Below are positions 1 to 52,616 of a stretch of DNA of 52,616 nucleotides, one piece after another. This DNA comes from a phage. A model generated the notes under the pieces. It was not told where the DNA came from. It saw nothing but the letters and a program-made list of their open reading frames with translations, and did no database searches. The number at the start of each line of letters is the position of its first letter. Within the stretch, counting starts at the first letter, position 1. The stretch lies in sequence record PZ379594.1, one strand, 5' to 3'. The position numbers were made by a program, and so were the translations under genes.

Positions 1-99
1 GTCAACTAAACATACAGTGTTGTAATGATGTGGCAATCATTGAACTCCCTGTCTTTGGCCGGACAAAGTTCCAGCAACCATGTGTGAAGTAGGATTATC

Positions 100-790
100 A
101 TTCGAAACTGTTCTTCAATATAGCATGTTCAATTGCGACAATATTGCTACCATCTCCTATTATAAAGGCCCACCCACAAGCCGGGAGATAACTTTGGCAA
201 GACTGGAACTTTTGGACATGCTTCTTCTTTTCGAAGTAAATTCGATAACAGAGAAGAGTCGGAGCAAAGCCTCTCGTTTTCACGCAGAAGCCGCCCCGAA
301 TTTGAGCAACAAATATTGTGGCAATATTGCTACAGTATGGCATGTAAATATTGCAACAAATCGGCATGTTAGAATGTGGCAGAATTGTTAGAGGACTAAT
401 CACCTCGAAGATACAATCGTCTACCAATCCGGCATGTAGATTTCGTTGCAGTATTTGTGCCAATTTAAGCATGTAATATTGTAACAGGTTCGTGCTAACC
501 CGCATGAATACTGGCTTCCAGCCAAGCGAAGGCTTTATCATCGCATGTAATATTGTGACAATATTGGGATAAAACCCTTTATTTAATTAGTTTTATTATG
601 CTGTACATGGTCGGTTTTCCGTACCTGCTTGCTCCAATCTTAATGTGCCAAATACATCAAGTATGGGAGTAAACCTGTAATTAATGATGCATGTTTAATT
701 GTGACAAAATTCGTCTATTTGGCAGATGAATTGGTTGCAATTAAGCATGTCCATTTATCATTAGTTGCATGTGAATAAGACCAAATCTCT
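100..790. repeat. Array of at least 8 copies of a ~18-20 bp motif (rGCATGT-N2-4-AATATTG-yrACA, containing the palindrome CAATATTG) in the non-coding leader
   Basis: Copies read near 122, 313, 339, 363, 431, 470, 543, 688 and 745; the two listed ORFs here (80..391 +, 98..541 -) lie inside the repeats and are probably not genes. Confidence 0.6.
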
Positions 791-1047
791 GTAAATTCTG
801 CTGAAATTGTGTGACAGATTTTAGAGAGATTATGTCTCCAAGCTAATCATTGTAGTTTTCGGCACTTGTTGTGTCACATATAGTCTGTGCAAAAGGTGTG
901 GTTTGCAGGAGTGCAAGAGCTTCGCAATACTAGGAAGTAACCGAGAGCAGCACACACAGAGATGCTATATAACTCCCTACAACTTTAAGGTGGATTGAGG
1001 TAAGACAAGACCTCCACAATCGTTCTGTAGGGAGTTTTCTTTTAACT

Positions 1048-1308
1048 TTGGAGAATAAAATGGATACTGTAATTAAAGCTGCTTGTTTTAAAGACCTGCC
1101 AGATGGTCAAATCTTCACTGTTCGTTCTGTGAAGTGGATTAAAGTAAATGAGTCAGACAAGTACAATGCTGTAAAGTTCTTTGATTCAAGCAAAGCATGT
1201 ACTTTTAGCGACAATATTGTTGTCAATATTGAAGTCGAATTAATTCCTGATGACGAAGATGTTGAAGTGACTCTTCGTAACACTGCTGGATATAATGAGG
1301 GATTCTAA
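1048..1308 (+). CDS. hypothetical early protein (86 aa)
   Basis: ORF with GGAG-like RBS upstream; first of a tightly packed co-directional string of small ORFs. Confidence 0.5.
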   Translation: MENKMDTVIKAACFKDLPDGQIFTVRSVKWIKVNESDKYNAVKFFDSSKACTFSDNIVVNIEVELIPDDEDVEVTLRNTAGYNEGF

Positions 1309-1551
1309 ATGAATTATGCACTATATCAATACATCAATCGTGATGGTGTTGTTTCTCATGCTTTGGTTAATACTAAGACCAGAGCAATAATGTTGGCAGA
1401 CTTAATGACTGGTTCATCAATTTACGAAAACAAACTGGTGTGGAAGAATGCCGCATATCCTGAATATGTTTGGCAAGCAATCCAGAACGACAAACATCAC
1501 AAAGTTGTGGCAACTGCCGCACATCCAGACTTCCTGAAAGTAAGAGGCTAA
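1309..1551 (+). CDS. hypothetical early protein (80 aa)
   Basis: ATG immediately follows the upstream stop (TAAATG). Confidence 0.5.
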   Translation: MNYALYQYINRDGVVSHALVNTKTRAIMLADLMTGSSIYENKLVWKNAAYPEYVWQAIQNDKHHKVVATAAHPDFLKVRG

Positions 1552-1553
1552 TC

Positions 1554-1742
1554 ATGGACTTCATCGTCTTCTTCAAATTAAATGGTGTAGAGCAAAGGTT
1601 GTACTTCAATTCTTTACTTCGTTTACAGGAGTGGGCGGAGAAGTTTGTTGGTTACGACTTTGATTACATCAATGCATGTACAACTGACGAACATGAAGAA
1701 ATCGTGTTCAGTGGATTAAATCAAATTCTGGAGGCAAGATGA
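1554..1742 (+). CDS. hypothetical early protein (~62 aa)
   Basis: Internal ATG at 1554 with AAGAGG RBS at 1541-1546; the longer listed ORF from 1470 overlaps the previous gene. Confidence 0.45.
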   Translation: MDFIVFFKLNGVEQRLYFNSLLRLQEWAEKFVGYDFDYINACTTDEHEEIVFSGLNQILEAR

Positions 1743-1972
1743 CACAGTTTAAATTAAAGGCTGACTTAATCGAGTTGGCCTCTTACGAAGAGAAAGTAGA
1801 ATTCCTTCAAGAGAGAATTATTGTCAACTATTGTGGTTGGGCTGACACTATTTTAAGTGAGCTTGTTGTTCGTATTAAAGACGAAGTTGGTATTGATATC
1901 ACTTTCCAACAACTTAACGATGATGTTTTGACTGCCAAAGTGCTGGAAAATCTGGCAGCAAACTTCTATTGA
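1739..1972 (+). CDS. hypothetical early protein (77 aa)
   Basis: ATGA start/stop overlap with the upstream gene. Confidence 0.5.
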   Translation: MTQFKLKADLIELASYEEKVEFLQERIIVNYCGWADTILSELVVRIKDEVGIDITFQQLNDDVLTAKVLENLAANFY

Positions 1973-1980
1973 GGTTAACC

Positions 1981-2151
1981 ATGTTCGAAAATGAAGAAGT
2001 GAGTCTTTGGAGTTTCATGCAAGGTGTTAAGCAAGTTGCAGAAAATCCGAAAATCGAATCTGTTGTAATTTCTCGTGAAATGGCCCTATTCTTGGGCCAA
2101 CACATCAATCTTCTTGAAGAACAGCTTGATGCTGCTCGGAGTGGAAAATGA
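1981..2151 (+). CDS. hypothetical early protein (~56 aa)
   Basis: ATG at 1981 preceded by GAGG; the ORF-track start at 1969 is less well placed. Confidence 0.4.
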   Translation: MFENEEVSLWSFMQGVKQVAENPKIESVVISREMALFLGQHINLLEEQLDAARSGK

Positions 2152-2315
2152 AGAAGAAGCTCAAATATATGACCAAAACAGTTACATATATGGCTATGTA
2201 TGGTGCTTCAAAGCGTAAGGCTAAGAAATTAGCAAGAGCTGCAAATCCTCGCATGCCAGCACGTAAGGTGGCTAAAATCGTAAATCTAGTATTCAGGAAT
2301 TGGAGTATAAAATGA
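2148..2315 (+). CDS. possible small basic protein (55 aa, K/R-rich)
   Basis: ATG at 2148 overlaps the upstream stop; translation MKKKLKYMTK...; below the ORF-track length cutoff, so unlisted. Confidence 0.3.
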   Translation: MKKKLKYMTKTVTYMAMYGASKRKAKKLARAANPRMPARKVAKIVNLVFRNWSIK

Positions 2316-2488
2316 ACGACCAGCAATTCAACACATTTCTGCAACAAATGAATCATACTGAATTAATGAATCATTTGGAAGGCAAGACTAAACAGCAACA
2401 ATATGTTCCTCGTGCTCGTGATAAGTATATGCCAACCATTATTGCATGTGTTGGATTCCTGATTGTTCTCTACTTCCTGGTGAAATAA
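2312..2488 (+). CDS. small membrane protein (~58 aa)
   Basis: ATG at 2312 with GGAG 5 nt upstream; hydrophobic C-terminus (IIACVGFLIVLYFLV); the listed start at 2300 is a TTG. Confidence 0.4.
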   Translation: MNDQQFNTFLQQMNHTELMNHLEGKTKQQQYVPRARDKYMPTIIACVGFLIVLYFLVK

Positions 2489-2585
2489 ATGGATATTGTA
2501 AAGAAATTTGTATTCTGTATTCTGATGTTCCCACTTGTGTTCCTTGTTGTTGGCGCATTCATGTACTTTTAATATTGGAGTTATT

Positions 2586-2849
2586 ATGGCTACTAAAACT
2601 GGCATGATGCTCGTACCACGCCGTAATAACTCTTTGGCTGGTTTCGAGCCGTATAAGATTTACCGTGTTATATCTGGAACTGGTGAAGCAAACCTTTCAG
2701 AAGTCGCCTTGAAGATGGGCCGTATGGTCCATTCCGAAATGTCTTGTAACGTAGTTGATGATGAAGGTAAAATCCGATTTGTAACATTGGATTTCTTTCG
2801 CGAATTTAAACTTGAATCAGAATTAGGTGTTTTATACCATGAAATTTAA
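2586..2849 (+). CDS. hypothetical protein (~87 aa)
   Basis: ATG at 2586 preceded by GGAG. Confidence 0.5.
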   Translation: MATKTGMMLVPRRNNSLAGFEPYKIYRVISGTGEANLSEVALKMGRMVHSEMSCNVVDDEGKIRFVTLDFFREFKLESELGVLYHEI

Positions 2850-3066
2850 ATGTGTTGCTTCAACCAAAGACTACGTTCCAGTTGGCTTAATCATTGAAGG
2901 TGAAGCTATTTCGCCTTTGGAATTTAAAGTGACTAAATCTGCTGAAAGCATTTCTCCAGCATTCCGTAAAGGTGCTGTCGTTCCTATGAATGGTGCATTC
3001 TGGACATGGCAGCGTGACCATCGTGCAGAATTTGCAGATATTTGTGAGCAAGGTGCATTACAATGA
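2839..3066 (+). CDS. hypothetical protein, member 1 of a tandem paralog triplet (KFKCV...EYVP...WTW)
   Basis: Shares MKFKCV, EYVP-G-IIEGE and P-NG-WTW blocks with the next two ORFs. Confidence 0.5.
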   Translation: MKFKCVASTKDYVPVGLIIEGEAISPLEFKVTKSAESISPAFRKGAVVPMNGAFWTWQRDHRAEFADICEQGALQ

Positions 3067-3293
3067 CAAAGTTTATATGTATAAAATCCTCTTCTTCATC
3101 CGAATATGCTCCTAAAGTTGGAGATGTGATTGAAGGAGAACTTGTACAAATACAGCGAAAACATGGAATCGACACTCGAATAATTGTTTCGAATGTTGGG
3201 GACAGAGTGGCTGCCAATGGCAGACCCTACTGGAGCATTGGTGAAAGTGTCCCATTAAACGGAAGTATTTGGACTTGGAAAGAGGTTAAATAA
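3063..3293 (+). CDS. hypothetical protein, paralog 2
   Basis: MTKFICIK...EYAPKVGDVIEGE...PLNGSIWTWKE; same family as 2839 and 3360. Confidence 0.5.
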   Translation: MTKFICIKSSSSSEYAPKVGDVIEGELVQIQRKHGIDTRIIVSNVGDRVAANGRPYWSIGESVPLNGSIWTWKEVK

Positions 3294-3359
3294 TTTCCTC
3301 AACCACTTTTGTAGTGAGAGTGGTTGCTGAATATTATTAATTAACTTGGAGTATATGAA

Positions 3360-3845
3360 ATGGCCAAATTCAAATGTGTAAAGGGTTCTGAATACGTTCC
3401 AGAAGGAACAATTCTTGAGGGTGTCCAGAGAAAGGGCAGACTCATACTTACCAAGCCGTCCGAGCTTCTTGGAATTGACGGAAATCCGAGATTCAGTGAA
3501 GGCGATGACCTGCCAATGGAAGGTGTTTTATGGACTTGGGAAGAGATTAAAGAGAAAGTGAAACAACGTACTCGTTTACATCGTGACCCAGCCACAGGTC
3601 GCATGTTGCCAGCATATTTGAAAGTTGGTGATTTGGTTTACACTCGTGACTTTGCTTTTGATATTTGTCCTAGCAAAGTTTATGTTGTTCTTGCCACCAG
3701 CTTGTCTAAGCCTAAAGTGCTGTTTGGTGCACTTGAGCCAATTCAATTAACCGGAACTCAATTTGTCATTAAAGATGAATCTGGTTGCAATCGCACCTTC
3801 AGTCTTGAAGGCGGATTATCTAAGTGGGAGAAAGTGAAGAAATGA
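3360..3845 (+). CDS. hypothetical protein, paralog 3 with C-terminal extension (161 aa)
   Basis: MAKFKCVKGSEYVPEGTILEG...PMEGVLWTWEE; GGAG RBS upstream. Confidence 0.55.
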   Translation: MAKFKCVKGSEYVPEGTILEGVQRKGRLILTKPSELLGIDGNPRFSEGDDLPMEGVLWTWEEIKEKVKQRTRLHRDPATGRMLPAYLKVGDLVYTRDFAFDICPSKVYVVLATSLSKPKVLFGALEPIQLTGTQFVIKDESGCNRTFSLEGGLSKWEKVKK

Positions 3846-4129
3846 ACAAGAATTCAATTTTGCGTTATGTTGGTAAAACAAATTACAACTTTACCAACGG
3901 TAAGAAGTATAAAATCGTCGCAGGTCGTGGTGACGGAGTTCCTCGCAACAACGGTACACTCGGTGCGTATATTCAATCTCCTTTGGGTTTTGTCGTTAAT
4001 GACGATAACCGTAATTTATCTTATCGTACATTCTCCGATAATTGGGAACTTGTGAAAGATTCTGGTGAAGTTAGTTGGTATAAACCTGAATCAAACATGG
4101 ACCCAATTCCTGTATCGAAGGTGATGTGA
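3842..4129 (+). CDS. hypothetical protein (~95 aa)
   Basis: ATG at 3842 overlapping the upstream stop (ATGA). Confidence 0.5.
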   Translation: MNKNSILRYVGKTNYNFTNGKKYKIVAGRGDGVPRNNGTLGAYIQSPLGFVVNDDNRNLSYRTFSDNWELVKDSGEVSWYKPESNMDPIPVSKVM

Positions 4130-4283
4130 GGATTGAATATTAAATACCTAATACTGACACTTACTATTAGCGTTGTTATACTTACGATTGTTATAGGCTT
4201 TGCCAACCTGCTGCTATTACAAGCAGGAATATAAACTGGCGCGTTAAATTAACAAGGAGCATTCATTGAGTGTTCCTGATTAA

Positions 4284-4311
4284 TCTAACATTAGTTGGAT
4301 GTGAGAGAGAC
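4284..4311 (+). promoter_or_regulatory. conserved promoter-like motif, copy 1 (CTAACATTAGTTGGATGTGAGAGAGA)
   Basis: One of five copies of a ~25-bp motif, all in intergenic DNA upstream of + strand genes; about 70 nt upstream of the 4380 ORF. Confidence 0.5.
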
Positions 4312-4379
4312 AAAGCTATTCCGTGGTTAGCAATGTCACTGTAACTTAAACTGTAATTAACTTAATAGAGAAATTAATC

Positions 4380-4757
4380 ATGGCACAATATAACGATTTA
4401 AACACTGGCATCATTGGTGCAAACGGCTACAAGAAGCAAGACACTCATCCTGATGTTCGTGGCCGCATTAACGTAGAGGGTATCTGGTATTGGGTATCTG
4501 GTTGGACCAAAAAGGCTGGTGACAATGAATTTACTTCATTGGCACTGACCATCATGACTCAGGAACAAGTTGATGAAATGATGCGTAAGCGTGAAGAGAA
4601 AGCTAAAGCCAAAGCTCAACCTCAAGCTGCCGCTCAACAGCAACAGCCACGCCAGCAACCTTCTGCACAACAGCAAGCACCTGTTCAGCAACAGACGCAG
4701 AATAGTAACTACAACCCGAACGAGCCGAAAGACTTCGACGACGACATTCCGTTCTAA
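4380..4757 (+). CDS. small protein with E. coli SSB-like C-terminal tail (Q/P-rich linker ending ...NEPKDFDDDIPF)
   Basis: The last residues DFDDDIPF match the partner-binding tip of enterobacterial SSB as I recall it; the N-terminal ~70 aa could be a compact beta-rich (OB-like) domain. Confidence 0.6.
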   Translation: MAQYNDLNTGIIGANGYKKQDTHPDVRGRINVEGIWYWVSGWTKKAGDNEFTSLALTIMTQEQVDEMMRKREEKAKAKAQPQAAAQQQQPRQQPSAQQQAPVQQQTQNSNYNPNEPKDFDDDIPF

Positions 4758-4764
4758 TAGAGAT

Positions 4765-4794
4765 GCCCTATGAAAATCTTATGTTTTATAGGGC
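4765..4794 (+). other. stem-loop after the SSB-tail gene (GCCCTAT...ATAGGGC)
   Basis: 7-bp inverted repeat with a 16-nt loop; no clear U-tract, so possibly an RNA-stability element rather than a terminator. Confidence 0.3.
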
Positions 4795-4878
4795 TACATA
4801 ATTGGGAAATTTCACACGAAAACGATTATGTAACCATTTGGGTGTGTAAGCACTGTTCAGCAATGCGTGAGGAATATC

Positions 4879-5604
4879 ATGGGAGCTAGAATCTTCGAAA
4901 TTCCAGTAAATCTGGTTAAAAATGGTGATACGCTTTGGTATGCAGATAAAGAGTACCCAATCGTAAATGTAGTCCGCCTACGAGACTGCACAACACTTAA
5001 CTACTTATTGGGAAAAGACCGAAGCGGGTACTTTAACTTCGAAAACAGTCGAATTGTTAAACTTATTGACAAGCAAAACGAATTCAATGTTCCTTACACT
5101 GCGGTGTCACCAACAATTGAGTTTCCTAACCAAATAAATCCAGTATTCCTTCCTGTAGAAGAGTTTAATAAACAGGAAGTATCCGATGAAGAAGATGTTC
5201 TCGGAAAAGATGTGGAAGTTGGTGATGTTATTTGGGTAAATAACAATTGGGCAACTGTAACAAACGTGTACAAACATCCACATTCGCCAGCCAATAAAGT
5301 AAATGTAGACTATGGAAACATTAAAGGTTTACAAGTACGGCTGGCATTAACTGGAACATTCTCAAGAAAGGTAAGAGCAGCAATGGAAACATTAAATATT
5401 CAAAATGCAATTGAAGCACAACGTATTCTTCTGCAAAAGCTGGAGCAAATGCTCGACTTAACGCAGCTCCCACCAACAGAAGATGGCAGGATTGCAATTG
5501 GCAACTGCAACATTCGCGTGGACAAGGCAACAGTTGTTAAAGCCGCACGCGATGAGATGAAAGCTGCCGCAAGCAAATCCGCAGAGCTTATCAAGAAACT
5601 GTAA
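4879..5604 (+). CDS. hypothetical protein (~241 aa), C-terminal helical region
   Basis: ATG at 4879 with GAGG upstream; long uninterrupted ORF. Confidence 0.55.
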   Translation: MGARIFEIPVNLVKNGDTLWYADKEYPIVNVVRLRDCTTLNYLLGKDRSGYFNFENSRIVKLIDKQNEFNVPYTAVSPTIEFPNQINPVFLPVEEFNKQEVSDEEDVLGKDVEVGDVIWVNNNWATVTNVYKHPHSPANKVNVDYGNIKGLQVRLALTGTFSRKVRAAMETLNIQNAIEAQRILLQKLEQMLDLTQLPPTEDGRIAIGNCNIRVDKATVVKAARDEMKAAASKSAELIKKL

Positions 5605-5656
5605 TTAACAGAGGTCATTCCACTTCGAGTGGCCTCGATTAATTACTGGAGGAATT

Positions 5657-6016
5657 ATGAAACTTAAGTACATCATTATTTATACTTTAGCATTAATTGT
5701 TTTGGCGTTCTTCAGCTTTGAGTCTAAAGCGTCAACAAAGAACTTCAAATGTGGAGCATATGCTCTTGTAATTGATAATATTGGAGATAGCCAACCTCTG
5801 ATTGCGTCAATAATTCCTGAAGCTGGTGTTTGGATAGAGGTTCCAAGTGATGAACCCAATCCTGCAACAGTTTTGTTTTACAACATTAAAGATAGCAGGT
5901 TTGCTGCACTGTTTATAAATCATGAAGATAAACTTGTACTTCAGATTTTCCGTGACGGAGACTTCCTCAAAGCAAACTACCCTATCTTATCCACCAGCTG
6001 TACGGAGAAGAAATGA
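5657..6016 (+). CDS. putative secreted/periplasmic protein (119 aa) with N-terminal signal peptide
   Basis: N-terminus MKLKYIIIYTLALIVLAFFSFESKAS is signal-peptide-like. Confidence 0.5.
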   Translation: MKLKYIIIYTLALIVLAFFSFESKASTKNFKCGAYALVIDNIGDSQPLIASIIPEAGVWIEVPSDEPNPATVLFYNIKDSRFAALFINHEDKLVLQIFRDGDFLKANYPILSTSCTEKK

Positions 6017-6246
6017 CTTCAACCGAATTTACCATTGATGGGGTTCAATACCTGCTGGAATCTGATTGCGAATATCGCCAGTGGGCAGTAATTCACGACC
6101 GAGTTGTAAAATACTTGGAACGTGTGGGGAAGGAAACTTCTAAATCTATGTTGTTTGAGGCAACAGTTCTTGGGACAACCTCAATCAATAAAGAACTAGT
6201 ATCCTTCAAATTAACCATTCACCCTAGTGGGAATAATTTTCAATGA
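6013..6246 (+). CDS. hypothetical protein (77 aa)
   Basis: Start overlaps the upstream stop; co-directional packing. Confidence 0.45.
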   Translation: MTSTEFTIDGVQYLLESDCEYRQWAVIHDRVVKYLERVGKETSKSMLFEATVLGTTSINKELVSFKLTIHPSGNNFQ

Positions 6247-6518
6247 TTTCAATAGACCAAGTTCCAGTTGAACTAGGTAAGGCAAAAGGTAAGCTAGATA
6301 ATGCCAAATCCGACTTATCTGCCTTTGATTTAAATGCTCCAGTCGATAAAGTTAAAGTTTTCATCGACTGTATTGACGGATGGGTGCTTGTTGAGCACGC
6401 AGTCCTTCGAGCATTACTTGTTGATGAAGTTACCAAGGCTCAGGCATCATTTGATGAACTTGATAACCTCAACACACTGTTAAACAACACGTTAAACGAT
6501 GCGTTAAAGGGTAAATAA
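6243..6518 (+). CDS. hypothetical protein (91 aa)
   Basis: Start overlaps the upstream stop. Confidence 0.45.
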   Translation: MISIDQVPVELGKAKGKLDNAKSDLSAFDLNAPVDKVKVFIDCIDGWVLVEHAVLRALLVDEVTKAQASFDELDNLNTLLNNTLNDALKGK

Positions 6519-6931
6519 TGAATGTTAAGCTCGGTCAACGTTCTTTAGACCGACTTAAGGGAGTAAATCCTTCATTAGTTGCAGTATTCAAACGGGCATG
6601 TGAAACCATGCCTTTTGATGTAACTGTTTTAGAAGGTTTGCGCTCTTATGAACGTCAACAAGAACTGTTAAAACAAGGTGCAACCAAAGTTTCAGTAAGC
6701 CGACACATGTCTGGTAACGCTTTGGACATTGCACCATATCCAATTGACTGGAATGACCTCGAACGATTCAAAGTTTTAGCTCATCACATGTTCAAAGCTG
6801 CAAAAGAGCTTGGAATTACCATTCGTTGGGGTGGGAACTGGAGCCGTATTGATGAAAATCAGCCGTATCCACCACTTGCACCAGGTAAGAAGAAGCTGAT
6901 TGATATGCCGCACTTCGAACTTCCAGCATAA
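6518..6931 (+). CDS. peptidase M15-family peptidoglycan hydrolase (L-alanyl-D-glutamate peptidase-like)
   Basis: Motifs SRH-x3-G-x-A-x-D and D-x-P-H-F-E ([14 protein letters not shown] ... [10 protein letters not shown]) are typical of zinc M15 peptidases such as the T5-type endolysin; no signal peptide. Confidence 0.7.
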
Positions 6932-6951
6932 CTTCATCAATGGAGAATCCG

Positions 6952-7218
6952 ATGAATTATCAAGACATACCAGCAGAGATTCAGCATCACTATGCCCGTA
7001 TAGATAAGGCAAAGAAAGAATTGCATCAAATGTCTGCGCTGAATCTAAGCGATGAAGTTCGATTAAATGCTTATATGGAGGTTGGAGAAACTTCCATGAA
7101 AATTAGCTTCAATGAGAAAGAAGCTATTATGCGGACGCTTATTAAAAATAGCGAGGAAAGATTAGTAAAACTTCGTAAAATACATAGTGCATTAACTGAC
7201 ACAATGGAGAGCATATGA
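6952..7218 (+). CDS. hypothetical protein (~88 aa)
   Basis: ATG at 6952 with GGAG at 6942-6945; ATG at 6940 is an alternative. Confidence 0.45.
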
Positions 7219-7757
7219 GCACCATTATCCAAGCAATAGAAAATCTTAAGTCCTGGCGTAGAGATGAAACCTTATTGGTTCGTTTCTACACAGGCGAAAC
7301 TAATTCTGAATTTGTAGATGCGTGGATTGATGGCCTGTCTTGGCGTCACTATGATTTCGACATGCGGGATTATTTGCATGAAGAATACGGCATCGAATAC
7401 CCAAAAGATGGGACTTATGACATACTTGAATCAAGTGAAGCAGATGTAACAGAAGTTTGCTTTGCCAATGGCCTGTTCAGCATTCGCAAGTATGATAAGT
7501 TCAATGAGCTGCTTGTTGACACCGATTTGGATGTAATTCTTGCAGCATTCCGCAGTGGTGATATTGATATTTTCACTGTGAATGATTTGAACGACATGTT
7601 CATTACTCGTTGCGATTCAATTGCAGACTACTTCAAGCAAAGTGAAGCACTGGATATTCCAGACCGCCTTGCACCATATATTGATTGGGAAGCAATTGTG
7701 AAAGACTTCGGCAGCGACTATATCTTCTCTGAAGGAGTATTATTCCTAAATGTCTGA
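7215..7757 (+). CDS. acidic protein, possibly ArdA-like antirestriction (DNA mimic)
   Basis: Highly acidic; C-terminal [17 protein letters not shown] and N-terminal VDAWIDG resemble, from memory, the ArdA YIDY-AYGRDL and GAWF blocks; weak, needs profile search. Confidence 0.45.
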
Positions 7758-7986
7758 TTTAAATATCAACTCAATCAAGCCAGAAGATATTCTCTTCCAC
7801 CAGCCTCGTGGTCACTACTATCGAATTCTGTTTGCTACAAAGATTAAAACCCACTGCGGCAATTGGGTAGATGGGTTTGCTTACCAGGAAGTTAAGAAGT
7901 ATGGAAATCATACTTTCTTGGGAATTAATTCGGTAATTTACACAAGACCAAAGGAACTGTTTGATTCAGATTGGAAAGCAGTATAG
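7750..7986 (+). CDS. hypothetical protein (78 aa)
   Basis: Overlapping start; last ORF before an ~0.9 kb ORF-poor stretch. Confidence 0.45.
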   Translation: MSDLNINSIKPEDILFHQPRGHYYRILFATKIKTHCGNWVDGFAYQEVKKYGNHTFLGINSVIYTRPKELFDSDWKAV

Positions 7987-8050
7987 TTCCAGGCTGTTCC
8001 GTCGAAGTGCCAAGCGGGTTTTGTACTCGCATTGGCCTTCGGCTTAATTC

Positions 8051-8078
8051 TGAAACATTAGTAGAATTTGATTCTGAC
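8051..8078 (+). promoter_or_regulatory. conserved promoter-like motif, copy 2 (divergent: CTGAAACATTAGTAGAATTTGATTCTGA)
   Basis: Shares the 5' half AATTCTGAAACATTAGT with copy 3. Confidence 0.4.
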
Positions 8079-8190
8079 CTCTTAGGGAAGAAAGGCATTA
8101 TACACTTATCGCCAAATGGGTGTCAAGCACTTTCTTCATTTATTTAATTTTATTCTTATTATTCTTTTTGTTTGGAATATTGGAATAATT

Positions 8191-8219
8191 CTGAAACATT
8201 AGTTGGAATTGAAGAGACA
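8191..8219 (+). promoter_or_regulatory. conserved promoter-like motif, copy 3 (CTGAAACATTAGTTGGAATTGAAGAGACA)
   Basis: Intergenic; close match to the consensus. Confidence 0.5.
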
Positions 8220-8865
8220 ACATCATTGAAGTTCCTTCCATATCGTCTGGGTAGAAGCCCTGTGCACAAGGGTGGAGTGAAAGGTTCGAGTCCTTCCGAT
8301 TGCGCGAGGGAACTTCAAGATGGAATGTTTCCATCATATACATTTATCTTTTTAACATAGGCCAAAGGGCCGGAATACTTATTCGCAGAAAAGCTATTCA
8401 CTTGTTATAGGCGATGTATTGGGATGAATTGGAACTAAATAAGCAAGCTGTTAGGGCTGAATAATTAGAGGGTTATGCCTCATGCTTATGTTAGTCATTC
8501 GAAAATAGGTTTGTGCCACAAGCTGCTGGTGCTCTGAGGAAGTCGGACAAACAGGGCTTAGAGTGGCATAATCCGCACAAAACCGCGCCACCAGCTATGC
8601 CAAAGCAGGTAGGTTGGGTGAATGTATTGGGAAGGGTTACAAAGCCTCTGTGACCTCCGCAGCTTGCCAGGCTGCGGTGCAGTTATGATACGCAGGTCGC
8701 ACCCTAACGGGAGTAATCCTTCGCCAATGCAGTTATCCAGAATTGACACAAACGGTAGGCAGTGGCCCGATTTTCGGCCTTCCTGCGCTGCCCTGTGGCC
8801 TGTTTCCTGGGCCAAAAGATGAGAAGAGAAGTCACAAACACTGAATCGAAAATTGGAGAGTTCCT

Positions 8866-18140: not shown

Positions 18141-18412
18141 TGCAAACTGTATATTCTATTTTTGATATGCAGGAATCAGAGCACCATATGTTTGCTACCG
18201 ATTCCGAAGTTCCCGCAAAGGACGCTGTAATGGCGTTCCTTGAAAAGATTAAGGACAAAGTATTCTATTCGTCCGACACACAGTCTCAAGCAGTTAACGA
18301 TGAGACATTTAAAAACCTCCGAACTTTAATCTCGGCGACTACTTCAATTGAAGAGCTGTCCGAAGCATTAGTTGGATATGACTTCCGTCTTGCAATGTTG
18401 CAAGTCGATTAA
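18140..18412 (+). CDS. small acidic protein (90 aa)
   Basis: ATG overlaps the polymerase stop (TAATG). Confidence 0.5.
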   Translation: MQTVYSIFDMQESEHHMFATDSEVPAKDAVMAFLEKIKDKVFYSSDTQSQAVNDETFKNLRTLISATTSIEELSEALVGYDFRLAMLQVD

Positions 18413-18440
18413 CCAAAACTGAAACTTAAAGGTACTCAAA

Positions 18441-19307
18441 ATGGCATTTGCTGCTCCTACACTGGCCTCGAACAAGACTCCTTCTGCTGCACCATTACTG
18501 GAAGCGGGTGGTTATCCTGCTCGTGTTTGCCGTATTATCGACCTGGGCTTACAGCCTGGTTCTGCTAAATATCCTACCCCGTCCTTGAAACTTCTGGTTA
18601 CTTTCGAACTGCTCGACGAGTACATGAAAGAAGTTGACAGTGAAGGTAAAATGGTCATGGTTCAAGACCCAGACGAAGATGACGGCATTATGATGGCGAA
18701 GAATCTTGAAGACAAGCCGCGTTGGTTTGACTTTGAGTTTACCTATAATGCTGACGGATTCATGGGTGAGAACTCCCACATCTACAAATTCGCTAAGGCG
18801 ATTGATGCACTGGAAGTTAAACCTAATCTGGAACAAGGCATTCAGGGCCATCCTGCCAAGAACCTTCCAGATTGGTTGGGCGAACCTCTGATTGTTGGCA
18901 TTGTTCAATATACCAAGCAGTCAGGTAAGAACGCTGGTCAGGTTGCTAACAAAGTTGCTACCTTCTCTCCGATGAAATCCAAAGAGAAGAAAGAAGCTAA
19001 AGCACTGGTTAACCCGACTGTCTTCTTCGACATGTCTGAGCCGGACCTGGAAGTATTCAACAAACTGCCAGGTGGCGAATCTCCGTATGCAATCAAGAAC
19101 CGTATTACTTCCGGTGTTGATTTCTACAAGACTAAGCTGTCTGCACTGTTAGGCGGTAAACCTGCCGATGAAGGCGCTGTACCGAATCAGGCTTCTGATG
19201 AAGAAGTTGATGCAGCTATGAAAGCTGAACTGGAAGCACAGGCTGCTGCAAAAGCACAGCGTGAAGCGGAAGGTGGTGCTGCTGGCGGTACGGGTATGCC
19301 GTTCTAA
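18441..19307 (+). CDS. highly expressed replication-module protein, possibly the phage ssDNA-binding protein
   Basis: E. coli-optimal codons, AAAGG RBS, strong terminator downstream, acidic C-terminal region ending in ...GMPF; function is inferred from position and tail only. Confidence 0.6.
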   Translation: MAFAAPTLASNKTPSAAPLLEAGGYPARVCRIIDLGLQPGSAKYPTPSLKLLVTFELLDEYMKEVDSEGKMVMVQDPDEDDGIMMAKNLEDKPRWFDFEFTYNADGFMGENSHIYKFAKAIDALEVKPNLEQGIQGHPAKNLPDWLGEPLIVGIVQYTKQSGKNAGQVANKVATFSPMKSKEKKEAKALVNPTVFFDMSEPDLEVFNKLPGGESPYAIKNRITSGVDFYKTKLSALLGGKPADEGAVPNQASDEEVDAAMKAELEAQAAAKAQREAEGGAAGGTGMPF

Positions 19308-19317
19308 CTATAAATAT

Positions 19318-19342
19318 GGCTCCTTCGGGAGCCTTTAATTTT
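19318..19342 (+). terminator. intrinsic terminator (GGCTCC-TTCG-GGAGCC + TTTAATTTT)
   Basis: Perfect 6-bp GC-rich stem with TTCG tetraloop followed by a T-rich tract. Confidence 0.7.
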
Positions 19343-19355
19343 GGAGCTTACCAAA

Positions 19356-20378
19356 GTGAGTAAGAAACGAGTTTTGTTGCTGGTTGACGGCGACATGGTT
19401 GCATTCAGTCACTGTGCTGCTGAGGAATACGGCAAAGATTCAGAAGATATTAACTTTGCTAAGATTCAAATGTCAATGGATTCCAAGATGGAATTCCTTG
19501 CGAAACGTGTGGGAGCTACAGAAGTAGTTACCTGCATTTCACCATCCAAAACATTCCGCAACGTTCTTGCCGAGAATTACAAAGGCAATCGTGATGATGT
19601 TTGGCGACCAGAAAACTTGAAGAATGCGAAAGCACATCTTATGGTTGCCTGGAACGGCGTGTGGATGAAGGGTCTGGAAGCAGATGACCTTCTTGCTGTA
19701 TTCGCACGTCATGAATACGAAATGACAATGGGTAAACGTAATGAGATTAAGGGCCTCAAGCGCATTGGTCCTTGCACATATGATGAAGTCTGGATTGCGT
19801 CGCTGGACAAAGACTTGCGACAAATCGGGCAGAATGGTGGTGCTGGTCCAGTAATTAAACATTACCAATGGGAACGAGAAACCCAGGGTATTGGTGAGAA
19901 GGTTGTAACTCCGCAGGATTACGGCGAACTCAAATTAATCATCAAGGACAACGGCAAGTCGAAGAAGAAAGAAGTTAAAGGCAATGGCCCTAAATTCTTC
20001 TTGCATCAATTGCTTATTGGCGACTCGACGGATAACGCTATGGGTTGCGGAGTTCTTGAAGAAAGAATTTACAAAACTGGTGCCAAAGCTGGAGAAACTT
20101 ATTTCCGTCGTGATGGCATTGGTGCAGTTGCTTCATTCGAAATGCTGGATGGTACAACCTCCTATGCAGAAGGTTTGAAGAAAGTTATTGGTGCATATAT
20201 TGTGCGCTTCGGAGATGGTTGGGAACAAGAGCTACTCAAAGTAGGTCGCCTTGTTTACATGCACCATCAAATTGAAAAGGGTAATTGTGTTCGCTTGTGG
20301 CATTACAAGAACATTAACGAATACTTTGACCTTAAAGAGAATCGTATCCTCACTCAAGAAGAGTACCTCCAGAAATAA
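19356..20378 (+). CDS. 5'-3' exonuclease / flap endonuclease (T7 gp6-like)
   Basis: N-terminal LLLVDGDMVAF; GTG at 19356 with GGAG 9 nt upstream (listed TTG start at 19341). Confidence 0.7.
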   Translation: MSKKRVLLLVDGDMVAFSHCAAEEYGKDSEDINFAKIQMSMDSKMEFLAKRVGATEVVTCISPSKTFRNVLAENYKGNRDDVWRPENLKNAKAHLMVAWNGVWMKGLEADDLLAVFARHEYEMTMGKRNEIKGLKRIGPCTYDEVWIASLDKDLRQIGQNGGAGPVIKHYQWERETQGIGEKVVTPQDYGELKLIIKDNGKSKKKEVKGNGPKFFLHQLLIGDSTDNAMGCGVLEERIYKTGAKAGETYFRRDGIGAVASFEMLDGTTSYAEGLKKVIGAYIVRFGDGWEQELLKVGRLVYMHHQIEKGNCVRLWHYKNINEYFDLKENRILTQEEYLQK

Positions 20379-20389
20379 TTGGAGTTGGA

Positions 20390-20914
20390 ATGGCTTACGG
20401 TTATTGTGGAACGGAAGCCAAGTTTGTATCTTGGCTCCAATCTGCTATTCGAAGTGTTTGGTCTAAACACCCAAGCAAACTTGCGCTGATACAATCTCGA
20501 CGCATTGCATTGAAGGTCGGTGACTCAAAGAAACCAATCTTCCACATTCAGTGCTACCATTGCAAGAAGTTGTATAAGCTCAAAGAGATTGAAGTAAACC
20601 ACAAAGTTCAAGTTGGTGGCCTCCTTAAGTTGGAAGACCTGCACCGCTTTGTGGACAACCTTCTACTGGTTCAGCCAGAAGATTTGGAATTGCTGTGTAA
20701 AGATTGTCACGGCATTGTTACATACATGGAACGATATGGTGTATCACGTCGTGATGCAGTCATTAAGAAGAAGTGTATTGCATTTGCCAAATTGTCTGAC
20801 GAAGAGCAAATTGCCAAGTGCAAACTTGCTAAAATAGAGCCAGTTCCTAAAACCAAAATCGGACGCAAGAATGCTGTTCGAGAATACCTGAGAAAGAATC
20901 TTAATGTCTATTAA
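20390..20914 (+). CDS. HNH endonuclease
   Basis: Cys/His/Asn pattern CYHCKK...EVNHK...CKDCH; free-standing between the exonuclease and ligase genes. Confidence 0.6.
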   Translation: MAYGYCGTEAKFVSWLQSAIRSVWSKHPSKLALIQSRRIALKVGDSKKPIFHIQCYHCKKLYKLKEIEVNHKVQVGGLLKLEDLHRFVDNLLLVQPEDLELLCKDCHGIVTYMERYGVSRRDAVIKKKCIAFAKLSDEEQIAKCKLAKIEPVPKTKIGRKNAVREYLRKNLNVY

Positions 20915-21659
20915 GCTCCTCGATGATGGTACAAAATACACAAAGGCTCACGCACATGATTGGGAAGACCCAGACTGCCGTATCAAAGGGCGCTGTGAAC
21001 TCTTCATCAAGATTGACGGAATTCGAGCTATCCGTAATAAATCAGGTAGTGTCTGGAGTCGTAATTCCAAACCCCTACCTCATTTGGACCACTTACAGTT
21101 CAGAGATGCTGAGATATTCCGTAATAGTTGGAATGAGACTTCTAGCATCCTCGGACGTATTGACCCGCCAAGCGTCCCTCTAACCCAGGACAATGTGTAT
21201 GAGTTGAGCGATGGTGCTGTTGACCCACGCCTGTACATCGGCTGGTGCAAAGACCCAAGCAATGAAAACCTTAAGGCATTGATGGATAAATATCTGGCGC
21301 TTGGTCATGAAGGTATCATTGTCCGTGATGCAAAAGGTAAGTGGTGGAAGATTGTACCATATAAATACGCCGATGTGAAGATTACTGGTATGAAAGAAGG
21401 TACTGGTGCTCTTAAAGGTATGTGTGGTTCTATCTCCTCGAACTACGGCAGTGCTGGCTCAATGGTGAAGGATTGTCTGGCAGACCACGGTATTCCAGAA
21501 TCTAACACACTGATTCGTAAGTGGTTGTGGGAACATCGCCACGAGCTAATTGGTTCGATTATGCAAGTTCGATATCGTGAGAAGACGGAAGCTGGTAAGT
21601 TCCGGTTCCCGTCACTCGTTCGTTTACGTTCAGACAAAAGTGAGGAAAGTTTTGATTAA
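20904..21659 (+). CDS. ATP-dependent DNA ligase (compact)
   Basis: Nucleotidyltransferase motif I KIDGIR, motif IV EGIIVRD, motif V AKGKWWKIV and motif VI-like RFPSLVRLRSDK. Confidence 0.7.
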   Translation: MSIKLLDDGTKYTKAHAHDWEDPDCRIKGRCELFIKIDGIRAIRNKSGSVWSRNSKPLPHLDHLQFRDAEIFRNSWNETSSILGRIDPPSVPLTQDNVYELSDGAVDPRLYIGWCKDPSNENLKALMDKYLALGHEGIIVRDAKGKWWKIVPYKYADVKITGMKEGTGALKGMCGSISSNYGSAGSMVKDCLADHGIPESNTLIRKWLWEHRHELIGSIMQVRYREKTEAGKFRFPSLVRLRSDKSEESFD

Positions 21660-22278
21660 GCGACTAGCTGTTATTCTCAATGGACCTCCAGGCTGCGGTA
21701 AAGACACCATCGCAAATAAGATTGTTGCTGCCGAGGAACCATACTTTCTCGGTAAGCGCAAGTTCATTAAACACCAGTTTAAGGATGCACTGTATGAGCA
21801 TACTGCCAAACACTTTCAAGTTGATGTGGACAAGTTTATTCACTACGCTTCGGACCGTGACCTCAAAGACTCTATCTCCCTTGCAGGTCTTGGTGGCAGA
21901 ACACCTCGTCAGGCTCTTATTCACGTTAGCGAAGATGTGTATAAGCCTCGCTACGGACAAGACTACTTCGGTAAGGTTGAAGCTGCTCGTGTTGAAGAAC
22001 TCGCGGGGCGTATGGGTGGCATTATTAATGTCATTTATCCCGATGGCGGTTTTGGTGATGAAGTCGTTGCCATTGAGTCTGCTTATGATTTTGTCCTCAT
22101 TGTGCGTTTGCATCGTGATGGTTTTGATTTCACGGGCGATTCTCGCAGATACATCAACCTCCCAGACACACCTACCCGCGTAACAGTGGATGAGCATCTA
22201 GTTGATGGTAAAGTGGGTGATTCTGTATTCAAAGTGTTCAACTGGATTGAACGCGTAACTTATCAAGTAGAGAAATAA
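21652..22278 (+). CDS. P-loop nucleotide kinase, dNMP kinase-like
   Basis: P-loop GPPGCGKDT near the N-terminus (T4 gene 1-like SGKDT type, from memory); probable TTG start at 21652 overlapping the ligase stop. Confidence 0.55.
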   Translation: MIKRLAVILNGPPGCGKDTIANKIVAAEEPYFLGKRKFIKHQFKDALYEHTAKHFQVDVDKFIHYASDRDLKDSISLAGLGGRTPRQALIHVSEDVYKPRYGQDYFGKVEAARVEELAGRMGGIINVIYPDGGFGDEVVAIESAYDFVLIVRLHRDGFDFTGDSRRYINLPDTPTRVTVDEHLVDGKVGDSVFKVFNWIERVTYQVEK

Positions 22279-22280
22279 TC

Positions 22281-22802
22281 ATGTCCTGTATGACCCAAGT
22301 TGTTGCAGTTAAACGAGTGCATCCTAATGCGAAATTACCTGTGTACGCTACTGCTGGCGCTGCTGCTGCTGACGTTTGCACTATCTCCGATAGCACTGTT
22401 GTTATCAATCCCGGCTGCTCTGCTGTTTTCGATACTGGCCTCCAATTCGAGATTCCAGTTGGATACGAACTCAAAGTACATAGCCGTTCTGGTCATGGCT
22501 TTAAGTCTGGCATTCGCCTGGCAAACTGCACAGGAATTCTGGACTCCGATTATCGTGGCAATCTTATGGTTAAGTTGCACAACGACTCGGACACAGCCTT
22601 TGTGGTTCAGCCAGGTGAACGTATTTGTCAAGTGCAAGTTAGTAAAGCTACTCAACACCATTTCGTCGAAGTTGACCGCTTGAATGCAACTGGTCGTGGT
22701 GAAGGTGGGTTTGGCTCAACTGGTCGTGTGGAACTCGGTCAACACGAAAGACCACATATTCCAGAAGGCTTGACAGTCCACAATCACAGTATTGCCAAGT
22801 AA
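22281..22802 (+). CDS. dut: dUTP diphosphatase (trimeric dUTPase)
   Basis: dUTPase motifs (RSGHG, GILDSDYRGNL, QPGERICQ). Confidence 0.8.
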   Translation: MSCMTQVVAVKRVHPNAKLPVYATAGAAAADVCTISDSTVVINPGCSAVFDTGLQFEIPVGYELKVHSRSGHGFKSGIRLANCTGILDSDYRGNLMVKLHNDSDTAFVVQPGERICQVQVSKATQHHFVEVDRLNATGRGEGGFGSTGRVELGQHERPHIPEGLTVHNHSIAK

Positions 22803-22841
22803 TATTCGACATTCTCAGTAACCAATTGGAACCTATCTGAA

Positions 22842-23171
22842 ATGAAACTGTCCTCACCTGTTGTAGTAAATAACCGCAAAGTTAAATTTGCATATCTCAA
22901 GTCTAATGTCACCTCCACTGGTGGCGGGACTTATCTCACCCGTGCACTTGCAGTTCGCAACGAAACAGGTGCGGATGTTATCGTTTTCATGCTCCCTCAT
23001 GGTGAAAACACAATCAAGAACGTCGAACGTATCAAGCGTGGGCGCGAAGATTTAATGTCGGCTGTTAAGCCGCTGATACTGCCATTTAAGATTGTGGTGG
23101 TTGTTGGTTCTACCCAAGCGTATCTTGAAGATTTCTATAAAGATATGGCCTGGAGCGATATTAAATATTAA
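22842..23171 (+). CDS. hypothetical protein (109 aa), small-terminase candidate by position
   Basis: Lies just upstream of the large terminase; no motif recognised. Confidence 0.45.
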   Translation: MKLSSPVVVNNRKVKFAYLKSNVTSTGGGTYLTRALAVRNETGADVIVFMLPHGENTIKNVERIKRGREDLMSAVKPLILPFKIVVVVGSTQAYLEDFYKDMAWSDIKY

Positions 23172-23186
23172 GCGACACGCGTAGTT

Positions 23187-23215
23187 AGGGAGGCCAGATA
23201 GCCTCCTATCTTATT
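23187..23215 (+). terminator. possible terminator/stem-loop (GGGAGGC...GCCTCC + T-rich)
   Basis: 6-7 bp GC stem followed by TATCTTATT; at the replication/packaging module boundary. Confidence 0.4.
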
Positions 23216-23226
23216 CGGAGTCGCTT

Positions 23227-23412
23227 ATGCGCACAATACAATGTCCCAACTGCCATTATGAAATTGCAGAAGATGATTTCATAACGCAGCAATGTCCTAT
23301 CTGTGATTCATACATGCCACTAAACCGCCTGTATTTAAAGGCCGATTCTGGTTTAGGCAGCATCATTCGCATCAATCCCGTGCAAACTCAGCCATTAGTG
23401 GATTGTGATTAA
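23227..23412 (+). CDS. small zinc-ribbon protein (61 aa)
   Basis: Two CxxC pairs (CPNCHYE ... CPICDS); GGAG RBS. Confidence 0.45.
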   Translation: MRTIQCPNCHYEIAEDDFITQQCPICDSYMPLNRLYLKADSGLGSIIRINPVQTQPLVDCD

Positions 23413-23431
23413 AAACAAAGAGAACGAATCA

Positions 23432-25450
23432 ATGTCAAAGACTGATGACCTCGGACCGGAGTTTAATGATACAGTAGCCTCGTATCTTGCCAAGCACTAC
23501 GGTGACGTATTAAAAGTCTCAAGAGAAAGATTCTGTATTCTATCTTTGCCATTGCTCCGTCGATATATTTCAGAAAATACTGCAATAGTTGACAGCTATG
23601 AAGAACAAATTCAAGCAGAGTTAGAAGGCCAGGGTCTTGAAAACGATGCTGTATTGCGTTCCGTTTTCAGAGCACAACTTGAGCGTCTTCGCTCTGGCGA
23701 CAAGAAAGACTCGACTGCCTATGCAGATGAGTTGAAGAAAGGTATTCAAGCAGGTGTTACTGACCGTGTTGCAGGTTCCACATTAGAGGAGCCAAACTCG
23801 GAACATGATAACACCGATGAACTTGTAGACAAGATTCTGCATGACCCACATAATGTGGACCCAACTGTAATCCCTGCCAAGGTTGCAGAACGTGTTCGCA
23901 AAATCTTGATGAAAAGTTTCGAAGCCTTTGGTAAATGGCAGTTCCATATTCAGATGGGATTTCCATTTCAAGCACAAGACTTTCACGATGTAATATTCAG
24001 TGTTGGTCAGAAGGTTGTTGATGGTGAGATTGACCGCTTAATAGTGACCATTCCTCCACGACACTCTAAGACTCAGCTCATGAGTATTGCACTGCCCTTG
24101 TATTCATTTTGCCACAATGAATCAAGCCATAACATTATCACCTCGTATGCAGAAGACGTTGTTCTTGAATCGAGTGGTTACATCCGTGCTGTAATGCTGG
24201 ACCCACTATTCCAACGCATATTCCCGAAGGTGAGAATCGACCCCAACAAACGTTCTCTTGAACGCTGGGGTACAACCAAAGCTGGAGTTATGCACGCAGT
24301 ACCTACTGGTGGTAAGCTAACTGGTAAAGGTGCTGGACTTCTTGTTGCAAAATATTCCGGCTGTTTCGTGGTGGATGACGTTATCAAGCCGAAAGATGCC
24401 TACTCTGACACAGTTCGAGCAGAAATCAACGACCGATTTGATAACACCTTTATGTCACGTCTTGCCAACGATGGTTGCATAACTGATTCGTACGGAAACC
24501 AAATTAAGTGTGCCCGTACACCAATGGTTATCATCATGCAGCGAGTTCATGACCAGGATTTAGTTGGTTACATACTCCGTGGTGGCTCTTCTGACAAATA
24601 CCACTATCTCAATATCCCAGCGATTATTGAGAAAGGTGTTGGAAGTGCCGAATGGTATGATAAGTTAATCAAGAAGCAGAACTACACTCATGCTATTCCC
24701 ATTCTGTATAATTTGAACAGGAAGGAAGAGAAGTCTGCATTATGGCCTTCACGTAAGAGCTTAGAATCTCTGGAGGCAATGAAAGAGTCTAACCCATACA
24801 CATACAATTCACAGTATGCTGGCGACCCATCTGCACAAGGCCACGGCCTTATCAAAGAAGATTGGTGGCAAGAGTATGAGCCAGACGTTTTCGACAGAAG
24901 TCGCATAGTCAGAAGTTTTATTACAGCGGATACGGCATCAACTGCCAAATCCTATTCTGATTATTCGGTCCTTAAGCATTGGGGCGTGACTAAAGAGCGT
25001 GATGTTTATTGCTTAGATATTATGCTCGGTAAGTTTGAAACTCCAGAACTCAAGACTGCTATCATCGACTTCTGGAACAAATGCAACAAGTTGGACTTGA
25101 AATGTGTAGGTTGTATTCCTCGTGCACTGTACATGGAAGACAAGTCTGCCGGACAATTCTTGAACCAACAATTTATCAGAGATGGGAGTGTCCGAGTTTT
25201 ACCATTGCCTCGTGATGGGATTAATGGTAATGACAAGGTAACTCGATTCCTTAACGCAATCCCATATTTCTCGCAAAAGAGAATATTCTTCCCTGCTGGT
25301 CATGAACACATTGACCACGTTAGACGTGAAATACTTGGATTCACTTCTTTGGGTAGTGGTACTGGACACGACGATTGTGTCGATAACGTTTCAGATATGG
25401 TTGCAATCGAATTCTCAGGCCCAAGTGCCAACTACTCCGCATGGATGTAA
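23432..25450 (+). CDS. terminase large subunit
   Basis: Large ORF ahead of the portal with a deviant Walker A-like PRHSKTQ; start ambiguous (GTG 23405 or ATG 23432). Confidence 0.65.
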   Translation: MSKTDDLGPEFNDTVASYLAKHYGDVLKVSRERFCILSLPLLRRYISENTAIVDSYEEQIQAELEGQGLENDAVLRSVFRAQLERLRSGDKKDSTAYADELKKGIQAGVTDRVAGSTLEEPNSEHDNTDELVDKILHDPHNVDPTVIPAKVAERVRKILMKSFEAFGKWQFHIQMGFPFQAQDFHDVIFSVGQKVVDGEIDRLIVTIPPRHSKTQLMSIALPLYSFCHNESSHNIITSYAEDVVLESSGYIRAVMLDPLFQRIFPKVRIDPNKRSLERWGTTKAGVMHAVPTGGKLTGKGAGLLVAKYSGCFVVDDVIKPKDAYSDTVRAEINDRFDNTFMSRLANDGCITDSYGNQIKCARTPMVIIMQRVHDQDLVGYILRGGSSDKYHYLNIPAIIEKGVGSAEWYDKLIKKQNYTHAIPILYNLNRKEEKSALWPSRKSLESLEAMKESNPYTYNSQYAGDPSAQGHGLIKEDWWQEYEPDVFDRSRIVRSFITADTASTAKSYSDYSVLKHWGVTKERDVYCLDIMLGKFETPELKTAIIDFWNKCNKLDLKCVGCIPRALYMEDKSAGQFLNQQFIRDGSVRVLPLPRDGINGNDKVTRFLNAIPYFSQKRIFFPAGHEHIDHVRREILGFTSLGSGTGHDDCVDNVSDMVAIEFSGPSANYSAWM

Positions 25451-25452
25451 AT

Positions 25453-25665
25453 ATGGCGGTTATCACTCGTTTAGATGCCCGCTCACGCAAGAACAACTCC
25501 TTCCAGATTCAAGATTTGGAAGGAAACATTTTATGTGTGATTGAGGCAGTTTCTACCACAGAGAGCGACTGTGTTAAGTTAAAGCACGAGTCAAATCTGC
25601 GACTCCACACCTCCGACAACATTCAAATTGTTAAAGGTAATGGAACTATTCTAAGGAAGAAATAA
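25453..25665 (+). CDS. hypothetical protein (~70 aa)
   Basis: ATG at 25453 just after the terminase stop. Confidence 0.4.
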   Translation: MAVITRLDARSRKNNSFQIQDLEGNILCVIEAVSTTESDCVKLKHESNLRLHTSDNIQIVKGNGTILRKK

Positions 25666-26981
25666 TGACTTCCAAGAAGAAAAACAATCTTTCTGTTAAA
25701 GTTGCAGATGGGTTAGAAAACCTTGTAACGGGGTTGGGCGGTCAAGCAGATAAGTCCACTTTCAACCAGTGGACTTTCTCAAACAAGAACGCGAACTATC
25801 GCGAACTTATGAACCGCTTCCGTGAGGACTGGGTTGCACAGAAAGTGTGTACCGTCATTCCTCAGGACATGACGCGTAAGTGGCGACATATTGATACCGA
25901 AGAAGGACGCAAGGCGGATAAGAAACTTCGTATTCGTAAGCTGTTCCGTGAAGCATATCAATGGGCCAGATTGTATGGTACTTCATTTGTTCTGCTCGAC
26001 CTGAAAGGTACGGGCAAACTTGATACACCATTGCGACTGGATAACTTGAAGACTGGATGTATTAAATCCATGAGAGTTATTGACCGCTCACGCTTATTTG
26101 CCGCAGGGACTATGGTTCTGGACCCTTTGAGTCCTCACTATGGTTTGCCAGAGTATTATACTTTGGCTGGGTATCCCGGCTATATCCACTACACTCGTTT
26201 CCTTCGGTTCGAGGGTACTGAACTACCGCTGTTCGAATTCCAACGCAACATGTGGTATTCCGATTCGGTACTTATTCCACTGCTGAAAACGATTGACCAA
26301 TTCTACACAACTGCTGCCGCTGCCGCCAGCCTCGCCCAAGAAGCCACCATTGATGTGGTAACTGTTGAGGGCTTACAATCTCTGCTTACATCACCGGAAG
26401 GTGAAGCTGCTGTGATGAAGCGCTTCAAACTTATGAAGCTGGCAAAGAGTATTTATAATGTCTTAATTCTCGACAATACTGAGAAGTATGACACCAAGTC
26501 AATTGCACTGTCTGGTGTGAAAGATTTGATTTGGGAATACTTGAAGATAGTTGCTGCCGCAGTTGGTATTCCGGCTACACGTTTCCTTTCTGCATCTCCA
26601 GACGGTATGAATGCTACGGGCGAATCTGACCTCGTAAACTATATCGACTTGTTGACAGGCTTGCAGACTTCTGTGTTCGACCCTCGTTTAGATGTGGTAG
26701 ACAAGATTGTCCAAGCGCACTTTGGCATTGAAGAGTATAGCTACGAATGGCTAGACATCTTCCCTGAATCCAACGTTGAGAAAGCGAAGCGAGCTAAAGA
26801 TTTGGCATTTGCTGTTGACCTGTTGGTTAACAACGGTACTATCACTACCGAAGTTGCGAACGAAGTCATGTTCCATTCGGGCGTGTTCGGAACTTGTGAC
26901 CTTGGCAAGCCAAATCCTAATCCTCCTAACATCCAAAAGGGTAACGCAAGTGAAGCAAAACCAAAACCTGGTTCAGCTTAA
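25665..26981 (+). CDS. portal protein (candidate)
   Basis: 438-aa ORF directly after the terminase and before scaffold/capsid genes; AAGGAAG RBS. Confidence 0.6.
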   Translation: MTSKKKNNLSVKVADGLENLVTGLGGQADKSTFNQWTFSNKNANYRELMNRFREDWVAQKVCTVIPQDMTRKWRHIDTEEGRKADKKLRIRKLFREAYQWARLYGTSFVLLDLKGTGKLDTPLRLDNLKTGCIKSMRVIDRSRLFAAGTMVLDPLSPHYGLPEYYTLAGYPGYIHYTRFLRFEGTELPLFEFQRNMWYSDSVLIPLLKTIDQFYTTAAAAASLAQEATIDVVTVEGLQSLLTSPEGEAAVMKRFKLMKLAKSIYNVLILDNTEKYDTKSIALSGVKDLIWEYLKIVAAAVGIPATRFLSASPDGMNATGESDLVNYIDLLTGLQTSVFDPRLDVVDKIVQAHFGIEEYSYEWLDIFPESNVEKAKRAKDLAFAVDLLVNNGTITTEVANEVMFHSGVFGTCDLGKPNPNPPNIQKGNASEAKPKPGSA

Positions 26982-28014
26982 CGACGAAGATACCGTGAAT
27001 GAAGTAGTTTTGTTGAACGACAAGGCTACTTTGACGACCCGTCGTTTACGTGACTCTGGCGAAATGATTGCAGAATGCACCATCGCTCGTACTGGCATCA
27101 TGCTGTATAAAGCAAAAGAACTTGGTGAAATCGCAAAACATCTGGACCCAGAATCTATTTGCCGTGTTCGTACCAAGCCGGAAGTATTATTTGATGAAGC
27201 AACCATTGAAGGTTGTCGCTCAATTCCGGTAACTATCGGCCATCCGAAAAATGATGTTAACATCAAGAACAACAAAGAACTCCAGAAAGGGTTCATCGAA
27301 GGGCGTCCAGTTGCAGACGGTTCTTTCTTGGCTGCATCAATCGTTTTGAATGACGAGCAAGCTATTCGATTAGTTGATTCTGGTGTTGACCAAATCTCCT
27401 TGGGCCATAATGCTGAACTGGCTGTATCAGAAGATGATGAAGCCGACTTCGATAAAGTTCGCATTATCCCTAACCATGCTGCAATTGTTGTTCGTGGTCG
27501 TGCTCAGACTACCCGCATTGGTGACTCTGGTGAAGAGATTGCCATTGTTGATAAGGCAACCTTTGATGTTGTTGAAGCAGAGCGTGATGCAGCGCTTGAC
27601 AAGATTAGTGTCCTTGAACAGAAACTTGCTGATGCAGAAACTGCACGACTATCCGATGAAGCTATTCAGGCTGAGGTAGACAAACGTGTAGTTGCCCGTA
27701 CAGCATTGCTTGTTGATGTGGCCCGTCTTGGCGACGAGTTCTCCAACCTCGATTTCTCCGGCAAGACCGATGCAGAAATTAAGTTGGCTGTAGTTAATAA
27801 ATTGCATGACAAGGATTTCAGCGATAAGAGCGAAGACTATATCTCCGCCCGTTTCGATGCAGCTCTTGAAGATTGCGATTCCATTACTTTGGGAGATGCC
27901 CTGAATCAGTCTATGCAATTCTCTGCTAAGAAAGATTCAGAAGCTCGTAAACCTAAAGTTTCTATTTCCGAAGAAGCTAACAAACGTCGTTTAGAACGCT
28001 TCAACTCTTTATAA
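26950..28014 (+). CDS. head scaffolding protein (possibly with protease function)
   Basis: Between portal and capsid genes; C-terminal coiled-coil-like region; GTG start at 26950 chosen to limit overlap with the portal (listed start 26776). Confidence 0.45.
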   Translation: MKQNQNLVQLNDEDTVNEVVLLNDKATLTTRRLRDSGEMIAECTIARTGIMLYKAKELGEIAKHLDPESICRVRTKPEVLFDEATIEGCRSIPVTIGHPKNDVNIKNNKELQKGFIEGRPVADGSFLAASIVLNDEQAIRLVDSGVDQISLGHNAELAVSEDDEADFDKVRIIPNHAAIVVRGRAQTTRIGDSGEEIAIVDKATFDVVEAERDAALDKISVLEQKLADAETARLSDEAIQAEVDKRVVARTALLVDVARLGDEFSNLDFSGKTDAEIKLAVVNKLHDKDFSDKSEDYISARFDAALEDCDSITLGDALNQSMQFSAKKDSEARKPKVSISEEANKRRLERFNSL

Positions 28015-28023
28015 GGTAAGACA

Positions 28024-28497
28024 ATGCCAAAGCAAGATTGGTCTATTAATACTGGTGAAGCATATGCAGGTGAACAATATGGCCTGGCTACCACCAACTC
28101 CCAGCGCCTGACCTACGTTGCCGAAGAAGAAATGGCAAACTTTGGTCTGGCTGTTGTTCAAGGTACAGCTTCTAATCAGGTTAAACCTGGTATTGGTTCT
28201 GATGGCACTGTTCTGGGCATTACTATGCGCCAGATTAACATCGAATCCGCTACCCGTCCTGGTGACGGTACTGTTGCAATCAAAGTTGGCTGGCCTCTGG
28301 GTGTTATGCTGTCTGGCCCAATCATGGTCAAACTGAAAACTGCAATCACCGACAAGAACATTGGCGTATCCACTAAAGGCGAATTTGGCGGTGTTGGTGC
28401 TGGGTATACTAAAGCAACCAACCTGACTGCCCTGCGTTATCCGGCTTCCGCTGGCGATGTTGTCCCGGTCATGATTAACGTAGTCCCAAAGCCGTAA
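28024..28497 (+). CDS. head decoration/accessory protein, in-frame short form (157 aa)
   Basis: Small, highly expressed-looking ORF (E. coli-optimal codons) immediately upstream of the major capsid gene. Confidence 0.6.
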   Translation: MPKQDWSINTGEAYAGEQYGLATTNSQRLTYVAEEEMANFGLAVVQGTASNQVKPGIGSDGTVLGITMRQINIESATRPGDGTVAIKVGWPLGVMLSGPIMVKLKTAITDKNIGVSTKGEFGGVGAGYTKATNLTALRYPASAGDVVPVMINVVPKP

Positions 28498-28790
28498 CGC
28501 CACCTCCAGCCCCTACAGTATCTGCTGTAGCTGGGGTTGTAACGGCTGATGCGTCTTCTACTGATGCCACTGTAACTGTAGACAAGCTGTTCAAGTTTGA
28601 GAACTCTACAGCAACAGATTATAACTTCGCTGTTACACCTCCTGTGACTGGTGTTTCTGTGGCGGCAAACGGTACTGTGACTGTCTTGAATGAGACGACT
28701 ACAGAGACTTCTGCTACAATTAAGGCAACAAACAAAACAACCTCTAGCGTAACTGCGACCAAAGAAATTACCATTACGCCGAAGGCTTAA
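28024..28790 (+). CDS. head decoration protein, predicted -1 frameshift product with C-terminal Ig-like domain (~255 aa)
   Basis: The 99-codon -1 frame extension has no start codon and translates to a T/V/A/S-rich Ig-like (Big_2-type) sequence. Confidence 0.5.
28485..28491 (+). other. candidate -1 programmed frameshift site C_CCA_AAG
   Basis: XXXYYYZ heptamer in the zero frame, 4 nt before the stop; the -1 frame is open from 28479 to 28790; imperfect GC stem-loop at about 28509-28536. Confidence 0.5.
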
Positions 28791-28798
28791 GTTGCAAT

Positions 28799-28819
28799 GG
28801 CGCAATTAATGGTTGCGCC
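28799..28819 (+). other. stem-loop GGCGCAA-TTAATGG-TTGCGCC between decoration and capsid genes
   Basis: 7-bp perfect inverted repeat; no U-tract. Confidence 0.3.
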
Positions 28820-28845
28820 TCATCAAACAAAACGGATTAATTTAC

Positions 28846-29853
28846 ATGCCTAAGATGATTAAACTGGCGGACGGTTCTGAATTTGAACTGAACGACGCTA
28901 TCACCCGTATTCAGGATTCTGGCACTGTTGTCCTGAATGACGACGATGCAGTATTCTTTCAACGCCAGCTTGAGTTCATTGAAGCTCAAACTTATGACAC
29001 CCTGTATCCAGAACTGGAAGCGCGTGCTGCTTTCGGTGTGGACACCACTGGTGGCGCTGGCGTAAACACTCTGACCTACCGTTCCTACAACCATGTAGGT
29101 AAAGCTCAGGTAATTAACGCCCGTGCAACCGACCTGCCGAAGTCCAGCATTTCTGGTAAAGAATACAGCATCCCTGTTAAATCAGTTGGTACTGCATTCG
29201 ACTACGATATTGACGAAGTAGCGTCTGCTGCTGTTACTGGCCTCCCGCTGGAAACTCGTAAAGCGAATGCTGCTATTCGTGGTTACGAGCAGTATGTTAA
29301 CTCTGCTGCATGGTACGGCGATAAAGCTAACGGCTTTGTTGGCTTCTTCGAAAACCCAGACATTACCAAAGCAACTGTTGCTCAGGGTGCTGGTGGTTCT
29401 ACCAAGTGGGCCGAGAAGACTCCGACCGAAGTTATTGCCGACCTGACTGCTGCTGTGTCTGCAATGTATGCTTCTACTCTGAAAATTATGCGCCCAGATG
29501 AAATCTGGATGCCTGTTGAGCATGAGCAGTACATCTTCAACACTGCACGTTCTGAACAGTCTGATAAGACGATTGGTCAGTTCTTCATTGACAACAACCA
29601 GTTCATCAACTCCCGCGATAAAATCAAGGGTCTGAACGCAATCAAAGGTCACGGCGATTCTGGCTCCGATTGCTTCGTTGTTGTTTGCCGCAATGCAATG
29701 GGCAACCGTACTTTCCGTCTGCGTGAGCCTCTGCCACTGACCTGGCAACCGGTACAGCTTCATGGTCTGGTTTATGAAGTTCCTGGCCGTGGTCGTTTCG
29801 CTGGCTTCCAAGCGATGTATCCGGCAGCAATCTCCATCAACTCCGGCATCTGA
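28846..29853 (+). CDS. major capsid protein
   Basis: Long ORF with E. coli-optimal codons after scaffold/decoration genes and followed by a strong hairpin; ATG at 28846 (listed TTG start 28813). Confidence 0.65.
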   Translation: MPKMIKLADGSEFELNDAITRIQDSGTVVLNDDDAVFFQRQLEFIEAQTYDTLYPELEARAAFGVDTTGGAGVNTLTYRSYNHVGKAQVINARATDLPKSSISGKEYSIPVKSVGTAFDYDIDEVASAAVTGLPLETRKANAAIRGYEQYVNSAAWYGDKANGFVGFFENPDITKATVAQGAGGSTKWAEKTPTEVIADLTAAVSAMYASTLKIMRPDEIWMPVEHEQYIFNTARSEQSDKTIGQFFIDNNQFINSRDKIKGLNAIKGHGDSGSDCFVVVCRNAMGNRTFRLREPLPLTWQPVQLHGLVYEVPGRGRFAGFQAMYPAAISINSGI

Positions 29854-29859
29854 TAAATA

Positions 29860-29879
29860 GGGCGGGACTGTTCTCGCCC
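29860..29879 (+). terminator. strong stem-loop after the capsid gene (GGGCGGGA-CTGT-TCTCGCCC)
   Basis: 8-bp GC-rich stem just after the stop; lacks a clean U-tract. Confidence 0.4.
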
Positions 29880-29899
29880 ATAACTTAAGAGAAATAGTA

Positions 29900-30340
29900 A
29901 TGCAGATTAAGAACAACGAATCACGCAACCTTCAATTCTTCTTCTATAAGAAGGGAAAGTCTGGCAAATCTGAGCTGGACTTTGTTCACATTCCTGGTGG
30001 CGCAACTGTAGAAATCGATGACGAAATCTACAAATCTCTTACGGCATCTCTGACGGAAGTTGAAGAACTGCGCGAAGAAGTGGTTCCGCTTGATGACGAG
30101 AATATCGGTGCTTCTGTTAAGACTGGTAAAGAAGCTCTTGTCATTAAAGAGTATTACAGCACTGGCAAAACTCGCAAAGTCAACCTGGTTAAAGAAGCAA
30201 TCAAAGCTGGTTCTCTTACCATTGTTGAACGTGTGAAAGTTGGTATGCCTGACATTGATGCTATTCTGACTAAGAATGGTATTGATATCAAAGGTATGCA
30301 GGAAGACGTTAAACTGGCACTCTACGATAAGTTGGCGTAA
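29900..30340 (+). CDS. head-tail joining/structural protein (146 aa)
   Basis: Position between capsid and tail genes. Confidence 0.5.
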   Translation: MQIKNNESRNLQFFFYKKGKSGKSELDFVHIPGGATVEIDDEIYKSLTASLTEVEELREEVVPLDDENIGASVKTGKEALVIKEYYSTGKTRKVNLVKEAIKAGSLTIVERVKVGMPDIDAILTKNGIDIKGMQEDVKLALYDKLA

Positions 30341-30730
30341 ATGATAACACTAACCGATTTGGTGAAACGTTATCCGGCTATGGCTGACATGACCCAAGCA
30401 CGTTTTGACATTTTAGTTGAAGATGCAAAACTTGTGATGGGAACAATCGAATCGCGTTGGTGTGGGTTTTATGACCCAGCTATGGCATCACTTGTCGCGC
30501 ACTGGTCTTCAACAATTGATGACTTAATGCCTGGTGATGCCGCAATGCCAGCTATGCCTGTAAGTCGTACTGATGTGGACGATGTGCAGGTAGAGTTCAG
30601 CGACCGAATCATTTCGACTATCCCATATATCGAAGCTGATTTCATGTCAACCGTGTACGGTCAACGTTATTTACAATGGCGGCGCATGGCATTTGCTGGG
30701 CCGAGGGTAAGCCCTGGGTCACAGTTTTGA
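30341..30730 (+). CDS. head-tail adaptor/structural protein (129 aa)
   Basis: ATG directly after the upstream stop. Confidence 0.5.
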   Translation: MITLTDLVKRYPAMADMTQARFDILVEDAKLVMGTIESRWCGFYDPAMASLVAHWSSTIDDLMPGDAAMPAMPVSRTDVDDVQVEFSDRIISTIPYIEADFMSTVYGQRYLQWRRMAFAGPRVSPGSQF

Positions 30731-31092
30731 TTAATCAACGCCTAGCTTTCAACAGGTACACGACCACGGGTCGTCCTACTCTTGCAGTATATGTAGAGGG
30801 TCACTACGACAATCTTAATAATTGGGTGGAAGATTCTTGGGAACCTCCAAAGAAATTCCGCTGTACTCCTATTGCATATGGGGACAGGGATTCTGGCGTA
30901 GCTGGCCAACAGCTTAAAGCAACGGATGTTGGTGAGCGTCAACCAGCATTCATGAAGATTCATAGTCGTACTGAGATGCCGATGAAATCAATCATCACTG
31001 TTTATGGCATTCAGTATAAAGTTATAGCAATAAACGATTATGAAGATGCCGGATTCTTCTCTGTAATTGCTGCACGCGTACTGGAGAAGTGA
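30676..31092 (+). CDS. structural protein (start uncertain; TTG at 30727 possible)
   Basis: The listed start overlaps the upstream gene by 55 nt. Confidence 0.45.
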   Translation: MAAHGICWAEGKPWVTVLINQRLAFNRYTTTGRPTLAVYVEGHYDNLNNWVEDSWEPPKKFRCTPIAYGDRDSGVAGQQLKATDVGERQPAFMKIHSRTEMPMKSIITVYGIQYKVIAINDYEDAGFFSVIAARVLEK

Positions 31093-31607
31093 TGGATATT
31101 CGACTCGAAGAACTACAATCCATGAAGGAGATTGTAGATGTGTGTGTAGGTATTCCGAAGTTTACCTACAACATGCAAATTAATGCTCCCAGACCTCATG
31201 GTGAGTATGCCGCAATCAAATGTCTATCAAGCACCAATCCGGGTTTTGACGAAAACAGAATAGTAACCATTAACGGTGAAGAGATGTTTCGTACCCGTGG
31301 CGTGCGCATCCTGACGTTTGCAATAATGTTTTCTCGTGAGGGTGATGAATTTATCAAGTTTGATAATTCGTTTTACCGTCCCGATGTTCAAGCCAAATTG
31401 AAGCAGGAGAAGTTTGCTGCTCTTGGTAAAGAACCTTTAAATCTTGCCACCATACAAATGGAAACCAATTGGGAAGTTCGCCAAGCGGTTAAAATGCAAT
31501 TCAATATTATACGTGAAGATTTGAGTCCCATTGGGGTCATGTCTGGCGCATATGTTGGTGGCAACTTCTATGATGGTAATTCACTCATCACAACCAAAAA
31601 GGTTTAA
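31092..31607 (+). CDS. tail completion/structural protein (~171 aa)
   Basis: ATG at 31092 overlapping the upstream stop; GGAG 5 nt upstream. Confidence 0.5.
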   Translation: MDIRLEELQSMKEIVDVCVGIPKFTYNMQINAPRPHGEYAAIKCLSSTNPGFDENRIVTINGEEMFRTRGVRILTFAIMFSREGDEFIKFDNSFYRPDVQAKLKQEKFAALGKEPLNLATIQMETNWEVRQAVKMQFNIIREDLSPIGVMSGAYVGGNFYDGNSLITTKKV

Positions 31608-31609
31608 TA

Positions 31610-33058
31610 ATGTCAATCCCAATTTCTGACTTAGTTCAGGTTGATATCGCAATCTCCCCGAACGCCATTGCGACTGATGGTTTTGGGCCATTGCTCTTCA
31701 TGAGCAAAGAGTTTGTACCATCTGTTGATATATATCCAGTTCGTTCTTACACCAGTTTGAAAGAAGTTCTGGCAGATTTCCCTGGTGGCGAGATTGCCAA
31801 AGCTGCTACTACTTGGTACTCGCAGAAACCGACTCCGAAGACTTTCCTGGTCGGCGCTATCAAGAATGATACAATGACTCCAGCAACTCCTGCCACTGTT
31901 ACTGCTGCATCTGCTGGTGTACTGTCAACGATTAAGCTGGAAACTGCTGCAACCCTACAGCTGAGTGTTAGTGGTGTTCAGTATGTCACTGACCCGATTA
32001 ACTTCTCCTCTGCTGGAGACTTTGAAGAAGTTGCAACCCTGGTAACTACTGCACTGTCTTCTGTTGGTGCTGGCGTAACTGTTACTCAAGATGCTGGCAA
32101 GTTTAAACTGACTACTTCTGCAACTGGCGCTAACGCAACTATCAGCAACGTTGGTGGTAAAGTTGGGGAAGTGTTGAAGCTGCAATCTTCCGACAATGCA
32201 GTCACGGTTGATGGCAAGAACGAGTTGTCTATTTCCTCCGACCTGGCTGCCATTGCGGATGCTCCATTTAACTTCTTCTATGTAGGTCTTGACCGCAAAT
32301 ATCGTGGCAAGTCTACTCCGGTAGACAACCAAATGTCTGTGGCGAAGTGGTGTGAAGCATCTAGCAAAGTATTTGGCTGGGGCGACAGCGACAAGAATAT
32401 TCTTATCAACGGTACTAACAACAGCTTCCGCCGTGCTAAGAACCAGAATCTGCGTAACACTTTGTGTGTTTACGATGCTTCTACAAATGGTGACGAATAT
32501 CCGGAAATTTCTATTCTGGGTCGTGCATCAACTGTCAACTTTAATGTTGCAAACTCTGTCCTCACTCTGGCATACAAGAAAGGTCCAGGTGTTGCCACTG
32601 CTGACTTATCTTCTGGTCAGTTGAGCGCACTACTTTCTTGTGGTGGTAACGCATTCATCTCCGTTGCTGGCAACGTAATGTTCTACAACGGCCGCATGGC
32701 TGACGGTACGTGGTTCGACTCCGTACAAGGTGTTGAATGGCTTACTCAGAAAGTTCGACTGAATGTGTTCAACTTGTTCTACACCTCCAATACCAAGATT
32801 CCTTGGACGGACACTGGTGTAGCGATGGTTAACCAGCAAGTGACCCTGGCGCTCGAACTCGCCAAGACTAACGGCCTCATTGCCCCTGGCTACGATAACG
32901 AAGGCGTCTTCTACCCAGAAGGCTACAAAGTTATCTCCACTCCGTTAGAACTCTTGCAGTCGCAGAAGGGTGAACGTATTTGGGAAGGTACTTCCTTTAT
33001 TGCTATCGGTTCCGGTGCAATCCAGGGTGCTGTAATCTCTGGCAACTTCATTCAGTAA
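31610..33058 (+). CDS. tail sheath protein (candidate)
   Basis: 482-aa ORF directly upstream of a ~150-aa tube-like ORF, a chaperone pair and the tape measure. Confidence 0.55.
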   Translation: MSIPISDLVQVDIAISPNAIATDGFGPLLFMSKEFVPSVDIYPVRSYTSLKEVLADFPGGEIAKAATTWYSQKPTPKTFLVGAIKNDTMTPATPATVTAASAGVLSTIKLETAATLQLSVSGVQYVTDPINFSSAGDFEEVATLVTTALSSVGAGVTVTQDAGKFKLTTSATGANATISNVGGKVGEVLKLQSSDNAVTVDGKNELSISSDLAAIADAPFNFFYVGLDRKYRGKSTPVDNQMSVAKWCEASSKVFGWGDSDKNILINGTNNSFRRAKNQNLRNTLCVYDASTNGDEYPEISILGRASTVNFNVANSVLTLAYKKGPGVATADLSSGQLSALLSCGGNAFISVAGNVMFYNGRMADGTWFDSVQGVEWLTQKVRLNVFNLFYTSNTKIPWTDTGVAMVNQQVTLALELAKTNGLIAPGYDNEGVFYPEGYKVISTPLELLQSQKGERIWEGTSFIAIGSGAIQGAVISGNFIQ

Positions 33059-33067
33059 GGGTGAACA

Positions 33068-33523
33068 GTGAAGCAATATTCGTTTTATAATACAGACCTC
33101 CTGATTGACGGTGCTCGTGTAGACGGTTTTCAGGCAGGGCAATCTGTAATTACGGCACGCTACAACGTGCCACAACATGTTCCTGTAATGGATGCTTACG
33201 GCAAACTTGCTGTAGCAACCACTGCTGACCAGTCTGGGGTTATTACTTTCCCTCTGCTGCAAACGGCAGACTGGAATGAAATTCTGTATCAACGTGCACA
33301 GCTTACTCGTGCAACTGGCCTGTCTGGTAACAAATCCCTGTGGGAACCTTTGCAGATTCAGTTGGTGGATAAGATGGGCGACGTTCTGGTTAACGGTGTT
33401 AACGGTGCAATCCTGCAACAGCCTGCTATTGTTCGTGGTGTAACCTTTACATCCAACATGTGGGCTATCTTTGTAGAGCGCCTTACCATCGTAACTGGCC
33501 AGTATCCAGAAATCGGCGTATAA
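33068..33523 (+). CDS. tail tube protein (candidate)
   Basis: GTG start with AAGGG RBS; size and position between sheath and chaperone. Confidence 0.5.
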   Translation: MKQYSFYNTDLLIDGARVDGFQAGQSVITARYNVPQHVPVMDAYGKLAVATTADQSGVITFPLLQTADWNEILYQRAQLTRATGLSGNKSLWEPLQIQLVDKMGDVLVNGVNGAILQQPAIVRGVTFTSNMWAIFVERLTIVTGQYPEIGV

Positions 33524-33538
33524 CATTAAGGTAAGAGC

Positions 33539-33997
33539 ATGGCTTGTGAACTTCGTCAACGCGAGTTACAAGCCGACTCTGGTGATGTAGTCTTGGTTGG
33601 TACTCGTCAATTGAGTGCCAGCCAAGCTCTTGACCTACAAGTCGAGCTTGTTCAGAAACTTGGAACTTCAATCTTCCCATTCGTTGAGAATAAATATAAC
33701 TTTGCAGACATTATTTATTTAATGCAGCAAGGTGGGACGAGTAACGGAGTAACAGAATTAATTAAACGTGTAGTGTGCATGGCAACCATTGATGGTGTCG
33801 AAGTTACTCCACGCACTATGCAAATGAAATACAACGGCAACTTGATGCTTATGCACCATGTGTTTGCATTTGTTTTGGAATCGAACTTCCTTGATTTTTT
33901 CAAGCAAGGGCTCGAACTCAACGAACGCAGACGATTGGAGGCGGTGGAAGCATCCAAGATGGCCGAGCAGAAGAATTCGAGTCCGGAAACGATTTAA
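33539..33997 (+). CDS. tail assembly chaperone, in-frame short form
   Basis: 152-aa ORF immediately upstream of the tape measure; contains the slippery site. Confidence 0.6.
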   Translation: MACELRQRELQADSGDVVLVGTRQLSASQALDLQVELVQKLGTSIFPFVENKYNFADIIYLMQQGGTSNGVTELIKRVVCMATIDGVEVTPRTMQMKYNGNLMLMHHVFAFVLESNFLDFFKQGLELNERRRLEAVEASKMAEQKNSSPETI

Positions 33998-34170
33998 CTG
34001 CAAAGTTCCCGGAAATAAAATACTTCTTGCACCGTCCTGTAATAGAGGACAGTTCACTCTGTTCTCTTAAAGAGTTACAAGATGGGACCTACTCTATTAT
34101 GGATTTGTTGACCTTCCACGCAATACTCGATTTGCGTAACGAATTAAAACCTAAAGAAGAAGACAATGGC
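33539..34170 (+). CDS. tail assembly chaperone, predicted -1 frameshift long form (G-T-like, ~210 aa)
   Basis: Canonical G/GT (P2 E/E') arrangement: the -1 frame opens at the slippery heptamer and ends at the tape-measure start. Confidence 0.55.
33895..33901 (+). other. candidate -1 programmed frameshift site T_TTT_TTC
   Basis: Heptamer in the chaperone zero frame (GAT TTT TTC); the -1 frame has a stop at 33892-33894 and is then open for 92 codons to 34170, 4 nt past the tape-measure ATG. Confidence 0.6.
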
Positions 34171-37100
34171 TAATAACATAAAAGATTTGATGAGAATGTC
34201 CGAAGCCGAATTGATTGGCTTAGGCGCTCAATATGGTCTGTCGTTCAATCCAGGTATGCGCAAACGAGATATGGCACAGCAACTTGAATCAAGTGCTGCA
34301 TCTGGTTGGATGGAAACAAATTCGCAGCTTATGGAAGAAACTCATACAGAAGATGATGGCATCTCTTATGGCACTTCCGACATGATTTCAGACTCAGCCC
34401 ACATTGCACAGATGATTTCTGGCGCTGGGCTGACTGAAACATTCCATGCTGCAATGAACGGTCCAAGTCACCATGTAGAAGCTATTCATGCCTACATGGA
34501 GAAATTAGGTGTATCCGCCGATGATGTGTGGATGCACATGCCCAAAGCAAACCCGAACAAACCGGAAGGTCATTGGGGAATGCTTAATGCGTACATGCGT
34601 GATACGCTGACAGGCCATCAAGATATAATGCCAGAGCTTCCTGGACATTATTCAGGCGACATTATGGGCGAGTATTCCACAAACCGTGGAGATATTGCCA
34701 AGTCGTTCGGCTATCTTGCCCACATGTATGTTGACCGTGAACAGTACGACAACCCAGACCGCTATGCACGAGATGTTTATCGTGTAGCCAAACGTTTAGA
34801 ATCAGAATTGCCGCAAAACTTCCGAGAAGTTGCTGCGGTATCTGCAATGAATGTAGGAAATAAGTCGGGGCCAAAACTTTCATACATGGATTCATTGCCT
34901 AAACTTGGCTCTGAGTCAATTGTTAGTGGTATCCAACACCCTAGACAGCCACTTAACGCATCTGGTTTACCACTTGGCTCATTTGGCAGCGGTATTAATG
35001 CCGAATACTCATTATCTGCATCCTTATCTGGCTCGCCAGGCTGGTCTGATGTAAGTAGGACTCTGTACCAAGATGTTTCTAGCGTAGTTAAGTCTGCGGC
35101 AAAGGTCTATTCTGGTGATTCTGAAAGAGGAATGAACGCGTACCGCACTCAATCTTCTGACAGAGATTTGATTCTTGATTCTGCTTCCCGGTATACAGAC
35201 CTTGCTGATGCTCGTTCTGGTTATGACAACTTGAAGAAAGATATTGGCGATGACCCACGTTATTCTGGTGCATCAATTCGCGGTGTACTTGAAAATGCTC
35301 ACCAATATAATGAGGCCGAAGTTACCAAAACATTCGACCCTGCTGAACGTTTAAGAAATACTGGACCTACTGAACTTGGTACATCCAGTGAGTTTACGGC
35401 AAATCTGAATGAACCGACAAGTTGGAACTCTGCAAGGGATAGAAGAGAAGCTATTGCTATTGCAAATCTCGATAGTGCTGGTGCTGGACAGCCTAGTTCG
35501 GTTAAATACCACAATGCGCTCGAACAAGGTACGCAGGAGTGGCTTGATTTTCGTAAGCAGTACGATATTACTGGCTCTACTATTGGTGATTATCTGGGCC
35601 ACAACCCCGCAACCAATAATAGCCCAATACATACAATGGGCGAGAAGATTGGCCTCACAGTAAGAAAGGATTCTCCACGAGCACGTGAGAACTTTGAGCG
35701 TGGTCATAGGCTGGAAGCATGGGCCAGGCCAAGAGTTGGTGAGAAGTACGGGGTTGAGATAACCGAAACTGGCGCAATCACTAACGATAATTACCCTGGT
35801 ATGATGTACTCGCCAGATGGATTAATTGGTGATGACGCTCTGTGGGAACATAAGGCTCCAAACAACTTTAAAGATTTGGAATCAACTCCTAACTACATGG
35901 ACCAGATGCAACTTGGTATGCTTCTGAGTGGTCGTAGTCGCACCCTGTTTACTCAAACTGTTGGCGAAGAATCTCGTAGCCAGTGGGTTGATGCTGACCC
36001 AACGTGGTTCGAACGTAACAAGAATAAGATTGCATCTTCACAAGCACGCATGAAAGCTGGTCGTGAGTTTATGGAAAGCTCTGACCTTGAGGGCAAAGAC
36101 CTTATTAATGCAACTCGTGAAGTTATGTCTGGTGGTGGCATCTGGGGATACCAGACTCGTGACCACAGGGAAGGTGAAGGATACACGGCTGGTAAGCGTG
36201 GAATGGCAAGGTACAGTGCTGCTGCTGGCACTGATGATGACCCGTTCTTAAGAAACCGCACCGATGCTGGAATTGGTGCTTCTACAGCATCTGCTGTTGG
36301 TGCTGATAGCACAACTGGCAATGACCTGATGGCAGTATCTGTCAAGAAAGGTATTCTCGCTGCACAGGAAGAAAACAAGCTGCGTGGACAAGATGCCGAC
36401 TTTGGTGGAAATGATGGTCGTGGTGGCGGAGGTGGCTTCTGGGATACATTTGATGCCAGCAGTTATGGTATCAGCGGAGGTGGTTCTGGTGGCGGCGGTC
36501 GTGGTGGTTGGAGAGTTGGCGGTAGCTTCTCAGATGACTTCGGTCGTGCTGGTGGAGCATTGGCTGCTGGCGTAGCTGGTGGCAGCATTGGTTCATTATC
36601 CAATGGCGCAATGAATGCCCTCATGATGACTCCTTGGGGTCGTGTAGCTGGCATGGCTATTGGTGCTGCCCAGATTGGAAACGAAGCTCTGGAAGGTCTG
36701 AACGACTTCTACGGCAATTCTTTAGATGCTGGTGTTAATAATCCTAACGAATATTCTTCCATGACTCAGGGCATGGAAATGTTGGGACTTAACTCACAAC
36801 AAGCCAATCGACTCAATCAAACCACACATAGTGCCTATAACACCCTCCTAAATGGCGACCCCAGCGGCGCTGTGAACATCGTTCAGGGAACCCGTGGTCT
36901 TATCACAATTGGCGACATTCGTGCGGCACAGGGCGACCCTGTGGCCCTAGCGCGGATAATGCGTGAGCGTGGTCAGGAACGGGGTTGGAGCCAGGCCCGT
37001 ATTGCTGGTGCAATGCAAATGGCTGGTCTGGACGGTATGGCTCGTGCCTATGACCGCACAGAATACAGCATGAGCGAGGCTGAGGCGAACGTTAAGCGCG

Positions 37101-37855
37101 GAGCCGACTCAAACTATGCCGAAGGCGTTGCACAGCTAGGAATCGCGCAGACGGAGCGTGCTGGCGTACTGCCTGGATACGCTGTTCCGCAAGCTGCAAT
37201 TTCATACGGCAGCACCTTTATTGAGGCAGGCGGCGATGCCGCTAGAACGATGCGTGTGGCCTCCAACGGTACAGCCGATGCAGCACGTAATGTTTATGAC
37301 TTTATCGCAGGAGAAGAGTCAGGGAACCGCGATTTTAACGCAGATGGTTCGGTAGTTACATCGCCAACTGGTGCTAAAGGTCGTATGCAAGTTCTTGATT
37401 CAACTTCTCGTGACCCTGGCTTTGGTGTTCGTCCTGCCAAAGATAACTCACTTGAAGAACGTGCCCGTGTTGGTCGTGACTATTACGATGCAATGCTTAA
37501 GCGATATAATGGTGACGCTGAGAAGGCTATGGCGGCGTACACAGATGGTGCCGGAACTGTTGATGATGCTATCAACAAACATGGGACCGACTGGCTGAAC
37601 GCTGTTCCACTACAGGCACAGAACCGTGTCAAGAAGTACCGCGAATGGGCTTCTCAGGGAGATTCTATTGCAGAAGGTGCAACTGGATTCACCAGAAACG
37701 GACTGTCCTATGGTCAGACACAGCCCACCATAGTTAACGTTGAAGTCAAAGCTACCGTGAACAACAAACAAGCGTCTGCAACCGTGTCAACTCCGAACGG
37801 TCAAACTGTTACCCAAACAATCAACATGGGTAATGGTGCAATGGAACGCAGATAA
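34166..37855 (+). CDS. tail tape measure protein with C-terminal lytic transglycosylase-like domain
   Basis: 1229-aa ORF after the chaperone; Gly-rich segments; SLT-like block EESGNRDFNADGSVVTSPTGAKGRMQV...AYTDGAG. Confidence 0.75.
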   Translation: MANNIKDLMRMSEAELIGLGAQYGLSFNPGMRKRDMAQQLESSAASGWMETNSQLMEETHTEDDGISYGTSDMISDSAHIAQMISGAGLTETFHAAMNGPSHHVEAIHAYMEKLGVSADDVWMHMPKANPNKPEGHWGMLNAYMRDTLTGHQDIMPELPGHYSGDIMGEYSTNRGDIAKSFGYLAHMYVDREQYDNPDRYARDVYRVAKRLESELPQNFREVAAVSAMNVGNKSGPKLSYMDSLPKLGSESIVSGIQHPRQPLNASGLPLGSFGSGINAEYSLSASLSGSPGWSDVSRTLYQDVSSVVKSAAKVYSGDSERGMNAYRTQSSDRDLILDSASRYTDLADARSGYDNLKKDIGDDPRYSGASIRGVLENAHQYNEAEVTKTFDPAERLRNTGPTELGTSSEFTANLNEPTSWNSARDRREAIAIANLDSAGAGQPSSVKYHNALEQGTQEWLDFRKQYDITGSTIGDYLGHNPATNNSPIHTMGEKIGLTVRKDSPRARENFERGHRLEAWARPRVGEKYGVEITETGAITNDNYPGMMYSPDGLIGDDALWEHKAPNNFKDLESTPNYMDQMQLGMLLSGRSRTLFTQTVGEESRSQWVDADPTWFERNKNKIASSQARMKAGREFMESSDLEGKDLINATREVMSGGGIWGYQTRDHREGEGYTAGKRGMARYSAAAGTDDDPFLRNRTDAGIGASTASAVGADSTTGNDLMAVSVKKGILAAQEENKLRGQDADFGGNDGRGGGGGFWDTFDASSYGISGGGSGGGGRGGWRVGGSFSDDFGRAGGALAAGVAGGSIGSLSNGAMNALMMTPWGRVAGMAIGAAQIGNEALEGLNDFYGNSLDAGVNNPNEYSSMTQGMEMLGLNSQQANRLNQTTHSAYNTLLNGDPSGAVNIVQGTRGLITIGDIRAAQGDPVALARIMRERGQERGWSQARIAGAMQMAGLDGMARAYDRTEYSMSEAEANVKRGADSNYAEGVAQLGIAQTERAGVLPGYAVPQAAISYGSTFIEAGGDAARTMRVASNGTADAARNVYDFIAGEESGNRDFNADGSVVTSPTGAKGRMQVLDSTSRDPGFGVRPAKDNSLEERARVGRDYYDAMLKRYNGDAEKAMAAYTDGAGTVDDAINKHGTDWLNAVPLQAQNRVKKYREWASQGDSIAEGATGFTRNGLSYGQTQPTIVNVEVKATVNNKQASATVSTPNGQTVTQTINMGNGAMERR

Positions 37856-37860
37856 GAAAG

Positions 37861-37890
37861 TGCCGGGATTTAATCTCGGCATTCTTCTTT
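37861..37890 (+). terminator. intrinsic terminator-like hairpin (GCCGGGA-TTTAA-TCTCGGC + ATTCTTCTTT)
   Basis: 7-bp stem with one G-U pair followed by a U-rich tract. Confidence 0.5.
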
Positions 37891-37931
37891 AACATTATTT
37901 GAATATGTATTAATTTCAATAGGTGTATAAC

Positions 37932-39029
37932 ATGCCGTGGATGCGTGGTATAGAGATAGTTGTCTCAAGAAAGGATGACCCAGAAACCAAGTCTGTGTTT
38001 AAAGCACACAAGATTGATTTCACCATCCGGTCAACTGTTGGTTGGCCAGCAGATACTGCCGATATTACTCTATACAACCTGGGCGTCGATGAAGTTAAAT
38101 TCCTTCAAGACAAGTCCTATGGTGATATGTATATTGAAATTCGTGCAGGATATTACGAAGACGAGCGTGTCGTTAATGCTGGTCATAATAAGTATCAAAG
38201 CCCAGGTCAGATGGATTCGGAAGTAAGGGTTGAGATTGGTCAAGTCCTTCCAACAATCTTCTCTGGCATCGTAACAAACGCGGTGGGATTCAGACGTCCT
38301 CCAGAACACATAACACAATTGTTTTGTATCTCCAAAGCCTATGGTGCATCTACTGAATTTACTCAGATGAGGGACATTCCAAATGGGGCAACCTTGGAAG
38401 ATGCCATTCGTTCTATGTGTGCTGACTATGGCTTCTCAACTATTTCATCTTTTGGTGTTGAAGAATCTGTATTCAAAACCAAGCTGAAGTTAGGTCGAGT
38501 GTTCCACGACACATTCTTGGAAGAATTTCGGGCCTTACTTGGAGAATATAACTTACTATTCTCAGTAACAACTGGTGAGATTCAAATCTTTCCAGACACC
38601 TACGGCAATAAAGATGCTGTAGACAGAATGTCAAAAGACCGTGAACCAATCAAGCTGGATGCCAATCAGGTTATTGGGAACCCTATTGCTGGAATTGCAA
38701 CATACTCCTTGAATACATTTCTTAACGCCAGCTATCAGCCAGGAATGATTCTGGATGTATCTCCTTTGTTGGGAGAACAATTGCTGGCTAATGGCGTTAC
38801 TTCGGTAAATGGAAAAGGTGTTGTATTAAACACAGACCAAAGCGTGTTCCGTTGGGCGATGGAAGATAAATACTTCATCACAGAAGTTGTCCATCATGGC
38901 TCAACCCATGAAACTGTTTTCCAAACATCCATCACTGCAATGCTTGGTGGCAATACTGCAATGGGCGGTAAAGAAGCGGCTTGGCAGCAAGCCTACTTAA
39001 ACAGTGGAATGGCTATGGAGTCTTTCTAA
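37932..39029 (+). CDS. tail/baseplate protein (~365 aa)
   Basis: ATG at 37932 with AGGTG RBS; Mu/P2-like baseplate module by order. Confidence 0.55.
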   Translation: MPWMRGIEIVVSRKDDPETKSVFKAHKIDFTIRSTVGWPADTADITLYNLGVDEVKFLQDKSYGDMYIEIRAGYYEDERVVNAGHNKYQSPGQMDSEVRVEIGQVLPTIFSGIVTNAVGFRRPPEHITQLFCISKAYGASTEFTQMRDIPNGATLEDAIRSMCADYGFSTISSFGVEESVFKTKLKLGRVFHDTFLEEFRALLGEYNLLFSVTTGEIQIFPDTYGNKDAVDRMSKDREPIKLDANQVIGNPIAGIATYSLNTFLNASYQPGMILDVSPLLGEQLLANGVTSVNGKGVVLNTDQSVFRWAMEDKYFITEVVHHGSTHETVFQTSITAMLGGNTAMGGKEAAWQQAYLNSGMAMESF

Positions 39030-39931
39030 TGGCATTAATTGATACAAGTCTTATCGGGGATGGACTATCATCCCTATCGAAAGCATTTAGTTATGGGCAT
39101 AATCCGTCTGTGATTATGTGGTCTAATGGCCCATCGGTCCAGAAAGAAGACGAAGGATTGTTTGGTAAAGCCTTTGGTGGCATTGCTAAGACAATGGAGC
39201 CTCTTGTTACATCCTCGGCCCCAGAGAGTTTCAACTCTTTTAAGTTCGACGCAATTGTTAGTGAAGAGCACGATGCTCAGTCGGTCGTTACCAAGTTTCC
39301 TGTGAGTTCTGGCTTCATGGTTAGTGACCACATTATCAAACAAAACCGAATCTTAAAACTAACTGCTGTTGCAACAAACATGCAGAACGCTGCAATGTGG
39401 ACTGCCTCTGTTCAGGGTTTATCTGTTGCCACTGGTGCAATCTTTAATAACCCAATCATTCCCATTATCGGTGCTGCTGCTGGTGCTGTTGCCTCTGCAT
39501 TTGAAACGAGCAATCGAATCCAATCTACCTATGATTTGTTCAACAACTTCCGCTCGACCGGAACCAAGCTGTACATCTCCACTATCATCGGCCCTTATTT
39601 GAATTGTGTAGTAACTGGCATTCGAACTAAGACTGACAAAATGACTTCTGCAATTCTGGCTGTTGAAATTACACTGGAAGAGCTGCAAGTTATTGGTGAA
39701 GATGTACTGGCAATCGAAGCTCGTAAGGCAATGCAGTCTATGACAGATTATTCAGAATTTGGGAAGATTGCCCAAAGTGCTGGTATAGGTGCTCTTGGCG
39801 GTGCTGGTGTAACTCTCCCAGGTCTGGGTGCAGTTGGCGCTACGGCAGTGAGTCAGCTTGGTACGTTAAAAGATAAACTTGCCAAACTGGAATCTCCTCT
39901 GTCCTCGGTTAAAGGGAAGCTGTTCAAATGA
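39029..39931 (+). CDS. tail/baseplate protein (~300 aa)
   Basis: ATG at 39029 overlapping the upstream stop (TAATG); GGAG 8 nt upstream. Confidence 0.5.
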   Translation: MALIDTSLIGDGLSSLSKAFSYGHNPSVIMWSNGPSVQKEDEGLFGKAFGGIAKTMEPLVTSSAPESFNSFKFDAIVSEEHDAQSVVTKFPVSSGFMVSDHIIKQNRILKLTAVATNMQNAAMWTASVQGLSVATGAIFNNPIIPIIGAAAGAVASAFETSNRIQSTYDLFNNFRSTGTKLYISTIIGPYLNCVVTGIRTKTDKMTSAILAVEITLEELQVIGEDVLAIEARKAMQSMTDYSEFGKIAQSAGIGALGGAGVTLPGLGAVGATAVSQLGTLKDKLAKLESPLSSVKGKLFK

Positions 39932-40290
39932 CAGAACAACAAGCTATGCAAGAGATATTATCACTACTCCCACCAGGATATGTGAAGACTGTCCCATACG
40001 ATACCTCAAAGGATGTATCTTTCGAGTTTCGTGGTGTCACAGTCAAAATGTCTGCATTGTATTTAAACGAGTATTTAAACTGCTACATGTTTGACCTTGC
40101 TTGGGGTTCATCTGAAAAGATTTATGGAATCCCTATTCGCGGCGGTGTTGATATTCTTAAGCAATACAGCACACCACTGCCAAACATGTACGTTACGAAT
40201 ACTGTAAGTCCAGGAGAAGAGGTCTACACTTGGCGACAAATGTTCCTCTTCATTGTAGATGCGAGTGTACTTGAACGTGGCGAGTCATAA
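39928..40290 (+). CDS. baseplate-associated protein (120 aa)
   Basis: ATGA start/stop overlap. Confidence 0.5.
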   Translation: MTEQQAMQEILSLLPPGYVKTVPYDTSKDVSFEFRGVTVKMSALYLNEYLNCYMFDLAWGSSEKIYGIPIRGGVDILKQYSTPLPNMYVTNTVSPGEEVYTWRQMFLFIVDASVLERGES

Positions 40291-41050
40291 CAACGATGTA
40301 AGGTCTGCAACTGTTAATACAGGATACCCAGGCCATATTTATAACTTCGATGCTGTAACTCAAACCTGTGAGGTGCAGCTTGCAATCGAAAACCTGTTTA
40401 CAGGCTACACCAATGCCTACACCTTAGAGAAGAAGAAGCGGCTCAGAAATGTTCCTGTGCAGTTCATCCAAGGTGGCGGTTGGAGTCTAACACATCCAGT
40501 TCCAGATGGTACTCCTTGCTATGTCCATTTTGCTCAGCGCGGGATTGAACATTGGTTGGCAGAGAATAAAGACTCTGCTGGCATGATTGGTGGAAGACCT
40601 GCCCCAGCATTCAGCCAGTTGTTCTCTCACAACTCTGCTGTGTGTATTATTGGGATACAACCAATTCCAGGTGCAATACCAGGATTTAATGCAGGAGTTA
40701 CTGAACTCCGAAATGCAAGTCGCGACCAACGTCTGACTCTTCATGGTGACGGAAAGGTAGAACTTATTACTGGTGCTGCAAAGATTACAATCACGAAAGA
40801 TTCGGAGATAGTAATTGAAGCGACAGAAAAAGCGTCTGTTATCTCGCCGCAAATCCTTTTGGATGGCGACACCACAGTTACAAAATCGCTCACCGTTCTC
40901 GGAGGAATGTCAGTGTCAGGTGGCAGTGGTGGAACAATGTCAATTACAGGCGATATGGTTCAACAGGGTACGTTCACCATTAACGGAGTCACGGTTAACG
41001 AACACACCCACACTAACCCAGAGGGCGGCGATGTAGGGCCGATGAAATAA
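40259..41050 (+). CDS. baseplate central spike-like protein (C-terminal HTHT metal-binding motif)
   Basis: C-terminal GVTVNEHTHTNPEGG resembles His-rich spike tips of contractile-tail phages; start uncertain. Confidence 0.45.
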   Translation: MRVYLNVASHNNDVRSATVNTGYPGHIYNFDAVTQTCEVQLAIENLFTGYTNAYTLEKKKRLRNVPVQFIQGGGWSLTHPVPDGTPCYVHFAQRGIEHWLAENKDSAGMIGGRPAPAFSQLFSHNSAVCIIGIQPIPGAIPGFNAGVTELRNASRDQRLTLHGDGKVELITGAAKITITKDSEIVIEATEKASVISPQILLDGDTTVTKSLTVLGGMSVSGGSGGTMSITGDMVQQGTFTINGVTVNEHTHTNPEGGDVGPMK

Positions 41051-41421
41051 TGGCTGGAAACTTACTGTTAGATTCTAACCACGATATTATTATTGGTCGT
41101 GGTGCAACCAGGGTCGGTGGTGTAGAAGAGGTTGCTCAAATAGTTAAGTGCAGATTATTAACAGTGTTCGGAGAATGGAAGCATGACACGACCACTGGCC
41201 TCCCTTGGTTCGAGGGAATCTTCACTAAGACTGTCAGAACTGCTGATATTGAAGCAGCCATCGCCAACGTCATTCGAAGCACCCCAGGTGTTCAACAACT
41301 TATCTCTATAAATATTGATGCTGACTTCCGTGAGCGTGAAGTAAGAGTTTCATTCATTGCTATCTCAGATTATGGAAGTCTTGAGGATTACTTAACATGG
41401 CAACAATCCAGTACGGCGTGA
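41050..41421 (+). CDS. small baseplate wedge protein (gp25/W-like candidate)
   Basis: 123 aa, immediately upstream of a J-like gene. Confidence 0.45.
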   Translation: MAGNLLLDSNHDIIIGRGATRVGGVEEVAQIVKCRLLTVFGEWKHDTTTGLPWFEGIFTKTVRTADIEAAIANVIRSTPGVQQLISINIDADFREREVRVSFIAISDYGSLEDYLTWQQSSTA

Positions 41422-42551
41422 CTGAAAACGGGTTCGTACAGAAGCCTGTTCAAGAAATCGTGTCGCACATTAATAGCAGATTCCGTAGCGTGTTCGGTGC
41501 CAACTTCGACATTAGTCCAGAAGGCCCAGATGGACAGGTTATTGGAATTATTTCAGAAGAAATTTCTAAGTGTTGGCAACAGGCTGAAATGGTATTCAAT
41601 GCCTATCGTCCTGGTGCAATGCAGAAGGTTGGTCTGGACAACATCTGCGAACTAACCTTCACAAAGCGATTGGTCAATTGGCCGTCTCGTGTTGGTGTTC
41701 GTTGTGCTGGTCAGGCTGGCACTCTTGTCCCTGCTGGCTCTATTGTCAGTGACGGGACGATGAACTTCAAAACACAGTATGATTGTATTATTCCAGGAAC
41801 TGTTACGGCAGTAGCAACTGAGTCTGGCGAATACTACATTGCTGCTAACACTGTTAATAAAATTGTCACCACAGTCGCAGGTTGGGAATCAGTTAACAAC
41901 CCAGAGATTGGGCAAACAGGTGTGGATTATGAGTCTGACCCAGCACTTCGTATCCGCCGTGACAGAACTACTGCGCACAGCGGTTCAGCATTTGTTGAAG
42001 CTATTTACGCTGCACTCGCTGACCTTAATCTTTCTTACATTCGTATTCGTGATAATGATACCGGCGCTCCTATTGGGACTCAGCCTCCGGGTACAGTATT
42101 TGTTGTCGTAGAGGGTGGAACAGAGGACGAAATTGCTCGTCGAATTTACTCCTCCAAAACAGGCGGTGTTCCTACCCATGGTACTACATCCGTATCTATC
42201 TACGATAGTAAAGGCTATCCGCACGAAATTAAGTTCAGTCGTCCAGAAGATGCAACCATTTATGTAACTGGTACATTCAAGCGTCGCCCTGGTTCTAATA
42301 TTAGTTCCAACGATGCGGCACGCCAGTTGCAAACGGCTATGATGGAGTATATCAACTCCCTGAACCCAGGTGATTCTGTTATCTGGTCAGAATGTTTCAA
42401 GCCTATCATGGACGCTACTAACGGTGTTCAGGTTGATTCATTATTCATTGGTACTTCTGCGAGTCCAACTGGAATTGCTACAATCGAACTGGACATTGAC
42501 AAGAAGGCTGTAGCCACATCTGCGTCTGTAGTTTTCACTGAAACACCATAA
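41397..42551 (+). CDS. baseplate J-like protein
   Basis: 384 aa; size and position in the Mu/P2-like baseplate order. Confidence 0.5.
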   Translation: MATIQYGVTENGFVQKPVQEIVSHINSRFRSVFGANFDISPEGPDGQVIGIISEEISKCWQQAEMVFNAYRPGAMQKVGLDNICELTFTKRLVNWPSRVGVRCAGQAGTLVPAGSIVSDGTMNFKTQYDCIIPGTVTAVATESGEYYIAANTVNKIVTTVAGWESVNNPEIGQTGVDYESDPALRIRRDRTTAHSGSAFVEAIYAALADLNLSYIRIRDNDTGAPIGTQPPGTVFVVVEGGTEDEIARRIYSSKTGGVPTHGTTSVSIYDSKGYPHEIKFSRPEDATIYVTGTFKRRPGSNISSNDAARQLQTAMMEYINSLNPGDSVIWSECFKPIMDATNGVQVDSLFIGTSASPTGIATIELDIDKKAVATSASVVFTETP

Positions 42552-42559
42552 GGTTAATA

Positions 42560-43204
42560 ATGGCTGGTAAATCTGGTTTAGATATGCTGCTAATGCAGTA
42601 TAGCGATTCTCCAAACTTACGGGCGTACATTCAGATTTTCTTGGACGAGTTAAAGCTCGTCCAGAATGCTCAAGAAGAGTCTGTTAAATACCGATACCTT
42701 GCCGATTCATTTGGCGTTATGGTTGATGATATTGCATACCTCGTTGGTGCCAGCCGTACTATCTATGGTGCTGCACCACTTGGGCACTTCGGTTTCTATT
42801 CTGACCCAAGCGCATTCCCTGCCGGAGATGATAATAATCCTGGCGTTGGTGGCATTTTGAAATCAGATGGCGACCGGGACTCTGGTGACTTTGTTCGTAC
42901 CGATACTCAACTTAAAGATGCAATACGTGCACGTATCCGCAAGGTTGTAGGAAGCTGCACAATCGAAGAACTGATTGTTTATGTGGACCTTGTTCTTGGT
43001 CGTAGCCTGAATCTTGAAATCATTGAAGGATTCCAGACTCTACATTACCAAGTGCATAACACGCTGTCAGTTGCAGAGAAAGTGTTGTTGGCTTACATGC
43101 TTCCAGACTTTAAGCCTGTTGGCATCTCCATAACTCTTTCGGACAATGGTGGTGCTATTGAACTCCCATATGTTTCTAAAGTTTATCCACCGGAGAACCG
43201 ATGA
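42560..43204 (+). CDS. baseplate/tail-fiber attachment protein (gpI-like candidate)
   Basis: 214 aa; follows the J-like gene and precedes the tail fibre genes. Confidence 0.45.
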   Translation: MAGKSGLDMLLMQYSDSPNLRAYIQIFLDELKLVQNAQEESVKYRYLADSFGVMVDDIAYLVGASRTIYGAAPLGHFGFYSDPSAFPAGDDNNPGVGGILKSDGDRDSGDFVRTDTQLKDAIRARIRKVVGSCTIEELIVYVDLVLGRSLNLEIIEGFQTLHYQVHNTLSVAEKVLLAYMLPDFKPVGISITLSDNGGAIELPYVSKVYPPENR

Positions 43205-44400
43205 CAAATCGTTTGAATTACCCAGAATATTGGGCGCAGGATGGCGAAGCACTTGACCCCGACTTGGATACGACTGCACCATCCTATATCCCAGACCGAT
43301 ACGAAAATGTCGGCTGGGAAGCTGAAAAGCCTCCCGAACAATGGCAGAACTTCTTAACTCAAATCACTGACGTTAAGATTCGAGATATGTTGGTTGGTGG
43401 GATATTGCAATGGTGTGATACCGTAACATATTCGCTTGGCGCTTTTGCAATAGTTGATGGTAAGATTTATCAGAAGCGGGAAGAGATTCCTGGCAATATA
43501 AGTCCTCCAACCTCCGGAAGTGGTTGGCAAGAGGTTCTTGAGACAAACCTTATTAAGTTTAATGAAAAGGTTCAATATCTCAAGAATGTGTTCAATGCTC
43601 ATATGGCAGAACAGAACCCTCATAAAGATACTGTAGACACAATTATTGATGGGACATATCTTCAAGAATATGTGTACGACAGATTCGCCAGTGACGAACG
43701 AGTTACAACAATCCCATATCACATCTCCAGAACCGGTGCATCTGTCCACAGGGTAACTCCAGAACAGCTTGGAACACTTCCAACATCTGGTGGGACTTTC
43801 ACAGGACCAATAACTTTCACCGAAGAGGCGTATGCTGGTAGTGGTGTTTCACAATATGTACACCGAAATGATTCGACTGGCATATTCGAATTGGTTAATG
43901 GGACTGCTGCAATTGGTGTGGACAGTAGTGGCCATGCGTGGTTCATAAACTCCGCTGGTGCTTTTGAAATCATTACGGAAGCAAACTACAACAAGTTCAA
44001 CATTAAGTATGGAAACCAGTTTGCACTCCCTGTGCCAATGCTTCGTGCTGACTTTCATGAAGACATTAATGACGCAGGGTCTGTTGGTCTGTGGACCGTT
44101 GAGACAACCGCTGCCCCAGAATTTTGGTATGGCGGATTTAACATCTCCAACAATGGGTTGAAGTTCTTTGGACCAACCTTCAACATCCCAACCACAGTGG
44201 TTGTTGTAGTTACTACCGATGAAGTTGATGTAGTTATGCGAACTTCTAATGAAGATTCTTTCAGCTTTCCAGATGGACTTGACCTGAAAGACTACATTGA
44301 TAACAAACTCTTTGCAGATAAGAATGTAATGGCCCTAAGATTCTTTGAGGTATATCCAAGACTTTCTGCTAACCAAATCTCTATGCTTGCGAGACGATAA
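43201..44400 (+). CDS. tail fibre protein 1
   Basis: Fibre-like composition with NPHK/NPHR repeats shared with the next gene. Confidence 0.55.
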   Translation: MTNRLNYPEYWAQDGEALDPDLDTTAPSYIPDRYENVGWEAEKPPEQWQNFLTQITDVKIRDMLVGGILQWCDTVTYSLGAFAIVDGKIYQKREEIPGNISPPTSGSGWQEVLETNLIKFNEKVQYLKNVFNAHMAEQNPHKDTVDTIIDGTYLQEYVYDRFASDERVTTIPYHISRTGASVHRVTPEQLGTLPTSGGTFTGPITFTEEAYAGSGVSQYVHRNDSTGIFELVNGTAAIGVDSSGHAWFINSAGAFEIITEANYNKFNIKYGNQFALPVPMLRADFHEDINDAGSVGLWTVETTAAPEFWYGGFNISNNGLKFFGPTFNIPTTVVVVVTTDEVDVVMRTSNEDSFSFPDGLDLKDYIDNKLFADKNVMALRFFEVYPRLSANQISMLARR

Positions 44401-45791
44401 TGTTAAGACCAAAACTTAATAGAGTCTGGACTTCAAACAATGCCAACCTACGGCGTGACCCTGGGGATGCCAAGTATCTTCAAGGGTGGATTGCAGAAAT
44501 CCCAACCTTCCAGGTTCTTAACTATTTGCAGTATAAGGTTGACACTACTCTCCTAGCACTGGCTGAGCGTGGTGTCTTCGAATGGGGAACCGATGTTCAG
44601 TATGGACTTGGTTCCCTCGTGTGGGATGATGCAACTCGAACTGTTTATGTTGCAACTGTTGGTTCTCCTAGCCGTACTTTACGTCCTAGTGAGAACTTGG
44701 GGCAGTGGGCGGCAAGTGCTATTCAAGTATCTCGTTACGACTACGATGATATTGTTAGCAAGATTTCTGCACACATCGCAGATGTCACTTCCAACCCACA
44801 TCGACTGACAGCCAACATGATTGGTGCATACAACAAAGCACAAATCGATTCGCTGATTTCTCAGTACAATGCCCTTGTTGCGAGTCATGCCAATGACCGA
44901 AACAATCCGCACAAAGTAACTGCTGCCCAGGCAGGTGCTGTTCCTGTCGCTGGTGGTACTTACACCGGACCTGTTACATTCCAGCAAGGTATGCTGTTTG
45001 ATGTAAGCGGAACTTCTAAGTTGTCGTTTGGTCCTGCTGGCCTTTATATGCAGTCAGGTGACGAACGTATTGGGCTGGATGCCAGTGGTGTTCCGGTTGT
45101 TGGCAAGGCATCAACAAACACCAACTCCCGAATTATTACCGATGCAACATTTGCAGAAGTTAAGGCGCGAGAAGAGCCAAAGTATGCAGTACCTGCACCA
45201 AATTTCTGTCAGCACTTGATTGGTGATTTTAATATCAACTCTGGCAAGGGTGCAATCAATGCCTCCGACAGTCTGTATTTTAACAACGATTATGGTGGTG
45301 CTCTGTACAGAACTGCTGGGCAGGATGTTCGAGAAACTCTTTACGAAGGTGCGGGATATGGATTTACAGACTGCACAATCTGTGTGGATGTTCTTTCCAA
45401 CTCGCCTCGTGCGCCGAGCAGTGACGACTCTGTTGGCGTATTCTTCTCCTTAAATGGATTGAATAGCGAGAACATAGACTTCTATTTGCAGAACAAGGGG
45501 CAGCTCAACCTTAACCGAAATGCCTCTGGTGCTAGTGACTGGATTTACTATAATCTCCCTAACCGAGTGAATCGCTGGTATCGTATTGCTGCAACCCTAA
45601 GTACGACCACTGGACTTGAAATATATGTTGATGGTGTTCGTGTGGCTGCTGATGCCTCACAGAATGGTGCGGCTGCATGTGTTGGTAGGTATCCTCAGAT
45701 TCATTTCCAGCCAACATCAAGAAACTATGCTGTTCGCAACTTCCGAGTTTGGGATTTCAAAATGACACCAAACCAAATCTCTACTTTATAA
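44400..45791 (+). CDS. tail fibre protein 2
   Basis: NPHRLTANMIGAYNKAQIDS and NPHKVTAAQAGA repeat motifs typical of fibre shafts. Confidence 0.55.
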   Translation: MLRPKLNRVWTSNNANLRRDPGDAKYLQGWIAEIPTFQVLNYLQYKVDTTLLALAERGVFEWGTDVQYGLGSLVWDDATRTVYVATVGSPSRTLRPSENLGQWAASAIQVSRYDYDDIVSKISAHIADVTSNPHRLTANMIGAYNKAQIDSLISQYNALVASHANDRNNPHKVTAAQAGAVPVAGGTYTGPVTFQQGMLFDVSGTSKLSFGPAGLYMQSGDERIGLDASGVPVVGKASTNTNSRIITDATFAEVKAREEPKYAVPAPNFCQHLIGDFNINSGKGAINASDSLYFNNDYGGALYRTAGQDVRETLYEGAGYGFTDCTICVDVLSNSPRAPSSDDSVGVFFSLNGLNSENIDFYLQNKGQLNLNRNASGASDWIYYNLPNRVNRWYRIAATLSTTTGLEIYVDGVRVAADASQNGAAACVGRYPQIHFQPTSRNYAVRNFRVWDFKMTPNQISTL

Positions 45792-45800
45792 GGTAATGTA

Positions 45801-47153
45801 ATGGCTAAAGGTTGGTCATTTGGCGGCTTAATTGCCGCCTTAAAGTCTGCTGCATTCTTAAATGCAGGTACTGCTCGTGGTGAAGTAATCACTGTTGGAC
45901 AAAAAAATGCCCAGATTCCAACCACAGCATTTGTAACAAACTTTAATTTCAATACATACACATTCACCAATGGTGAGGTTCTATATGTTGAGATGAACTC
46001 TGCTGTAAACGTTCCACCAGAGTTACAGAAGTGGGACCTTGGGAAGTTCAGTGGGGCATATGTAATTATAACTGTGCTTGGAATTTCTGATAACAGCAAT
46101 GCCTCCATCCTCGTAACACATGGTGAGGCAGCACGACCTCCAATCATGTACTACTCTCGCGGACCGTCTGGCAGCAGGTCGTACACAGCGCAACCCCTAA
46201 TGTCTTGCAAGGATGCCGGAAGCGCGAACATTAACCTGTTTACAGGTGCGTCAGATGTTGGTGTTTATTATCAAGAGTCTGATGTTGTTGCTGGCTCTGC
46301 TGGTGGCTATCCAGCAGCACATGCTGGCACACTGGAGGTTTTGCCAACTGCATATGGTGTACAGCAACGCTATACATCCATATATGGTAACGTTTGGGTT
46401 CGTAGTCGTACACTTGATTCCTCGCAGAATTGGGCCGATTGGAGAGAGCTTGCACGAGTAAACCAGCGCGACCGTATTACAGAAGTTGGTGCAATAGAGT
46501 TGTATAACGATATTCCATACATCGACTTCCACTATGCAAACTCTGGTTTAGACTACACTGCACGTATTATTGCAGAAGGATACAATCAGTTAGCTTTACG
46601 TGGAACTGGCACAGACTTCAAGCTGTTCCTGAATGGGCAGTATCGCGGCGTAACTTGGGGCCGTGGTTGGGGTCAAGAAACAGATGGGCACGTCCCTTAT
46701 GGAGTGTATAACTGCGAAGTTGGTCCAGATGCCTGGGTCCCAATCTTGACACTCCAAACTGTAACATCTGGTCAAGGGTATGGAACTCATATTTCGTTTG
46801 GTGCGTACAGCAGAAATAATGATTTCTCAAATCCTGTAATCTCACGACGTGGTGATAATGGTGCTGTACACAACTGGACATTCCAGAATGACGGCAACAT
46901 TGACTACACTGGCAATGGTGGTCCATTCCGTTTTGCACGGGAGAATTGGGTAAACTCTTCTTTCATGAGCGATATTCGCCTGGCCTCCTACCAAGAGACT
47001 ACCACATGGCGTGGCTACGGGTATCGGGATGAATCTGGTTGGGTAATCACTGCTGTAATCAACCAAACTGCTGACGAATTCATCGACTATGTTGGTCGTC
47101 GTAAACTCCAGAAATATATGAATGGAACATGGTATGACAGCTACTCTGTGTAA
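45801..47153 (+). CDS. tail fibre / receptor-binding protein 3
   Basis: Long G/Y/N/T-rich ORF followed by a tail-fibre-assembly-like gene. Confidence 0.5.
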   Translation: MAKGWSFGGLIAALKSAAFLNAGTARGEVITVGQKNAQIPTTAFVTNFNFNTYTFTNGEVLYVEMNSAVNVPPELQKWDLGKFSGAYVIITVLGISDNSNASILVTHGEAARPPIMYYSRGPSGSRSYTAQPLMSCKDAGSANINLFTGASDVGVYYQESDVVAGSAGGYPAAHAGTLEVLPTAYGVQQRYTSIYGNVWVRSRTLDSSQNWADWRELARVNQRDRITEVGAIELYNDIPYIDFHYANSGLDYTARIIAEGYNQLALRGTGTDFKLFLNGQYRGVTWGRGWGQETDGHVPYGVYNCEVGPDAWVPILTLQTVTSGQGYGTHISFGAYSRNNDFSNPVISRRGDNGAVHNWTFQNDGNIDYTGNGGPFRFARENWVNSSFMSDIRLASYQETTTWRGYGYRDESGWVITAVINQTADEFIDYVGRRKLQKYMNGTWYDSYSV

Positions 47154-47664
47154 GTATGAAGGGTTTGTTGAGAATACGAACCTGACTGAAAGCCAACAAG
47201 TGCTCAGGGACGAGCACAAGATTCTATTCGGATGCGATAAGAATGGAACATGTTGGTATAAAATTCGTGAGTCTTTAAAGGACGGTACCGCCAAAGTTGT
47301 ATACGAAAATGATGGGACTATTCGACACATCGACTTTGGTCCTGGTGATACTGTGGCTACACCGCTGGGTGGAAACATAGTTGAGCTGGAGTCGCTGCCA
47401 GAGGGTGTTGAAGAAAACAGACACTTTTGGAAGTTTGATGGTGAGAAGTTTGTCGAGCATAAAGAAAACCGTGTGAAATATAACGAGTTTATGCGTAAGA
47501 AGAAACTTGCACCATTGACGGAAGAAATTAGCATTCTCACTGACATGGTTGAGCTTGGTATGGCCAAGAAGTCTGACAACGAACTGCTTATTAAACTTAA
47601 GAAGAAGCGTATCAAACTGCATCAACTCGACCTAACCGAAACAATCGACTGGAATGAATTCTAA
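47122..47664 (+). CDS. tail fibre assembly protein (Tfa-like)
   Basis: ~180 aa directly after a fibre gene; C-terminal K-rich helical region similar to Tfa chaperones; start uncertain (47122 or 47134). Confidence 0.5.
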   Translation: MEHGMTATLCKYEGFVENTNLTESQQVLRDEHKILFGCDKNGTCWYKIRESLKDGTAKVVYENDGTIRHIDFGPGDTVATPLGGNIVELESLPEGVEENRHFWKFDGEKFVEHKENRVKYNEFMRKKKLAPLTEEISILTDMVELGMAKKSDNELLIKLKKKRIKLHQLDLTETIDWNEF

Positions 47665-48005
47665 TGGATAGACAAACTTTCCAGATGATTTGGGAAGCAA
47701 TGCACCAATACGGCGTTTGGCATGGACTGTTGGCTGGACTGACAGCCTTAATCCGTGGTGCGTATGAGAGTGAGGGTTTAAGCAAAGCGTTGCTGGATGC
47801 GACGCTATGTAGCTTAATCGGGCTGTTTGCATTTCAGGTCGCAGGTACATTTGAAACTTTCACAACTAACGTCACTATGCAGTTGGTGTTAGCCATTGTG
47901 ATTGGTGTCATTGGTGCCAACCTCATTATCACAACTGTCAGGGAAAGTTTCTCTGGCGCAATCAAACAACTTAATCCTTTGACGTGGTTCAAGAAGGCAC
48001 GATGA
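47664..48005 (+). CDS. holin (lambda S-like)
   Basis: IRGAYESEGLSKALLDATLCSLIGLF resembles lambda S [27 protein letters not shown] as recalled; possible dual start M1/M8. Confidence 0.6.
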   Translation: MDRQTFQMIWEAMHQYGVWHGLLAGLTALIRGAYESEGLSKALLDATLCSLIGLFAFQVAGTFETFTTNVTMQLVLAIVIGVIGANLIITTVRESFSGAIKQLNPLTWFKKAR

Positions 48006-48022
48006 AATGGTAAGGAACTCGA

Positions 48023-48577
48023 ATGTTATCATTCAAAGTCCTTGCACTTCTGACAGCTTTAGTTCACATCAACGCCCCAGCTTCGGTTGGGGCAGTGAAT
48101 TCTGCTATTACAGATTTTGCAAGTCACTCTTATTTAAATGGAAGTCTGAAACTATCTTCTTCACAACGCAAAGAGCTAGAATGCTATACTAAAGTTATAT
48201 GGTATGAAGCTCGCGGAGAAGACAAACATGGAAAGATTCTGGTAGCTAATGTCGTCCGTAATAGAACTAAGTTCGGGAAGCCATTCGCTAACACCGTTTG
48301 TGATGTTGTCTATCAACGCAATCAATTTGCATGGACACGAGAAGCAAAGAAGAAGAATGCTCAATGGAAGCATGTAGCAAAGATTAATTATGCCACAGAA
48401 CAACAACAAGTTCTGGACACCATTAATGTTGCAATCTCTTTTGTACTGTTTAATCAACCCTCTGTCACCAAAGCAACCCACTTTTGTACAGCATCGGAGA
48501 AGTGCAACTTCAAGAATGTTAAAGGTTTGGGACGTTATGGTGGCCATAAATTCTATGAGTATCTAGGAAATCTGTAA
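48023..48577 (+). CDS. endolysin, SleB/CwlJ-type cell-wall hydrolase with N-terminal signal sequence
   Basis: Hydrolase_2-type block VIWYEARGE...LVANVVRNR...[12 protein letters not shown]; hydrophobic N-terminus; AAGGAA RBS; adjacent to the holin. Confidence 0.65.
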
Positions 48578-49677
48578 TGGCTTACACTACCTTTTCACAA
48601 ACCAAGAATAACCAACTACTAGAACCAATGTTCTTTGGTCAGAACGTTAACGTTGCTCGATATGACCAACAGAAGTACAGCATCTTCGAGAAGTTAATTG
48701 AGAAGCAGTTATCTTTCTTTTGGCGACCTGAGGAGGTTGATGTTAGCCAGGACCGAATTGATTATGCTGGTCTTCCTGAATGCGAGAAGCACATTTTTAC
48801 CAGCAATTTACGGTACCAAATCCTGCTTGATTCCATTCAGGGACGTGGACCAACTGCAGTTTTGCTACCAATTGTGAGCATTCCTGAGCTTGAAACTTGG
48901 ATTGAAACTTGGTCATTCTCAGAGACAATTCACTCTCGTTCTTACACGCATATTATCCGTAACATTGTTACAAACCCAAGCGTAATTTTCGATGAAATTG
49001 TGGAGAATGAGCACATTAAAATGCGTGCAATTGGCATCTCCCAATATTATGACGAGCTTCAACATCTGACTTCCATGTGGCATTTGCATGAAGATAAAGT
49101 TTCTCTTCGTGAGCTTAAGAAGAAGCTGTATTTATGCCTCATGTCCATCAATGCACTGGAAGCAATTCGCTTTTATGTCAGCTTTGCTTGCTCATTTGCC
49201 TTCGCTGAACGCAAGTTAATGGAGGGAAATGCCAAGATTATTCGCTTAATTGCTCGTGATGAAGCACTCCATTTGACCGGAACTCAACACATGCTGAACC
49301 TTCTTGCAAGCGGTGTTGATGACCCAGAAATGGCCGAAATTGCTAAAGAATGTCGTCAAGAATGCCAAGAAATGTTCGAAAATGTGGCCCAACAAGAGAA
49401 AGATTGGGCTGATTATTTGTTCAAAGATGGCTCAATGATTGGCTTAAACAAGCAAATTCTGTGCGGATATGTGGAATATATCACGAATATTCGTATGCAA
49501 GCAGTTGGATTAGATGCTCCATTCAAAGGTGCTACTAACCCGATTCCTTGGATTAACGCATGGTTGAATTCGGATGCTGTACAAGTTGCTCCACAAGAAA
49601 CGGAGATTAGTTCGTACCTTGTTGGGCAGATTGACTCCGAAGTTGACACCAATGCTCTAGGCGGATTTGAACTATGA
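48577..49677 (+). CDS. nrdB: ribonucleotide reductase class Ia small subunit
   Basis: Long blocks (LLDSIQGR...[32 protein letters not shown]; [18 protein letters not shown]; C-terminal [14 protein letters not shown]) match my recollection of enterobacterial NrdB; no nrdA in the window. Confidence 0.8.
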
Positions 49678-49784
49678 TTGGATACGGTGAAGGCTGACGT
49701 TTGTCAGTTATATGCGAGAAGAGATTCGATGCGTTAGCGTCGTTTCTCTTTGAGCTAGAATAAAAACAAGTAAATTAAATATTT

Positions 49785-50020
49785 ATTTATTCCCAATATT
49801 GCTACAATATTAAGAGTAATATTAGGAATGCGTAAAGTTAAAACCAAATGGTACATGGTCGGTCAGCTGTATCTCGCCGAAATTTGTTCGAACAGTTGTC
49901 TGACTATGAAATAAATTTTTTTTTTTATAATTTTTTATTTTCAATATTGCTACAGAATTAATGAGACTCGAATTGTTACGATATTAACGAGACTAGAATT
50001 GTGGCAATATTATAATTTTT
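49785..50020. repeat. second array of CAATATTGCTACA-type motifs plus an AT-rich tract, upstream of the RNA polymerase gene
   Basis: CCCAATATTGCTACAATATTAAGAGTAATATTAGG, TTTTCAATATTGCTACAGAATTAATGAGACTCGAATTGTTACGATATTAACGAGACTAGAATTGTGGCAATATTATAAT and a T/A run at 49911-49945; same family as the 100-790 array. Confidence 0.55.
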
Positions 50021-50276
50021 ATTTTTGGGCCAGCGGGGAGGGGAAGCCCAACGTCCTATCGGACTTAAATACGGTCCCTACTCCAACTTTTTCCTACAGC
50101 CTATCGGCTTTCAAACAACACCAAGTTAGGCGCTTCGCTTATAGGTCAAGGTCAAAGTCTCCGTGCTGTTGTAACAATGGCACAGGTTTGTGGTATTAGT
50201 TGGTTGTGAATTGTGTAATGGCTACGCTATTATAATCCGTTTCAGTTAAATCATACACAATCTTGGAGACTTACAA

Positions 50277-52217
50277 ATGACTACTATCACCACTCAAACT
50301 ATCAAATCTGTTGTTCCTGCCATCACTGCTCTGGTATACCGTGCCAAAGAGAAGCAGAACTATATGCAGCCTCAGACTTGTGCTATTGCTGCCTTAGCCA
50401 TATTCAAGATGATGACGTCTTTCACTCGTGATGACGTTGTTCCTGCCATTGCGATGGTTGAGCTGGCTTCTGCTTCTATTGCTGATGCCAACCGCTACAA
50501 CAACGACTTGAAAGCAATGCACTATGTTGACCCAGCTATCAACCTCATTGGTCTGGCTAAGCACTTCGGCTTCATCACCATGAACGAAGACAAGTCATTC
50601 CAGCAAACTGACACATGGGTTGAACTGGTTACAACCAAAGACACAGCAGTGCCATTCACTGAGCGTGTTACATCTGAATCTCGTCGCAAGCCTTTCGTTA
50701 AAGGTGGCAAAGTTAAGCCATCCAAAACTCTGAAAGCTGCAATCGAATTCCTGCAAGATACTGAGTACCATGTGGAGACTGAGATGGTTCGCATCATTCA
50801 GTCCATGCTTGAGCAACGTACTTATGGTGGCTTGCAGATGCCAGAAGCAATCCAGACTGAACTCCATGTTTGGAACAATGCTGTAGCAATGATGAATCAG
50901 GACACACTGTATTCTGACTACTTTGCTGACAACCGTGGTCGCCTGTATCATGTAGCATGTGCTGGTCCTAACCCACAATCCTCTGACTTTGCTCGTTGCT
51001 TGTATTCTCACAATGTTGAGAACATCGTTAAGAAGTTTAACGAAGATGGTTCTACTACCATTGCATACAACATGTTCATGGCAGAGCTGGAAGATATTTC
51101 CGGTGGTGAATGGTGCAGTGCTAAGCGTTTGACCTATGTTGCTCAGAATCCGGCTGGTTCACTTGCTCGCATGATGAACATGCCTAAAGCTGAACGTCCC
51201 TCTAAGCCATTCACTTATGTTCGTCTGGCTCTGGATTGGTTCAAGTTTGAGACTACAGGTGAATGCGATTCCCGTGTAGGATTTGGCTTAGATGCTAAAT
51301 GCTCTGGTACTCAATATCTGGCATTCATTGCTGGTAACATGGAAATGGCTCGTGCAACAGGTCTGGTTGATTCTGAGACTAAAGCATCTGACCCATACCA
51401 GTTGAGTCTTCGTGAACTGTTGAAGCTGCTGGACAAGTCTTCAATGAAACCATCTCCTGAAATCATGGATGAATTCTTGAATCCGAAAGCTGGTCGTAAG
51501 TTTATCAAAACTCCATACATGGCTATCCAATATGGTGGTGGTAAAGCTGCTTTAACTGGTTCATCTGACTTCATTGGCTACATGACAGAAGCTCTCCAGA
51601 TTCCTATGGAGAAAGCTGAGGCATTTGCTGAACTGTGTGTAGAAGCAATCCATAACGCATTGGGTGCTAAGATTAACATGTTCATTGAGAAAGCTGCTGA
51701 TGCTGCATACAACCGTTGTGTTGAACTTGGTAAAGAGTACATCACATACCGTCACACTGATGGTCAGGTTGTAATGAAGCCTTGCTTCCCATCTCGTGAA
51801 ATCTGTGATGCATTCAGCATTCGTGTTGACTCTCAAACTCGTGTTATCTTTGGTCAGATTCAGGAAGAGAAACCTTGGACCATTCGTGAATCCAATCCAA
51901 CTAAAGAGGAATTCAAGCGTACTTTCGTAGTCAACTATATTCAAGGTATTGACGCATTGGTTGCTCGTACTGTTGCTGTTAAAGCTAAAGAAGCTGGTCT
52001 TCGTGGTTTCACTTCAATCCATGATTGTTTCCGTTGCTGTCTGGCTGATGCTCCACGTATGATGGAAGTTATTCGTGCAGCATATGTTGAAATCTTCGTA
52101 ACCAACAATCAATTCGAGAATCTGTCTAAGCAACTCGGTGGCATTCAGATGTATCATGAGAACATCGTAACCGAAGAGCTTCTGATGAGCGAACACGCTT
52201 ACTACTTCTGTCAATAA
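50277..52217 (+). CDS. single-subunit (T7-like) DNA-dependent RNA polymerase, short form (646 aa)
   Basis: Catalytic motifs DAKCSGTQYLAF (T7 DGSCSGIQHFSAM), KTPYMAIQYGGG (motif B-like) and TSIHDCFRCCLADA (T7 LIHDSFGTIPADA). Confidence 0.8.
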   Translation: MTTITTQTIKSVVPAITALVYRAKEKQNYMQPQTCAIAALAIFKMMTSFTRDDVVPAIAMVELASASIADANRYNNDLKAMHYVDPAINLIGLAKHFGFITMNEDKSFQQTDTWVELVTTKDTAVPFTERVTSESRRKPFVKGGKVKPSKTLKAAIEFLQDTEYHVETEMVRIIQSMLEQRTYGGLQMPEAIQTELHVWNNAVAMMNQDTLYSDYFADNRGRLYHVACAGPNPQSSDFARCLYSHNVENIVKKFNEDGSTTIAYNMFMAELEDISGGEWCSAKRLTYVAQNPAGSLARMMNMPKAERPSKPFTYVRLALDWFKFETTGECDSRVGFGLDAKCSGTQYLAFIAGNMEMARATGLVDSETKASDPYQLSLRELLKLLDKSSMKPSPEIMDEFLNPKAGRKFIKTPYMAIQYGGGKAALTGSSDFIGYMTEALQIPMEKAEAFAELCVEAIHNALGAKINMFIEKAADAAYNRCVELGKEYITYRHTDGQVVMKPCFPSREICDAFSIRVDSQTRVIFGQIQEEKPWTIRESNPTKEEFKRTFVVNYIQGIDALVARTVAVKAKEAGLRGFTSIHDCFRCCLADAPRMMEVIRAAYVEIFVTNNQFENLSKQLGGIQMYHENIVTEELLMSEHAYYFCQ

Positions 52218-52259
52218 CATTAATTGGGTCAAGGATGACCACAAACTTGGAGACTTATA

Positions 52260-52460
52260 ATGAATACCATGCAAATCAATCAAATCGAAAACTGTTTCAA
52301 TCCTCATCACACCTGCGACATGAGCAATTTATCTCGTCCTACAGTGGAGGAGACTAAAGACTTCTTAGAATTGTTAGCAGAATATAAGCAAGAATCGCAT
52401 GTACTATTGCACGCATATTTGCACAATTCTGGATTCTTTGATACAGAGATACCGTTCTGA
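52260..52460 (+). CDS. hypothetical protein (66 aa)
   Basis: GGAGAC RBS; followed by a strong terminator. Confidence 0.45.
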   Translation: MNTMQINQIENCFNPHHTCDMSNLSRPTVEETKDFLELLAEYKQESHVLLHAYLHNSGFFDTEIPF

Positions 52461-52465
52461 TACTT

Positions 52466-52491
52466 GGGAGCTTCGGCTCCCTATTTTTGTT
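52466..52491 (+). terminator. intrinsic terminator (GGGAGC-TTCG-GCTCCC + TATTTTTGTT)
   Basis: Perfect GC stem with TTCG tetraloop and a U-tract; same hairpin family as the 19318 terminator. Confidence 0.75.
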
Positions 52492-52530
52492 CTAATTAAT
52501 CTTAGAGCTGGCTTCAATATTGTAGCCAGT

Positions 52531-52559
52531 TGTAACATTAGTTGGATGTGAAGTAACAG
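52531..52559 (+). promoter_or_regulatory. conserved promoter-like motif, copy 5 (GTAACATTAGTTGGATGTGAAGTAACAG)
   Basis: Lies after the terminator at the window end, consistent with the control region continuing across the window junction. Confidence 0.45.
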
Positions 52560-52616
52560 AATACGGAGAAGTATTCCGCATGTCATGTTGAAATCATTCT
52601 AGAAACATTTCAGCAT

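What the first reader, a model, noticed from the sequence alone, without database searches (positions are those of the whole stretch)
100..50020. CAATATTG / GCATGT repeat arrays at both ends of the window suggest one split control region
Two non-coding regions (about 100-790 and 49785-50020) carry many copies of a related motif built on the palindrome CAATATTG, often as GCATGT-AATATTG-TGACA. A further GCATGT copy sits in the last 40 nt of the window. One array is upstream of the RNA polymerase gene and the other upstream of the early genes. They may be arrays of host-polymerase early promoters or binding sites for a dimeric regulator. The window ends probably do not coincide with the physical genome termini.
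Basis: partly seen in the sequence, partly recalled or inferred. Interest (0 to 1): 0.55.

Follow-up and report, generated by a model that had tools for sequence, protein, structure and literature searches.

The report
Repeat arrays are folded leader RNA
Most GCATGT/AATATTG repeats after this phage's RNA-polymerase gene are the paired strands of conserved RNA hairpins in a ~1.1-kb non-coding leader that crosses the edge of the genome's ~2.8-kb terminal repeat; the second array is a different DNA region next to the true left genome end.

Summary
The window is a whole Chaseviridae (Carltongylesvirus, phiEcoM-GJ1-like) genome, opened at an arbitrary point. The motif clustering is real. CAATATTG occurs 8 times against 1.5 expected. 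Eleven of the 24 plus-strand GCATGT copies lie in 2.2% of the genome.

The two arrays are not one split region. Array A (52500-52616 joined to 1-1060) is one non-coding stretch cut by the window ends. Array B (49780-50020) lies 2.5 kb upstream, has no GCATGT, and ends about 45 nt before the conserved left genome terminus.

Mapped from eight relatives, the direct terminal repeat runs from about 50060 to about 260. The arrays therefore flank it.

Array A is not enriched in sigma-70 promoter matches. It folds as a plus-strand RNA. In 7-11 genomes from at least six genera, about 90% of predicted pairs hold (33-44% in slid controls) and 13-23 pairs per alignment show compensatory changes. GCAUGU copies pair with each other through G·U-closed helices, and AAUAUUG pairs with CAAUAUU. 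Two ~120-137-nt hairpin modules are paralogues.

The function is inferred: probably an RNase III-processed leader of the early operon. Array B remains a DNA-level promoter, iteron or terminus region. This RNA family is not in Rfam.

The parts
49727..49752 (+). Terminator-like hairpin after the last late gene (nrdB). It marks the start of the non-coding stretch that holds array B.
49779..49813 (.). Array B, first unit: an A/T-rich flank plus the double unit CCCAATATTGCTACAATATTAA. A third AATATTA follows at 49818.
   Evidence: 35-nt direct repeat with 49927-49961. Conserved in GJ1, Y2, Faunus, L029, 4HA13 and PM1.
49851..49866 (+). GTACATGGTCGGTCAG box. A second copy lies in array A at 603-616. 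A related GTCGGTCGAC box occurs in the distant Aeromonas phage ZPAH14.
49905..49941 (.). A/T tract (period-16 repeat).
49946..50012 (+). 26-bp tandem units (2.2 copies here, 3 in Mangalitsa and GJ1). Each ends in rATATT. The last unit holds a sigma-70-like TTAACG-18-TATTAT at 49984-50013, which GJ1's authors annotated as a host promoter.
50027..50049 (+). GC hairpin with a purine-rich loop (GGGCC AGCGGGGAGGGGAA GCCC), conserved upstream of the left terminus in all genera examined.
50053..50065 (.). Left physical terminus, the start of the direct terminal repeat, inside the palindrome GTCC-TATC-GGAC. Relatives place the cut at 50060, 50062 or 50065.
   Evidence: Mangalitsa and 4HA13 (PhageTerm), Myduc, JL1, Y2 and PM1. 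The palindrome arms covary: GTCC/GGAC, CTCCC/GGGAG, ATCCC/GGGAT.
50195..50210 (+). Phage-type promoter motif ATTAGTTGGTTGTGAA upstream of the RNA-polymerase gene (50277-52217).
52466..52491 (+). Intrinsic terminator after the RNA-polymerase gene and the small ORF at 52260-52460.
52515..52552 (+). CAATATTG unit followed by the phage-type promoter P1 (ATTAGTTGGATGTGAA, 52537-52552). This is the inferred start of the leader transcript.
   Evidence: Annotated as 'putative phage promoter 1' in GJ1. The same motif lies at eight intergenic plus-strand sites.
52578..52616 (+). First leader hairpin. The 5' arm is CAUGUUGAAAU (52584-52594). The 3' arm is AUUUCAGCAUG (52607-52616 plus base 1). It holds two GCAUGU copies, and the window boundary cuts both the stem and the second copy.
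1..260 (+). Part of the leader inside the terminal repeat. It holds covarying hairpins at 24-41 and 42-71 (UGUC/GACA here, UGAG/CUCA in other genera), a GCATGT unit at 123-146, and the invariant box CCTATTATAAAGGCCCACCCACAAGCCGGGA at 155-186.
256..265 (.). Right edge of the direct terminal repeat (most often placed at 260, AGTC|GGAG). It shares the pentamer CGGAC/CGGAG with the left terminus. The next ~35 nt are the least conserved part of the region.
311..335 (+). Double unit AAATATTGTGGCAATATTGCTACA, predicted to pair with 551-562.
   Evidence: inverted repeat I4.
334..471 (+). Hairpin module 1, a rod-like RNA hairpin. GCAUGU at 364 pairs with GCAUGU at 432, and AAAUAUUGCAAC pairs with GUUGCAGUAUUU.
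   Evidence: 11 genomes: 33 pairs, 17 with compensatory changes, 91.1% paired against 33-44% in slid controls. Minimum free energy -47.2 kcal/mol, z = -6.3.
505..616 (+). A covarying hairpin (~515-545), the best-conserved unit GCATGTAATATTGTGACAATATTGGGA (543-569), an A/T-rich spacer, and the GTACATGGTCGGT box (603-616).
644..884 (+). Hairpin module 2 (665-783) and its flanking helices. GCAUGU at 689 pairs with GCAUGU at 745. The 3' arm overlaps the phage-type promoter motif P2 (760-775).
   Evidence: 7 genomes: 40 pairs, 13 with compensatory changes, 90.3% paired against 36-43%. The model built from module 1 matches 665-783 (26.2 bits, E = 0.002). Minimum free energy -44.0 kcal/mol on the plus strand against -20.3 on the minus strand.
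971..1036 (+). Two-tiered hairpin with an internal loop just upstream of the first early ORF (1060-1308). Its shape resembles an RNase III site.
1195..1231 (+). One more unit (GCATGTACTTTTAGCGACAATATTGTTGTCAATATTG), lying inside the first early ORF.

Best explanation
The finding covers two different things that flank the phage's ~2.8-kb direct terminal repeat (about 50060 through the window junction to about 260).

(1) Array A is a continuous ~1.1-kb non-coding stretch (52500-52616 joined to 1-1060). It lies downstream of a terminator and a phage-type promoter (P1, 52537). It most likely is transcribed on the plus strand as a highly structured leader of the early operon.
- The repeated motifs are largely helix strands. 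GCAUGU is self-complementary only as RNA, because its closing pairs are G·U, and copies pair with each other. AAUAUUG pairs with CAAUAUU.
- The result is a series of hairpins. Two of them (334-471 and 665-783) are paralogous modules of ~120-137 nt.
- The structure and its strand are shown here by covariation and folding energy. Transcription from P1 is inferred.
- The proposed mechanism is inferred by analogy with the T7 early leader: host RNase III cuts these long double-stranded rods and the hairpin at 971-1036, which sets the 5' ends, stability and timing of the early mRNAs.
- GCAUGU never varies and no perfect palindrome replaces it. Some unidentified sequence-specific reader of the hexamer must therefore exist as well.

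(2) Array B (49779-50020) is a separate DNA-level region just outside the left end of the terminal repeat. It contains CAATATTG double units, a GGTCGGTC box, 26-bp tandem units that each resemble a weak sigma-70 promoter, an A/T tract and a hairpin. It ends about 45 nt before the conserved terminus. It most likely holds the host-polymerase promoter for the RNA-polymerase gene, signals for making the genome end, or both.
For: Identity and permutation of the window.

Terminal repeat mapped from relatives:
- Mangalitsa, 4HA13 and Myduc by PhageTerm.
- JL1, Y2, PM1 and ZPAH14 carry the repeat at both record ends.
- The edge sequences are conserved.
- The ICTV profile describes the family as non-permuted with ~3-kb repeats.

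Array A is non-coding: 1-nt indels in relatives break both long ORFs there.

No excess of sigma-70-like sites.

RNA structure:
- Alignment A3: 59 pairs, 23 compensatory against 12.3 +/- 2.4 in shuffles (0 of 500) and 6-10 in slid controls; 88.5% paired against 29-53%.
- Alignment A4: 17 of 33 pairs compensatory; covariation score 0.437 against 0.189.
- Alignment A6: 13 of 40 pairs compensatory.
- Hairpins in the part of the leader inside the terminal repeat.

Strand:
- 91% of cells pair on the plus strand against 78% on the minus strand, and 14% of cells are G·U.
- Module 2 folds at -44.0 kcal/mol (z = -6.2) on the plus strand against -20.3 (z = -1.65) on the minus strand.
- GCATGT is 82 to 2 in favour of the plus strand across eight genomes.

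Paralogous modules.

Array B. Its plus-strand fold is unremarkable (z = -1.3) and the RNA model does not match it.
Against: - There are no transcript data, so P1 and the extent of the RNA are inferred.
- The structures were predicted on the same small alignments (7-11 related sequences) on which the pairs were counted, which inflates the scores somewhat.
- The GCAUGU:GCAUGU helices never vary, so they carry no covariation evidence of their own.
- Across eight genomes there are 82 GCATGT copies and no GCATGC or ACATGT. Pairing alone therefore cannot explain the hexamer.
- AATATT double units also lie on DNA upstream of P1, in array B and inside an ORF, which an RNA role does not explain.
- RNase III cleavage is only an analogy.
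- The role of array B is unresolved.
Confidence: 0.6

Rival explanations
1. The motifs act on DNA as operators. CAATATTG double units, spaced one helical turn apart, would bind a dimeric or cooperative regulator (phage or host) that controls P1, the RNA-polymerase promoter region and the early operon. RNA pairing would then be a by-product of palindromic sites.
For: - CAATATTG is a true palindrome and is strongly clustered.
- AATATT units are 11-12 bp apart at 312/323, 549/560 and 49795/49806/49818.
- Units lie directly upstream of P1 in every genus examined, on DNA behind a terminator.
- Units occur in array B, which shows no sign of RNA structure.
- One copy lies inside an ORF.
Against: - Compensatory changes at non-palindromic helix positions show selection for pairing itself.
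- GCATGT has an absolute strand bias, which a symmetric dimer site does not predict.
- No early ORF matches a DNA-binding family.
- This reading could still hold for the CAATATTG units alone, alongside the RNA explanation.
Confidence: 0.3
2. The arrays are tandem early promoters for host sigma-70 RNA polymerase, as in the A1-A3 cluster of T7.
For: - Their positions match: upstream of the RNA-polymerase gene and of the early genes.
- GJ1's authors annotated a sigma-70 promoter in array B.
- Each 26-bp unit of array B reads TTAAyG-16 bp-rATATT, and the last gives TTAACG-18-TATTAT.
- A TATAAT-like element about 45 nt before the left terminus recurs in most genera.
- Some GCATGT units read TGT-TAGAAT, which looks like an extended -10 element.
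Against: - The consensus scan shows no enrichment: 6 against 5.0 in array A and 5 against 7.5 in 49600-52616.
- In the GCATGT units the key A at position 2 of the putative -10 hexamer is present in only about half.
- No -35 element lies at a fixed distance.
- Array A lies downstream of a phage-type promoter and folds as RNA.
- The array B promoter lies outside the terminal repeat, so it cannot serve the left copy of the polymerase gene on virion DNA.
Confidence: 0.12
3. The arrays are cis signals of the concatemer junction. They would be bound by the terminase, or used as pause sites by the phage RNA polymerase, to cut at 50060 and 260 and to duplicate the terminal repeat. The model is T7, where paused RNA polymerase at the junction recruits the packaging proteins.
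For: - Both arrays lie just outside the two edges of the terminal repeat. The nearest motif is about 50 nt from each edge.
- This layout holds in five Cleopatravirinae genera. A different co-oriented repeat (GTATGAGAC) lies around the right edge in the distant phage ZPAH14.
- A GGTCGGTC box resembling the edge sequence GTCGGAC occurs in both arrays.
- GCATGT is strictly oriented, like the T7 class II pause signal (the signal itself is from my own knowledge).
- The role of paused T7 RNA polymerase at the concatemer junction is described in PMC3276506.
Against: - Nothing here links the motifs to the terminase.
- Most of array A is explained by RNA helices.
- GCATGT copies lie both inside and outside the repeat.
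- The sequence right at the right edge is the least conserved part of the region.
Confidence: 0.2
4. Array A, or array B, is the replication origin. As at the T7 primary origin, it would consist of a phage promoter, a primer transcript, an A/T-rich unwinding region and a primase site. In array B it would be iterons next to an A/T tract.
For: - The order of elements fits: promoter motifs (P1, P2), an A/T-rich stretch at 571-600, then TGGTC inside the GGTCGGT box. That TGGTC is a preferred T7 primase site is from my own knowledge.
- Array B has 26-bp tandem units whose copy number varies between close relatives, next to a 37-nt A/T tract.
Against: This rests on resemblance alone. No initiator protein was identified. 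An origin does not need conserved RNA helices over ~1 kb.
Confidence: 0.1

Closest known systems
Left end of T7/T3 (terminal repeat, promoters A1-A3 and phiOL, RNase III site R0.3, then the first early gene)
   Same: The order of elements matches: terminal repeat, a long non-coding leader with promoters, a processing-type hairpin, then small early genes. Both phages have a single-subunit RNA polymerase. The T3/T7 layout is described in PMC3276506.
   Different: - Here the repeat is ~2.8 kb and contains the polymerase gene itself.
- The leader is ~1.1 kb and starts inside the repeat.
- The leader is built from repeated hairpin modules with an invariant GCAUGU.
- No cluster of strong sigma-70 promoters is detectable.
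Short-repeat arrays SRL and SRR that flank the T7 terminal repetition (Dunn and Studier 1983; recalled from memory, not checked here)
   Same: Arrays of a short repeated sequence lie immediately outside both edges of the terminal repeat. Their function has never been settled.
   Different: The T7 arrays use the same short heptamer on both sides and are ~170 bp long. Here the two sides differ, since GCATGT is on one side only. One side is demonstrably a structured RNA.
Long direct terminal repeats of Chaseviridae (ICTV profile; phages Y2, PM1, PYps23T, 4HA13, Mangalitsa, Myduc)
   Same: The window has the same gene order and the same edge sequences as relatives with reported repeats of 2.3-3.4 kb.
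   Different: The window record carries only one copy of the repeat and is opened inside it. Its own ends were not determined here.
Non-coding RNAs built from repeated hairpins with a short conserved motif (for example CsrB/CsrC, which sequester a protein; recalled from memory)
   Same: There are many copies (8-13) of a short invariant motif within one structured transcript. This is compatible with titrating or recruiting a sequence-specific reader.
   Different: - Here the motif lies in helices rather than in loops.
- No binding protein is known.
- The RNA continues into coding genes.
- It matches no Rfam family.
T7 class II pause/termination signal at the concatemer junction
   Same: It is a short, strictly oriented signal near the terminal repeat in a phage with a T7-type polymerase. 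Pausing there is coupled to packaging.
   Different: The sequence differs (ATCTGTT in T7, from memory). T7 has one copy, whereas this phage has about 11 GCATGT copies. Pausing was not tested here.

Membership tests
Sigma-70 promoter array | -35 and -10 hexamers 16-18 bp apart, more frequent than chance, oriented towards the genes | tested here: not met
   Array A has 6 sites against 5.0 +/- 2.7 expected, and only 3 are on the plus strand. The stretch 49600-52616 has 5 against 7.5 +/- 2.7. Array B holds one 9/12 match, at 49984-50013.
Single-subunit (T7-type) RNA polymerase promoters | A conserved motif of about 20 nt, on the coding strand, in intergenic gaps spread along the genome | tested here: not met
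   The GCATGT/AATATTG unit is confined to the arrays. The motif that is spread along the genome is (tctgaaac)ATTAGTTGGATGTGAA, at 760, 4290, 8198, 10181, 18367, 50195 and 52537.
Operator array for a dimeric regulator | Palindromic sites that work in either orientation, with a cognate DNA-binding protein encoded nearby | tested here: inconclusive
   CAATATTG is palindromic and clustered. GCATGT is on the plus strand 82 to 2. Ten early ORFs match no DNA-binding family.
Conserved structured RNA | Base pairs kept through compensatory changes, above shuffled and slid controls | tested here: met
   A3: 23 pairs against 12.3 +/- 2.4 in shuffles (0 of 500) and 6-10 in slid controls. A4: 17 of 33 pairs. 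A6: 13 of 40 pairs. About 90% of cells pair, against 29-53% in slid controls.
Conserved structured RNA | Strand specificity (G·U pairs, asymmetric folding energy) | tested here: met
   14% of cells are G·U. Pairing is 91% on the plus strand and 78% on the minus strand. Module 2 folds at -44.0 against -20.3 kcal/mol.
Conserved structured RNA | The region is actually transcribed | not testable with these tools
   Only context is available: a terminator at 52466-52491, the promoter motif P1 at 52537, and all genes on the plus strand.
RNase III processing site | About two turns of double-stranded RNA, often with an internal loop, that RNase III cleaves | not testable with these tools
   The predicted rods of 30-45 bp and the two-tiered hairpin at 971-1036 have the right shape. 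Cleavage was not tested.
Any Rfam family | A covariance-model match | tested here: not met
   There is no match at E <= 1 in 1-1300. The only match in 49600-52616 is a chance microRNA hit at E = 0.18.
Chaseviridae long direct terminal repeat | A repeat of ~2.3-3.4 kb holding the RNA-polymerase gene, with conserved edge sequences | tested here: met
   Both edge sequences are present in the window, at 50053-50065 and 256-265, and match those of seven Cleopatravirinae relatives. The window's own virion ends were not measured.
Replication-origin iterons or terminase recognition sites | Binding by an initiator or the small terminase; needed in cis for replication or packaging | not testable with these tools
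   Only the layout is seen: 26-bp tandem units, an A/T tract and closeness to the terminus.

The most novel reading that the evidence does not exclude
The leader is not merely a processed 5' untranslated region. It would be a working RNA device whose 8-13 invariant GCAUGU helices are read by a specific factor. Three versions are possible:
- It recruits or titrates a host or phage protein.
- It couples transcription by the phage polymerase to cutting and duplication of the terminal repeat, since P1 on the right-hand repeat copy would run off the genome end at 260.
- Its weak A-U and G·U helices act as a thermosensor behind the temperature-dependent infection reported for this genus.
Probability: 0.12. 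Interest if true: 0.8.

Novelty: new variant of a known kind. Interest (0 to 1): 0.55.

Why it matters
Chaseviruses combine a contractile-tailed virion with a T7-type RNA polymerase. The ICTV profile says their promoters have not been identified, and nothing has been published on their non-coding regions.

This analysis gives three things:
- A concrete map of the control region: terminator, phage-type promoter, a ~1.1-kb structured leader, then the early genes.
- The physical genome ends placed on this sequence.
- An undescribed RNA family, conserved across at least six genera, with an unusual design. Direct repeats of a hexamer that is self-complementary only as RNA serve as pairing partners.

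It also shows that the obvious reading of such arrays, as promoters or operators, can be wrong. The helices give precise targets for mutagenesis, RNA-seq and RNase III experiments.

Tried and rejected
- Sigma-70 promoter scan of both arrays: no enrichment.
- Treating GCATGT...TGACA as a second class of phage promoter, including a 12-of-18 resemblance of AATATTGTGACAATATTG to the SP6 promoter noticed by eye. I dropped this because the unit occurs only in the arrays and the ATTAGTTG motif fits the promoter role.
- Coding potential of ORFs 80-391 (+) and 98-541 (-): rejected, because 1-nt indels in relatives break the frames.
- Rfam and tRNA searches: nothing found.
- Search for a DNA-binding protein among ten early ORFs with Pfam and PHROGs: nothing found.
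- A symmetric inverted arrangement of the two arrays around the repeat: only the motif plus an A/T flank align (score 40 against a null of 20.6 +/- 2.6). This was not developed further.
- A metagenome scan for more copies of module 1: 120 pattern matches, only one genuine (L056). The viral-contig scan returned the same phages. The family appears confined to known chaseviruses.
- The model of module 1 finds nothing in array B or in the distant phage ZPAH14.
- The GJ1 (2008) and Y2 (2011) papers are not held in the library. The ST32 paper has no matches for the promoter, repeat or termini terms I searched.

Full report
**What the window is.** The first 1.1 kb and the last 3 kb of the window match some 80 phage records of the family Chaseviridae. 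Most belong to the genus Carltongylesvirus (phiEcoM-GJ1, ST32, flopper, Mangalitsa, the PYps phages) at 87-97% identity. All long ORFs are on the plus strand. In relatives the last base of the window is followed directly by the first: one 5,554-nt alignment to flopper runs from window 48001 through the junction to 880 at 94% identity. The first and last 4 kb of the window share no similarity. The window is therefore a complete genome with one copy of its terminal repeat, opened at an arbitrary point.

- CAATATTG occurs 8 times against 1.5 expected, and no shuffle out of 100 reaches 8. All copies lie at 139-566, 1212-1231, 49794, 49942 and 52515.
- GCATGT is not enriched in the genome as a whole (38 against 39.6), but its distribution is extreme. 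On the circularised sequence, 11 of the 24 plus-strand copies lie in the 1,179 nt from 52500 to 1062 (P = 1.4e-12). Only 1 of the 15 minus-strand copies lies there.
- The exact composite GCATGTAATATTG occurs only at 469 and 543. The general unit is GCATGT, then an A/T-rich heptamer ending in TTG, then yrrCA (logo from 51 units in five genera).
- The repeat tools find a 34-nt family at 113, 354, 533 and 679, and a 26-bp tandem repeat at 49946-50012.
- Array B contains no GCATGT.
- Near the window end there are two GCATGT copies. One is at 52578. The other spans the boundary (52613-52616 plus 1-2).

**Where the physical ends are.** The ICTV profile describes chaseviruses as linear, terminally redundant and not permuted, with repeats of about 3 kb.
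- PhageTerm repeats are annotated for Mangalitsa (1-3234), 4HA13 (1-3120) and Myduc (1-3202).
- The records of JL1, Y2, PM1 and the distant Aeromonas phage ZPAH14 carry exact repeats of 2,995, 2,608, 2,665 and 3,373 bp at both ends.
- The left terminus always falls in the same conserved sequence: an A/T tract, a GC hairpin with a purine-rich loop, then CCAAC-GTCC-TATC-GGAC-TTAAATACGG. The cut is placed after TAT, after TATCG or after CGGAC. In the window this is 50060-50065.
- The arms of this small palindrome covary between genera: GTCC/GGAC, CTCCC/GGGAG and ATCCC/GGGAT.
- The right edge of the repeat falls at AGTC|GGAC-like sequences, which is window 256-265 and most often 260. The Faunus record starts exactly there.
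- Both edges share the pentamer CGGAC/CGGAG, which explains the 4-5-nt disagreement between records.
- By homology, the window's repeat is about 2.8 kb. It holds the RNA-polymerase gene, a small ORF, a terminator, a phage-type promoter and the first ~330 nt of array A.
- Array B ends about 45 nt before the left edge. The main part of array A begins about 50 nt after the right edge. The arrays therefore flank the repeat and are not two halves of one region.

**Promoters.**
- A consensus scan finds no excess of sigma-70-like sites in either region: 6 against 5.0, and 5 against 7.5.
- The motif that GJ1's authors annotated as a phage promoter extends to (tctgaaac)ATTAGTTGGATGTGAA. It occurs on the plus strand in intergenic gaps at 760, 4290, 8198, 10181, 18367, 50195 and 52537. 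This is the pattern expected of promoters for the phage polymerase.
- The GCATGT unit does not behave this way.
- The copy at 52537 (P1) follows a strong intrinsic terminator (52466-52491) and precedes array A. The simplest reading is that array A is transcribed from P1. This step is inferred.

**Array A is non-coding and deeply conserved.** An alignment of eight genomes from P1 to the first early gene shows blocks that are nearly invariant even in another genus. It also shows 1-nt indels that break both long ORFs in the region. Parts of the region can be found by plain DNA search in phages of Erwinia, Pectobacterium, Pantoea and Proteus.

**Array A folds as an RNA.** I predicted consensus structures on MAFFT alignments of sequences from at least six genera (Carltongylesvirus, Sabourvirus, Myducvirus, Faunusvirus, Loessnervirus and Suwonvirus, plus three uncultivated relatives found through the polymerase gene).
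- Window 296-640, 7 sequences: 59 pairs, 23 with compensatory changes against 12.3 +/- 2.4 in shuffles (0 of 500) and 6-10 when partners are slid by 1-3 columns; 88.5% of cells paired against 29-53%.
- The rod-like hairpin at 334-471, 11 sequences: 33 pairs, 17 compensatory; 91.1% paired against 33-44%; covariation score 0.437 against 0.189.
- Window 644-884, 7 sequences: 40 pairs, 13 compensatory; 90.3% paired against 36-43%.
- The part inside the terminal repeat also holds hairpins with compensatory changes, for example UGUC/GACA in this genus and UGAG/CUCA in the others at 50-65.

The structure belongs to the plus strand.
- 14% of paired cells are G·U.
- The mirrored structure on the minus strand keeps only 78% of pairs.
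- Module 2 folds at -44.0 kcal/mol (z = -6.2) on the plus strand, against -20.3 (z = -1.65) on the minus strand.

**What the motifs are in this structure.**
- GCAUGU pairs with another GCAUGU: G·U, C-G, A-U, U-A, G-C, U·G. This is possible only in RNA and only on this strand.
- Three such pairs are predicted: the 52578 region with 52613, 364 with 432, and 689 with 745.
- The A/T-rich tails pair as AAUAUUG with CAAUAUU, and the 'TGACA' part pairs with covarying partners downstream. In the helix next to it the pair types are GC in 6 sequences, AU in 4 and CG in 1.
- A covariance model built from 334-471 finds a second, weaker copy at 665-783 (26.2 bits, E = 0.002), and at the same place in three relatives. 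It finds nothing in array B.
- The array is therefore a series of hairpin modules, two of them paralogous.
- The 3' arm of module 2 overlaps the promoter motif at 760.
- A two-tiered hairpin at 971-1036 precedes the first ORF.

**Limits of the RNA reading.**
- The GCAUGU helices never vary, so they add no covariation evidence.
- In eight genomes there are 82 GCATGT copies on the plus strand, and none of the perfect palindromes GCATGC or ACATGT. Pairing alone would allow those, so something must read the hexamer itself.
- AATATT double units also lie immediately upstream of P1 in all genera, in array B, and inside the first ORF. A DNA-level role for that palindrome remains possible.
- No transcript data exist.

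**How it most likely works.** By analogy with the T3/T7 left end, which has a terminal repeat, promoters, the RNase III site R0.3 and then the first gene, I propose the following. The phage polymerase transcribes the leader from P1, and from the motif at 760. The long double-stranded rods and the final hairpin are cut by host RNase III. This sets the 5' ends, stability and timing of the early mRNAs. This step is an inference. On virion DNA, the P1 copy in the right-hand repeat would run off the end of the molecule at 260.

**Array B.** Across genera it keeps the same order of parts:
- a CAATATTG-N3-CAATATT double unit;
- a GGTCGGTC box;
- lineage-specific tandem units (26 bp here, with 2 copies in the window and 3 in Mangalitsa and GJ1);
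- an A/T tract;
- a -10-like TATAAT or TATTAT;
- the GC hairpin;
- the terminus.

Each 26-bp unit reads like a weak promoter, and the last gives TTAACG-18-TATTAT. Its plus-strand fold is unremarkable (z = -1.3). I regard it as DNA-level. It probably holds the host promoter for the polymerase gene, signals for making the genome end, or both. This is unresolved.

**Comparison with what is known.**
- No Rfam family matches.
- The papers held in the library describe the repeats of these phages but not these arrays.
- The nearest analogues are the T7 early leader, the short-repeat arrays that flank the T7 terminal repetition (from memory), and the polymerase pause signal at the T7 concatemer junction.
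- The distant phage ZPAH14 has a different co-oriented repeat (GTATGAGAC) around its right repeat edge. Oriented repeat arrays at this position may therefore be a family trait with lineage-specific sequence.

**Verdict.** The clustering is real and the guess about the window ends is right. The arrays are two different things flanking the terminal repeat, and the larger one is best explained as a conserved structured leader RNA rather than as promoters or operators. Confidence in the structure is good. Confidence in the function is modest.

Noticed in passing
window 50053-50065 and 256-265: Both edges of the terminal repeat share the pentamer CGGAC/CGGAG. The left terminus lies in a small palindrome (GTCC-TATC-GGAC) whose arms covary between genera (CTCCC/GGGAG, ATCCC/GGGAT). 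The right edge reads GTC-G-GAC-like. This suggests a common nuclease recognition element.
   Followed up: partly
window 49851-49866 and 603-616; L021 (ZPAH14): A box (GTACAT)GGTCGGTC(A/G)AC occurs once in each array, in the same orientation, in all Cleopatravirinae examined. The 33%-identity Aeromonas phage ZPAH14 has GTCGGTCGAC. The box resembles the repeat-edge sequence GTCGGAC and contains TGGTC.
   Followed up: partly
window 155-186: CCTATTAT(A/C)AAGGCCCACCCACAAGCCGGGA is nearly invariant across genera, about 75-100 nt before the right repeat edge. It contains a TATTAT -10-like element. On the minus strand it forms a terminator-like hairpin followed by a T run. In Proteus phage Myduc the ~218 nt ending at the repeat edge, including this box, are tandemly duplicated.
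   Followed up: partly
L005/L006 (PYps23T) against window 50195 and 52537: The 2,339-bp repeat reported experimentally for PYps23T starts and ends inside two copies of the phage promoter motif (ATTAGTTGGA|CGTGAA). Its edges differ from those of seven other family members. This could be a real variant or a product of recombination or PCR between promoter copies.
   Followed up: partly
window 760, 4290, 8057, 8198, 10181, 18367, 50195, 52537: The candidate phage-polymerase promoter extends upstream to tctgaaacATTAGTTGGATGTGAA. No good copy lies after 18.4 kb, so the ~31-kb structural and lysis block may be one transcription unit.
   Followed up: partly
window 971-1036: A two-tiered hairpin with an 8x8 internal loop lies just before the first early ORF. 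It is conserved with a few compensatory changes and has the shape of a T7-type RNase III site.
   Followed up: partly
L020 (ZPAH14) ~3050-3480: The distant Aeromonas chasevirus has its own co-oriented repeat, GTATGAGAC (5-6 copies), on both sides of its right repeat edge. A G-rich box (GGGGTGGGGGAGGG) lies ~15 nt before its left terminus.
   Followed up: partly
window 49946-50012; L013, L003, L025: The copy number of the 26-bp unit differs between close relatives: about 2 in the window and L025, and 3 in Mangalitsa and GJ1. Flopper's record annotates these as repeat_region features.
   Followed up: no
window 1195-1231: A full unit (GCATGT...CGACAATATTGTTGTCAATATTG) lies inside the first early ORF (1060-1308).
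   Followed up: no
record PP952070.1: A record named 'Staphylococcus phage Pel53' (host Staphylococcus hyicus) is 88-90% identical to this E. coli phage genus across the region. This suggests a mis-assigned host or a contaminant.
   Followed up: no
window 50067-50283 against L001 (Mangalitsa), L007 (JL1): Mangalitsa and JL1 annotate a longer RNA polymerase (2,115 nt against 1,941 nt here). An extra ~150 nt at the 5' end is absent from the window.
   Followed up: no
window 334-471 and 665-783: The leader helices are rich in A-U and G·U pairs. Members of this genus are reported to infect in a temperature-dependent way (phage Tiny). A link between the two is pure speculation.
   Followed up: no

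Follow-up and report, generated by a model that had tools for sequence, protein, structure and literature searches.

A strand-specific, mostly intergenic motif of a phiEcoM-GJ1-like coliphage is a probable promoter of the phage's own single-subunit RNA polymerase

The window analyzed here, the whole 52,616-nucleotide stretch of sequence record PZ379594.1, comes from a phiEcoM-GJ1-like coliphage (Chaseviridae, Carltongylesvirus). As a preliminary description drawn from the letters alone had stated, this genome codes for a single-subunit RNA polymerase (RNAP), which phmmer aligns with T7 RNAP in the regions of the D537 and D812 motifs. It carries a homolog of the specificity loop, and its catalytic columns D339, K411, Y419, H582, and D583 do not vary among Chaseviridae or in T7 (alignment A4 for both). 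Its N-terminal domain falls about 200 aa short of that of T7 RNAP and aligns unreliably, at 18% identity. Besides the polymerase gene, the window contains seven strong and three weaker copies of a conserved motif, several with adjoining hairpins, and one predicted RNA product. They are listed below with their scores, the GJ1 numbers being those of the "putative phage promoter 1-9" annotated in GenBank EF460875 (phiEcoM-GJ1; Jamalludeen et al. 2008).

50277-52217, + strand: single-subunit RNAP gene, 646 aa, presumed to read the motif (Pfam RNA_pol PF00940, E=8e-18)
52466-52489, + strand: intrinsic-terminator-like hairpin GGGAGCTTCGGCTCCC and then TATTTTTG, downstream of the RNAP gene and shortly before site A
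52530-52551, + strand: site A, first strong copy, TTGTAACATTAGTTGGATGTGA, 25.1 bits (GJ1 promoter 1)
753-774, + strand: site B, strong copy, core CATTAGTTGCATGTGA at 759-774 with 1 mismatch, 21.7 bits (GJ1 promoter 2)
4255-4276, + strand: hairpin AGGAGCA-TTCATTGAG-TGTTCCT without a T-run, immediately upstream of site C, z=-2.6
4283-4304, + strand: site C, strong copy, 23.4 bits (GJ1 promoter 3)
8050-8071, + strand: site D, strong copy, first of a tandem pair, 22.1 bits (GJ1 promoter 4)
8191-8212, + strand: site E, strong copy, second of the tandem pair, 24.7 bits (GJ1 promoter 5)
8217-8335, + strand: predicted product of site E, comprising a leader, a tRNA-like cassette, and a hairpin
10174-10195, + strand: site F, strong copy, 23.3 bits (GJ1 promoter 7)
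18360-18381, + strand: site G, strong copy, 21.9 bits (GJ1 promoter 8)
23387-23408, + strand: site H, marginal copy, core CATTAGTGGATTGTGA with 3 mismatches, 6.0 bits, E~1
37887-37908, + strand: site I, weak copy, core CATTATTTGAATATGT, 14.2 bits, E=0.002 (GJ1 promoter 9)
50188-50209, + strand: site J, weak copy, core TATTAGTTGGTTGTGA, 9.1 bits

The seven strong copies, starting at 753, 4283, 8050, 8191, 10174, 18360, and 52530, take the form A-A-CATTAGTTGGATGTG-A, and the conserved block spans 17-18 bp, A-a-CATTAGTtGgAtgTG-a. All of them, together with the weaker copies at 37887, 50188, and 23387, lie on the + (coding) strand, where about none would be expected by chance. A search of the window with the 22-mer at up to 3 mismatches returned 6 matches against 0.00 expected from 100 dinucleotide shuffles, and the 16-nt core at the same tolerance returned 10 against 0.69 expected, 9 of the 10 on the + strand. 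An unbiased all-against-all 16-mer search put the motif first among the repeat clusters of the window, and it did so for Erwinia phage Faunus as well. The preliminary description had listed five copies in a single orientation, and all five are present on the + strand within 1 nt of where it placed them (22-mer starts 4283, 8050, 8191, 10174, and 52530). Its count was nonetheless too low, since it missed the strong copies at 18360 and 753 as well as the weaker ones, and the -AGAGA tail that it included in the motif is not conserved, the sequence there being merely purine-rich in about half of the copies. Likewise, the intergenic placement that it described is correct for its own five copies and fails for the added copy at 18360, which sits inside the 3' end of ORF 18140-18412.

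In related phages, a profile built from the window, using sequence only, was searched at E<=10 against 405 kb on both strands and gave 40 matches in six genomes of five Cleopatravirinae genera, at ten syntenic positions and with 40 of 40 on the coding strand. Each of the five genera has 7 core matches against about 0.6 expected and an RNAP 66-93% identical to that of the window, and 21 sites from the other genera give the same information-rich columns. In alignments, the motif stands out as an invariant block within diverged intergenic DNA upstream of the single-stranded DNA-binding protein gene (SSB), past the end of the RNAP gene, and past that of the 1229-aa tail gene. The strands of the specificity loop and the motif are both conserved across the five Cleopatravirinae genera. 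Conversely, no profile matches were found in two genomes of Nefertitivirinae, Aeromonas phage pAh6-C and Shewanella phage Spp001, whose RNAPs are about 33% identical to that of the window and have a different specificity loop. When a replacement motif, as covariation of promoter and polymerase would predict, was sought in these two genomes, no clear one was found.

Site A sits 313 nt past the RNAP gene, about 45 nt beyond the terminator of that gene, and its footprint is present in 5 genera (alignment A2). The terminator hairpin itself is retained through compensatory changes in Y2, PM1, and Proteus PA_03. Site B, preceded by a very stable hairpin at 689-750 (z=-6.6), heads a cluster of small early/middle genes starting at 1048. 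At site C, AAC.TTAGTTG.ATGTGA stands as an island that is unchanged in 6 genomes from 5 genera, and the hairpin upstream of the site shows compensatory and wobble changes in Faunus, PM1, and Y2 (alignment A1 for both). The SSB gene (4380-4757) starts 76 nt downstream. Site D follows a hairpin at 8001-8043 (z=-4.0) and precedes a spacer of 26% GC (GC profile), and in vB_EcoM_SA91KD (OL960574) the same spot is annotated as a terminator and then a promoter. Site F, 78 nt upstream of gene 10273-10611, heads the block leading to thymidylate synthase, primase/helicase, and DNA polymerase, and GJ1, Faunus, Y2, PM1, and Proteus PA_03 have a copy in the syntenic place. Site G is 60 nt upstream of gene 18441-19307, which is followed by exonuclease and ligase genes, and has a Faunus counterpart at 19063. 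At sites C, F, and G, the distance to the downstream start codon is thus 60-80 nt.

Among the weaker copies, site I, which was absent from the training set of the scoring model, is immediately preceded by a terminator hairpin with a T-run (37855-37888) that follows the 1229-aa tail gene. Gene 37923-39029 lies downstream of the site, and this module of hairpin, T-run, and motif is kept with compensatory changes in 5 genera (alignment A5). Site J lies 83 nt upstream of the RNAP gene. Motif copies shortly upstream of that gene also occur in GJ1, PM1, Proteus PA_03, and Y2, at a different place relative to a conserved block from that of site J (alignment A6). Site H, at the start of the terminase large-subunit gene, is listed only because Faunus (24621) and Proteus PA_03 (26632) each carry a copy in the equivalent place. 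Overall, a stable hairpin stands immediately upstream at 6 of the 10 sites.

Site E differs from the others in what it precedes. The preliminary description placed the copies upstream of + strand genes, which holds at SSB, for example; at 8191, a structured non-coding RNA rather than an ORF follows within about 15 nt. The predicted product opens with an invariant leader, ACAACATCA, continues into a hypervariable tRNA-like cassette, and closes with an invariant hairpin, GATGGAA-TGT-TTCCATC. The cassette (8226-8318) combines a 12-bp closing stem with a T-arm-like hairpin, and it is hypervariable even between near-identical phages, the closing stem and T-arm being kept through compensatory changes; neither ARAGORN nor Rfam calls it a tRNA. 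Independent folds of the product gave z=-2.7 to -7.2, and compensatory changes occur in 14 of 27 pairs. The cells of this RNA pair in 95.8% of cases, against 40-56% when partners are slid, and 0 of 500 shuffles reached the observed values. Past the cassette lies about 500 nt of structured RNA without an Rfam match. Because copy 8191 precedes a covarying RNA and not an ORF, the motif is a signal for transcription, not for translation.

In keeping with the reading already offered in the preliminary description, strand, footprint, synteny, co-distribution, and terminator context agree, as indirect support, that the motif is a promoter recognized by the phage's own 646-aa T7-family single-subunit RNAP, a reading from sequence to which we give a probability of roughly 80%. 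The motif is not new, having been annotated as a putative promoter in phiEcoM-GJ1 since 2008. Eight of the nine annotated GJ1 sites have a counterpart in the window, and the weak "promoter 6" (window ~9842, inside an ORF) scores at noise level. The record of vB_EcoM_SA91KD has the same promoter sites, copied by annotation, and the paper on Pectobacterium phage PP101 hypothesizes eight consensus promoters (PMC6989608), whereas the ICTV in 2022 still called the promoters unidentified. These predictions concern the same motif at the same syntenic positions with the same reading, and nothing essential separates them from ours. To them we add the copies that precede the RNAP and terminase genes, a footprint spanning five genera, the lack of the motif in two Nefertitivirinae genomes, and the terminator-promoter modules. 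A literature search found no 5'-end mapping, in vitro transcription, or rifampicin data for the motif.

Comparable promoters are found in T7, T3, SP6, and K11 (Autographiviridae). As in those phages, a conserved, asymmetric duplex sequence, about 17-23 bp long and AT-rich in its 5' portion, is present in multiple copies that all point in the direction of transcription. An early terminator follows the polymerase gene, with the first copy a short way past it, purines often dominate the initially transcribed region, and the catalytic core and specificity-loop homolog of the RNAP are common to both. The differences are that the RNAP of the window has 646 aa instead of 883, that the phage is a myovirus, and that the promoter sequence is unrelated. 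Consensus sequences of T7 and SP6 (e.g., TAATACGACTCACTATAG or ATTTAGGTGACACTATAG) had 0 matches at up to 3 mismatches, and by this test the motif falls outside the T7/T3/SP6/K11 promoter sequence class. The late promoters of T7 (class III) are its strongest; in the window, consensus copies head early/middle genes and the late region has weak copies only, the reverse of the T7 class II/III pattern. Together with the shorter N-terminal domain of the RNAP, the unrelated sequence and this reversed pattern weigh against the promoter reading. A second likeness is to Xp10-type siphoviruses, tailed phages outside Autographiviridae that have a T7-family RNAP and use host RNAP early and their own later. 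The comparison, which covers the polymerases and the gene layout, shows a very distant kinship: tblastn matches the two RNAPs weakly (22% identity over 76% of the query, E=4e-7), and the layouts differ.

Strand bias and conservation would be equally expected of an element that acts in RNA, as a processing or cleavage site or as the site of a phage RNA-binding protein within polycistronic transcripts, with no start. The mostly intergenic placement would fit such an element just as well, several copies adjoin stable hairpins, as T7 RNase III sites do, and copy 18360 is within an ORF. Against this, the motif has no internal complementarity and does not covary with its flanks, which vary freely, and its primary-sequence conservation over about 17 bp is typical of duplex recognition by single-subunit RNAPs. 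Furthermore, sites A and I follow a terminator with a hairpin and T-run, so that little upstream RNA would reach the motif, making an RNA-level role unlikely.

The preliminary description also saw no resemblance to a sigma-70 -35/-10 pair, and this holds for the strong copies. A sigma-70 scan of the + strand gave no match overlapping any of them, and no TAnnnT occurs at 16-18 bp spacing downstream of TTGGAT in any of the seven. With this spacing absent, identity as an ordinary sigma-70 host promoter was rejected. Only the weak copy at 50188 overlaps a sigma-70-like match, TTGTGA-18-TATTAT (9/12). A host RNAP redirected by a phage factor, with the motif as a T4 MotA-like box or a phage sigma-like target, could draw on that overlap upstream of the RNAP gene, on TTGGAT, which agrees with the -35 hexamer TTGACA at 4 of 6 positions, and on the unknown function of many small early genes. 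Nevertheless, the lack of a -10-like hexamer in the strong copies counts against redirection as well, the sequence downstream varies between copies, and the distribution of the motif tracks the clade of the phage polymerase. Since a genome with a dedicated RNAP also needs promoters for that RNAP, redirection of the host enzyme is quite improbable.

Least probable is a DNA site apart from initiation (a replication or recombination signal, such as a Chi-like site or an origin iteron, or a class II-type pause or termination signal for the phage RNAP), for which complete strand bias is possible in an orientation-dependent signal and the tandem pair 8050/8191 flanks the 26% GC spacer, given that the copies are syntenic and lie 60-80 nt upstream of gene starts or directly after terminators instead of being scattered through coding DNA, that cumulative GC skew has no inflection near them, and that T7 origin elements are themselves promoters, so that an origin role for the tandem pair would supplement the promoter reading rather than displace it.

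Under the promoter reading, host sigma-70 RNAP would transcribe the polymerase gene from host-type promoters in the ~600-bp upstream region and would stop at the intrinsic terminator at 52466-52489; a transcript ending there requires a new start downstream. The newly made phage polymerase would then bind the asymmetric 17-18 bp duplex, its specificity-loop beta-hairpin (TRVIFGQ...KPWTIRE) reading the central bases by analogy with T7, and would initiate at the invariant TG(A/G) on the motif's 3' edge, or within 1-2 nt of it, transcribing rightwards. The seven near-consensus copies would stand ahead of the early/middle and DNA-metabolism gene blocks as well as a single non-coding RNA locus, and weaker copies would do so for the packaging and baseplate blocks and for the polymerase gene, where positive feedback is possible. 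With only two weak copies in its 27 kb, the late region probably owes most of its expression to read-through that starts at copies farther upstream. Binding by the polymerase, the point at which transcription starts, the strengths of the promoters relative to one another, and the switch from host to phage polymerase are all features that we infer.

The tandem promoters and their AT-rich spacer, an arrangement that recalls the T7 primary origin, could double as a T7-style replication origin. More tentatively than the promoter reading, we suggest that copy 8191 may express a non-coding locus of about 650 nt, made up of the tRNA-like cassette and the ~500-nt structured RNA, and no protein gene. 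Such an RNA could act as a tRNA mimic or decoy in phage-host conflict. This locus is a more interesting by-product of the analysis than the promoter motif itself and, if real, it would represent a previously undescribed phage non-coding RNA module transcribed by a minimal single-subunit RNAP.

Searching the window with the 22-mer of the preliminary description at ≤3 mismatches gives six matches, compared with 0.00 expected, all of them on the + strand as had been claimed. These copies, and the gene of the polymerase proposed to read them, are:

4283, 8050, 8191, 10174, 18360 and 52530, + strand, copies of the 22-mer (≤3 mismatches)
50277-52217, + strand, gene for a 646-aa T7-family single-subunit RNA polymerase (Pfam PF00940, E=8e-18)

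The five copies originally reported were all recovered within 1 nt, and the count was low by the one at 18360, which had been missed. This copy lies inside the 3' end of ORF 18140-18412, and the intergenic placement proposed for the motif is therefore not universal among its copies. With the 16-nt core CATTAGTTGGATGTGA the count is 10 where 0.69 would be expected; nine are on the + strand, and sites at 759 (1 mismatch), 50194 (2 mismatches) and 23393 (3 mismatches) join the list. The '-AGAGA' tail first included in the motif is not conserved; the conserved unit spans 17-18 bp, A-a-CATTAGTtGgAtgTG-a, written A-A-CATTAGTTGGATGTG-A for the strong copies. In an unbiased all-against-all 16-mer comparison, no repeat cluster of the window is larger than this motif, and the same result came independently from Erwinia phage Faunus. 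A sequence-only covariance model, trained on seven window copies and run without filters, scored seven sites at 21.7-25.1 bits, cleanly apart from the rest, followed by an eighth at 37885 from outside its training set (14.2 bits, E=0.002) and a ninth at 50195 (9.1 bits), with lower-scoring matches being noise.

The first 20 kb of the window matches phiEcoM-GJ1-like coliphages at 88-93% identity and 80-88% query coverage, these matches being assigned to Chaseviridae, Cleopatravirinae, Carltongylesvirus, and the + strand carries essentially all of the window's long ORFs. The polymerase gene at 50277-52217 bears out the statement that the genome encodes a single-subunit enzyme. The protein aligns to T7 RNA polymerase (RNAP) around catalytic motifs D537 and D812 (phmmer); its N-terminal domain is ~200 aa shorter than that of T7, and the counterpart of the T7 specificity loop (IQTRLNLMF...FRLQ) in the alignment with T7 RNAP is RVDSQTRVIFGQ...KPWTIRE. 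Both strands of this loop are kept in 5/5 Cleopatravirinae genera, whereas those of Nefertitivirinae differ (GADGKGVIFGS...TGWLVES).

Our comparison covered genomes from four further Cleopatravirinae genera (Faunus, Y2, PM1 and Proteus PA_03), with polymerases 66-77% identical to that of the window, and the Nefertitivirinae pAh6-C and Spp001, with ~33% identity. Where ~0.6 core matches would be expected, every Cleopatravirinae genome has 7, and the two Nefertitivirinae genomes stay at chance level with 0 and 1. In the search of related genomes that the preliminary description had proposed, a profile run over 405 kb on both strands returned 40 matches at E≤10, 40/40 on the coding strand and all in Cleopatravirinae; pAh6-C and Spp001 gave zero at this threshold. 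The conservation pattern of the specificity loop matches the distribution of the motif, as far as sequence comparison goes, and we consider it unlikely that the motif is instead read by a host RNAP redirected by a phage factor. The profile matches occupy ten syntenic positions:

Position 1, after the RNAP gene
Position 2, ~0.9 kb further
Position 3, upstream of the single-stranded DNA-binding protein (SSB) gene
Positions 4 and 5, the tandem pair (8050 and 8191 in the window) after the antirestriction gene
Position 6, ahead of the block that runs into the replication genes
Position 7, after the DNA polymerase gene
Position 8, upstream of the terminase gene
Position 9, after the large tail gene
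Position 10, upstream of the RNAP gene

When the intergenic DNA before the SSB gene, behind the RNAP gene and behind the 1229-aa tail gene is aligned between orthologous loci (A1, A2 and A5), the motif stands as an invariant island amid diverged DNA, and a consensus built from 21 other-genus sites alone has the same information-rich columns as the window copies. The copy upstream of the RNAP gene is common to the window, phiEcoM-GJ1 (GJ1), PM1, Proteus PA_03 and Y2. Close to it, a block at 50215-50245 with the invariant core GCTACGC (ATGGCTACGCTATTATAATCC) precedes the RNAP gene in 5/5 genomes examined. The motif copy precedes this block in the E. coli phages but follows it in Y2, PM1 and Proteus PA_03, a switch of sides that suggests turnover under selection retaining a copy there. 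Such a copy could provide positive feedback on the polymerase.

To see whether Nefertitivirinae have a promoter motif of their own, which would round off the case for polymerase and promoter varying together, pAh6-C was searched for repeats; this gave two small families in intergenic DNA, GGCTTCTATGGT-like and GGCWCTCTATGGTATGTTTA, with 2-3 copies each (p about 0.04). Their arrangement echoes that of the window, one family lying directly after the RNAP gene and the other forming a tandem pair; they are out of register and absent from Spp001, and are too weak a basis for calling a promoter. The early region of pAh6-C (23577-34778) also carries five copies of a small hairpin, GGCTCTnCGAGCC followed by AAAG.

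Several structured elements adjoin the motif copies and the RNAP gene:

52466-52489, intrinsic terminator (GGGAGCTTCGGCTCCC then TATTTTTG) following the RNAP gene
4255-4276, hairpin with conserved loop TTCAnnGAG and no T-run, immediately upstream of the SSB-gene motif copy
52552-52590, leader hairpin GAATAC-GGAGAA-GTATTC and then invariant GCATGTCAT, after the first promoter copy
123-565, 49796-50010 and 52397-52588, second repeat family, palindrome ATATTG-NNN-CAATAT, often preceded by GCATGT

The terminator is preserved in other genera via compensatory changes, and the first motif copy lies ~45 nt past it. A stable hairpin stands directly 5' of the motif at six of the ten sites (z-scores -2.4 to -6.6), and at the site after the tail gene a module of hairpin, T-run and motif is kept in five genera, with compensatory changes in the stem. 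A transcript that terminates at such a module requires a fresh start, which favours a promoter over an RNA-processing site and makes an RNA-level element unlikely. At the SSB gene, the hairpin stem has compensatory or wobble changes in four genera and may serve either to terminate transcription by the phage RNAP or as an RNase III-type site. Conservation, strand, synteny and terminator context together lend indirect support to the proposed reading of the motif as a promoter for the phage polymerase, and a non-transcriptional DNA signal appears improbable.

Sigma-70 architecture is ruled out for the strong copies, which have no -10 hexamer at sigma-70 spacing and no overlapping sigma-70-like match, in keeping with the impression first gained by eye; T7 and SP6 consensus promoters are likewise ruled out, with no matches in the window. 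Also rejected was a further class of promoter for the late region, the 316-nt 'gap' before the capsid gene being coding-like and free of the motif. The ~300 nt before the major capsid gene (28497-28790) are Thr/Ala/Val-rich and coding-like, end in a TAA at 28788 and do not figure among the ORFs with a standard start codon; they possibly represent a gene missed in annotation, or a continuation of the ORF before them.

We propose, with a probability of roughly 0.8, that the phage polymerase would first be made by host RNAP, and would then recognize the duplex motif and initiate at or near the invariant TG(A/G). The +1 base would usually be a purine if the core corresponds to -17 to -1; start site, binding and promoter strengths are all inferred. 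Copies matching the consensus stand at the head of the early/middle and replication blocks. With no more than two weak copies over its 27 kb, the late region probably depends mostly on read-through for its expression, which sets it apart from that of T7.

The primary replication origin of T7 consists of two promoters and an AT-rich tract, which the tandem pair resembles, its copies lying 141 bp apart around a spacer (8072-8190) of 26% GC. No GC-skew inflection supports an origin at the pair, and its placement there is speculation. Between the two copies, a perfect sigma-70 consensus, TTGACA-18-TATAAT, lies on the minus strand at 8097-8126, directed leftward and antisense to all genes; it is identical in GJ1 and vB_EcoM_SA91KD (SA91KD, OL960574) and missing in Faunus, and some perfect consensus turns up in ~7% of shuffled windows.

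Autoregulation of T4 gene 32 acts through a translational operator, and by analogy the SSB mRNA leader (4330-4375), conserved between genera and containing the direct repeat CTGTAAnTTAA (…CTGTAACTTAAACTGTAATTAACTTAA…), may hold one as well. The leader at 52552-52590 is kept in GJ1 and PM1, its hairpin is deleted in Y2, and the GCATGTCAT element at 52580 is invariant in five genera. The ATATTG-NNN-CAATAT palindromes cluster in gene-poor DNA flanking the RNAP gene on both sides, within a stretch that appears in the Mangalitsa record as a 3,234-bp direct terminal repeat, and could be operators for a dimeric regulator or part of early host promoters.

Downstream of copy 8191 lies a stretch without an ORF, comprising an invariant leader (ACAACATCA), a ~90-nt cassette and an invariant hairpin (GATGGAATGTTTCCATC), and next to it a second RNA:

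8217-8335, tRNA-like structured RNA cassette with flanks, directly downstream of copy 8191
8336-8865, large structured RNA, ~530 nt, up to 56% GC, with a conserved fold

Although hypervariable in sequence among eight close relatives, the cassette folds in every one of them with a 12-bp closing stem and a T-arm-like hairpin (GTTCGAnTC loop), and in GJ1 it takes cloverleaf form. Compensatory double changes occur in 14 of its 27 pairs, and 95.8% of cells pair, compared with 40-56% for slid partners, values that 0/500 shuffles reach. ARAGORN finds no tRNA gene in the window, and neither ARAGORN nor Rfam, including a permissive scan of 7990-8900, calls the cassette a tRNA or reports any tRNA or known RNA family beside the motif copies. 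In GJ1, ARAGORN calls a 95-nt tRNA-Leu (CAG) at 14456-14550, given in the GenBank record as tRNA-Arg with a possible intron, and some members are described as lacking exactly this gene (Yersinia-phage paper, PMC8762354). The large RNA has no Rfam match and no consistent ORF, the tiny ORFs of deposited records disagreeing and the indels not being multiples of three; its fold has 150 pairs, 17 of them compensatory, where slid controls have 0-2 and shuffles 5.1±1.8. By blastn, GJ1 keeps only its two ends and Faunus and PM1 only fragments of 26-35 nt, so it is not family-wide and, judging by these matches, is restricted to part of the genus.

The motif is confirmed and extended here as an observation; its reading as a promoter, indirectly supported, was already known as a prediction. 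The GJ1 record (EF460875, Jamalludeen et al. 2008) has nine 'putative phage promoter' features, whose sequences are this motif and eight of which pair one-to-one with window sites; the SA91KD record labels the same sites 'similar to promoter of phiEcoM-GJ1', frequently placing a rho-independent terminator just 5' of them, and the PP101 paper hypothesized a set of eight consensus promoters dedicated to the phage's RNA polymerase (PMC6989608). The literature searched yielded no transcript mapping or biochemistry for any member of the group and no transcriptomics of any Chaseviridae phage, and a full-text search for the motif string returned unrelated papers only.

As stated, the motif finding is of confirmatory value: the 2008 in silico prediction for GJ1 holds over five Cleopatravirinae genera, and neither of the two Nefertitivirinae genomes compared carries the motif. 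The RNA locus past copy 8191 is the part that could open something new and merits separate follow-up. A validated promoter, together with the compact 646-aa polymerase, would make a useful orthogonal expression system and would test how promoter recognition and melting work in a T7-family enzyme whose N-terminal domain is much reduced.

Follow-up and report, generated by a model that had tools for sequence, protein, structure and literature searches.

The 125-aa protein gene and its phage

The window, which is the whole 52,616-nt stretch of record PZ379594.1, covers the entire genome of a phiEcoM-GJ1-like myovirus (Chaseviridae, Carltongylesvirus). [quoted passage not shown] A tRNA scan and an Rfam scan of the whole genome were both empty.

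At 4380..4757 on the plus strand lies an ATG-initiated coding sequence, stop codon included, for a protein of 125 aa, just as the preliminary description had drawn it. The protein ends ...NYNPNEPKDFDDDIPF, an end also given as ...NEPKDFDDDIPF. A weak Shine-Dalgarno-like AGAGA (4367..4371, plus strand) is read from the sequence 8 nt 5' of the ATG, and the Mangalitsa record has a ribosome-binding site annotated at the equivalent place. The gene is located at 4.4 kb, far from the replisome operon at 14-21 kb, and shows 84-91% nucleotide identity across 46 phage genomes. The coliphage gene is also present, at 85.8% nucleotide identity, in PP952070.1, deposited as 'Staphylococcus phage Pel53' (host Staphylococcus hyicus) and of a size typical of Carltongylesvirus; this host label is probably wrong, or else due to contamination.

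The gene is not new, because its product is already annotated in databases as an SSB: this is the existing name in GenBank and in PHROGs ('single strand DNA binding protein'). The protein matches the profile phrog_7364 over residues 1-89 (E 5.8e-41), where the name of PHROG 7364 is an annotation and not an assayed function.

A probable phage promoter upstream

The promoter-like motif that had been noticed upstream of the gene is a 17-nt element, ACATTAGTTGGATGTGA (extended consensus tctGtAACATTAGTTGGATGTGAaAGAGACAAAG), at 4288..4304 on the plus strand, 76 nt before the ATG. Allowing up to 3 mismatches, the genome holds eight plus-strand copies (at 758, 4288, 8055, 8196, 10179, 18365, 50193 and 52535) against 0.24 expected, and 0 of 100 shuffles reached eight. 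All eight are intergenic and placed ahead of gene blocks, that of the RNA polymerase gene included, and alignment of the copies (repeat family D1) reveals a purine-rich segment downstream. The copy at 18365-18381 stands 59 nt 5' of a gene for a 288-aa protein that bears a tip of its own. No good sigma-70 site was found nearer to the ATG of the 125-aa protein gene than ACATTAGTTGGATGTGA.

The motif is probably the promoter for the T7-like single-subunit RNA polymerase of the phage, and the copy at 4288 probably heads a transcription unit that begins with the 125-aa protein gene. Since the motif has the look of a phage-RNA-polymerase promoter, the gene would belong to the middle (DNA-metabolism) class. 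The product had been described as a small early protein: small it is, at 125 aa, while its early expression is not established and this putative promoter points to middle expression instead.

A further stretch, at 8450-8850, lies 3' of two copies of the motif. These ~400 nt are GC-rich (54-56% vs ~40%), hold no convincing ORF, and have an RNA fold z-score of -2.7 with no match in the Rfam or tRNA scans; they may represent a structured non-coding RNA.

Tip and linker

The last eight residues, DFDDDIPF (residues 118-125; 4731..4754, plus strand), form an SSB-Ct-type docking tip, assigned by identity to the E. coli/Salmonella SSB C-terminus. In a phmmer search of PDB sequences they are identical to the enterobacterial SSB end in 7f2n_A (...PPMDFDDDIPF) and 1eqq_A (E. 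coli SSB), which bears out the tail sequence that the preliminary description gave for the host protein. An exact C-terminal identity of eight residues with the host SSB is far beyond chance. In the host cell, the SSB tip docks ExoI, RecQ, PriA, Pol III chi, DnaG and other partners. Across 27 orthologues of the phage protein F119, D120, P124 and F125 never vary and I123 almost never does, and several relatives have in common the longer stretch NEPPMDFDDDIPF.

The tip is preceded by a Q/P/A-rich, intrinsically disordered linker (residues 80-117; 4617..4730, plus strand) with pLDDT values of 50-68, and AlphaFold2 predicts disorder throughout residues 80-125. Its length and sequence differ among orthologues. 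The linker was likened at the outset to the Q/P-rich linker of SSB, and it does align to the linker of the NCBIfam SSB models: PRK09010 and TIGR00621 match only residues 40-125 of the protein, against the C-terminal linker and tip of the models, with 30 and 23 bits where the cut-offs are 260 and 54. Because the SSB models align to linker and tip and not to the N-terminal part, the 'SSB' annotation is, as far as these alignments tell, based solely on tail similarity and the label is weak.

Recent capture of a host ssb tail was considered and rejected: there are 0 nucleotide-level matches in 5,426 E. coli genomes and the tip is ancestral. As the layout is family-wide and the E. coli genomes give no nucleotide match, the tail is an old feature of the family and not a one-off capture.

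The folded N-terminal domain

An AlphaFold2 model of the 125-aa protein was built on a 40-sequence family alignment, and its elements were assigned with DSSP. Residues 10-80 have pLDDT values above 90, reaching 96-98 in the core (residues 1-60). The folded part comprises residues 1-79 (~79 aa), predicted as four beta-strands and a helix in the order beta-beta-beta-beta-alpha. The core four-stranded beta domain (residues 1-60; 4380..4559, plus strand) has its strands at residues 10-14, 26-32, 35-46 and 49-58, and is followed by the amphipathic helix TQEQVDEMMRKREEKAKAK (residues 61-79; 4560..4616, plus strand; DSSP on the AlphaFold2 model). Only a subfamily has the helix, the profile match stopping short of the helix region in 52 of 149 representatives.

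The aligned Chaseviridae orthologues have an extensive set of invariant residues, namely N8, G10, I11, G13, N15, K18, H23-P24-D25 and G28-R29 in the first half of the domain and G34, W36-Y37-W38, S40-G41-W42, K44, F51 and S53-L54-A55 in the second. The domain is rich in aromatic residues (7 of 60). The family has a median net charge of +2, and the domain of the 125-aa protein itself a net charge of 0.

Searches with this domain gave little. Pfam returned low-complexity noise only for the 125-aa protein, and PDB sequence searches, run for both the protein and the domain profile, returned only matches to the tail and spurious matches to Kelch and Shiga-toxin proteins. A structure search of the modelled domain against the PDB had no significant match, Foldseek giving none at E<0.1. 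The best weak structural matches are recurrently PC4-like beta4(-alpha) nucleic-acid binders (MoSub1, with a Foldseek E of about 0.5), and Levivirus coat proteins are also among them. OB-fold SSBs are absent from both structure-search lists. A canonical OB-fold SSB is thus ruled out: the domain has ~60-79 aa vs ~112 aa and matches the OB fold neither in sequence nor in structure, which agrees with the original remark that the N-terminal domain is too short for such a fold.

A widespread family with tandem members

Searched with the domain profile, a library of 1.84 billion representatives of 50%-identity clusters yields 1,944 proteins at E<=1e-3, and a second, 90%-identity database yields 1,922 proteins with the domain. 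These proteins, here called the mini-SSB family, are mostly 77-145 aa long, and their commonest layout is a ~57-aa domain, then a linker, then an acidic xPF end. The conserved core reads N-x-G-x-l-x-x-N-x-x-K-x-x-D-x-H-P-D-x-x-G-x-x-x-v-x-G-x-x-Y-W-v-S-G-W-x-K...F-x-S-L. When C-terminal ends were counted among the 149 best representatives, 91 had [IVLM]P[FWY] (31 of them exactly DDDIPF), 14 an acidic and aromatic end, seven an xPF followed by a short extension, and 37 some other end, many of these being xPF/xIF-like variants. Most representatives without [IVLM]P[FWY] either have the acidic and aromatic end or are truncated. The match to P0047 (1,158 aa, 21 stretches) is spurious and repetitive, and was ignored. 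The tip extension is seen in phiVC8 p31, which ends ...DFDDDIPFMDTYHRQSKLGHCV, and in P0014 and P0015, which end ...IPFAPIGLQEGRRYLHCI: the IPF tip is there followed by a short extension that would mask the free C-terminal Phe, and that could stem from stop-codon loss, sequencing error or regulated read-through.

The domain is duplicated in tandem in 14 representatives. For P0078, a natural tandem encoded by a VP2/phiVC8-type Vibrio phage, the AlphaFold2 model has pLDDT values above 90 over residues 10-115 and comprises eight strands without a helix, predicted to close into an 8-stranded barrel. Since tandem relatives are predicted as one such barrel, the models suggest that single-domain members form the same 8-stranded barrel as homodimers.

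A search of the literature found no biochemical study of the family; its fold class and breadth, its link to DUF736 and the recurrence of xPF ends in several phage proteins, described below, seem not to have been reported in the literature searched.

Relation to DUF736

Comparison of the 149-member domain alignment with six plasmid DUF736 proteins by hhalign gave a probability of 94.2% (E 1.1e-7) over 44 columns, which correspond to strands 1-4. Against the Pfam DUF736 model (PF05284) relatives of the phage protein score 12-18 bits (E 0.003-0.15), under the gathering threshold of 22.1 bits, in a constant register that places residues ~10-58 on model positions 26-71; the 125-aa protein itself has no match to this model. 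JGI and NCBI name some family members DUF736, and a Caballeronia plasmid protein so labelled is of the tandem form and ends EDEDIPF. By this profile comparison, the phage domain is distantly homologous to DUF736.

Of the 849 plasmid records with canonical DUF736, 589 are conjugative, and the tip-bearing family is rare on plasmids (5 records). Plasmid DUF736 genes were seen near toprim, ParB-like and RepA genes (loci L019 and L022). The plasmid setting of DUF736 fits a possible role in handling ssDNA during transfer.

Gene neighbourhoods

All six distant members sampled are encoded directly downstream of a gene for a single-strand annealing protein (ERF in four, SSAP_Sak in one and Rad52_Rad22 in one), and a YqaJ exonuclease gene is also present at two of the six loci. 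Operons shared by phage SSBs and annealing proteins are known, and the latter rely on the SSB C-terminal tail (PMC12054835). Two Z-genome phages, phiVC8 and PMBT28, have the homologue among their helicase, PolA (DpoZ), primase and PurZ genes. Judged by gene order, a position beside annealing-protein genes or PolA is the classical phage SSB slot.

The homologues in these 2-aminoadenine phages are their SSB candidates: phiVC8 p31 (locus L003, 6001-6516), a tandem two-domain form, and the PMBT28 protein (locus L004, 6001-6342). Co-expression of the PMBT28 helicase and 'SSB' raised DpoZ-dependent dZ incorporation (bioRxiv 10.1101/2025.10.22.683976), in an experiment that confounds the helicase with the SSB and does not explicitly name the 'SSB' gene that was cloned.

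In the phage studied here, no second Pfam-recognisable SSB was found among the 38 uncharacterised ORFs and the replication genes, and a Pfam scan of the ORFs recognised no annealing-protein gene.

Other xPF-ended proteins of the phage

Among the 71 plus-strand ORFs analysed, four have ends of the type [IVLM]PF, where composition predicts 0.06 (Poisson P about 5e-7), and all four ends are kept in Mangalitsa orthologues of 75-90% identity. Besides the 125-aa protein, with its end DFDDDIPF, they belong to proteins of 106 aa (8866..9186), 288 aa (18441..19307) and 66 aa (52260..52460), all on the plus strand. The pattern suggests a shared C-terminal docking code.

The 106-aa protein ends ...QPVYGVPF (IYGVPF in Mangalitsa), has no match in PHROG or Pfam searches and is found mainly in Chaseviridae-type phages.

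The 288-aa protein, which ends GGTGMPF after a low-complexity A/E-rich C-terminal linker, is encoded between PolA and the 5'-3' exonuclease; it belongs to phrog_862 and is 'hypothetical' in all records. Its family has a P[FWY] end in 99 of 120 members and an aromatic end in 118 of 120, typically NIPF, AIPF or GMPF. PDB and Pfam searches with the protein had no match. Homology to T7 gp2.5 was considered and rejected, at an hhalign probability of 0.1% and with no PDB or Pfam match. The protein may be a second SSB-like or gp2.5-like protein. Since it bears a tip and is encoded in the replisome operon, the role of replisome SSB need not fall to the 125-aa protein, which is not necessarily the sole SSB candidate either. 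In Pseudomonas phage O4 the orthologue of the 288-aa protein ends DDDIPW and the mini-SSB domain was not found; the latter is therefore not universally required by such replisomes.

The gene for the 66-aa protein, which ends GFFDTEIPF, directly follows the RNA polymerase gene, corresponds to Mangalitsa gp02 and occupies a true early position. Its homologues are early genes of N4-like Gamaleyavirus phages (gp1.2, beside the RNAP1 subunit A), with ends TGCPF. A small tip-bearing decoy or adaptor is better sought in the 66-aa protein than in the 125-aa protein.

A candidate minimal SSB and its alternatives

The 125-aa protein is, on balance, probably a functional SSB analogue that uses a far smaller DNA-binding module of another kind. 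The preliminary description had left the choice between a minimal SSB and a decoy or adaptor; the minimal SSB is better supported, by family layout and SSB-slot neighbourhoods, and positive evidence for a decoy was not found.

In the proposed mechanism, the N-terminal ~60 residues would form a four-stranded beta 'half-barrel', capped here by one helix, which probably pairs with a second copy in the way that tandem relatives are predicted to fold into one 8-stranded barrel. ssDNA would be bound via conserved aromatic and basic residues, and the alternation of side chains along the strands marks W36, W38, W42, K44, R29 and F51 as the likely binding face. The disordered Q/P-rich linker would then present DFDDDIPF, the peptide that the host SSB uses for docking its partners. 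As the tip is identical to that docking peptide, enzymes that dock on the SSB tip would continue to recognise phage ssDNA coated with the protein, whether they are those of the host, the T7-like polymerase and recombination functions of the phage, or both. By analogy with E. coli SSB and T7 gp2.5, the acidic tip probably has a further part in regulating DNA binding, by folding back.

A minimal SSB is supported by the tip, the disordered linker, the family-wide layout, the SSB-slot neighbourhoods, a T7-like replisome in a phage with no other Pfam-recognisable SSB, the aromatic-rich domain with its family median net charge of +2 and, indirectly, the PMBT28 co-expression. The putative promoter directly upstream is as expected for a protein needed stoichiometrically. 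Against it stand the net charge of 0 of the domain, the confounding of helicase and SSB in the PMBT28 experiment, phage O4 with its failure to show a mini-SSB domain, and the 288-aa protein, which could be the true replisome SSB.

The latter possibility is taken furthest in an alternative that we consider unlikely, a recombination-specialised SSB or mediator: an ssDNA binder serving annealing, recombination-dependent replication or concatemers, with the 288-aa protein as the replisome SSB. The tight linkage of the family to ERF, Sak and Rad52 genes is what such a protein would show, and its gene at 4.4 kb does lie apart from the replisome operon, where the 288-aa protein has a family-conserved xPF end, a place next to PolA and its own copy of the promoter motif. 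The phage, however, has no recognisable annealing-protein gene for it to serve; phiVC8 and PMBT28 have no SSB candidate beside PolA other than the homologue, and for the 288-aa protein the probability against gp2.5 is 0.1%, with no PDB or Pfam match.

Still less probable is a decoy or sponge, in which the domain would serve purely as a scaffold for oligomerisation, presenting at least two SSB tips and not binding ssDNA. It would titrate ExoI, RecQ, RecJ, PriA, UDG and chi off the host SSB, and so shut down host repair and replication restart or protect phage DNA ends. A host-identical tip, a domain that is not basic in this protein and a fold that matches none of the established ssDNA-binding folds would suit this scheme; so would a second tip-bearing protein in the replisome operon that could provide the SSB function, and four xPF-ended proteins that suggest deliberate use of a docking code. 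A decoy makes little sense, however, in the annealing/exonuclease modules of the distant members (6/6) or in replication modules, and the conservation of W36, Y37, W38, W42, F51 and the K/R residues exceeds what a scaffold needs. Many members, moreover, are found on temperate-type contigs with integrase or repressor genes.

A tethering adaptor, whose domain binds a phage protein, dsDNA or RNA while the tip brings in a host SSB partner (for example a transcription or replication-initiation cofactor like N4 SSB or Drc), is highly improbable: an unclassified fold, a single-subunit RNA polymerase in the phage and a weak resemblance to PC4-like proteins, among which there are several transcription cofactors, would allow it, but the gene neighbourhoods hold no pointer to transcription and the family occurs in many phages that have no phage RNA polymerase.

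Significance of the proposed minimal SSB

SSB function is so far tied almost entirely to OB folds, with PC4-like proteins, DdrB and ThermoDBP among the few exceptions. With roughly two thousand clusters at 50% identity, a ~60-residue non-OB module joined to the canonical SSB linker and tip would make a major class of SSB that has gone unrecognised, and its members of 77-130 aa would be the smallest proteins known with an SSB-Ct tip. Database labels that rest only on tail similarity would be corrected. Through the homology to DUF736, a gene of the backbone of conjugative plasmids and ICEs would be assigned to ssDNA handling, and DUF736 would gain its first functional hypothesis. If the reading is true, it also suggests that an xPF network of the phage competes for, or redistributes, the pockets normally served by the host SSB; with a host-identical tip and three further xPF-ended proteins, the phage would offer a small experimental system in which to study how host SSB interactions are shared or stolen by a phage. 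The three parts taken jointly, that is a new and widespread class of minimal SSB (a ~57-residue half-barrel, a dimeric or tandem 8-stranded barrel, a linker and an SSB-Ct tip), an ssDNA role for DUF736 and a four-protein xPF network, are proposed tentatively, at somewhat less than an even chance.

SSB-tail compatibility limits the host range of recombineering. Because mini-SSB genes adjoin genes for strand-annealing proteins, these tiny proteins are attractive recombineering partners.

Comparison with known systems

E. coli SSB (PF00436/TIGR00621) and the 125-aa protein have the same layout, a folded N-terminal domain followed by a low-complexity disordered linker and an acidic tip, and they are identical in the last eight residues, DFDDDIPF. 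Members of the mini-SSB family also occupy the SSB slot of phage recombination modules. The folded part is where they differ: the OB domain of canonical SSBs has ~112 aa, whereas the mini-SSB domain has ~60-79 aa and no sequence match to it, and canonical SSB is a tetramer of OB folds where the mini-SSB is likely a dimeric or pseudo-dimeric barrel.

T7 gp2.5 is a phage SSB, as the mini-SSB is a candidate to be, that serves a T7-type replisome (PolA and a gp4-like primase-helicase) and has an acidic, Phe-ended tail. In T7, this acidic tail contacts the polymerase and autoregulates DNA binding. Unlike the 125-aa protein, gp2.5 is a 232-aa OB-fold protein that ends ...EADEDGDF without the host IPF tip, and its gene position is different. 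An acidic aromatic tail of the T7 gp4 type was also considered for the primase-helicase of the phage, and rejected as absent from the sequence.

[quoted passage not shown] PC4-like domains, defined by this topology, occur as homodimers or tandem repeats (PMC7549692). The mini-SSB domain fits the definition in topology, with a structural similarity below significance. PC4-like proteins differ in having neither linker nor SSB tip, there is no sequence-profile link, and they are built from two open sheets with swapped helices, whereas the tandem relative of the mini-SSB is predicted as a closed 8-stranded barrel. Membership of the PC4-like group was considered and not adopted: the recurrent matches are suggestive yet below significance, and the tandem model argues for a closed barrel.

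Canonical DUF736 proteins have ~100 aa, with an extra N-terminal IGxFT... segment and a C-terminal DDPSF...LIWSR segment, and neither a disordered linker nor an xPF tip; in the phage family, linker and tip replace the C-terminal segment. DUF736 sits mostly on conjugative plasmids and ICEs, and what it has in common with the phage family, beyond the four strands, is that both occur on mobile elements whose cycle includes ssDNA stages.

Follow-up and report, generated by a model that had tools for sequence, protein, structure and literature searches.

Three predicted peptidoglycan-degrading enzymes in the genome of a phiEcoM-GJ1-like phage of E. coli

Results

The genome and its M15 peptidase gene

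The analyzed window of 52,616 nt is the complete, circularly permuted genome of an E. coli phage, a phiEcoM-GJ1-like myophage. It was placed in Carltongylesvirus (Chaseviridae) and is 97–98% identical to phage BSBP01. It contains no tRNA gene, a difference from the compared Carltongylesvirus phages phiEcoM-GJ1 (GJ1), ST32, SKA49, and Mangalitsa. A preliminary description had proposed three distinct peptidoglycan-degrading activities for this genome, and the three corresponding domains were confirmed by Pfam and PHROG matches. Its coordinates turned out to be accurate, apart from those of a tape-measure domain that were slightly too narrow (see below). All features described here are located on the plus strand.

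The ORF at 6518–6931 encodes a signal-less M15C zinc peptidase of 137 aa, a predicted L-alanyl-D-glutamate endopeptidase. It matched Pfam Peptidase_M15_4 with 35.7 bits (cut-off 25) and PHROG 465 ("endolysin", 1.5e-54). Sequence matches in the PDB included 23ri/8q2g (2–4e-24), EndoT5 (2mxz, 1e-19), and ChiX (5opz, 9e-18), and, as judged from its sequence, the gene product belongs to the EndoT5/EndoRB49 type of M15C zinc peptidases. In an alignment with EndoT5, its zinc ligands, catalytic Asp, and conserved Trp were matched by H63, D70, D129, H132, and W108, which are kept in 10 Chaseviridae orthologs. Zinc and catalytic residues are therefore intact, whereas the preliminary description had considered that they might be missing on alignment. 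No hydrophobic segment, transmembrane domain (TMD), or export signal was found in the M15 protein (maximal 19-residue Kyte-Doolittle mean of 1.03). The dN/dS values of 0.03–0.32 indicate purifying selection. The start codon shares the sequence TAATG with the upstream stop codon and is preceded by an AAAGGG ribosome-binding site.

The M15 gene is part of a unit that is headed by a promoter-like site for the phage RNA polymerase at 4289–4304 and bracketed by a further such site at 8056. The former is an exact match to the consensus CATTAGTTGGATGTGA, for which the nine annotated phiEcoM-GJ1 promoters were used; the whole genome contains 9–10 promoter-like sites versus 0.1–0.7 expected by chance. 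The first gene of the unit (4380–4757) encodes an ssDNA-binding protein with 67% identity to GJ1 gp15 ("single strand DNA binding protein"), and the unit also includes an ArdA-like anti-restriction gene (7215–7757; PHROG 14321, 1.2e-50; 78% identity to GJ1 gp22). By analogy, this unit with its ssDNA-binding protein gene resembles T7 class II. The M15 gene had been described as lacking a signal peptide and lying among early genes. The former holds, but the gene is located outside of the host-polymerase early region, in a unit with phage promoter-like sites.

The holin-SleB cassette and the spanin genes

The last late unit contains the genes for baseplate, fibres, holin, the SleB-type enzyme, and NrdB. 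It is headed by a promoter-like site at 37893–37907, which has one mismatch to the consensus and corresponds to "promoter 9" of GJ1. The unit is closed by nrdB (48577–49677), the gene for the ribonucleotide reductase small subunit according to the annotation in relatives, and a terminator-like site follows at 49727–49742. The ORF at 47664–48005 encodes a class I holin of the lambda S family. It matched Pfam Phage_holin_3_1 with 34.9 bits (cut-off 23.8) as well as PHROG 126, it contains hydrophobic segments, and orthologs are annotated as "holin class I" or with "three TMDs". On the physical map, about 41 kb separate it from the M15 gene.

Only 18 nt downstream of the holin stop codon, and preceded by an AAGGA ribosome-binding site, starts the gene for a SleB-type (Hydrolase_2) lytic transglycosylase of 184 aa (48023–48577), which by family, fold, and sequence is the predicted exported endolysin of the cassette. 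The Pfam Hydrolase_2 match had 58.8 bits (cut-off 27) and covered the whole profile. In the PDB, only the catalytic domains of SleB (4fet and 4f55; probability 1.00) were real fold matches for the AlphaFold model (pLDDT 86). The residues C54, E62, R64, G65, E66, and C93 are invariant across 30 homologs, and the dN/dS of 0.04–0.26 indicates purifying selection. An export signal was predicted at aa 1–20 (48023–48082), which is probably cleaved after APA; pLDDT is below 50 for these residues. Its n-, h-, and c-regions and the x-(P/L)-A↓S site are kept in divergent orthologs. Published annotations of this enzyme conflict, as it has been classified both as SAR and as non-SAR. Thus, the earlier view of a signal-bearing SleB-type hydrolase next to the holin is in agreement with the domain match, the predicted N-terminal signal, and the short gap to the holin gene.

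The spanins are encoded separately. The i-spanin gene (12233–12469) specifies an N-terminal TMD (aa 1–27) and a protein with 97% identity to GJ1 gp31 ("Rz-like spanin"). It is overlapped by the o-spanin gene (12393–12602), the product of which has a lipoprotein signal with the lipobox IVS↓C. The Myduc orthologs are annotated as i-spanin and o-spanin.

The tape measure with SLT and YqaJ domains

The ORF at 34166–37855 encodes a tape-measure protein of 1229 aa. The assignment as a virion protein is based on a full-length match to PHROG 19855, on synteny, and on the recovery of the ortholog from CsCl-purified 4HA13 virions with a coverage of 64–67%. A tail assembly chaperone gene (33539–33997; Pfam Phage_TAC_15, 1.8e-14) is located upstream, while genes for a Dit-like protein and the baseplate follow downstream. 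A terminator-like hairpin with an 11-bp stem, detected by a consensus scan only, lies right after the tape-measure stop codon (37859–37883).

A lytic transglycosylase-like domain near the C-terminus had been placed at about 37.4–37.6 kb. The Pfam SLT match spans aa 1064–1140, i.e., nt 37355–37585, with 28.5 bits (cut-off 21.3), and PHROG 1044 widens this SLT (GH23) domain to aa 1031–1141, nt 37256–37588 (6.6e-13). The Glu-Ser (ES) catalytic motif is found at aa 1051–1052, and the motifs ES, TSPTGAKGRMQV, and AAYTDGAG are kept in the tape measures of GJ1, Mangalitsa, and Myduc.

The tape measure also includes a YqaJ/lambda-exonuclease-type nuclease domain (35537–35935; Pfam YqaJ, 9.8e-11; PDB 3syy, 1.5e-10) with conserved SPDG549 and WEHK560 motifs. 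This apparently intact nuclease domain within a tape measure is less ordinary than the set of three enzymes.

Conservation in the Chaseviridae

In all Chaseviridae genomes examined, which represent both subfamilies, the SleB gene lies at the same end, and it directly follows the holin gene in the Cleopatravirinae among them. The order of holin and SleB at the right genome end was found in Mangalitsa, Myduc, Fifi44, and Mauresque. In pAh6-C no holin homolog was detected, yet the SleB gene is still at the right genome end. In the PP101 paper, the holin-SleB module is stated for all phages of the group.

In Carltongylesvirus, in Sabourvirus, and on three further RNA polymerase-bearing IMG/VR contigs of about 54 kb, a module close to the ssDNA-binding protein gene encodes an M15 zinc peptidase without a signal. 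In Myduc, the signal-less enzyme at this position belongs to another M15 subfamily (Peptidase_M15_3, 2e-30). A distant M15_4-like gene of pAh6-C is located immediately upstream of the SleB gene, and therefore both are in one lysis cluster.

Discussion

A proposed division of labour between three enzymes

The arrangement of three enzymes is typical for the Chaseviridae and has previously been annotated and discussed in print. Two cell wall hydrolases split over two genome modules were published in 2023 for the congener SKA49. The M15 enzyme had been regarded as the odd one out. It is indeed far from the holin gene, and not all members of the family have an M15 of this type, but it is not anomalous, because a phage-polymerase unit with an ssDNA-binding protein gene is the place where T7 keeps its lysozyme, because a signal-less endolysin is the kind of enzyme expected to pass through the large holes of a class I holin, and because T5-like phages carry a pair of M15 and secreted SleB enzymes and the SKA49 case has been published.

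We somewhat favor the reading that the three enzymes have three jobs, i.e., the SLT domain in entry, the SleB-type enzyme as the endolysin of the cassette, and the M15 enzyme as a second, cytoplasmic endolysin. The virion-borne SLT domain would open the wall locally upon tail contraction and ejection of the tape measure. With regard to expression timing and localization, we infer that the M15C L-Ala-D-Glu peptidase would be made earlier, from the "middle" unit of the phage polymerase along with ArdA and the ssDNA-binding protein, and would build up harmlessly in the cytoplasm, gaining access to the wall only once the holin opens large holes. The last late unit would end with the class I holin and the SleB-type transglycosylase, a protein that would leave the cytoplasm via Sec and most likely lose its signal peptide by cleavage. 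If the latter is exported in a soluble and active form, some restraint is required until the holin fires. After release, the M15 enzyme would cut the peptide stems and the SleB-type enzyme the glycan strands, and the i- and o-spanins would then disrupt the outer membrane. Concerning the share of each enzyme in lysis, one of the two endolysins may be dispensable, because many other phages have only one of these types as their predicted endolysin. The need for a cytoplasmic endolysin does not follow from the presence of a lambda-S-type holin; in P1, a SAR endolysin is paired with a canonical holin.

Possible alternative functions of the M15 and SleB-type enzymes

The roles could also be distributed as in T5-like phages, with M15, set free by the class I holin, as the true endolysin and the secreted SleB-type enzyme as an accessory periplasmic wall remodeller beside the holin. 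The large-hole holin would suit a cytoplasmic enzyme, the M15 homolog of T5-like phages adjoins the holin, and EndoT5 is a characterized endolysin, while the T5 SleB homolog T5p081 has a classical signal peptide and is encoded elsewhere. However, it is the SleB gene that keeps its genome end in both subfamilies and directly follows the holin in the Cleopatravirinae examined, whereas type and position of the M15 gene vary within the Chaseviridae. Moreover, 73 of 74 SleB-type loci in IMG/VR have no M15 gene nearby, and the SleB-type gene is the only predicted endolysin gene in other phages, e.g., SKA64. This distribution of roles thus seems unlikely. The same predicted sole endolysins, together with the lack of general local linkage (a single, weak M15 match within 10 kb of the 74 IMG/VR homologs), make it quite unlikely that the enzymes act as "two keys", with the pre-exported SleB-type enzyme inert on intact sacculi until released M15 strips the stem peptides and leaves a cortex-like glycan. 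This idea is in line with the recurrence of the pair in Cleopatravirinae, Nefertitivirinae (adjacent genes), and T5-like phages, and in Bacillus the substrate of SleB is cortex glycan poor in peptides.

The M15 enzyme might instead act mainly inside the cell, by regulating the phage RNA polymerase in the manner of T7 lysozyme or by cleaving L-Ala-D-Glu wall precursors and thereby switching off host wall synthesis. It lacks any export signal and shares its unit with host-takeover genes such as that for ArdA. The phage has a T7-type polymerase, and the M15 gene is found at the class II-like position of T7 gp3.5. We nevertheless consider this very unlikely, as the fold is unrelated to that of T7 lysozyme (Amidase_2), the active site is fully conserved, the relatives EndoT5, EndoRB49, and ChiX are bona fide holin-dependent wall peptidases, and the M15 gene of pAh6-C resides in a lysis cluster. 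That M15 is a virion-associated ejection enzyme, which the preliminary description had raised as a possible refutation, is extremely improbable. Its gene is in the replication and host-takeover module, remote from the genes for structural proteins, a wall-cutting domain is already present in the tape measure, and M15 is absent from the 15 proteins listed for virions of the related phage 4HA13, a list restricted to proteins with a coverage of 50% or more.

Comparison with known systems

The lysis sets of phiEcoM-GJ1, ST32, SKA49, and Mangalitsa are identical to the present one in gene content and order, with protein identities of 81–100% for M15 and 96–100% for SleB, and their tape measures also contain YqaJ and SLT domains. 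There are no essential differences; the C-terminal variant of M15 is that of ST32/SKA49.

By analogy, the arrangement is also closely paralleled in phages T7 and T5. T7 encodes its lysozyme gp3.5 among DNA-metabolism genes and its holin after the tail-fibre gene. In the T7-like Aeromonas phage T7-Ah, a Peptidase_M15_4 gene directly follows the genes for SSB and endonuclease I and thus occupies the gp3.5 slot. As in our reading of the present phage, both phages have a cytoplasmic zinc wall hydrolase among DNA-metabolism genes, transcription by a phage single-subunit polymerase, and a holin gene after the tail-fibre gene. However, T7 gp3.5 is an Amidase_2 enzyme and a polymerase inhibitor, and a second function of that kind is not known for the M15 enzyme. 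T5-like phages have the same combination of an M15 endolysin, adjoining the holin, and a secreted SleB homolog, a Hydrolase_2 protein with a signal peptide that is encoded elsewhere.

EndoT5, EndoRB49, and Serratia ChiX belong to the same family as the present M15, match it in size (137 aa) and in their catalytic residues, and are signal-less and holin-dependent, as in our reading, but the present M15 gene does not adjoin the holin gene. In addition, the two loop insertions of EndoT5 are missing from the present M15, which falls into a group with RB49/RB43-type structures. The SleB-type enzyme shares the Hydrolase_2 family and fold and, within the (Y/F)E(A/S)RGE motif, the invariant Glu with the catalytic domain of Bacillus SleB (4fet, 4f55) and with T5p081, which also has a signal peptide. 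In contrast to Bacillus SleB, it has no N-terminal PG_binding domain, and its substrate must be ordinary Gram-negative murein instead of muramic-lactam cortex; in contrast to T5, its gene adjoins the holin gene.

The muralytic domains of T7 gp16 (SLT), T5 pb2, and T4 gp5 serve entry. Like the present SLT domain, they are wall-cutting domains of tail or core proteins that are ejected, and the GJ1 record itself carries the remark "probable T4 gp5 analog". In contrast to these three proteins, the present SLT domain forms a fusion with a tape measure in which a YqaJ nuclease domain is found as well.

Genome organization and transcription units

Three parts of the window were used as nucleotide queries and matched phiEcoM-GJ1-like myophages (Chaseviridae, Cleopatravirinae, Carltongylesvirus). 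The nearest relative was BSBP01 with an identity of 97–98.6%, followed by vB_Shi_2KOFFS, PO103-1, and Ecp_YSF. The gene order is that of the annotated genomes of phiEcoM-GJ1 (GJ1) and Mangalitsa. In Mangalitsa, the RNA polymerase gene lies within a direct terminal repeat of 3.2 kb. Mapping onto this genome showed the window to be circularly permuted, with its start inside the corresponding repeat of about 3.2 kb. The repeat region covers 49.9–52.6 kb and 1 to about 0.5 kb and includes the RNA polymerase gene (50277–52217), and the physical left end lies at about 49.9–50.07 kb. On the physical map, the RNA polymerase gene is followed by small early genes, a unit with the genes for the ssDNA-binding protein (SSB), the M15 peptidase, and ArdA, the spanins, the replication genes, the head and tail genes, and the holin, SleB, and nrdB genes. 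The middle region also encodes an HNH_3 endonuclease (10728–11186) and a T4 Imm-like superinfection immunity protein (11464–11715; Pfam, 9e-18). No tRNA genes were found in the window; GJ1 has a tRNA-Arg.

The GJ1 annotation lists nine phage promoters, from which a consensus was built. It recovered nine or ten sites on the plus strand, with 0.1–0.7 expected. Promoter-like sites lie just upstream of the RNA polymerase gene (50194) and at 52536. The M15 gene (6518–6931) lies between the promoter-like sites at 4289 and 8056, in a unit that begins with the SSB gene and also includes ardA, and its start codon overlaps the preceding stop codon. This arrangement suggests that the M15 gene is probably dependent on the phage polymerase and belongs to a "middle" class. 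The preliminary description had placed a signal-less M15 gene among the early genes; its position and the lack of a signal were correct, but truly early expression is not what the promoter-like sites on either side of the unit indicate. A terminator-like hairpin inside the M15 gene (6594–6613) was taken as a chance occurrence, as 9 such sites were found and 9.4 were expected. Further downstream, a hairpin directly 3′ of the tape-measure stop codon is followed by a promoter-like site at 37893, from which a unit with the baseplate, fibre, holin, SleB, and nrdB genes extends to a terminator-like site at 49727. The last gene of this late unit, nrdB (48577–49677), is located 3′ of the endolysin gene and encodes the small subunit of ribonucleotide reductase; a gene for the large subunit is annotated neither in GJ1 nor in Mangalitsa. 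The spanins are encoded by a pair of overlapping genes apart from the other lysis genes (12233–12602), one product having an N-terminal transmembrane domain and the other a lipobox.

The M15 peptidase

The M15 protein matched Pfam Peptidase_M15_4 with 35.7 bits (cut-off 25) and a PHROG "endolysin" family with 1.5e-54. Solved M15C L-alanyl-D-glutamate peptidases in the PDB, including EndoT5 and Serratia ChiX, matched at 2e-24 to 9e-18. When the protein was aligned with EndoT5 and ten orthologs from Chaseviridae, its residues H63, D70, D129, H132, and W108 corresponded to H66, D73, D130, H133, and W114 of EndoT5, that is, to the zinc ligands, the catalytic Asp of the D-x-x-H motif, and the conserved active-site Trp. 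The roles of these residues in M15C peptidases were taken from PMC10487532, the M15C alignment of which already contains the GJ1 protein. All zinc-binding and catalytic positions are thus present, in support of the peptidase assignment in the preliminary description, and membership in the M15C family predicts cleavage of the L-Ala-D-Glu bond of murein. A hydrophobicity scan detected neither a signal peptide nor a transmembrane domain (maximum KD19 1.03, no segment of at least 1.6), which confirmed the claim that the enzyme is signal-less.

The gene is under purifying selection (dN/dS 0.03–0.32). The C-terminal third (codons ~81–137) exists in two variants among the relatives, one of them …TWERTFTKPVKWAKFLDAPH, and the window has the type of ST32 and SKA49. 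This agrees with the recombination break at amino acids 81/82 that has been described in the SKA49 paper.

The SleB-type enzyme and its export signal

The SleB open reading frame (48023–48577) matched Pfam Hydrolase_2 with 58.8 bits (cut-off 27) over profile positions 1–100 of 100. The protein was modelled with AlphaFold from 30 homologs (pLDDT 86), and a Foldseek search with the model matched the SleB catalytic domains 4fet and 4f55 with a probability of 1.00 and target TM scores of 0.62–0.68, while every other PDB match had E >1. E62 is the same in all 30 homologs and corresponds to a position of the GESRGE motif in 4f55; from what is known of SleB structures, we take this position to be that of the catalytic glutamate. 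Pfam returned Hydrolase_2 only, without the peptidoglycan-binding domain that full-length Bacillus SleB has at its N-terminus; therefore, the protein represents a SleB-type catalytic domain rather than a full SleB ortholog. The gene is under purifying selection (dN/dS 0.04–0.26). It has its own ribosome-binding site and is separated by an 18-nt gap from the gene of a lambda-S-family holin (47664–48005; PF05106, 34.9 bits, cut-off 23.8). The holin has three hydrophobic segments, two of them strong and the third weaker, and its orthologs have been curated as "class I, three TMDs". A literature search on SleB-type endolysins from phages that infect Gram-negative bacteria found no relevant experimental work.

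In the literature and in several records, including that of Mangalitsa, the SleB-type enzyme is named "SAR endolysin", whereas the Myduc ortholog has been labelled "No TMD - endolysin (not SAR)" by the same annotation group. The N-terminus (48023–48082) has a KD19 value of 1.64; P1 Lyz and R21 reach 2.07 and 2.11 in their SAR domains. It shows a pattern of a short positively charged start, a hydrophobic core of 8–12 residues, polar residues with Pro, and a small-x-small site of the form x-(P/L)-A|S. The same pattern was found in eight divergent orthologs, including those of pAh6-C and T5 (T5p081), and in an alignment of 30 sequences. Given the lower hydrophobicity, the short h-region, and the A-x-A-type site kept in the orthologs, a cleavable Sec signal is tentatively favoured over a SAR domain. 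C54 and C93 are invariant in the alignment of 30 sequences and would fit a periplasmic disulfide.

The transglycosylase and nuclease domains of the tape measure

The tape-measure gene (34166–37855; product of 1229 aa) is preceded by the TAC gene and followed by Dit-like and baseplate genes. An SLT domain was matched at amino acids 1064–1140 with 28.5 bits (Pfam cut-off 21.3), and PHROG widened the match to 1031–1141. The GJ1 ortholog scored 48.5 bits over profile positions 6–107, and the E1051-S1052 and TSPTGAxGxMQ motifs are kept in GJ1, Mangalitsa, and Myduc. The match to Slt70-type PDB sequences was weak (E 0.14), and therefore, the assignment is based on Pfam, PHROG, and motif conservation. 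The ortholog of 4HA13, a related phage, was detected by LC-MS in purified virions with a coverage of 64–67%.

The same protein includes a YqaJ/lambda-exonuclease-type domain at amino acids 458–590 (35537–35935). Its PD-(D/E)XK motifs, SPDG549 and WEHK560, are apparently intact, and PDB entry 3syy matched at 1.5e-10. The combination of YqaJ and SLT domains is also found in Myduc and GJ1, and a YqaJ domain is present in the tape measure of pAh6-C, so that both Chaseviridae subfamilies are represented. In an exhaustive HMMER search against 1.84 billion representatives, the approximately 25 closest clusters (50% identity) were all proteins of 1190–1530 amino acids with the YqaJ domain in the middle, and several distant ones also carried an SLT domain. 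A literature search yielded no report of a tape measure with an internal nuclease domain, and the YqaJ domain seems to be more unusual than the presence of three peptidoglycan-degrading enzymes. At amino acids ~760–830 (36.5–37.1 kb), a glycine-rich low-complexity stretch precedes a hydrophobic segment rich in Ala and Gly. The region coincides with the local G+C maximum (0.506) and with the part of the gene that was left unaligned by megablast in most relatives.

Conservation in the Chaseviridae

All genomes examined, namely those of Mangalitsa, the Proteus phage Myduc, two Loessnervirus phages, and the Aeromonas phage pAh6-C (Nefertitivirinae), have the SleB gene at their right end. The holin gene is located directly 5′ of it in 4/4 Cleopatravirinae genomes, and a search of pAh6-C for a holin homolog was negative. 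Compared with the SleB gene, the M15 gene varies more among the relatives. The M15_4 type occurs in Carltongylesvirus, in 4HA13, in three further RNA polymerase-bearing IMG/VR contigs of ~54 kb, and, according to a tblastn match, in the Loessnervirus phage Mauresque. Myduc lacks M15_4 and has a Peptidase_M15_3 enzyme (2e-30) at 8689–9054 in the same SSB-proximal module, which looks like a non-orthologous replacement. Every gene in the GenBank record of pAh6-C is annotated as "hypothetical", and tblastn with the window protein found no M15 homolog in this genome. Inspection by eye, and then Pfam and PHROG, recognized an M15_4-like protein, gp30, which is encoded immediately upstream of the SleB-type gp31 (region 19440–20387) and just before the RNA polymerase gene. 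The M15 enzymes of the window and pAh6-C are therefore distant and were possibly acquired independently.

The three domain assignments of the preliminary description are all correct, far above chance: the M15 protein matches Peptidase_M15_4, the SleB-type hydrolase matches Hydrolase_2 over the whole profile and adjoins the holin gene, and the transglycosylase-like domain lies near the C-terminus of the tape measure with its Glu-Ser motif conserved. The signal peptide proposed there for the SleB-type enzyme is the favoured reading of the short h-region and A-x-A-type site. The interpretation in the preliminary description, which singled out the M15 enzyme as the odd one, was only partly supported. 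The pattern is ordinary for the family. At the level stated, the finding is already known: in the GJ1 record, gp21 is named an endolysin and gp62 is credited with a transglycosylase domain, the Mangalitsa record has genes labelled "L-alanyl-D-glutamate peptidase", "holin class I", and "SAR endolysin", and for SKA49, a published paper reports a pair of cell-wall hydrolases located in two modules, together with a distant spanin. With the three genes annotated in dozens of GenBank relatives, the finding as such matters little.

Proposed roles in entry and lysis

In the best supported model, which we hold with moderate confidence, entry would be mediated by the SLT domain of the tape measure, and lysis would involve the holin, the exported SleB-type transglycosylase, the M15 peptidase released by the holin, and the spanins. 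In pAh6-C, the M15 and SleB genes are adjacent, which speaks for a role of both enzymes in lysis. In T5-like phages, the M15 homolog adjoins the holin and the Hydrolase_2 gene is found elsewhere; that the M15 peptidase is the sole true endolysin also in the window, as in T5, appears rather unlikely. An obligate cooperation, in which lysis would depend on M15 and SleB acting together as two keys, was addressed with 74 IMG/VR loci with SleB homologs, which were searched with the M15_4 and M15_3 profiles up to 10 kb on each side. An M15 match, and a weak one, was obtained at only 1 of the 74 loci. A general local linkage of the two genes was therefore rejected, and the cooperation idea lost support and is now quite improbable.

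An intracellular or regulatory role of the M15 peptidase would suit a signal-less enzyme encoded in a slot like that of gp3.5, the T7 lysozyme, in a phage with a T7-type RNA polymerase. However, gp3.5 is a polymerase-binding Amidase_2 enzyme; the M15 protein has no Amidase_2 match and an M15 fold, and thus, it is a positional analogue only. We regard such a role as very unlikely, and likewise a job before lysis, be it modulation of the phage polymerase in the manner of T7 lysozyme or destruction of cytoplasmic wall precursors with an L-Ala-D-Glu bond. If this were true, an M15 gene kept next to a complete holin/SleB cassette would no longer count as redundant. Hardly any weight is given to the M15 peptidase being a virion enzyme; the virion protein list of 4HA13 comprises proteins with a coverage of at least 50%.

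For phage lysis biology, some value lies in the questions which of two intact and conserved endolysins is used, in Chaseviridae as well as in T5-like phages, and how a Sec-exported transglycosylase stays quiet until the holin fires. As the M15 and SleB-type enzymes are small, they could also be candidate enzybiotics.

Comparison with T5 and T7

The Hydrolase_2 protein of T5, T5p081, has a textbook signal peptide, and the tail protein pb2 has muralytic activity; T5 therefore has the same enzyme trio. T7-Ah, a true T7-like phage of Aeromonas, has an M15 enzyme of the pAh6-C type. Its Peptidase_M15_4 gene occupies the gp3.5 slot (region 6685–7333), in the order SSB, endonuclease I, a 104-aa open reading frame, Peptidase_M15_4, and DNA polymerase; the 104-aa open reading frame is annotated as "putative lysozyme" and has no Pfam match. 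In T7 itself, the holin gene is located 3′ of the tail-fibre gene, and an SLT domain is carried by the ejected gp16. The parallels with T7 and T7-Ah indicate that the layout of the window is the T7 pattern with an additional, exported SleB-type enzyme.

Follow-up and report, generated by a model that had tools for sequence, protein, structure and literature searches.

Between the genes at 7750-7986 and 8866-9186 of this phage lies a gap of about 0.9 kb, which raises the question of whether the DNA in between encodes small proteins, serves as a control region or gives rise to an RNA with a role of its own. We addressed the question in the window, the whole stretch of 52,616 nucleotides that was analyzed (record PZ379594.1), and in the corresponding loci of related phages. 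The source phage is a Carltongylesvirus-like coliphage (Chaseviridae, phiEcoM-GJ1/ST32 group), and an ArdA-like gene followed by the same gene-free gap was found in every Chaseviridae genus compared. The interval 7987-8865 is a conserved non-coding control and RNA locus characteristic of Chaseviridae phages; that it is a structured non-coding RNA locus rather than a gene has, in our estimate, a probability of about 0.9. It is gene-free, and its right two-thirds (8204-8865), which start directly 3' of a conserved phage promoter motif, are selected for plus-strand RNA secondary structure. The left part (7987-8203) holds a terminator-like hairpin, the promoter-like motif P1, a leftward sigma70 consensus promoter, an AT-rich stretch with GGAATA repeats and a second promoter-like motif, P2. 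The right part holds a tRNA-like cassette, an invariant hairpin (H0) and a series of RNA modules extending as far as the ribosome-binding site of gene 8866, in the order three-way junction, GRRAG-loop hairpin, rod of ~26 bp with a hypervariable tip and two further hairpins (Table 1). The papers on ST32, 4HA13 and 'Tiny' and that of the ICTV do not mention the region. The adjoining genes are of the host-takeover type, an ArdA-like anti-restriction gene and a superinfection immunity gene.

Absence of coding signal

A sequence-only reading of this DNA had described 7987-8865 as poor in ORFs, and so it is: both flanking genes are complete, and the longest ORFs between them have 85 aa on the minus strand and 66 aa on the plus strand. 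Variable alignment columns are distributed over the three frames as 71/59/62 in the region, compared to 42/32/104, 9/3/23 and 39/35/67 in three flanking genes, and indels among relatives measure 1, 2 or 11 nt in the region as opposed to 3, 6 or 9 nt in the genes. The region therefore has neither the conserved ORF nor the third-position bias nor the triplet indels of a protein-coding gene, and a conserved gene with codon-periodic substitutions was looked for with a negative outcome. That the region codes for one or more small proteins, as its ORFs of 46-85 aa on both strands and the short CDS of several GenBank records could imply (four hypothetical CDS in BSBP01, Mangalitsa_028, PYps ORF026/027), is extremely improbable, given that none of the ORFs is conserved in relatives or has a match in Pfam or PHROGs, that substitutions lack 3-periodicity, that the 1-, 2- and 11-nt indels break the frame between close relatives and that the records disagree, many of them annotating nothing at the locus. 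The spurious small CDS drawn across the RNA in several of these records could be corrected.

Predicted transcription signals in the left part

The hairpin that follows gene 7750-7986 has a minimum free energy (MFE) of -27.5 kcal/mol (7987-8050), and the homologous site in phage SA91KD is annotated as a rho-independent terminator. Owing to its weak T-run, the hairpin escaped a simple terminator scan. Downstream, exact copies of the 18-nt motif TAATTCTGAAACATTAGT at 8045-8062 (P1) and 8186-8203 (P2) enclose positions 8051 and 8191, at which two promoter-like motifs had been noted; a copy with 3 mismatches lies at 10169. By chance 0.08 copies are expected, and 3 matches were reached in 0/100 shuffles. 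The phiEcoM-GJ1-type motif around ACATTAGTTGGA has two copies at the locus, and CATTAGTTG occurs 7 times in the whole window, always on the plus strand. Both sites carry a putative phiEcoM-GJ1-type phage promoter annotation in the GenBank records of relatives (SA91KD, phiEcoM-GJ1), and P1 was found in all relatives, ~141 bp upstream of P2. The leader TTGGAATTGAAGAGACAACATCA that follows P2 is kept in all genera and duplicated before every cassette. The ICTV profile describes the promoters of Chaseviridae as not yet identified, so that P1 and P2 stand as calls at the level of the motif.

Pointing leftward between the two motifs, a candidate sigma70 promoter matches the consensus at 12/12 positions with a spacer of 18 nt, which qualifies it as a promoter at the sequence level. 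Its spacer is an inverted repeat (plus-strand hairpin at 8102-8123). The hexamers are invariant and the 17-18 nt spacer has diverged in Carltongylesvirus, phiA050, 4HA13 and Faunus; Loessnervirus has no more than ~8 nt between its hexamers, so function as a sigma70 promoter is not certain. The 110 nt after the -35 hexamer are 72-79% AT and contain 3-5 copies of GGAAT and 1-4 of TTATTC in every genus checked. The suggestion that the gap could be a regulatory hub thus appears to suit its left half, with a terminator-like hairpin, two tandem phage-type promoters and an antisense sigma70 promoter. Together, these features make up the first concrete map of predicted transcription signals (terminator, two phage-type promoters and conserved antisense host promoter) in a Chaseviridae early region.

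Table 1. Features of the interval 7987-8865 (window coordinates).
Feature	Position	Strand	Sequence or structure
Terminator-like hairpin, 3' of gene 7750-7986	8001..8043	+	core GCCAAGCGGG...CUCGCAUUGGC at 8009-8036
P1 promoter-like motif	8045..8070	+	TAATTCTGAAACATTAGT, initially transcribed AGAATTTG
Leftward sigma70 consensus promoter (candidate)	8097..8126	-	TTGACA, 18 nt, TATAAT
AT-rich stretch	8127..8185		GGAATA/TTATTC repeats; invariant TGGAATATTGGAATAAT at end, just upstream of P2
P2 promoter-like motif and conserved leader	8186..8225	+	exact 18-mer; leader TTGGAATTGAAGAGACAACATCA
tRNA-like cassette	8226..8318	+	13-bp closing stem (8226-8238 with 8306-8318); D-like arm UCUGGGUAGA; middle arm 5-bp/7-nt; T-arm-like GAAAGGUUCGAGUCCUUCC (8279-8297)
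H0 invariant hairpin	8319..8335	+	GAUGGAAUGUUUCCAUC
Linker	8336..8412	+	U-rich; invariant GGCC-AAAG-GGCC hairpin (8360-8371); variable hairpin
Module C, three-way junction	8413..8507	+	core 8434-8495; P1 of the junction variable, P2 invariant AGCU-GUUAG-GGCU, junction strand GAAUAAUUAG, P3 variable
Module D, stem with internal loops	8508..8574	+	GGAAG pentaloop cap, 8538-8542
GCCAA-loop hairpin	8591..8609	+	CCAGC-UAUGCCAAA-GCAGG
Module E, rod	8614..8740	+	base ~26 bp (8614-8650 with 8702-8740); branched hypervariable tip (~8651-8701)
Single-stranded segment, hairpins F and G	8746..8814	+	single-stranded CACAAACGG; F ~8753-8793; G 8796-8814
Conserved tail	8815..8865	+	GUCACAAAC (8831-8839); ribosome-binding site UUGGAGAGUUCC (8852-8863) of gene 8866-9186

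An exchangeable tRNA-like cassette

The cassette that follows the P2 leader is present in this version only here and in phage BSBP01, where it is identical, and the two count as one independent sequence. The remaining relatives have other versions at the same place that fold into a cloverleaf by MFE, and cassettes of unrelated structure (cloverleaf, pseudoknot or GGAGGAGG type) are exchanged at this one site. The Chaseviridae pattern consists of a long stem set in CAUC...GAUG, a D-like NCUNGGUAGN, a middle hairpin, a 5-nt variable loop and a T arm of 5-6 bp with a UUCGANU loop, and all motifs of the family were found in the correct order at 8221-8322. A covariance model built from the other versions had its sole match with E < 0.01 in the whole window here (22.3 bits), and it scores non-cloverleaf cassettes and reverse strands as well, at 27-30 bits, since the long stem dominates the score and makes the model non-discriminating. 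A cloverleaf as the minimum-energy fold of the copy in this phage was rejected (-30.2 versus -40.9 kcal/mol, 10.7 above the MFE).

In common with canonical phage tRNAs and T4-type stable RNAs, the cassette has a UUCGAGU T-loop, a GG-containing D-like loop and the topology of a four-way junction. Unlike them, it has a closing stem of 12-13 bp rather than 7 (13 bp in this phage), an 'anticodon' arm that varies in length and loop, and neither the linker nucleotides 8-9 nor a 3' CCA context; the middle-arm loop, GUGCACA, has a C at position 37, where a tRNA has a purine. ARAGORN found no tRNA gene in the region at the default, 95% or 80% thresholds, no match to Rfam tRNA (RF00005) was listed in an E-value scan of 7900-8950, and a tmRNA was likewise discarded (0 tmRNA genes by ARAGORN in the whole window and 17 loci, and no match to Rfam tmRNA). 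Y RNAs, tRNA mimics that occur in some phages (PMC4201824), also close a domain with T-arm and D-arm features by a long stem between their 5' and 3' ends. In YrlA, however, the long stem stands at the position of the anticodon stem and the T arm comes before the D arm (PMC4201824), whereas the cassette has the order of a tRNA (D, middle arm, T) and its long stem at the acceptor position. Based on this arm order we set the Y RNA/YrlA assignment aside; no Y RNA was among the Rfam matches listed in the E-value scan of 7900-8950, no GNCGAAN0-1G motif was noticed in the cassette and no Ro60/TROVE domain was found in the neighbors scanned with Pfam or PHROGs. Elsewhere in the same genome, at 11962-12056, there is an odd tRNA of 95 nt.

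Selection on a structured plus-strand RNA

The downstream half of the gap, which had looked GC-rich by eye, has 54-55.5% GC in 200-nt windows over 8500-8799, against 35-43% over 8000-8499 and ~40% upstream. As an RNA, the whole of 8204-8865 folds with a z-score of -4.6 relative to shuffles. The plus strand has an MFE of -186 kcal/mol and the minus strand one of -150. Conservation with relatives begins sharply at H0 (exactly at base 8319 by blastn, ~45 phages), and from there to 8865 the identity is 85-98% in these ~45 phages, compared to 33-90% for the protein encoded just downstream in the same phages. Within the genus, 98.1% of cells were paired, and 14 pairs had changed on both sides, as opposed to 6.5 +/- 1.8 in shuffles (0/500) and 1-6 in slid controls. 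With 224 G-U cells against 9 A-C cells, the plus-strand RNA is indicated as the functional strand. Further, modules C, D and E adopt identical MFE topologies in Carltongylesvirus, phiA050, Sabourvirus, Faunusvirus and Loessnervirus. The earlier idea of a non-coding RNA thus seems to apply to the right half of the gap, judging from the compensatory changes, the folds shared by distant genera, the excess of G-U pairs and the lack of coding signal.

In module C, compensatory changes affect 16/20 pairs in a cross-genus MAFFT alignment of 15 sequences, the covariation score is 0.425 compared to 0.144 +/- 0.022 in shuffles (0/500), and MFE alone returns the same junction in 10/13 sequences. The module also stands alone in the Proteus phage Myduc, 25 nt upstream of the ribosome-binding site of another gene. 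Like three-way-junction riboswitch aptamers of the purine type, module C combines variable P1 and P3 with strictly conserved junction and hairpin nucleotides and a location in the 5' UTR; in contrast to them, it conserves one whole hairpin and one junction strand and has no closed loop-loop pocket. It matched no Rfam riboswitch, and no ligand, expression platform or terminator was evident. Module D keeps the same MFE fold in 7 sequences from 4 lineages with different stems (GCCAC/GUGGC, GCCUAU/AUAGGC, GCCAU/AUGGC and GGCUCA/UGAGCC) under loops that read GGAAG, GAAAG or GGGAG. The stem of the GCCAA-loop hairpin covaries in relatives (CCAGC/GCUGG, AGCGC/GCGCU, GCGC/GCGC), and the copy in this phage has an A-A mismatch.

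The rod of module E has the same MFE form in 12 sequences from 5 lineages, three helices split by single-nucleotide bulges; in alignment A1 its 26 pairs are 100% paired and 3 of them show compensatory changes. Its tip takes at least 3 unrelated forms within the genus. The hairpin CCGCAGC-TTGCCAG-GCTGCGG that the sequence-only reading had chosen sits in this tip: it is present at 8657-8677 but swapped for unrelated hairpins in relatives, and is part of the least conserved portion of the RNA. The repeat TGCAGTTAT is likewise there, at 8678-8686 and 8728-8736, but is incidental as a repeat because only the second copy is conserved. Neither the tRNA-like module nor the modular architecture nor the family-wide conservation had entered that reading.

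Compensatory changes are also present in helix 3 of the linker (2/3 pairs, alignment A1) and in helices 17-19, which belong to 8746..8814, and CAAACG and hairpins F and G were found in all genera. The sequence ACAAAC/CACAAA occurs in 6 copies in single-stranded linkers, compared to 0.64 expected. A long-range pairing of GUUUGUG (8509-8515) with CACAAAC (8747-8753 or 8833-8839) was set aside in favor of a local pairing that is compensated between this phage and phiA050 (at least one compensatory change). At the 3' end, the tail is invariant in 12/13 Carltongylesvirus sequences, and both GUCACA and the context AAAUUGGAGA..UUCCUAUG persist in phiA050, 4HA13 and Loessnervirus, even with a different first gene downstream. 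H0 is identical in Carltongylesvirus, 4HA13 and Faunus, and phiA050 differs by a single change that is compatible with G-U pairing. Two alternative partners are available to this hairpin, namely the leader, at -9.8 kcal/mol, and the ribosome-binding site at 8853-8863, at -11.9 kcal/mol (in the top 1.2% of random 21-mers). For the phiA050 and 4HA13 types, the latter duplex extends to 12 continuous bp and -19.1 kcal/mol. Covariation cannot speak to these proposed long-range pairings, since none of the three sequences involved (H0, leader, ribosome-binding site) varies.

Relation to described RNA families

At the gathering thresholds, Rfam gave 0 matches in the whole window and in 10 related loci, and a permissive scan of 7900-8950 (E up to 10) returned only weak unrelated matches (30_255, CrcZ and HSR-omega_2), with no similarity to 6S RNA even at that limit. 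Large RNAs such as ROOL, GOLLD, OLE, raiA and HEARO and the other large Rfam ncRNAs were rejected for want of a covariance-model match. RNase P RNA, group I and II introns, known ribozymes and riboswitches were rejected as well, having no Rfam match and leaving the flanking genes unsplit. GAGGAAGUCGGAC may loosely resemble the P4 region of RNase P; an RNase P-like or sarcin-ricin-like reading of it was dropped, as no model score supported either, and so were a retron, CRISPR-type RNAs, a CsrB-like GGA sponge and a 6S-like RNA. A blastn search of 8204-8865 against 5,426 complete E. coli genomes for a host origin gave no match. When scanned with a pattern of 17 specified bases, the module C motif was found at 16 loci in viral contigs, mostly Chaseviridae; in metagenome and bacterial genome collections, for which the pattern is too degenerate, the 120 and 112 matches were essentially at chance level, and only two of them (L053 and L060) proved homologous by follow-up blastn. 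By these comparisons the ~550-base RNA appears to match no described RNA family, and individual modules may stand unnamed in a catalog of 10,006 candidate viral RNAs.

A proposed processed cis-acting leader or a possible trans-acting RNA

What such an RNA might do is best read, if tentatively, as the work of a processed, structured leader or non-coding RNA array that acts in cis in the manner of the early transcripts of T7 and lambda. T7 R sites and the lambda N leader are RNase III-processed early leaders, and the former are single hairpins of ~60 nt between genes. The locus has in common with them long irregular hairpins in the early region that are able to sequester or expose a downstream ribosome-binding site; it differs from the T7 sites in its length (~550 nt), its several junctions and hairpins and its loops conserved by nucleotide. 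In such a leader, early transcription from the left would stop at the hairpin near 8009-8036, and P1 and P2 would open a new transcription unit, presumably through the phage T7-like RNA polymerase, a single-subunit enzyme common to Chaseviridae (PMC12842549). The P2 transcript would begin with the exchangeable small structured cassette, here tRNA-like and closed by its own long stem, which the conserved CAUC/GAUG flanks would lengthen, and would continue into a leader of independently folding modules that ends at the Shine-Dalgarno sequence of gene 8866. The cassette stem, the rod of module E and the tRNA-like fold could serve as entry sites for host RNases, with RNase III and RNase P/E as candidates, and H0 could base-pair with the ribosome-binding site, which lies ~530 nt further downstream. 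Translation and stability of the downstream operon would then depend on how the leader folds or is cleaved, and the modules set free may remain as stable small RNAs.

The character of a leader is suggested by the ribosome-binding-site context, which always adjoins the RNA even when the first downstream gene is a different one, by the position of module C in Myduc and by the duplex that H0 can form with the ribosome-binding site. A double-strand-specific processing site would be compatible with the form of rod E, in which the base is conserved and the tip varies freely. Against the leader mechanism, the loops and junctions of the core are conserved at the nucleotide level beyond the usual needs of an RNase III site. 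Variants of the locus bear on the matter as well. Promoter-like motifs lie between modules in Loessnervirus and in one contig (L024), where there is an apparently coding stretch too, which suggests that at least some modules may be independent transcripts. In phiEcoM-GJ1, an ORF of 133 aa replaces the 3' half of module C and modules D and E, and the core is therefore not needed for expression of the downstream genes in that phage.

A more doubtful proposal, though a possible one, is a large ornate phage RNA (or set of small RNAs) that acts in trans in host takeover or anti-defense. Its modules would be ligands or mimics of a conserved host factor, for which tRNA-handling enzymes, the ribosome, RNA polymerase or a defense nuclease are candidates; in a variant of the proposal, the RNA would form an RNA-only particle, as with ROOL and GOLLD, with the tRNA-like cassette as partner or decoy. 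ROOL and GOLLD are phage or prophage RNAs of 580-800+ nt with elaborate covarying structure, often beside tRNA genes and non-essential where tested (PMC12286853). The ~550-660 nt of the RNA described here, its phage origin, its tRNA-like neighbor and its dispensability in phiEcoM-GJ1 parallel them (PMC12286853), and in GOLLD, as at this locus, the 3' part is conserved and the 5' part variable. An action in trans would also be consistent with loops and junction strands that are invariant across genera with strongly diverged proteins, with the swapping of structurally unrelated cassettes at one site like accessory genes, with the host-takeover functions of the neighbors (anti-restriction, superinfection immunity), with a promoter-like motif of their own for some modules in Loessnervirus and with the excess of ACAAAC/CACAAA. 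However, no terminator lies between the RNA and the gene that follows, whose ribosome-binding site accompanies the element in every case. Modules that are rearranged, lost or interrupted (by promoter-like motifs or, in L024, by apparent coding) argue against one obligatory global fold, and no Rfam similarity to ROOL, GOLLD, Y RNA or 6S was found at E up to 10. The locus differs from ROOL and GOLLD further in its hosts, which are enterobacteria and Aeromonas rather than Lactobacillales or rumen bacteria, in the shuffling of modules between lineages and in an RNA that runs straight into a ribosome-binding site. That the RNA at 8319-8865 and its exchangeable tRNA-like or pseudoknot cassettes constitute an undescribed class of large ornate phage RNA, with a ROOL- or GOLLD-like RNA-only assembly or RNP acting in trans in host takeover or counter-defense, is put forward here as a speculative proposal.

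A primary replication origin of the T7 type is unlikely. In T7, the primary origin is made up of two promoters, phi1.1A and phi1.1B, and an AT-rich segment after them, and this locus shares with that origin tandem phage promoters with an AT-rich stretch, a place in the early region and a T7-like RNA polymerase. Here the promoters would flank an AT-rich unwinding region, and a G-rich structured transcript or a short leftward sigma70 transcript would prime DNA synthesis via a persistent RNA-DNA hybrid. A 72-79% AT region with repeats that lies, in every genus, between tandem promoters spaced 141 bp apart, the perfect and conserved leftward host promoter and a positive GC skew of 0.15-0.21 over 8300-8700 would agree with an origin. 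The skew, however, is positive throughout the 5-12 kb profiled and gives no local signal, phiEcoM-GJ1 is viable without the RNA core, and the compensatory changes and tolerance of G-U pairs denote selection on RNA helices, including stems far from a DNA unwinding element. In contrast to T7, moreover, the AT-rich region lies between the promoters and not after them, and a conserved antisense sigma70 promoter is present. An origin could account for 8045-8203 and yet leave 8204-8865 unexplained.

The large structured RNAs of phages (e.g., ROOL and GOLLD) belong to the least understood RNAs, in part owing to hosts that are difficult to work with. This locus offers comparable size and complexity plus a tRNA-like companion in lytic phages that grow on E. 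coli K-12 (e.g., flopper), and natural mutants are available, namely the phiEcoM-GJ1 deletion variant and the swapped cassettes and tips of sequenced relatives. The lytic phages that carry the RNA infect E. coli, Yersinia, Erwinia, Aeromonas and Proteus, and some of them, flopper included, plate on E. coli K-12.

Conservation and coding potential of the interval

Only short ORFs lie between the genes at 7750-7986 and 8866-9186, as noted in the sequence-only reading that proposed a non-coding RNA or a regulatory hub at 7987-8865. We also recovered its other landmarks: the 18-mer TAATTCTGAAACATTAGT occurs exactly at 8045 and 8186 (0.08 matches expected), the downstream half is GC-rich (54-55% over 8500-8799), the GC-rich hairpin maps to 8657-8677 and the repeat TGCAGTTAT has copies at 8678 and 8728. 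A conserved gene with codon-periodic substitutions, which would contradict the proposal, did not emerge from an alignment of 13 Carltongylesvirus sequences (A1). The 192 variable ungapped columns of the element were distributed 71/59/62 by frame; the same method gave 42/32/104, 9/3/23 and 39/35/67 for the three flanking genes. Gaps measured 1, 2 or 11 nt in the element versus 3, 6 or 9 nt in the downstream gene, and the eight longest ORFs had no match in Pfam or PHROGs. This pattern of substitutions and indels indicates that the region is non-coding. GenBank records are inconsistent on whether any feature is annotated there.

Using blastn, we matched 7700-9200 to 51 phage records at 81-97% identity. 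All are Chaseviridae of the subfamily Cleopatravirinae and most are Carltongylesvirus (including phiEcoM-GJ1, ST32, SA91KD, Mangalitsa, MLP1 and the Yersinia PYps phages). Phages of the Chaseviridae group are myoviruses of 52-56 kb with a T7-like single-subunit RNA polymerase gene (PMC12842549). The conservation analysis suggested in the sequence-only reading found 8319-8865 to be 85-98% identical in ~45 phages (query 8204-8865), and in nearly every one the similarity sets in precisely at base 8319. For the protein of the gene immediately downstream, identity among these phages drops to 33-90%, and the element is more strongly conserved than its neighbours. The same gap, following an ArdA-like gene and a small gene, was found in Sabourvirus (4HA13), Faunusvirus, Loessnervirus (Aioli, Fifi44, Nougat, SSEM1), Aeromonas phage phiA050 and Proteus phage Myduc, the last with one module left.

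The Rfam scan, also suggested earlier, returned no family match at gathering thresholds for the window and ten related loci (Rfam 15), and nothing above noise at E up to 10. E. coli genomes had no match to the element, and 2 of 232 pattern matches in metagenome and bacterial-genome collections were homologous, both on metagenomic contigs of phage-like appearance. By these searches the locus is outside known RNA families and not host-derived. The region goes unmentioned in the papers on ST32, 4HA13 and Tiny and in the ICTV profile. Relative to that literature, this family-wide structured RNA locus, with its several modules and its tRNA-like companion, is undescribed.

Some records deserve comment. 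The record 'Staphylococcus phage Pel53' (PP952070.1) names Staphylococcus hyicus as the host. Over the locus it shares 87% identity with E. coli Chaseviridae, and its host assignment looks doubtful. Homologues of the ArdA-like anti-restriction gene (window 7215-7757) are labelled 'tail fiber protein' in PYps23T, MLP1 and PYps3T and 'replication inhibitor protein' in Pel53, probably annotation errors. An HNH homing-endonuclease ORF at 10728-11186 (Pfam HNH_3, PHROG 99) is one of several mobile insertions in the early region that vary between relatives.

A modular plus-strand RNA structure

Compared with shuffled sequences, 8204-8865 folds into a more stable RNA (z = -4.6). RNAalifold predicted 143 pairs for 8319-8865 in A1, with 98.1% of cells paired. 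Two-sided pair changes numbered 14 versus 6.5 +/- 1.8 in shuffles (0/500), and 1-6 in slid controls. One-sided changes were G-U wobbles (224 G-U/U-G versus 9 A-C/C-A cells overall) and the plus-strand fold was 36 kcal/mol better than the minus-strand fold, indicating that the functional molecule is the plus-strand RNA.

Features of the interval 7987-8865
Feature	Position	Strand	Description
Stable hairpin	core 8009-8036		-27.5 kcal/mol; homologous site annotated terminator in SA91KD
P1	8045	+	promoter-like motif
sigma70 consensus promoter (probable)	8126-8097	-	12/12 match; between P1 and P2
AT-rich stretch	before P2		72-79% AT; GGAATA/TTATTC repeats; ends in invariant TGGAATATTGGAATAAT
P2	8186	+	promoter-like motif; 141 bp from P1, constant in all Carltongylesvirus
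H0	8319-8335	+	invariant hairpin
Linker	between H0 and module C	+	two small hairpins
Module C	core 8434-8495	+	three-way junction
Module D	8508-8574	+	stem, GRRAG pentaloop cap; same fold in four lineages
GCCAA-loop hairpin	8591-8609	+	
Module E	8614-8740	+	rod; ~26 bp base; shape kept in 12 sequences/five lineages
Hairpins F and G	after module E	+	
Conserved tail	3' end of element	+	GUCACAAAC and ribosome-binding site

In module C, the P2 hairpin (AGCU-GUUAG-GGCU) and the junction strand GAAUAAUU are invariant family-wide, and covariation is seen in P1 and P3. Of 20 pairs in an unfitted MAFFT alignment of 15 sequences, 16 showed compensatory changes, and the covariation score was 0.425 versus 0.144 +/- 0.022 in shuffles; unaided folding reached the junction in 10 of 13 sequences. 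The tip of module E has at least three unrelated versions inside the genus, and the hairpin singled out earlier is one of them. ACAAAC/CACAAA occurs six times, with overlaps, in single-stranded linkers versus 0.64 expected (window 8547, 8576, 8747, 8833). These copies may act as a binding motif or take part in an alternative pairing. The invariant GUUUGUG at 8509-8515 is the complement of two exact CACAAAC copies.

Module content varies among relatives. In phiEcoM-GJ1, a 133-aa ORF of unknown family replaces the 3' half of module C together with modules D and E. A further covarying module of ~130 nt, absent from the window, separates D from E in 4HA13 (locus L009, 1640-1790; closing stem UUGCUCUUAUAG/CUAUAAGGGUAAUU) and metagenomic contig L053 (minus strand, about 1435-1290; AUUGCCCUUAUCG/GAUAAGGGCAAUU). 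Loessnervirus lacks module D, and the 5' strand of its rod E coincides exactly with the promoter-like GCATTAGTTGGATGTGA; in contig L024, module C is followed by a promoter-like motif and an apparently coding stretch. Myduc retains module C only, 25 nt upstream of a ribosome-binding site. Stand-alone module C junctions in the 5' untranslated regions of unrelated genes (Myduc locus L033, 3890-3960; L030, 2610-2680) suggest an independent, portable RNA motif. L030 is an unassigned 51.8-kb viral contig with no blastn match among GenBank phages.

Exchangeable cassettes upstream of the large RNA

At the position of 8204-8318, every relative has a conserved leader (GGAAUUGAAGAAACAACAUC) and then a small structured RNA with a 12-15 bp closing stem, lengthened by CAUC...GAUG. 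At least four sequence versions bear a T-arm-like hairpin with a UUCGANU loop, and the MFE fold is a cloverleaf in those of GJ1, TH37 and 4HA13. Pseudoknot-type (phiA050) and GGAGGAGG-type (Pel53, Faunus) cassettes are alternatives at this position. Some phages add a cassette with its own promoter-like CATTAGT motif and leader, containing a pseudoknot-type module (SA91KD, others) or a small zinc-ribbon-like or other ORF.

The window shares its version with BSBP01 only. Its motifs follow tRNA order (UCUGGGUAGA, a 5-bp/7-nt arm, GAAAGGUUCGAGUCCUUCC), and a covariance model built on the remaining versions gave 8221-8322 as the only match in the window at E < 0.01, with a stem-dominated score. We call this cassette tRNA-like, with the caveat that the cloverleaf is not its MFE fold. 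A tRNA gene at 8226-8318 was ruled out, ARAGORN making no call even at relaxed thresholds.

The pseudoknot-type cassette (SA91KD locus L001, 2019-2150; phiA050 locus L007, 2250-2338; SSEM1 locus L021, about 1870-1975) has the core GGAGUCCAC-UGCA..UGCAG-...CAAGUCUGGACAACUUGG within a long covarying stem. It lies at or beside the tRNA-like position in several relatives, and the window lacks it. At window 11716-12085, a second GC-rich stretch free of ORFs contains an odd 95-nt tRNA at 11962-12056, with a ~23-nt insertion in the D loop, that ARAGORN missed by default and called 'tRNA-???' at relaxed thresholds only; the 240 nt upstream appear structured. A homologous 95-bp tRNA-Arg was reported for ST32 (ST32 paper).

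Putative transcription signals in the left part

The minus-strand sigma70 hexamers are invariant in four lineages and their spacer diverges, as expected of a promoter in use. The spacer is an inverted repeat (plus-strand hairpin 8102-8123, including G-U pairs). Because the hexamers are only ~8 nt apart in Loessnervirus, we consider the promoter probable, not certain. The layout of 7987-8203 fits a boundary between transcription units and, with the covarying plus-strand RNA at 8319-8865, supports the earlier proposal of a non-coding RNA or regulatory hub. Further copies of the CATTAGTTG-type promoter-like motif, all on the plus strand and concentrated in the first 10 kb, lie at window 759, 4288, 6573, 9411, 10169, 18366 and 52535. 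No copy was seen ahead of the large genes in the 19-52 kb part, contrary to expectation should this motif be the sole phage RNA polymerase promoter.

Possible modes of action

The comparisons establish that a plus-strand RNA structure, conserved and non-coding, lies downstream of conserved promoter motifs and abuts a ribosome-binding site; its mode of action beyond this context we infer. We tentatively favour a processed cis-acting leader (probability about 0.4), because the element always keeps the same ribosome-binding-site context, even with a different first gene, and because module C elsewhere also lies within 5' untranslated regions. Further, the cassette stem and rod E resemble double-strand RNase entry sites, at which processing could occur with the tips free to vary, and H0 is complementary to the downstream ribosome-binding site. 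This match spans 11 bp (-11.9 kcal/mol) in the window, whereas phiA050 and 4HA13 each have 12 continuous bp (-19.1 kcal/mol).

Somewhat unlikely, yet the main rival, is an ornate RNA or small-RNA set acting in trans in host takeover or counter-defence. Loops and junctions invariant across genera, cassettes exchanged like accessory genes, promoter-like motifs belonging to some modules, a core dispensable in GJ1, neighbouring genes with anti-restriction and superinfection immunity functions, and parallels to ROOL and GOLLD are consistent with such a role. A T7-like origin at 8045-8203 is improbable. The layout of 7987-8203 resembles the T7 primary origin, but such an origin would leave the RNA covariation unexplained. 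Laboratory E. coli can serve as a host for phages with this locus.

Follow-up and report, generated by a model that had tools for sequence, protein, structure and literature searches.

A candidate single-stranded DNA-binding protein family encoded between the DNA polymerase and 5'-3' exonuclease genes of phiEcoM-GJ1-like and related phages

We analyzed a 52,616-nucleotide stretch of phage DNA (PZ379594.1, hereafter the window), which belongs to a phiEcoM-GJ1-like myophage (Chaseviridae, Carltongylesvirus). A 288-aa protein encoded in its replication module is probably a replisome-associated single-stranded DNA-binding protein (SSB), to which we assign a probability of roughly 0.7, and would represent a known kind of protein in a new sequence family. 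We favor this reading because the protein has a confident OB-fold model, because its nearest solved structures are OB-fold SSBs and its structural neighbors are of the DUF669/N4-SSB type, and because a Pro-aromatic tip runs through the whole family and is that of bacterial SSB in the distant members. It is further favored because the gene keeps a conserved place between those for DNA polymerase and 5'-3' exonuclease, because phage O4 carries a homolog and has no other detectable SSB, and because the gene is marked by expression signals (codon bias, a promoter motif and a terminator hairpin). The preliminary description of this DNA had left the choice between an SSB and a single-strand annealing protein; fold, structural neighbors, tip and synteny all speak for the former, and a dedicated annealing protein is disfavored. 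The features discussed below are collected in Table 1.

Table 1. Coordinates of the 288-aa protein, its predicted parts and associated features in the window.
Feature	Coordinates	Strand	Remarks
CDS of the 288-aa protein	18441..19307	+	ATG start, 288 aa, C-terminus ...GGTGMPF; homolog of phiEcoM-GJ1 gp39; predicted SSB
Predicted OB-fold core	18474..18980	+	Residues ~12-180; AlphaFold2
Small helical C-terminal domain	18981..19160	+	Residues 181-240; model secondary structure and conservation
Flexible acidic linker, predicted helix and C-terminal tip -G-M-P-F	19161..19304	+	Residues 241-288
Phage-RNA-polymerase promoter-like element	18363..18382	+	Putative; AAGCATTAGTTGGATATGAC, with core ATTAGTTGGA at 18367-18376
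Intrinsic-terminator-like hairpin with T-rich tail	19318..19343	+	Pattern scan; between the CDS of the 288-aa protein and the 5'-3' exonuclease gene
125-aa protein annotated SSB in the same phage group	4380..4757		Ends DFDDDIPF, verbatim the host SSB tip

A large family without an informative name

The ATG start is supported by conservation of M1 in 97% of the aligned homologs. Across the aligned stretch the protein is 99.7-100% identical to Carltongylesvirus entries deposited as 'hypothetical protein'. It falls into PHROG 862, a family of unknown function (E 1e-42), and its PHROG matches were to unknown-function families only. A Pfam search with the protein yielded no family at E <= 10 apart from a lone LRR match at E 0.21, which we attribute to chance. 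When 1.84 billion representative proteins were searched with a profile, 4270 clusters (50% identity) were retrieved at E <= 0.001; the best 150 of these matches were all clear family members, and Pfam searches with ten of the weakest members listed gave nothing relevant. Homologs are carried by 172 phage records, every listed one under 'hypothetical protein' or an equally uninformative label, and literature searches found no paper on the protein. A Hafnia match labeled chromosomal proved to be this phage-type module as well.

The genomic setting is conserved across three phage families. In Chaseviridae the genes follow the order primase/helicase, DNA polymerase, small ORF, homolog and 5'-3' exonuclease, and the same five-gene order recurs in the Zobellviridae phages O4, CW02 and KpnP_VR7901. 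The homolog of Grimontviridae phage A24 sits between DNA polymerase and exonuclease, as does a remote homolog in Xp10, 37L, which is flanked by DNA polymerase 38L and exonuclease 36L and aligns with the family at an hhalign probability of 81% (E 1.2e-5). Phage O4 encodes its own replisome and has no annotated SSB. A six-frame search of the first 50,000 of its 50,509 bases found no match to E. coli SSB, T7 gp2.5, N4 gp45 or HK620 SSB, nor to the small 125-aa SSB-like protein of Table 1.

Predicted structure

The AlphaFold2 model of the protein (mean pLDDT 87, pTM 0.75, blocks mostly >90) follows the classical OB order β1-β2-β3-helix-β4-β5 and continues into a helical domain and a flexible tail. 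The core is built from β1 (residues 23-38), β2 (48-65), β3 (88-102), a helix (113-120), β4 (149-158) and β5 (168-176), with a clade-specific β-hairpin inserted at residues 66-87. Conserved aromatic and basic positions lie on the strands (Y25, R28, F55, Y61, R94 and W95), and a further one, K179, lies just past β5. The helical domain contains the conserved motifs F196, P201-D202-x-E-x-F206 and L233; a role in oligomerization or partner binding is our guess, and the model of N4 SSB likewise carries helices past its β-core. Beyond this domain, a long clade-specific helix rich in Ala, Glu, Lys and Gln is predicted at residues 253-278, and pLDDT drops below 50 at residues 245-248 and 280-288.

Foldseek searches of the PDB returned OB-fold ssDNA binders as the best matches, namely PrgE (probability 1.0) and further PriB bound to ssDNA, SsbA/SsbB, E. 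coli SSB and PRD1 P12. These matches are weak, however, with a query-normalized TM-score of <=0.28 and a best E of 1e-3 (that of PrgE), which counts against the SSB reading. Among the predicted models of BFVD, 68 matches reached E <= 1e-3, one of them annotated SSB, and DUF669 proteins were matched at E 4.9e-5 and 5.2e-5 (probability 1.0). The structural neighborhoods of the N4 SSB/DUF669 proteins and of the 288-aa protein overlap in BFVD: a model of N4 SSB (pLDDT 83), an experimentally established SSB, and our model have 13 entries common to both top-50 lists, DUF669 proteins among them. Secondary-structure elements follow a similar order in the two models, both of which are predictions. OB folds occur also in proteins that do not bind ssDNA, and the acidity of the protein, with a pI of 4.9 for the whole and 5.0-5.4 for the core, is a further point against an SSB.

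C-terminal tail and tip

An acidic C-terminal segment with an SSB-like aromatic tip, ...GMPF, had been proposed from the sequence. The acidity holds for residues 241-288 as a whole (10 D/E vs 3 K/R, pI 4.05) and not for the last 11 residues, GGAAGGTGMPF, which are Gly/Ala-rich and non-acidic. The aromatic tip stood up well and is far above chance across the family. An aromatic residue lies within the last three positions in 238 of the 247 full-length homologs; the terminal residue is F, W or Y in 212 and the tip is Pro-aromatic in 181 of them. In the alignment columns, Pro occupies position 287 in 88% of sequences, and an aromatic residue occupies position 288 in all of them (100%). The last 30 residues of the full-length homologs carry a mean net charge of -4.9.

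Distant homologs end in ...GDDDIPW (O4), ...DFDDDLPW (CW02) and ...FDDDIPF (A24), the last of which is the E. coli SSB tip. The full bacterial-SSB-type motif is found in these three phages, whereas the 288-aa protein has -MPF only. Eight of the 247 homologs end in DDD[ILVMN]P[FWY], and an acidic pair precedes the Pro-aromatic tip in 77. Within the last 10 residues the mean acidic count is 1.2 in the clade of the 288-aa protein vs 4.2 in the distant homologs, a difference that argues against the SSB reading.

Comparison with known SSB families

Several features are shared with the SSBs of phages N4 and HK620. Like N4 SSB gp45 and the DUF669 proteins, the 288-aa protein combines a divergent OB-like β-core with following helices and a flexible tail. 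It ends in ...PF, as does the HK620 SSB family; its gene, like those of the N4 and HK620 SSBs, lies in a replication or recombination module; and the depositors of phage PP101 put 'DUF669' on its ortholog. The literature regards DUF669 and N4 SSB as acidic-tailed, divergent SSBs of the OB-fold type (PMC4889955), and the HK620 DUF669 protein, HkaK/Abc1, was shown in vitro to be an SSB (PMC5928155). The criteria used in the former study were an acidic C-terminal tail and the lack of another known SSB in the genome (PMC4889955); here, the acidic tail is family-wide and exclusivity is seen in O4, and the window holds a second annotated SSB.

The 288-aa protein differs from these SSBs in having no significant sequence relationship to them. 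PF05037 (DUF669) was matched by 2 of 99 family members with a best E of 0.036. Profile-profile alignment (hhalign) of the family with an N4 SSB alignment was co-linear over 120 columns and not significant (E 0.043), so that we give it no weight, and that with an HK620 DUF669 alignment gave E 0.82, vs E 1.7e-5 for the positive control of DUF669 with N4 SSB. Single-sequence hhalign of the family against N4 gp45, T7 gp2.5 and HK620 SSB found nothing, phmmer and family-profile searches of PDB sequences gave nothing useful, and the Enc34 Pfam model did not match the protein. The N4 SSB tip (...SLFGKK) is non-aromatic, unlike that of the 288-aa protein. Moreover, the N4 and HK620 SSBs adjoin a Sak4 annealing protein, whereas the 288-aa protein is encoded between DNA polymerase and exonuclease, and no Sak4 is annotated in the stretch of the phiEcoM-GJ1 record that was read.

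The partners of T7 gp2.5 are a T7-type primase-helicase and a family A DNA polymerase, the same types that the 288-aa protein would have. Gp2.5 folds as an OB domain in which a helix separates β3 from β4, as in our model. The acidic tail of gp2.5 ends in a Phe (...DEDGDF) that it needs to contact polymerase and helicase, and a terminal aromatic residue is conserved in the present family too; the T7 promoter phi2.5 lies just before gene 2.5, and the gene of the 288-aa protein is likewise preceded by a phage promoter-like element. In contrast to gp2.5, the 288-aa protein has an extra C-terminal helical domain, and its gene lies between polymerase and exonuclease whereas gene 2.5 lies upstream of an endonuclease gene. 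The homology to gp2.5 that had been suggested for the protein failed to appear: Pfam gave no match (PF21265, PF10991), phmmer of gp2.5 against all window ORFs gave none, profile-profile comparison gave E 0.22 with a gp2.5 alignment of 8 close sequences and hence limited sensitivity, and no gp2.5 structure was among the 50 PDB matches listed.

Bacterial SSB of the E. coli type (PF00436) resembles the protein in its OB fold, at a weak Foldseek E of 0.1-0.7, and the distant homologs in a flexible linker and a D-D-D-I-P-F-type tip. The OB domain of PF00436 had no sequence match to the core of the 288-aa protein. That core, at ~170 residues including inserts, is much larger than the bacterial one and has a helical domain added to it, and the tip of the clade is -MPF or -IPF without the acidic run.

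Expression signals

The gene had been described as the most codon-optimized of the replication module, and this holds by all of the measures used. Its CAI (E. coli), computed with w-values that are reportedly those of Sharp & Li 1987, is 0.519 and ranks 4 of the 56 window genes, vs 0.27-0.36 for the remaining genes of the module. The reference-free ENC is 38.8 vs 44.7-58.9 for those other module genes, and the gene alone in the module leans in codon usage toward the abundant structural genes of the phage (+0.09 per codon). Genome-wide, a higher codon bias is found for the 10273..10611 gene and two structural genes.

The promoter-like core ATTAGTTGGA ends 65 nt before the ATG, within the 3' end of the upstream small ORF. 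It occurs in 5 copies in the window vs 0.25 expected, all on the + strand. The surrounding 20-mer AAGCATTAGTTGGATATGAC matches, letter for letter, the element annotated in phiEcoM-GJ1 as 'putative phage promoter 8', and its role as a promoter, taken from that annotation, is putative here as well.

Directly downstream, a terminator-like hairpin, GGCTCC-TTCG-GGAGCC at 19318-19333 followed by TTTAATTTT, starts 11 nt past the stop codon. The local fold has an energy of -17.7 kcal/mol (z = -3.8 vs shuffles), and stem-loops with other stem sequences occupy the equivalent site in Faunus, PP101, Y2 and Cronobacter phage A24. The preliminary description had placed the strongest terminator directly after the gene; the hairpin and its conserved position are there, but 'strongest' is arguable, as a 7-pair terminator-like site at 23188 reaches a similar score. 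The region overall shows no enrichment of terminator-like sites (15 observed vs 12 expected).

Alternative readings of the protein

The protein might instead act mainly in single-strand annealing or as a recombination mediator together with the downstream exonuclease, on the model of the T7 gp2.5/gp6-style or Redβ/Exo-style pairs, with the 125-aa protein as the replicative SSB. We consider this unlikely. The homolog is found directly upstream of the 5'-3' exonuclease in all lineages examined, and T7 gp2.5 is itself annotated as SSB and annealing protein; yet Pfam searches gave no match to Erf, Rad52/Sak, RecT or Sak4, and the suggested Erf/Sak homology is not borne out. The model shows an OB fold rather than a Rad52/Redβ-like one, and no annealing-protein fold was among the 50 PDB matches listed by Foldseek. 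The part of the phiEcoM-GJ1 record that was read carries no annotation of another recombinase, and the clade has a second SSB-annotated protein, which would suit an annealing function; against this stand the bacterial-type tip of the distant homologs, a hallmark of SSBs, and the O4-like phages, which have the homolog without any other SSB candidate. A dedicated annealing protein is disfavored because the family homologies and the annealing folds were not found; an SSB can also anneal.

An OB-fold adaptor or regulator that does not coat DNA, be it a replisome hub, a transcription co-activator or a decoy for tip-binding host proteins, appears quite unlikely. N4 SSB acts on RNA polymerase too, and such a role would agree with the acidic core, with the extra helical domain and the clade-specific long helix, and with the sigma factors that phages of the Zobellviridae and Grimontviridae encode close by. 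A Pro-(x)-Phe tip is also present on at least two more highly expressed early proteins of the window, a hint that they compete for a single pocket. The adaptor reading is difficult to reconcile with the aromatic and basic residues conserved on β1-β3, the DNA-contact site of OB-fold SSBs, with the ssDNA binders that are the structural neighbors, and with the lack of another SSB source in O4-like phages. A role in replication initiation is highly improbable. It is suggested by the name of the nearest NCBIfam model, NF046043 ('phage replication initiation protein, NGO0469 family'), whose match to residues 18-210 has an E of 2.8e-16 and a score of 59.6 bits; the curated cut-off is 75 bits, and the protein is therefore homologous to the curated family and outside it. 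Judged by sequence, the NGO0469-family proteins of Neisseria prophages are real homologs. Their functional name is probably wrong, because it goes back to weak BLAST matches of 2007 to a nanovirus Rep (26% identity over 109 residues) and a primase (32% over 87) (PMC1931599) and was later repeated without a test (PMC12186493); we rejected the 'replication initiation' label on this ground. The model also lacks an HUH, AAA+ or winged-helix fold, and strong codon bias with a private promoter and terminator suits a stoichiometric protein better than a low-copy initiator.

Proposed mechanism of the candidate SSB

As a replisome-associated SSB, the protein would use its N-terminal OB core to bind ssDNA exposed by the T7-type primase-helicase, through contacts from the aromatic and basic residues conserved along β1-β3 (Y25, R28, F55, Y61, R94 and W95). 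The helical domain would probably let the protein associate with itself or with partners. The acidic tail, flexible and tipped by Pro-Phe, could dock in a pocket of a partner protein, for which the candidates are the DNA polymerase of the phage, encoded at 16206..18140, or its primase-helicase, encoded at 14377..16140, and/or those host proteins that recognize the bacterial SSB tip; T7 gp2.5 and E. coli SSB dock onto their partners via their tails. The dedicated promoter, strong codon bias and directly following terminator may provide a stoichiometric supply of SSB that is uncoupled from the neighboring enzymes. In this scheme ssDNA binding, tail partners and oligomeric state are inferred; the ORF, codon bias, promoter motif, terminator hairpin, predicted fold, structural neighbors, tail conservation and synteny come directly from the analysis.

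Naming the family as SSB would supply the missing part of the predicted replisome in Chaseviridae and Zobellviridae, and probably also in Xp10-like and other phages with T7-type replication enzymes and no recognized SSB, and it would set right a misleading label on Neisseria prophage proteins. It would fill an annotation gap, since this large family has either no name or a wrong one in databases, and would add no new kind of system. No new principle is involved; SSBs classically combine an OB fold with an acidic, aromatic tail. The protein is a concrete candidate for reconstituted replication and for the study of how phages use the host SSB-interaction network.

A second SSB-annotated protein and other tip mimics

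The 125-aa protein could be the replicative SSB, which counts against the reading of the 288-aa protein as such. BLASTP against E. coli SSB aligned its last 10 residues and nothing else. Its N-terminal domain is duplicated in the 'SSB' of Vibrio phage QH, which adjoins a DNA polymerase, and this weakens the view of the 125-aa protein as a mere tail mimic. We tentatively raise the possibility, doubtful as it is, that a one-protein SSB has been split in Cleopatravirinae: the 288-aa protein would coat DNA and carry a bare Pro-Phe tip, and the abundant early 125-aa protein with the host tip would capture or divert tip-binding host proteins, so that a small network of SSB-tip mimics would replace the single SSB. 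At least one more protein, the highly expressed early product of 10273..10611 ending in ...EEAPVF, may also compete for the SSB-tip pocket.

Genomic context and expression of the gp39 homolog

The ORF that the preliminary description had placed at 18441-19307 is borne out exactly and encodes a homolog of phiEcoM-GJ1 gp39. tblastn identified stretches 99.7-100% identical to its product in phiEcoM-GJ1, ST32, Bp7 and other Carltongylesvirus (Chaseviridae) genomes; gp39 is labeled 'hypothetical protein' in the phiEcoM-GJ1 record. The replication module follows the gene order of phiEcoM-GJ1, namely primase/helicase (gp35), HNH, DNA polymerase (gp37), gp38, gp39, 5'-3' exonuclease (gp40), HNH and ligase. 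In phiEcoM-GJ1, one HNH endonuclease gene (7011-7454, gp34) precedes the primase/helicase gene and another (9279-9764, gp36) separates the primase/helicase gene from that for DNA polymerase; in the window just 65 nt (16140..16206) lie between primase/helicase and polymerase, so homing-endonuclease content varies between near-identical phages. The 90-aa ORF between the polymerase and SSB candidate genes occupies a slot also filled by a small ORF in several Chaseviridae and the inspected Zobellviridae genomes. It has the weakest codon bias of the module (ENC 58.9), and the putative promoter for the gp39 homolog falls inside it.

Features of the replication module and Pro-(x)-Phe-tailed ORFs in the window
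Feature	Coordinates	Strand	Product
Second SSB candidate	4380..4757	+	125 aa, ends DDDIPF; PHROG 7364 'single strand DNA binding protein', E 6e-41
Pro-Phe-tailed ORF	8866..9186		ends YGVPF
Pro-x-Phe-tailed ORF	10273..10611	+	112 aa, ends EEAPVF; PHROG 17419, unknown function
Primase/helicase	14377..16140
DNA polymerase	16206..18140
Small ORF	18140..18412	+	90 aa, acidic; PHROG 24945, unknown function
gp39 homolog (SSB candidate)	18441..19307	+	288 aa, ends GGTGMPF
Exonuclease	19341..20378
HNH endonuclease	20390..20914
Ligase	20904..21659

The gp39 homolog had been described as the most codon-optimised gene of the module, and codon statistics agree. Its E. coli CAI of 0.519, calculated with w-values after Sharp & Li 1987, ranks fourth among the 56 window genes (0.27-0.36 for other module genes), its ENC is 38.8 versus 44.7-58.9, and it alone in the module leans towards the codon usage of the phage's own abundant structural genes. 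A terminator (GGCTCC-TTCG-GGAGCC plus T-run; local fold -17.7 kcal/mol, z = -3.8) lies 11 nt 3' of the stop codon, directly after the gene as previously claimed, but whether it is the strongest is debatable, a 7-pair site at 23188 having a similar score. Hairpins with different stems occupy the same place in Faunus (GAGGGC-TTCG-GCCCTC), PP101, Y2 and Grimontviridae A24 (GAGGCC-TTCG-GGCCTC plus TTTATTT), so what is conserved is the location of the terminator rather than a single inherited sequence. Upstream, at 18367-18376, we found a phage promoter core, ATTAGTTGGA, which the preliminary description had missed; it is 'putative phage promoter 8' of phiEcoM-GJ1, and the core occurs five times in the window versus 0.25 expected. 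The gp39 homolog therefore has a putative promoter and a terminator to itself, one on either side.

A large phage family with a predicted OB fold and a Pro-aromatic tip

Word-indexed searching returned 180 homologs, and an exhaustive profile scan over 1.84 billion representative proteins extended the family to 4270 clusters (E <= 0.001), 1617 of them at E <= 1e-10. None of the homologs listed carries a precomputed Pfam domain; the listed phage records read 'hypothetical protein', 'Phage protein' or plain 'gp52', and the matching PHROGs 862 and 6599 are of 'unknown function'. The slot between DNA polymerase (followed by a small ORF in some cases) and 5'-3' exonuclease is conserved in Chaseviridae (GJ1, 2KOFFS, Faunus, PP101, Y2, pAh6.2TG and a Hafnia-associated contig) and in three genera of Zobellviridae (O4, CW02 and KpnP_VR7901). 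Grimontviridae A24 differs in that several small genes and an endolysin gene separate the polymerase from the homolog, and a sigma-factor gene separates the homolog from the exonuclease. Phage O4, which has a primase-helicase and a polymerase of its own, carries no annotated SSB; in a six-frame search of the first 50,000 of its 50,509 bases the gp39 homolog was the sole match (E 3e-16), with none to E. coli SSB, T7 gp2.5, N4 gp45, HK620 SSB or the small SSB-like protein.

The AlphaFold2 model (pLDDT 87.3, pTM 0.75; 55-sequence alignment) has the element order of a canonical OB fold: β1 (23-38), β2 (48-65), a short hairpin insert, β3 (88-102), a helix (113-120), β4 (149-158) and β5 (168-176). 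Conserved aromatic and basic positions lie on the strands (Y25, R28, F55, Y61, R94 and W95), with K179 after β5. Beyond the core come a small helical domain (180-236) and a long helix (253-278), and the modeled chain ends in a disordered tip. Foldseek found no strong PDB match; OB-fold ssDNA binders nevertheless head its PDB list, beginning with PrgE (E 1e-3, probability 1.0, target-normalised TM-score 0.55) and including PriB-ssDNA, SsbA, SsbB, CST, PRD1 P12 and E. coli SSB.

In the family alignment a conserved region of ~230 residues is followed by a variable linker and a conserved tip. The acidic C-terminal segment and GMPF end previously described are both present (residues 241-288, pI 4.05), although the last 11 residues are Gly/Ala-rich. 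The final residue is F, W or Y in 212 of 247 full-length homologs; an aromatic residue falls among the last three in 238, and the tip is Pro-aromatic in 181. The last 30 residues carry a mean net charge of -4.9. Distant homologs show the bacterial SSB tip almost verbatim (O4 gp40, ...GDDDIPW; CW02 gp25, ...DFDDDLPW; KpnP_VR7901, ...EDDDNPW; A24 gp070, ...FDDDIPF). The close Cleopatravirinae-type group, ~50 residues longer than the distant one, has the Pro-aromatic tip in 83/83 sequences and a mean of 1.2 acidic residues in the last ten versus 4.2 in the distant group.

Relation to known SSB families

N4 SSB is reported to link to DUF669 at 98% HHsearch probability, and members of DUF669 are described as acidic at the tail, as recovering OB folds weakly and as present in viruses without known SSBs (PMC4889955); the HK620 DUF669 protein is an SSB in vitro (PMC5928155). 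We compared profiles using alignments built for the HK620 family, the N4 family and T7 gp2.5 (from viral contigs). The control pair, HK620 DUF669 and N4 SSB, scored E 1.7e-5 (probability 78%), while the gp39 family (99 sequences in the N4 SSB comparison) reached E 0.043 (1.2%) with N4 SSB, 0.82 (0.05%) with HK620 DUF669 and 0.22 (0.27%) with gp2.5. Pfam DUF669 was touched by only 2/99 members (E 0.036). Sequence-based membership therefore fails.

Structural comparison with Foldseek gave 68 BFVD matches at E <= 1e-3, including uncharacterised podovirus and siphovirus proteins, Xp10 37L, one protein annotated SSB and, at about 5e-5, DUF669 proteins. In a reciprocal search with an N4 SSB model (pLDDT 82.9), 13 of its 50 best neighbours were also in the best 50 of the gp39 homolog: A5A3T3, A0A7H0XAX8, S5Z9C9, A0A6J5S462 (DUF669), A0A8S5S412 (annotated 'SSB'), A0A2R4A1V1, A0A516L0T1, A0A411MR12, A0A6J5PMU2 (DUF669), A0A516L5G9, A0A6B9L620, F2W640 and A0A8F2E6Q9. 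These shared neighbours put the predicted fold structurally alongside two SSB families that have experimental support, even though divergence has taken the sequences out of reach of profile comparison; as modeled, it is nearest to DUF669 and N4 SSB. Independently, the PP101 ortholog carries the GenBank note 'hypothetical protein, DUF669', which points the same way. Xp10 37L, flanked by DNA polymerase 38L and exonuclease 36L, is a remote homolog (profile probability 81%, E 1.2e-5; structure E 2.2e-7). Its annotated C-terminus (record 6814-7419), ...HLHPRHLL, lacks an acidic or aromatic tail, which may reflect genuine loss of the tail or else a frameshift or annotation error at the 3' end.

An SSB is the best-supported reading of the gp39 homolog, with a probability of roughly 0.7. 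The preliminary description had offered an SSB or a single-strand annealing protein; a dedicated annealing protein is disfavoured by the predicted fold and by the lack of a match to any such family, and kinship with gp2.5, Erf or Sak found no support, the gp2.5 comparison included. NCBIfam NF046043 would instead make it a 'replication initiation' protein and matches at E 2.8e-16, but the score is below the model's cut-off and the name appears to go back to weak 2007 BLAST matches (26% identity across 109 residues; 32% across 87) (PMC1931599). Because N. gonorrhoeae NGO0469, NGO1130 and NGO1620, which bear the NF046043 label 'phage replication initiation protein', share homology with the SSB candidate, this label is probably an annotation error that is being passed on. 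A further, less likely alternative would be a non-coating adaptor. As an SSB, the gp39 homolog would represent a new sequence family within a familiar class of proteins, the phage OB-fold SSB with a Pro-aromatic tail, a result useful for annotation and unsurprising in principle.

A second SSB candidate and other Pro-(x)-Phe-tailed proteins

The 125-aa protein is annotated SSB throughout Cleopatravirinae, including as ST32 ORF19 (PMC6266442). Its gene has the seventh-highest CAI in the window and a promoter core 81 nt upstream (4290-4299). The protein consists of a ~55-residue N-terminal domain, a Gln/Pro-rich linker and a host SSB tip, ...PKDFDDDIPF, identical to that of E. coli SSB at 9/10 residues; likeness to bacterial SSB is confined to this tail. 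The N-terminal domain is present twice in the Vibrio phage QH 'SSB' (158 aa, ...PPMDFDDDIPF), whose gene adjoins DNA polymerase, and for this reason the small protein may be a genuine small ssDNA binder; the candidate roles are a mini-SSB and mimicry of the host SSB tip. In tblastn searches, the genera that most often carry gp39 homologs include Aeromonas (22 records), Pseudomonas (15) and Shewanella (5), none of which is among the small protein's ten commonest. Where the small protein is absent the gp39 homolog has the full acidic SSB tip, and where it is present the tip is de-acidified, a pattern that suggests a possible division of labour between the two.

Four of the 56 predicted window proteins end in -PF or -PVF; roughly 0.1 -PF ends would be expected by chance. 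All four ORFs map to the early or middle region, where each has one of the four internal promoter cores (4290, 8198, 9849 and 18367) upstream of it. The ORF at 8866..9186 matches no PHROG and may be a spurious gene call. The 112-aa product, preceded by the core at 9849, has no Pfam or NCBIfam match; it combines an acidic Ala/Glu tail and another Pro-x-Phe C-terminus with the strongest codon bias genome-wide (CAI 0.72, ENC 32).
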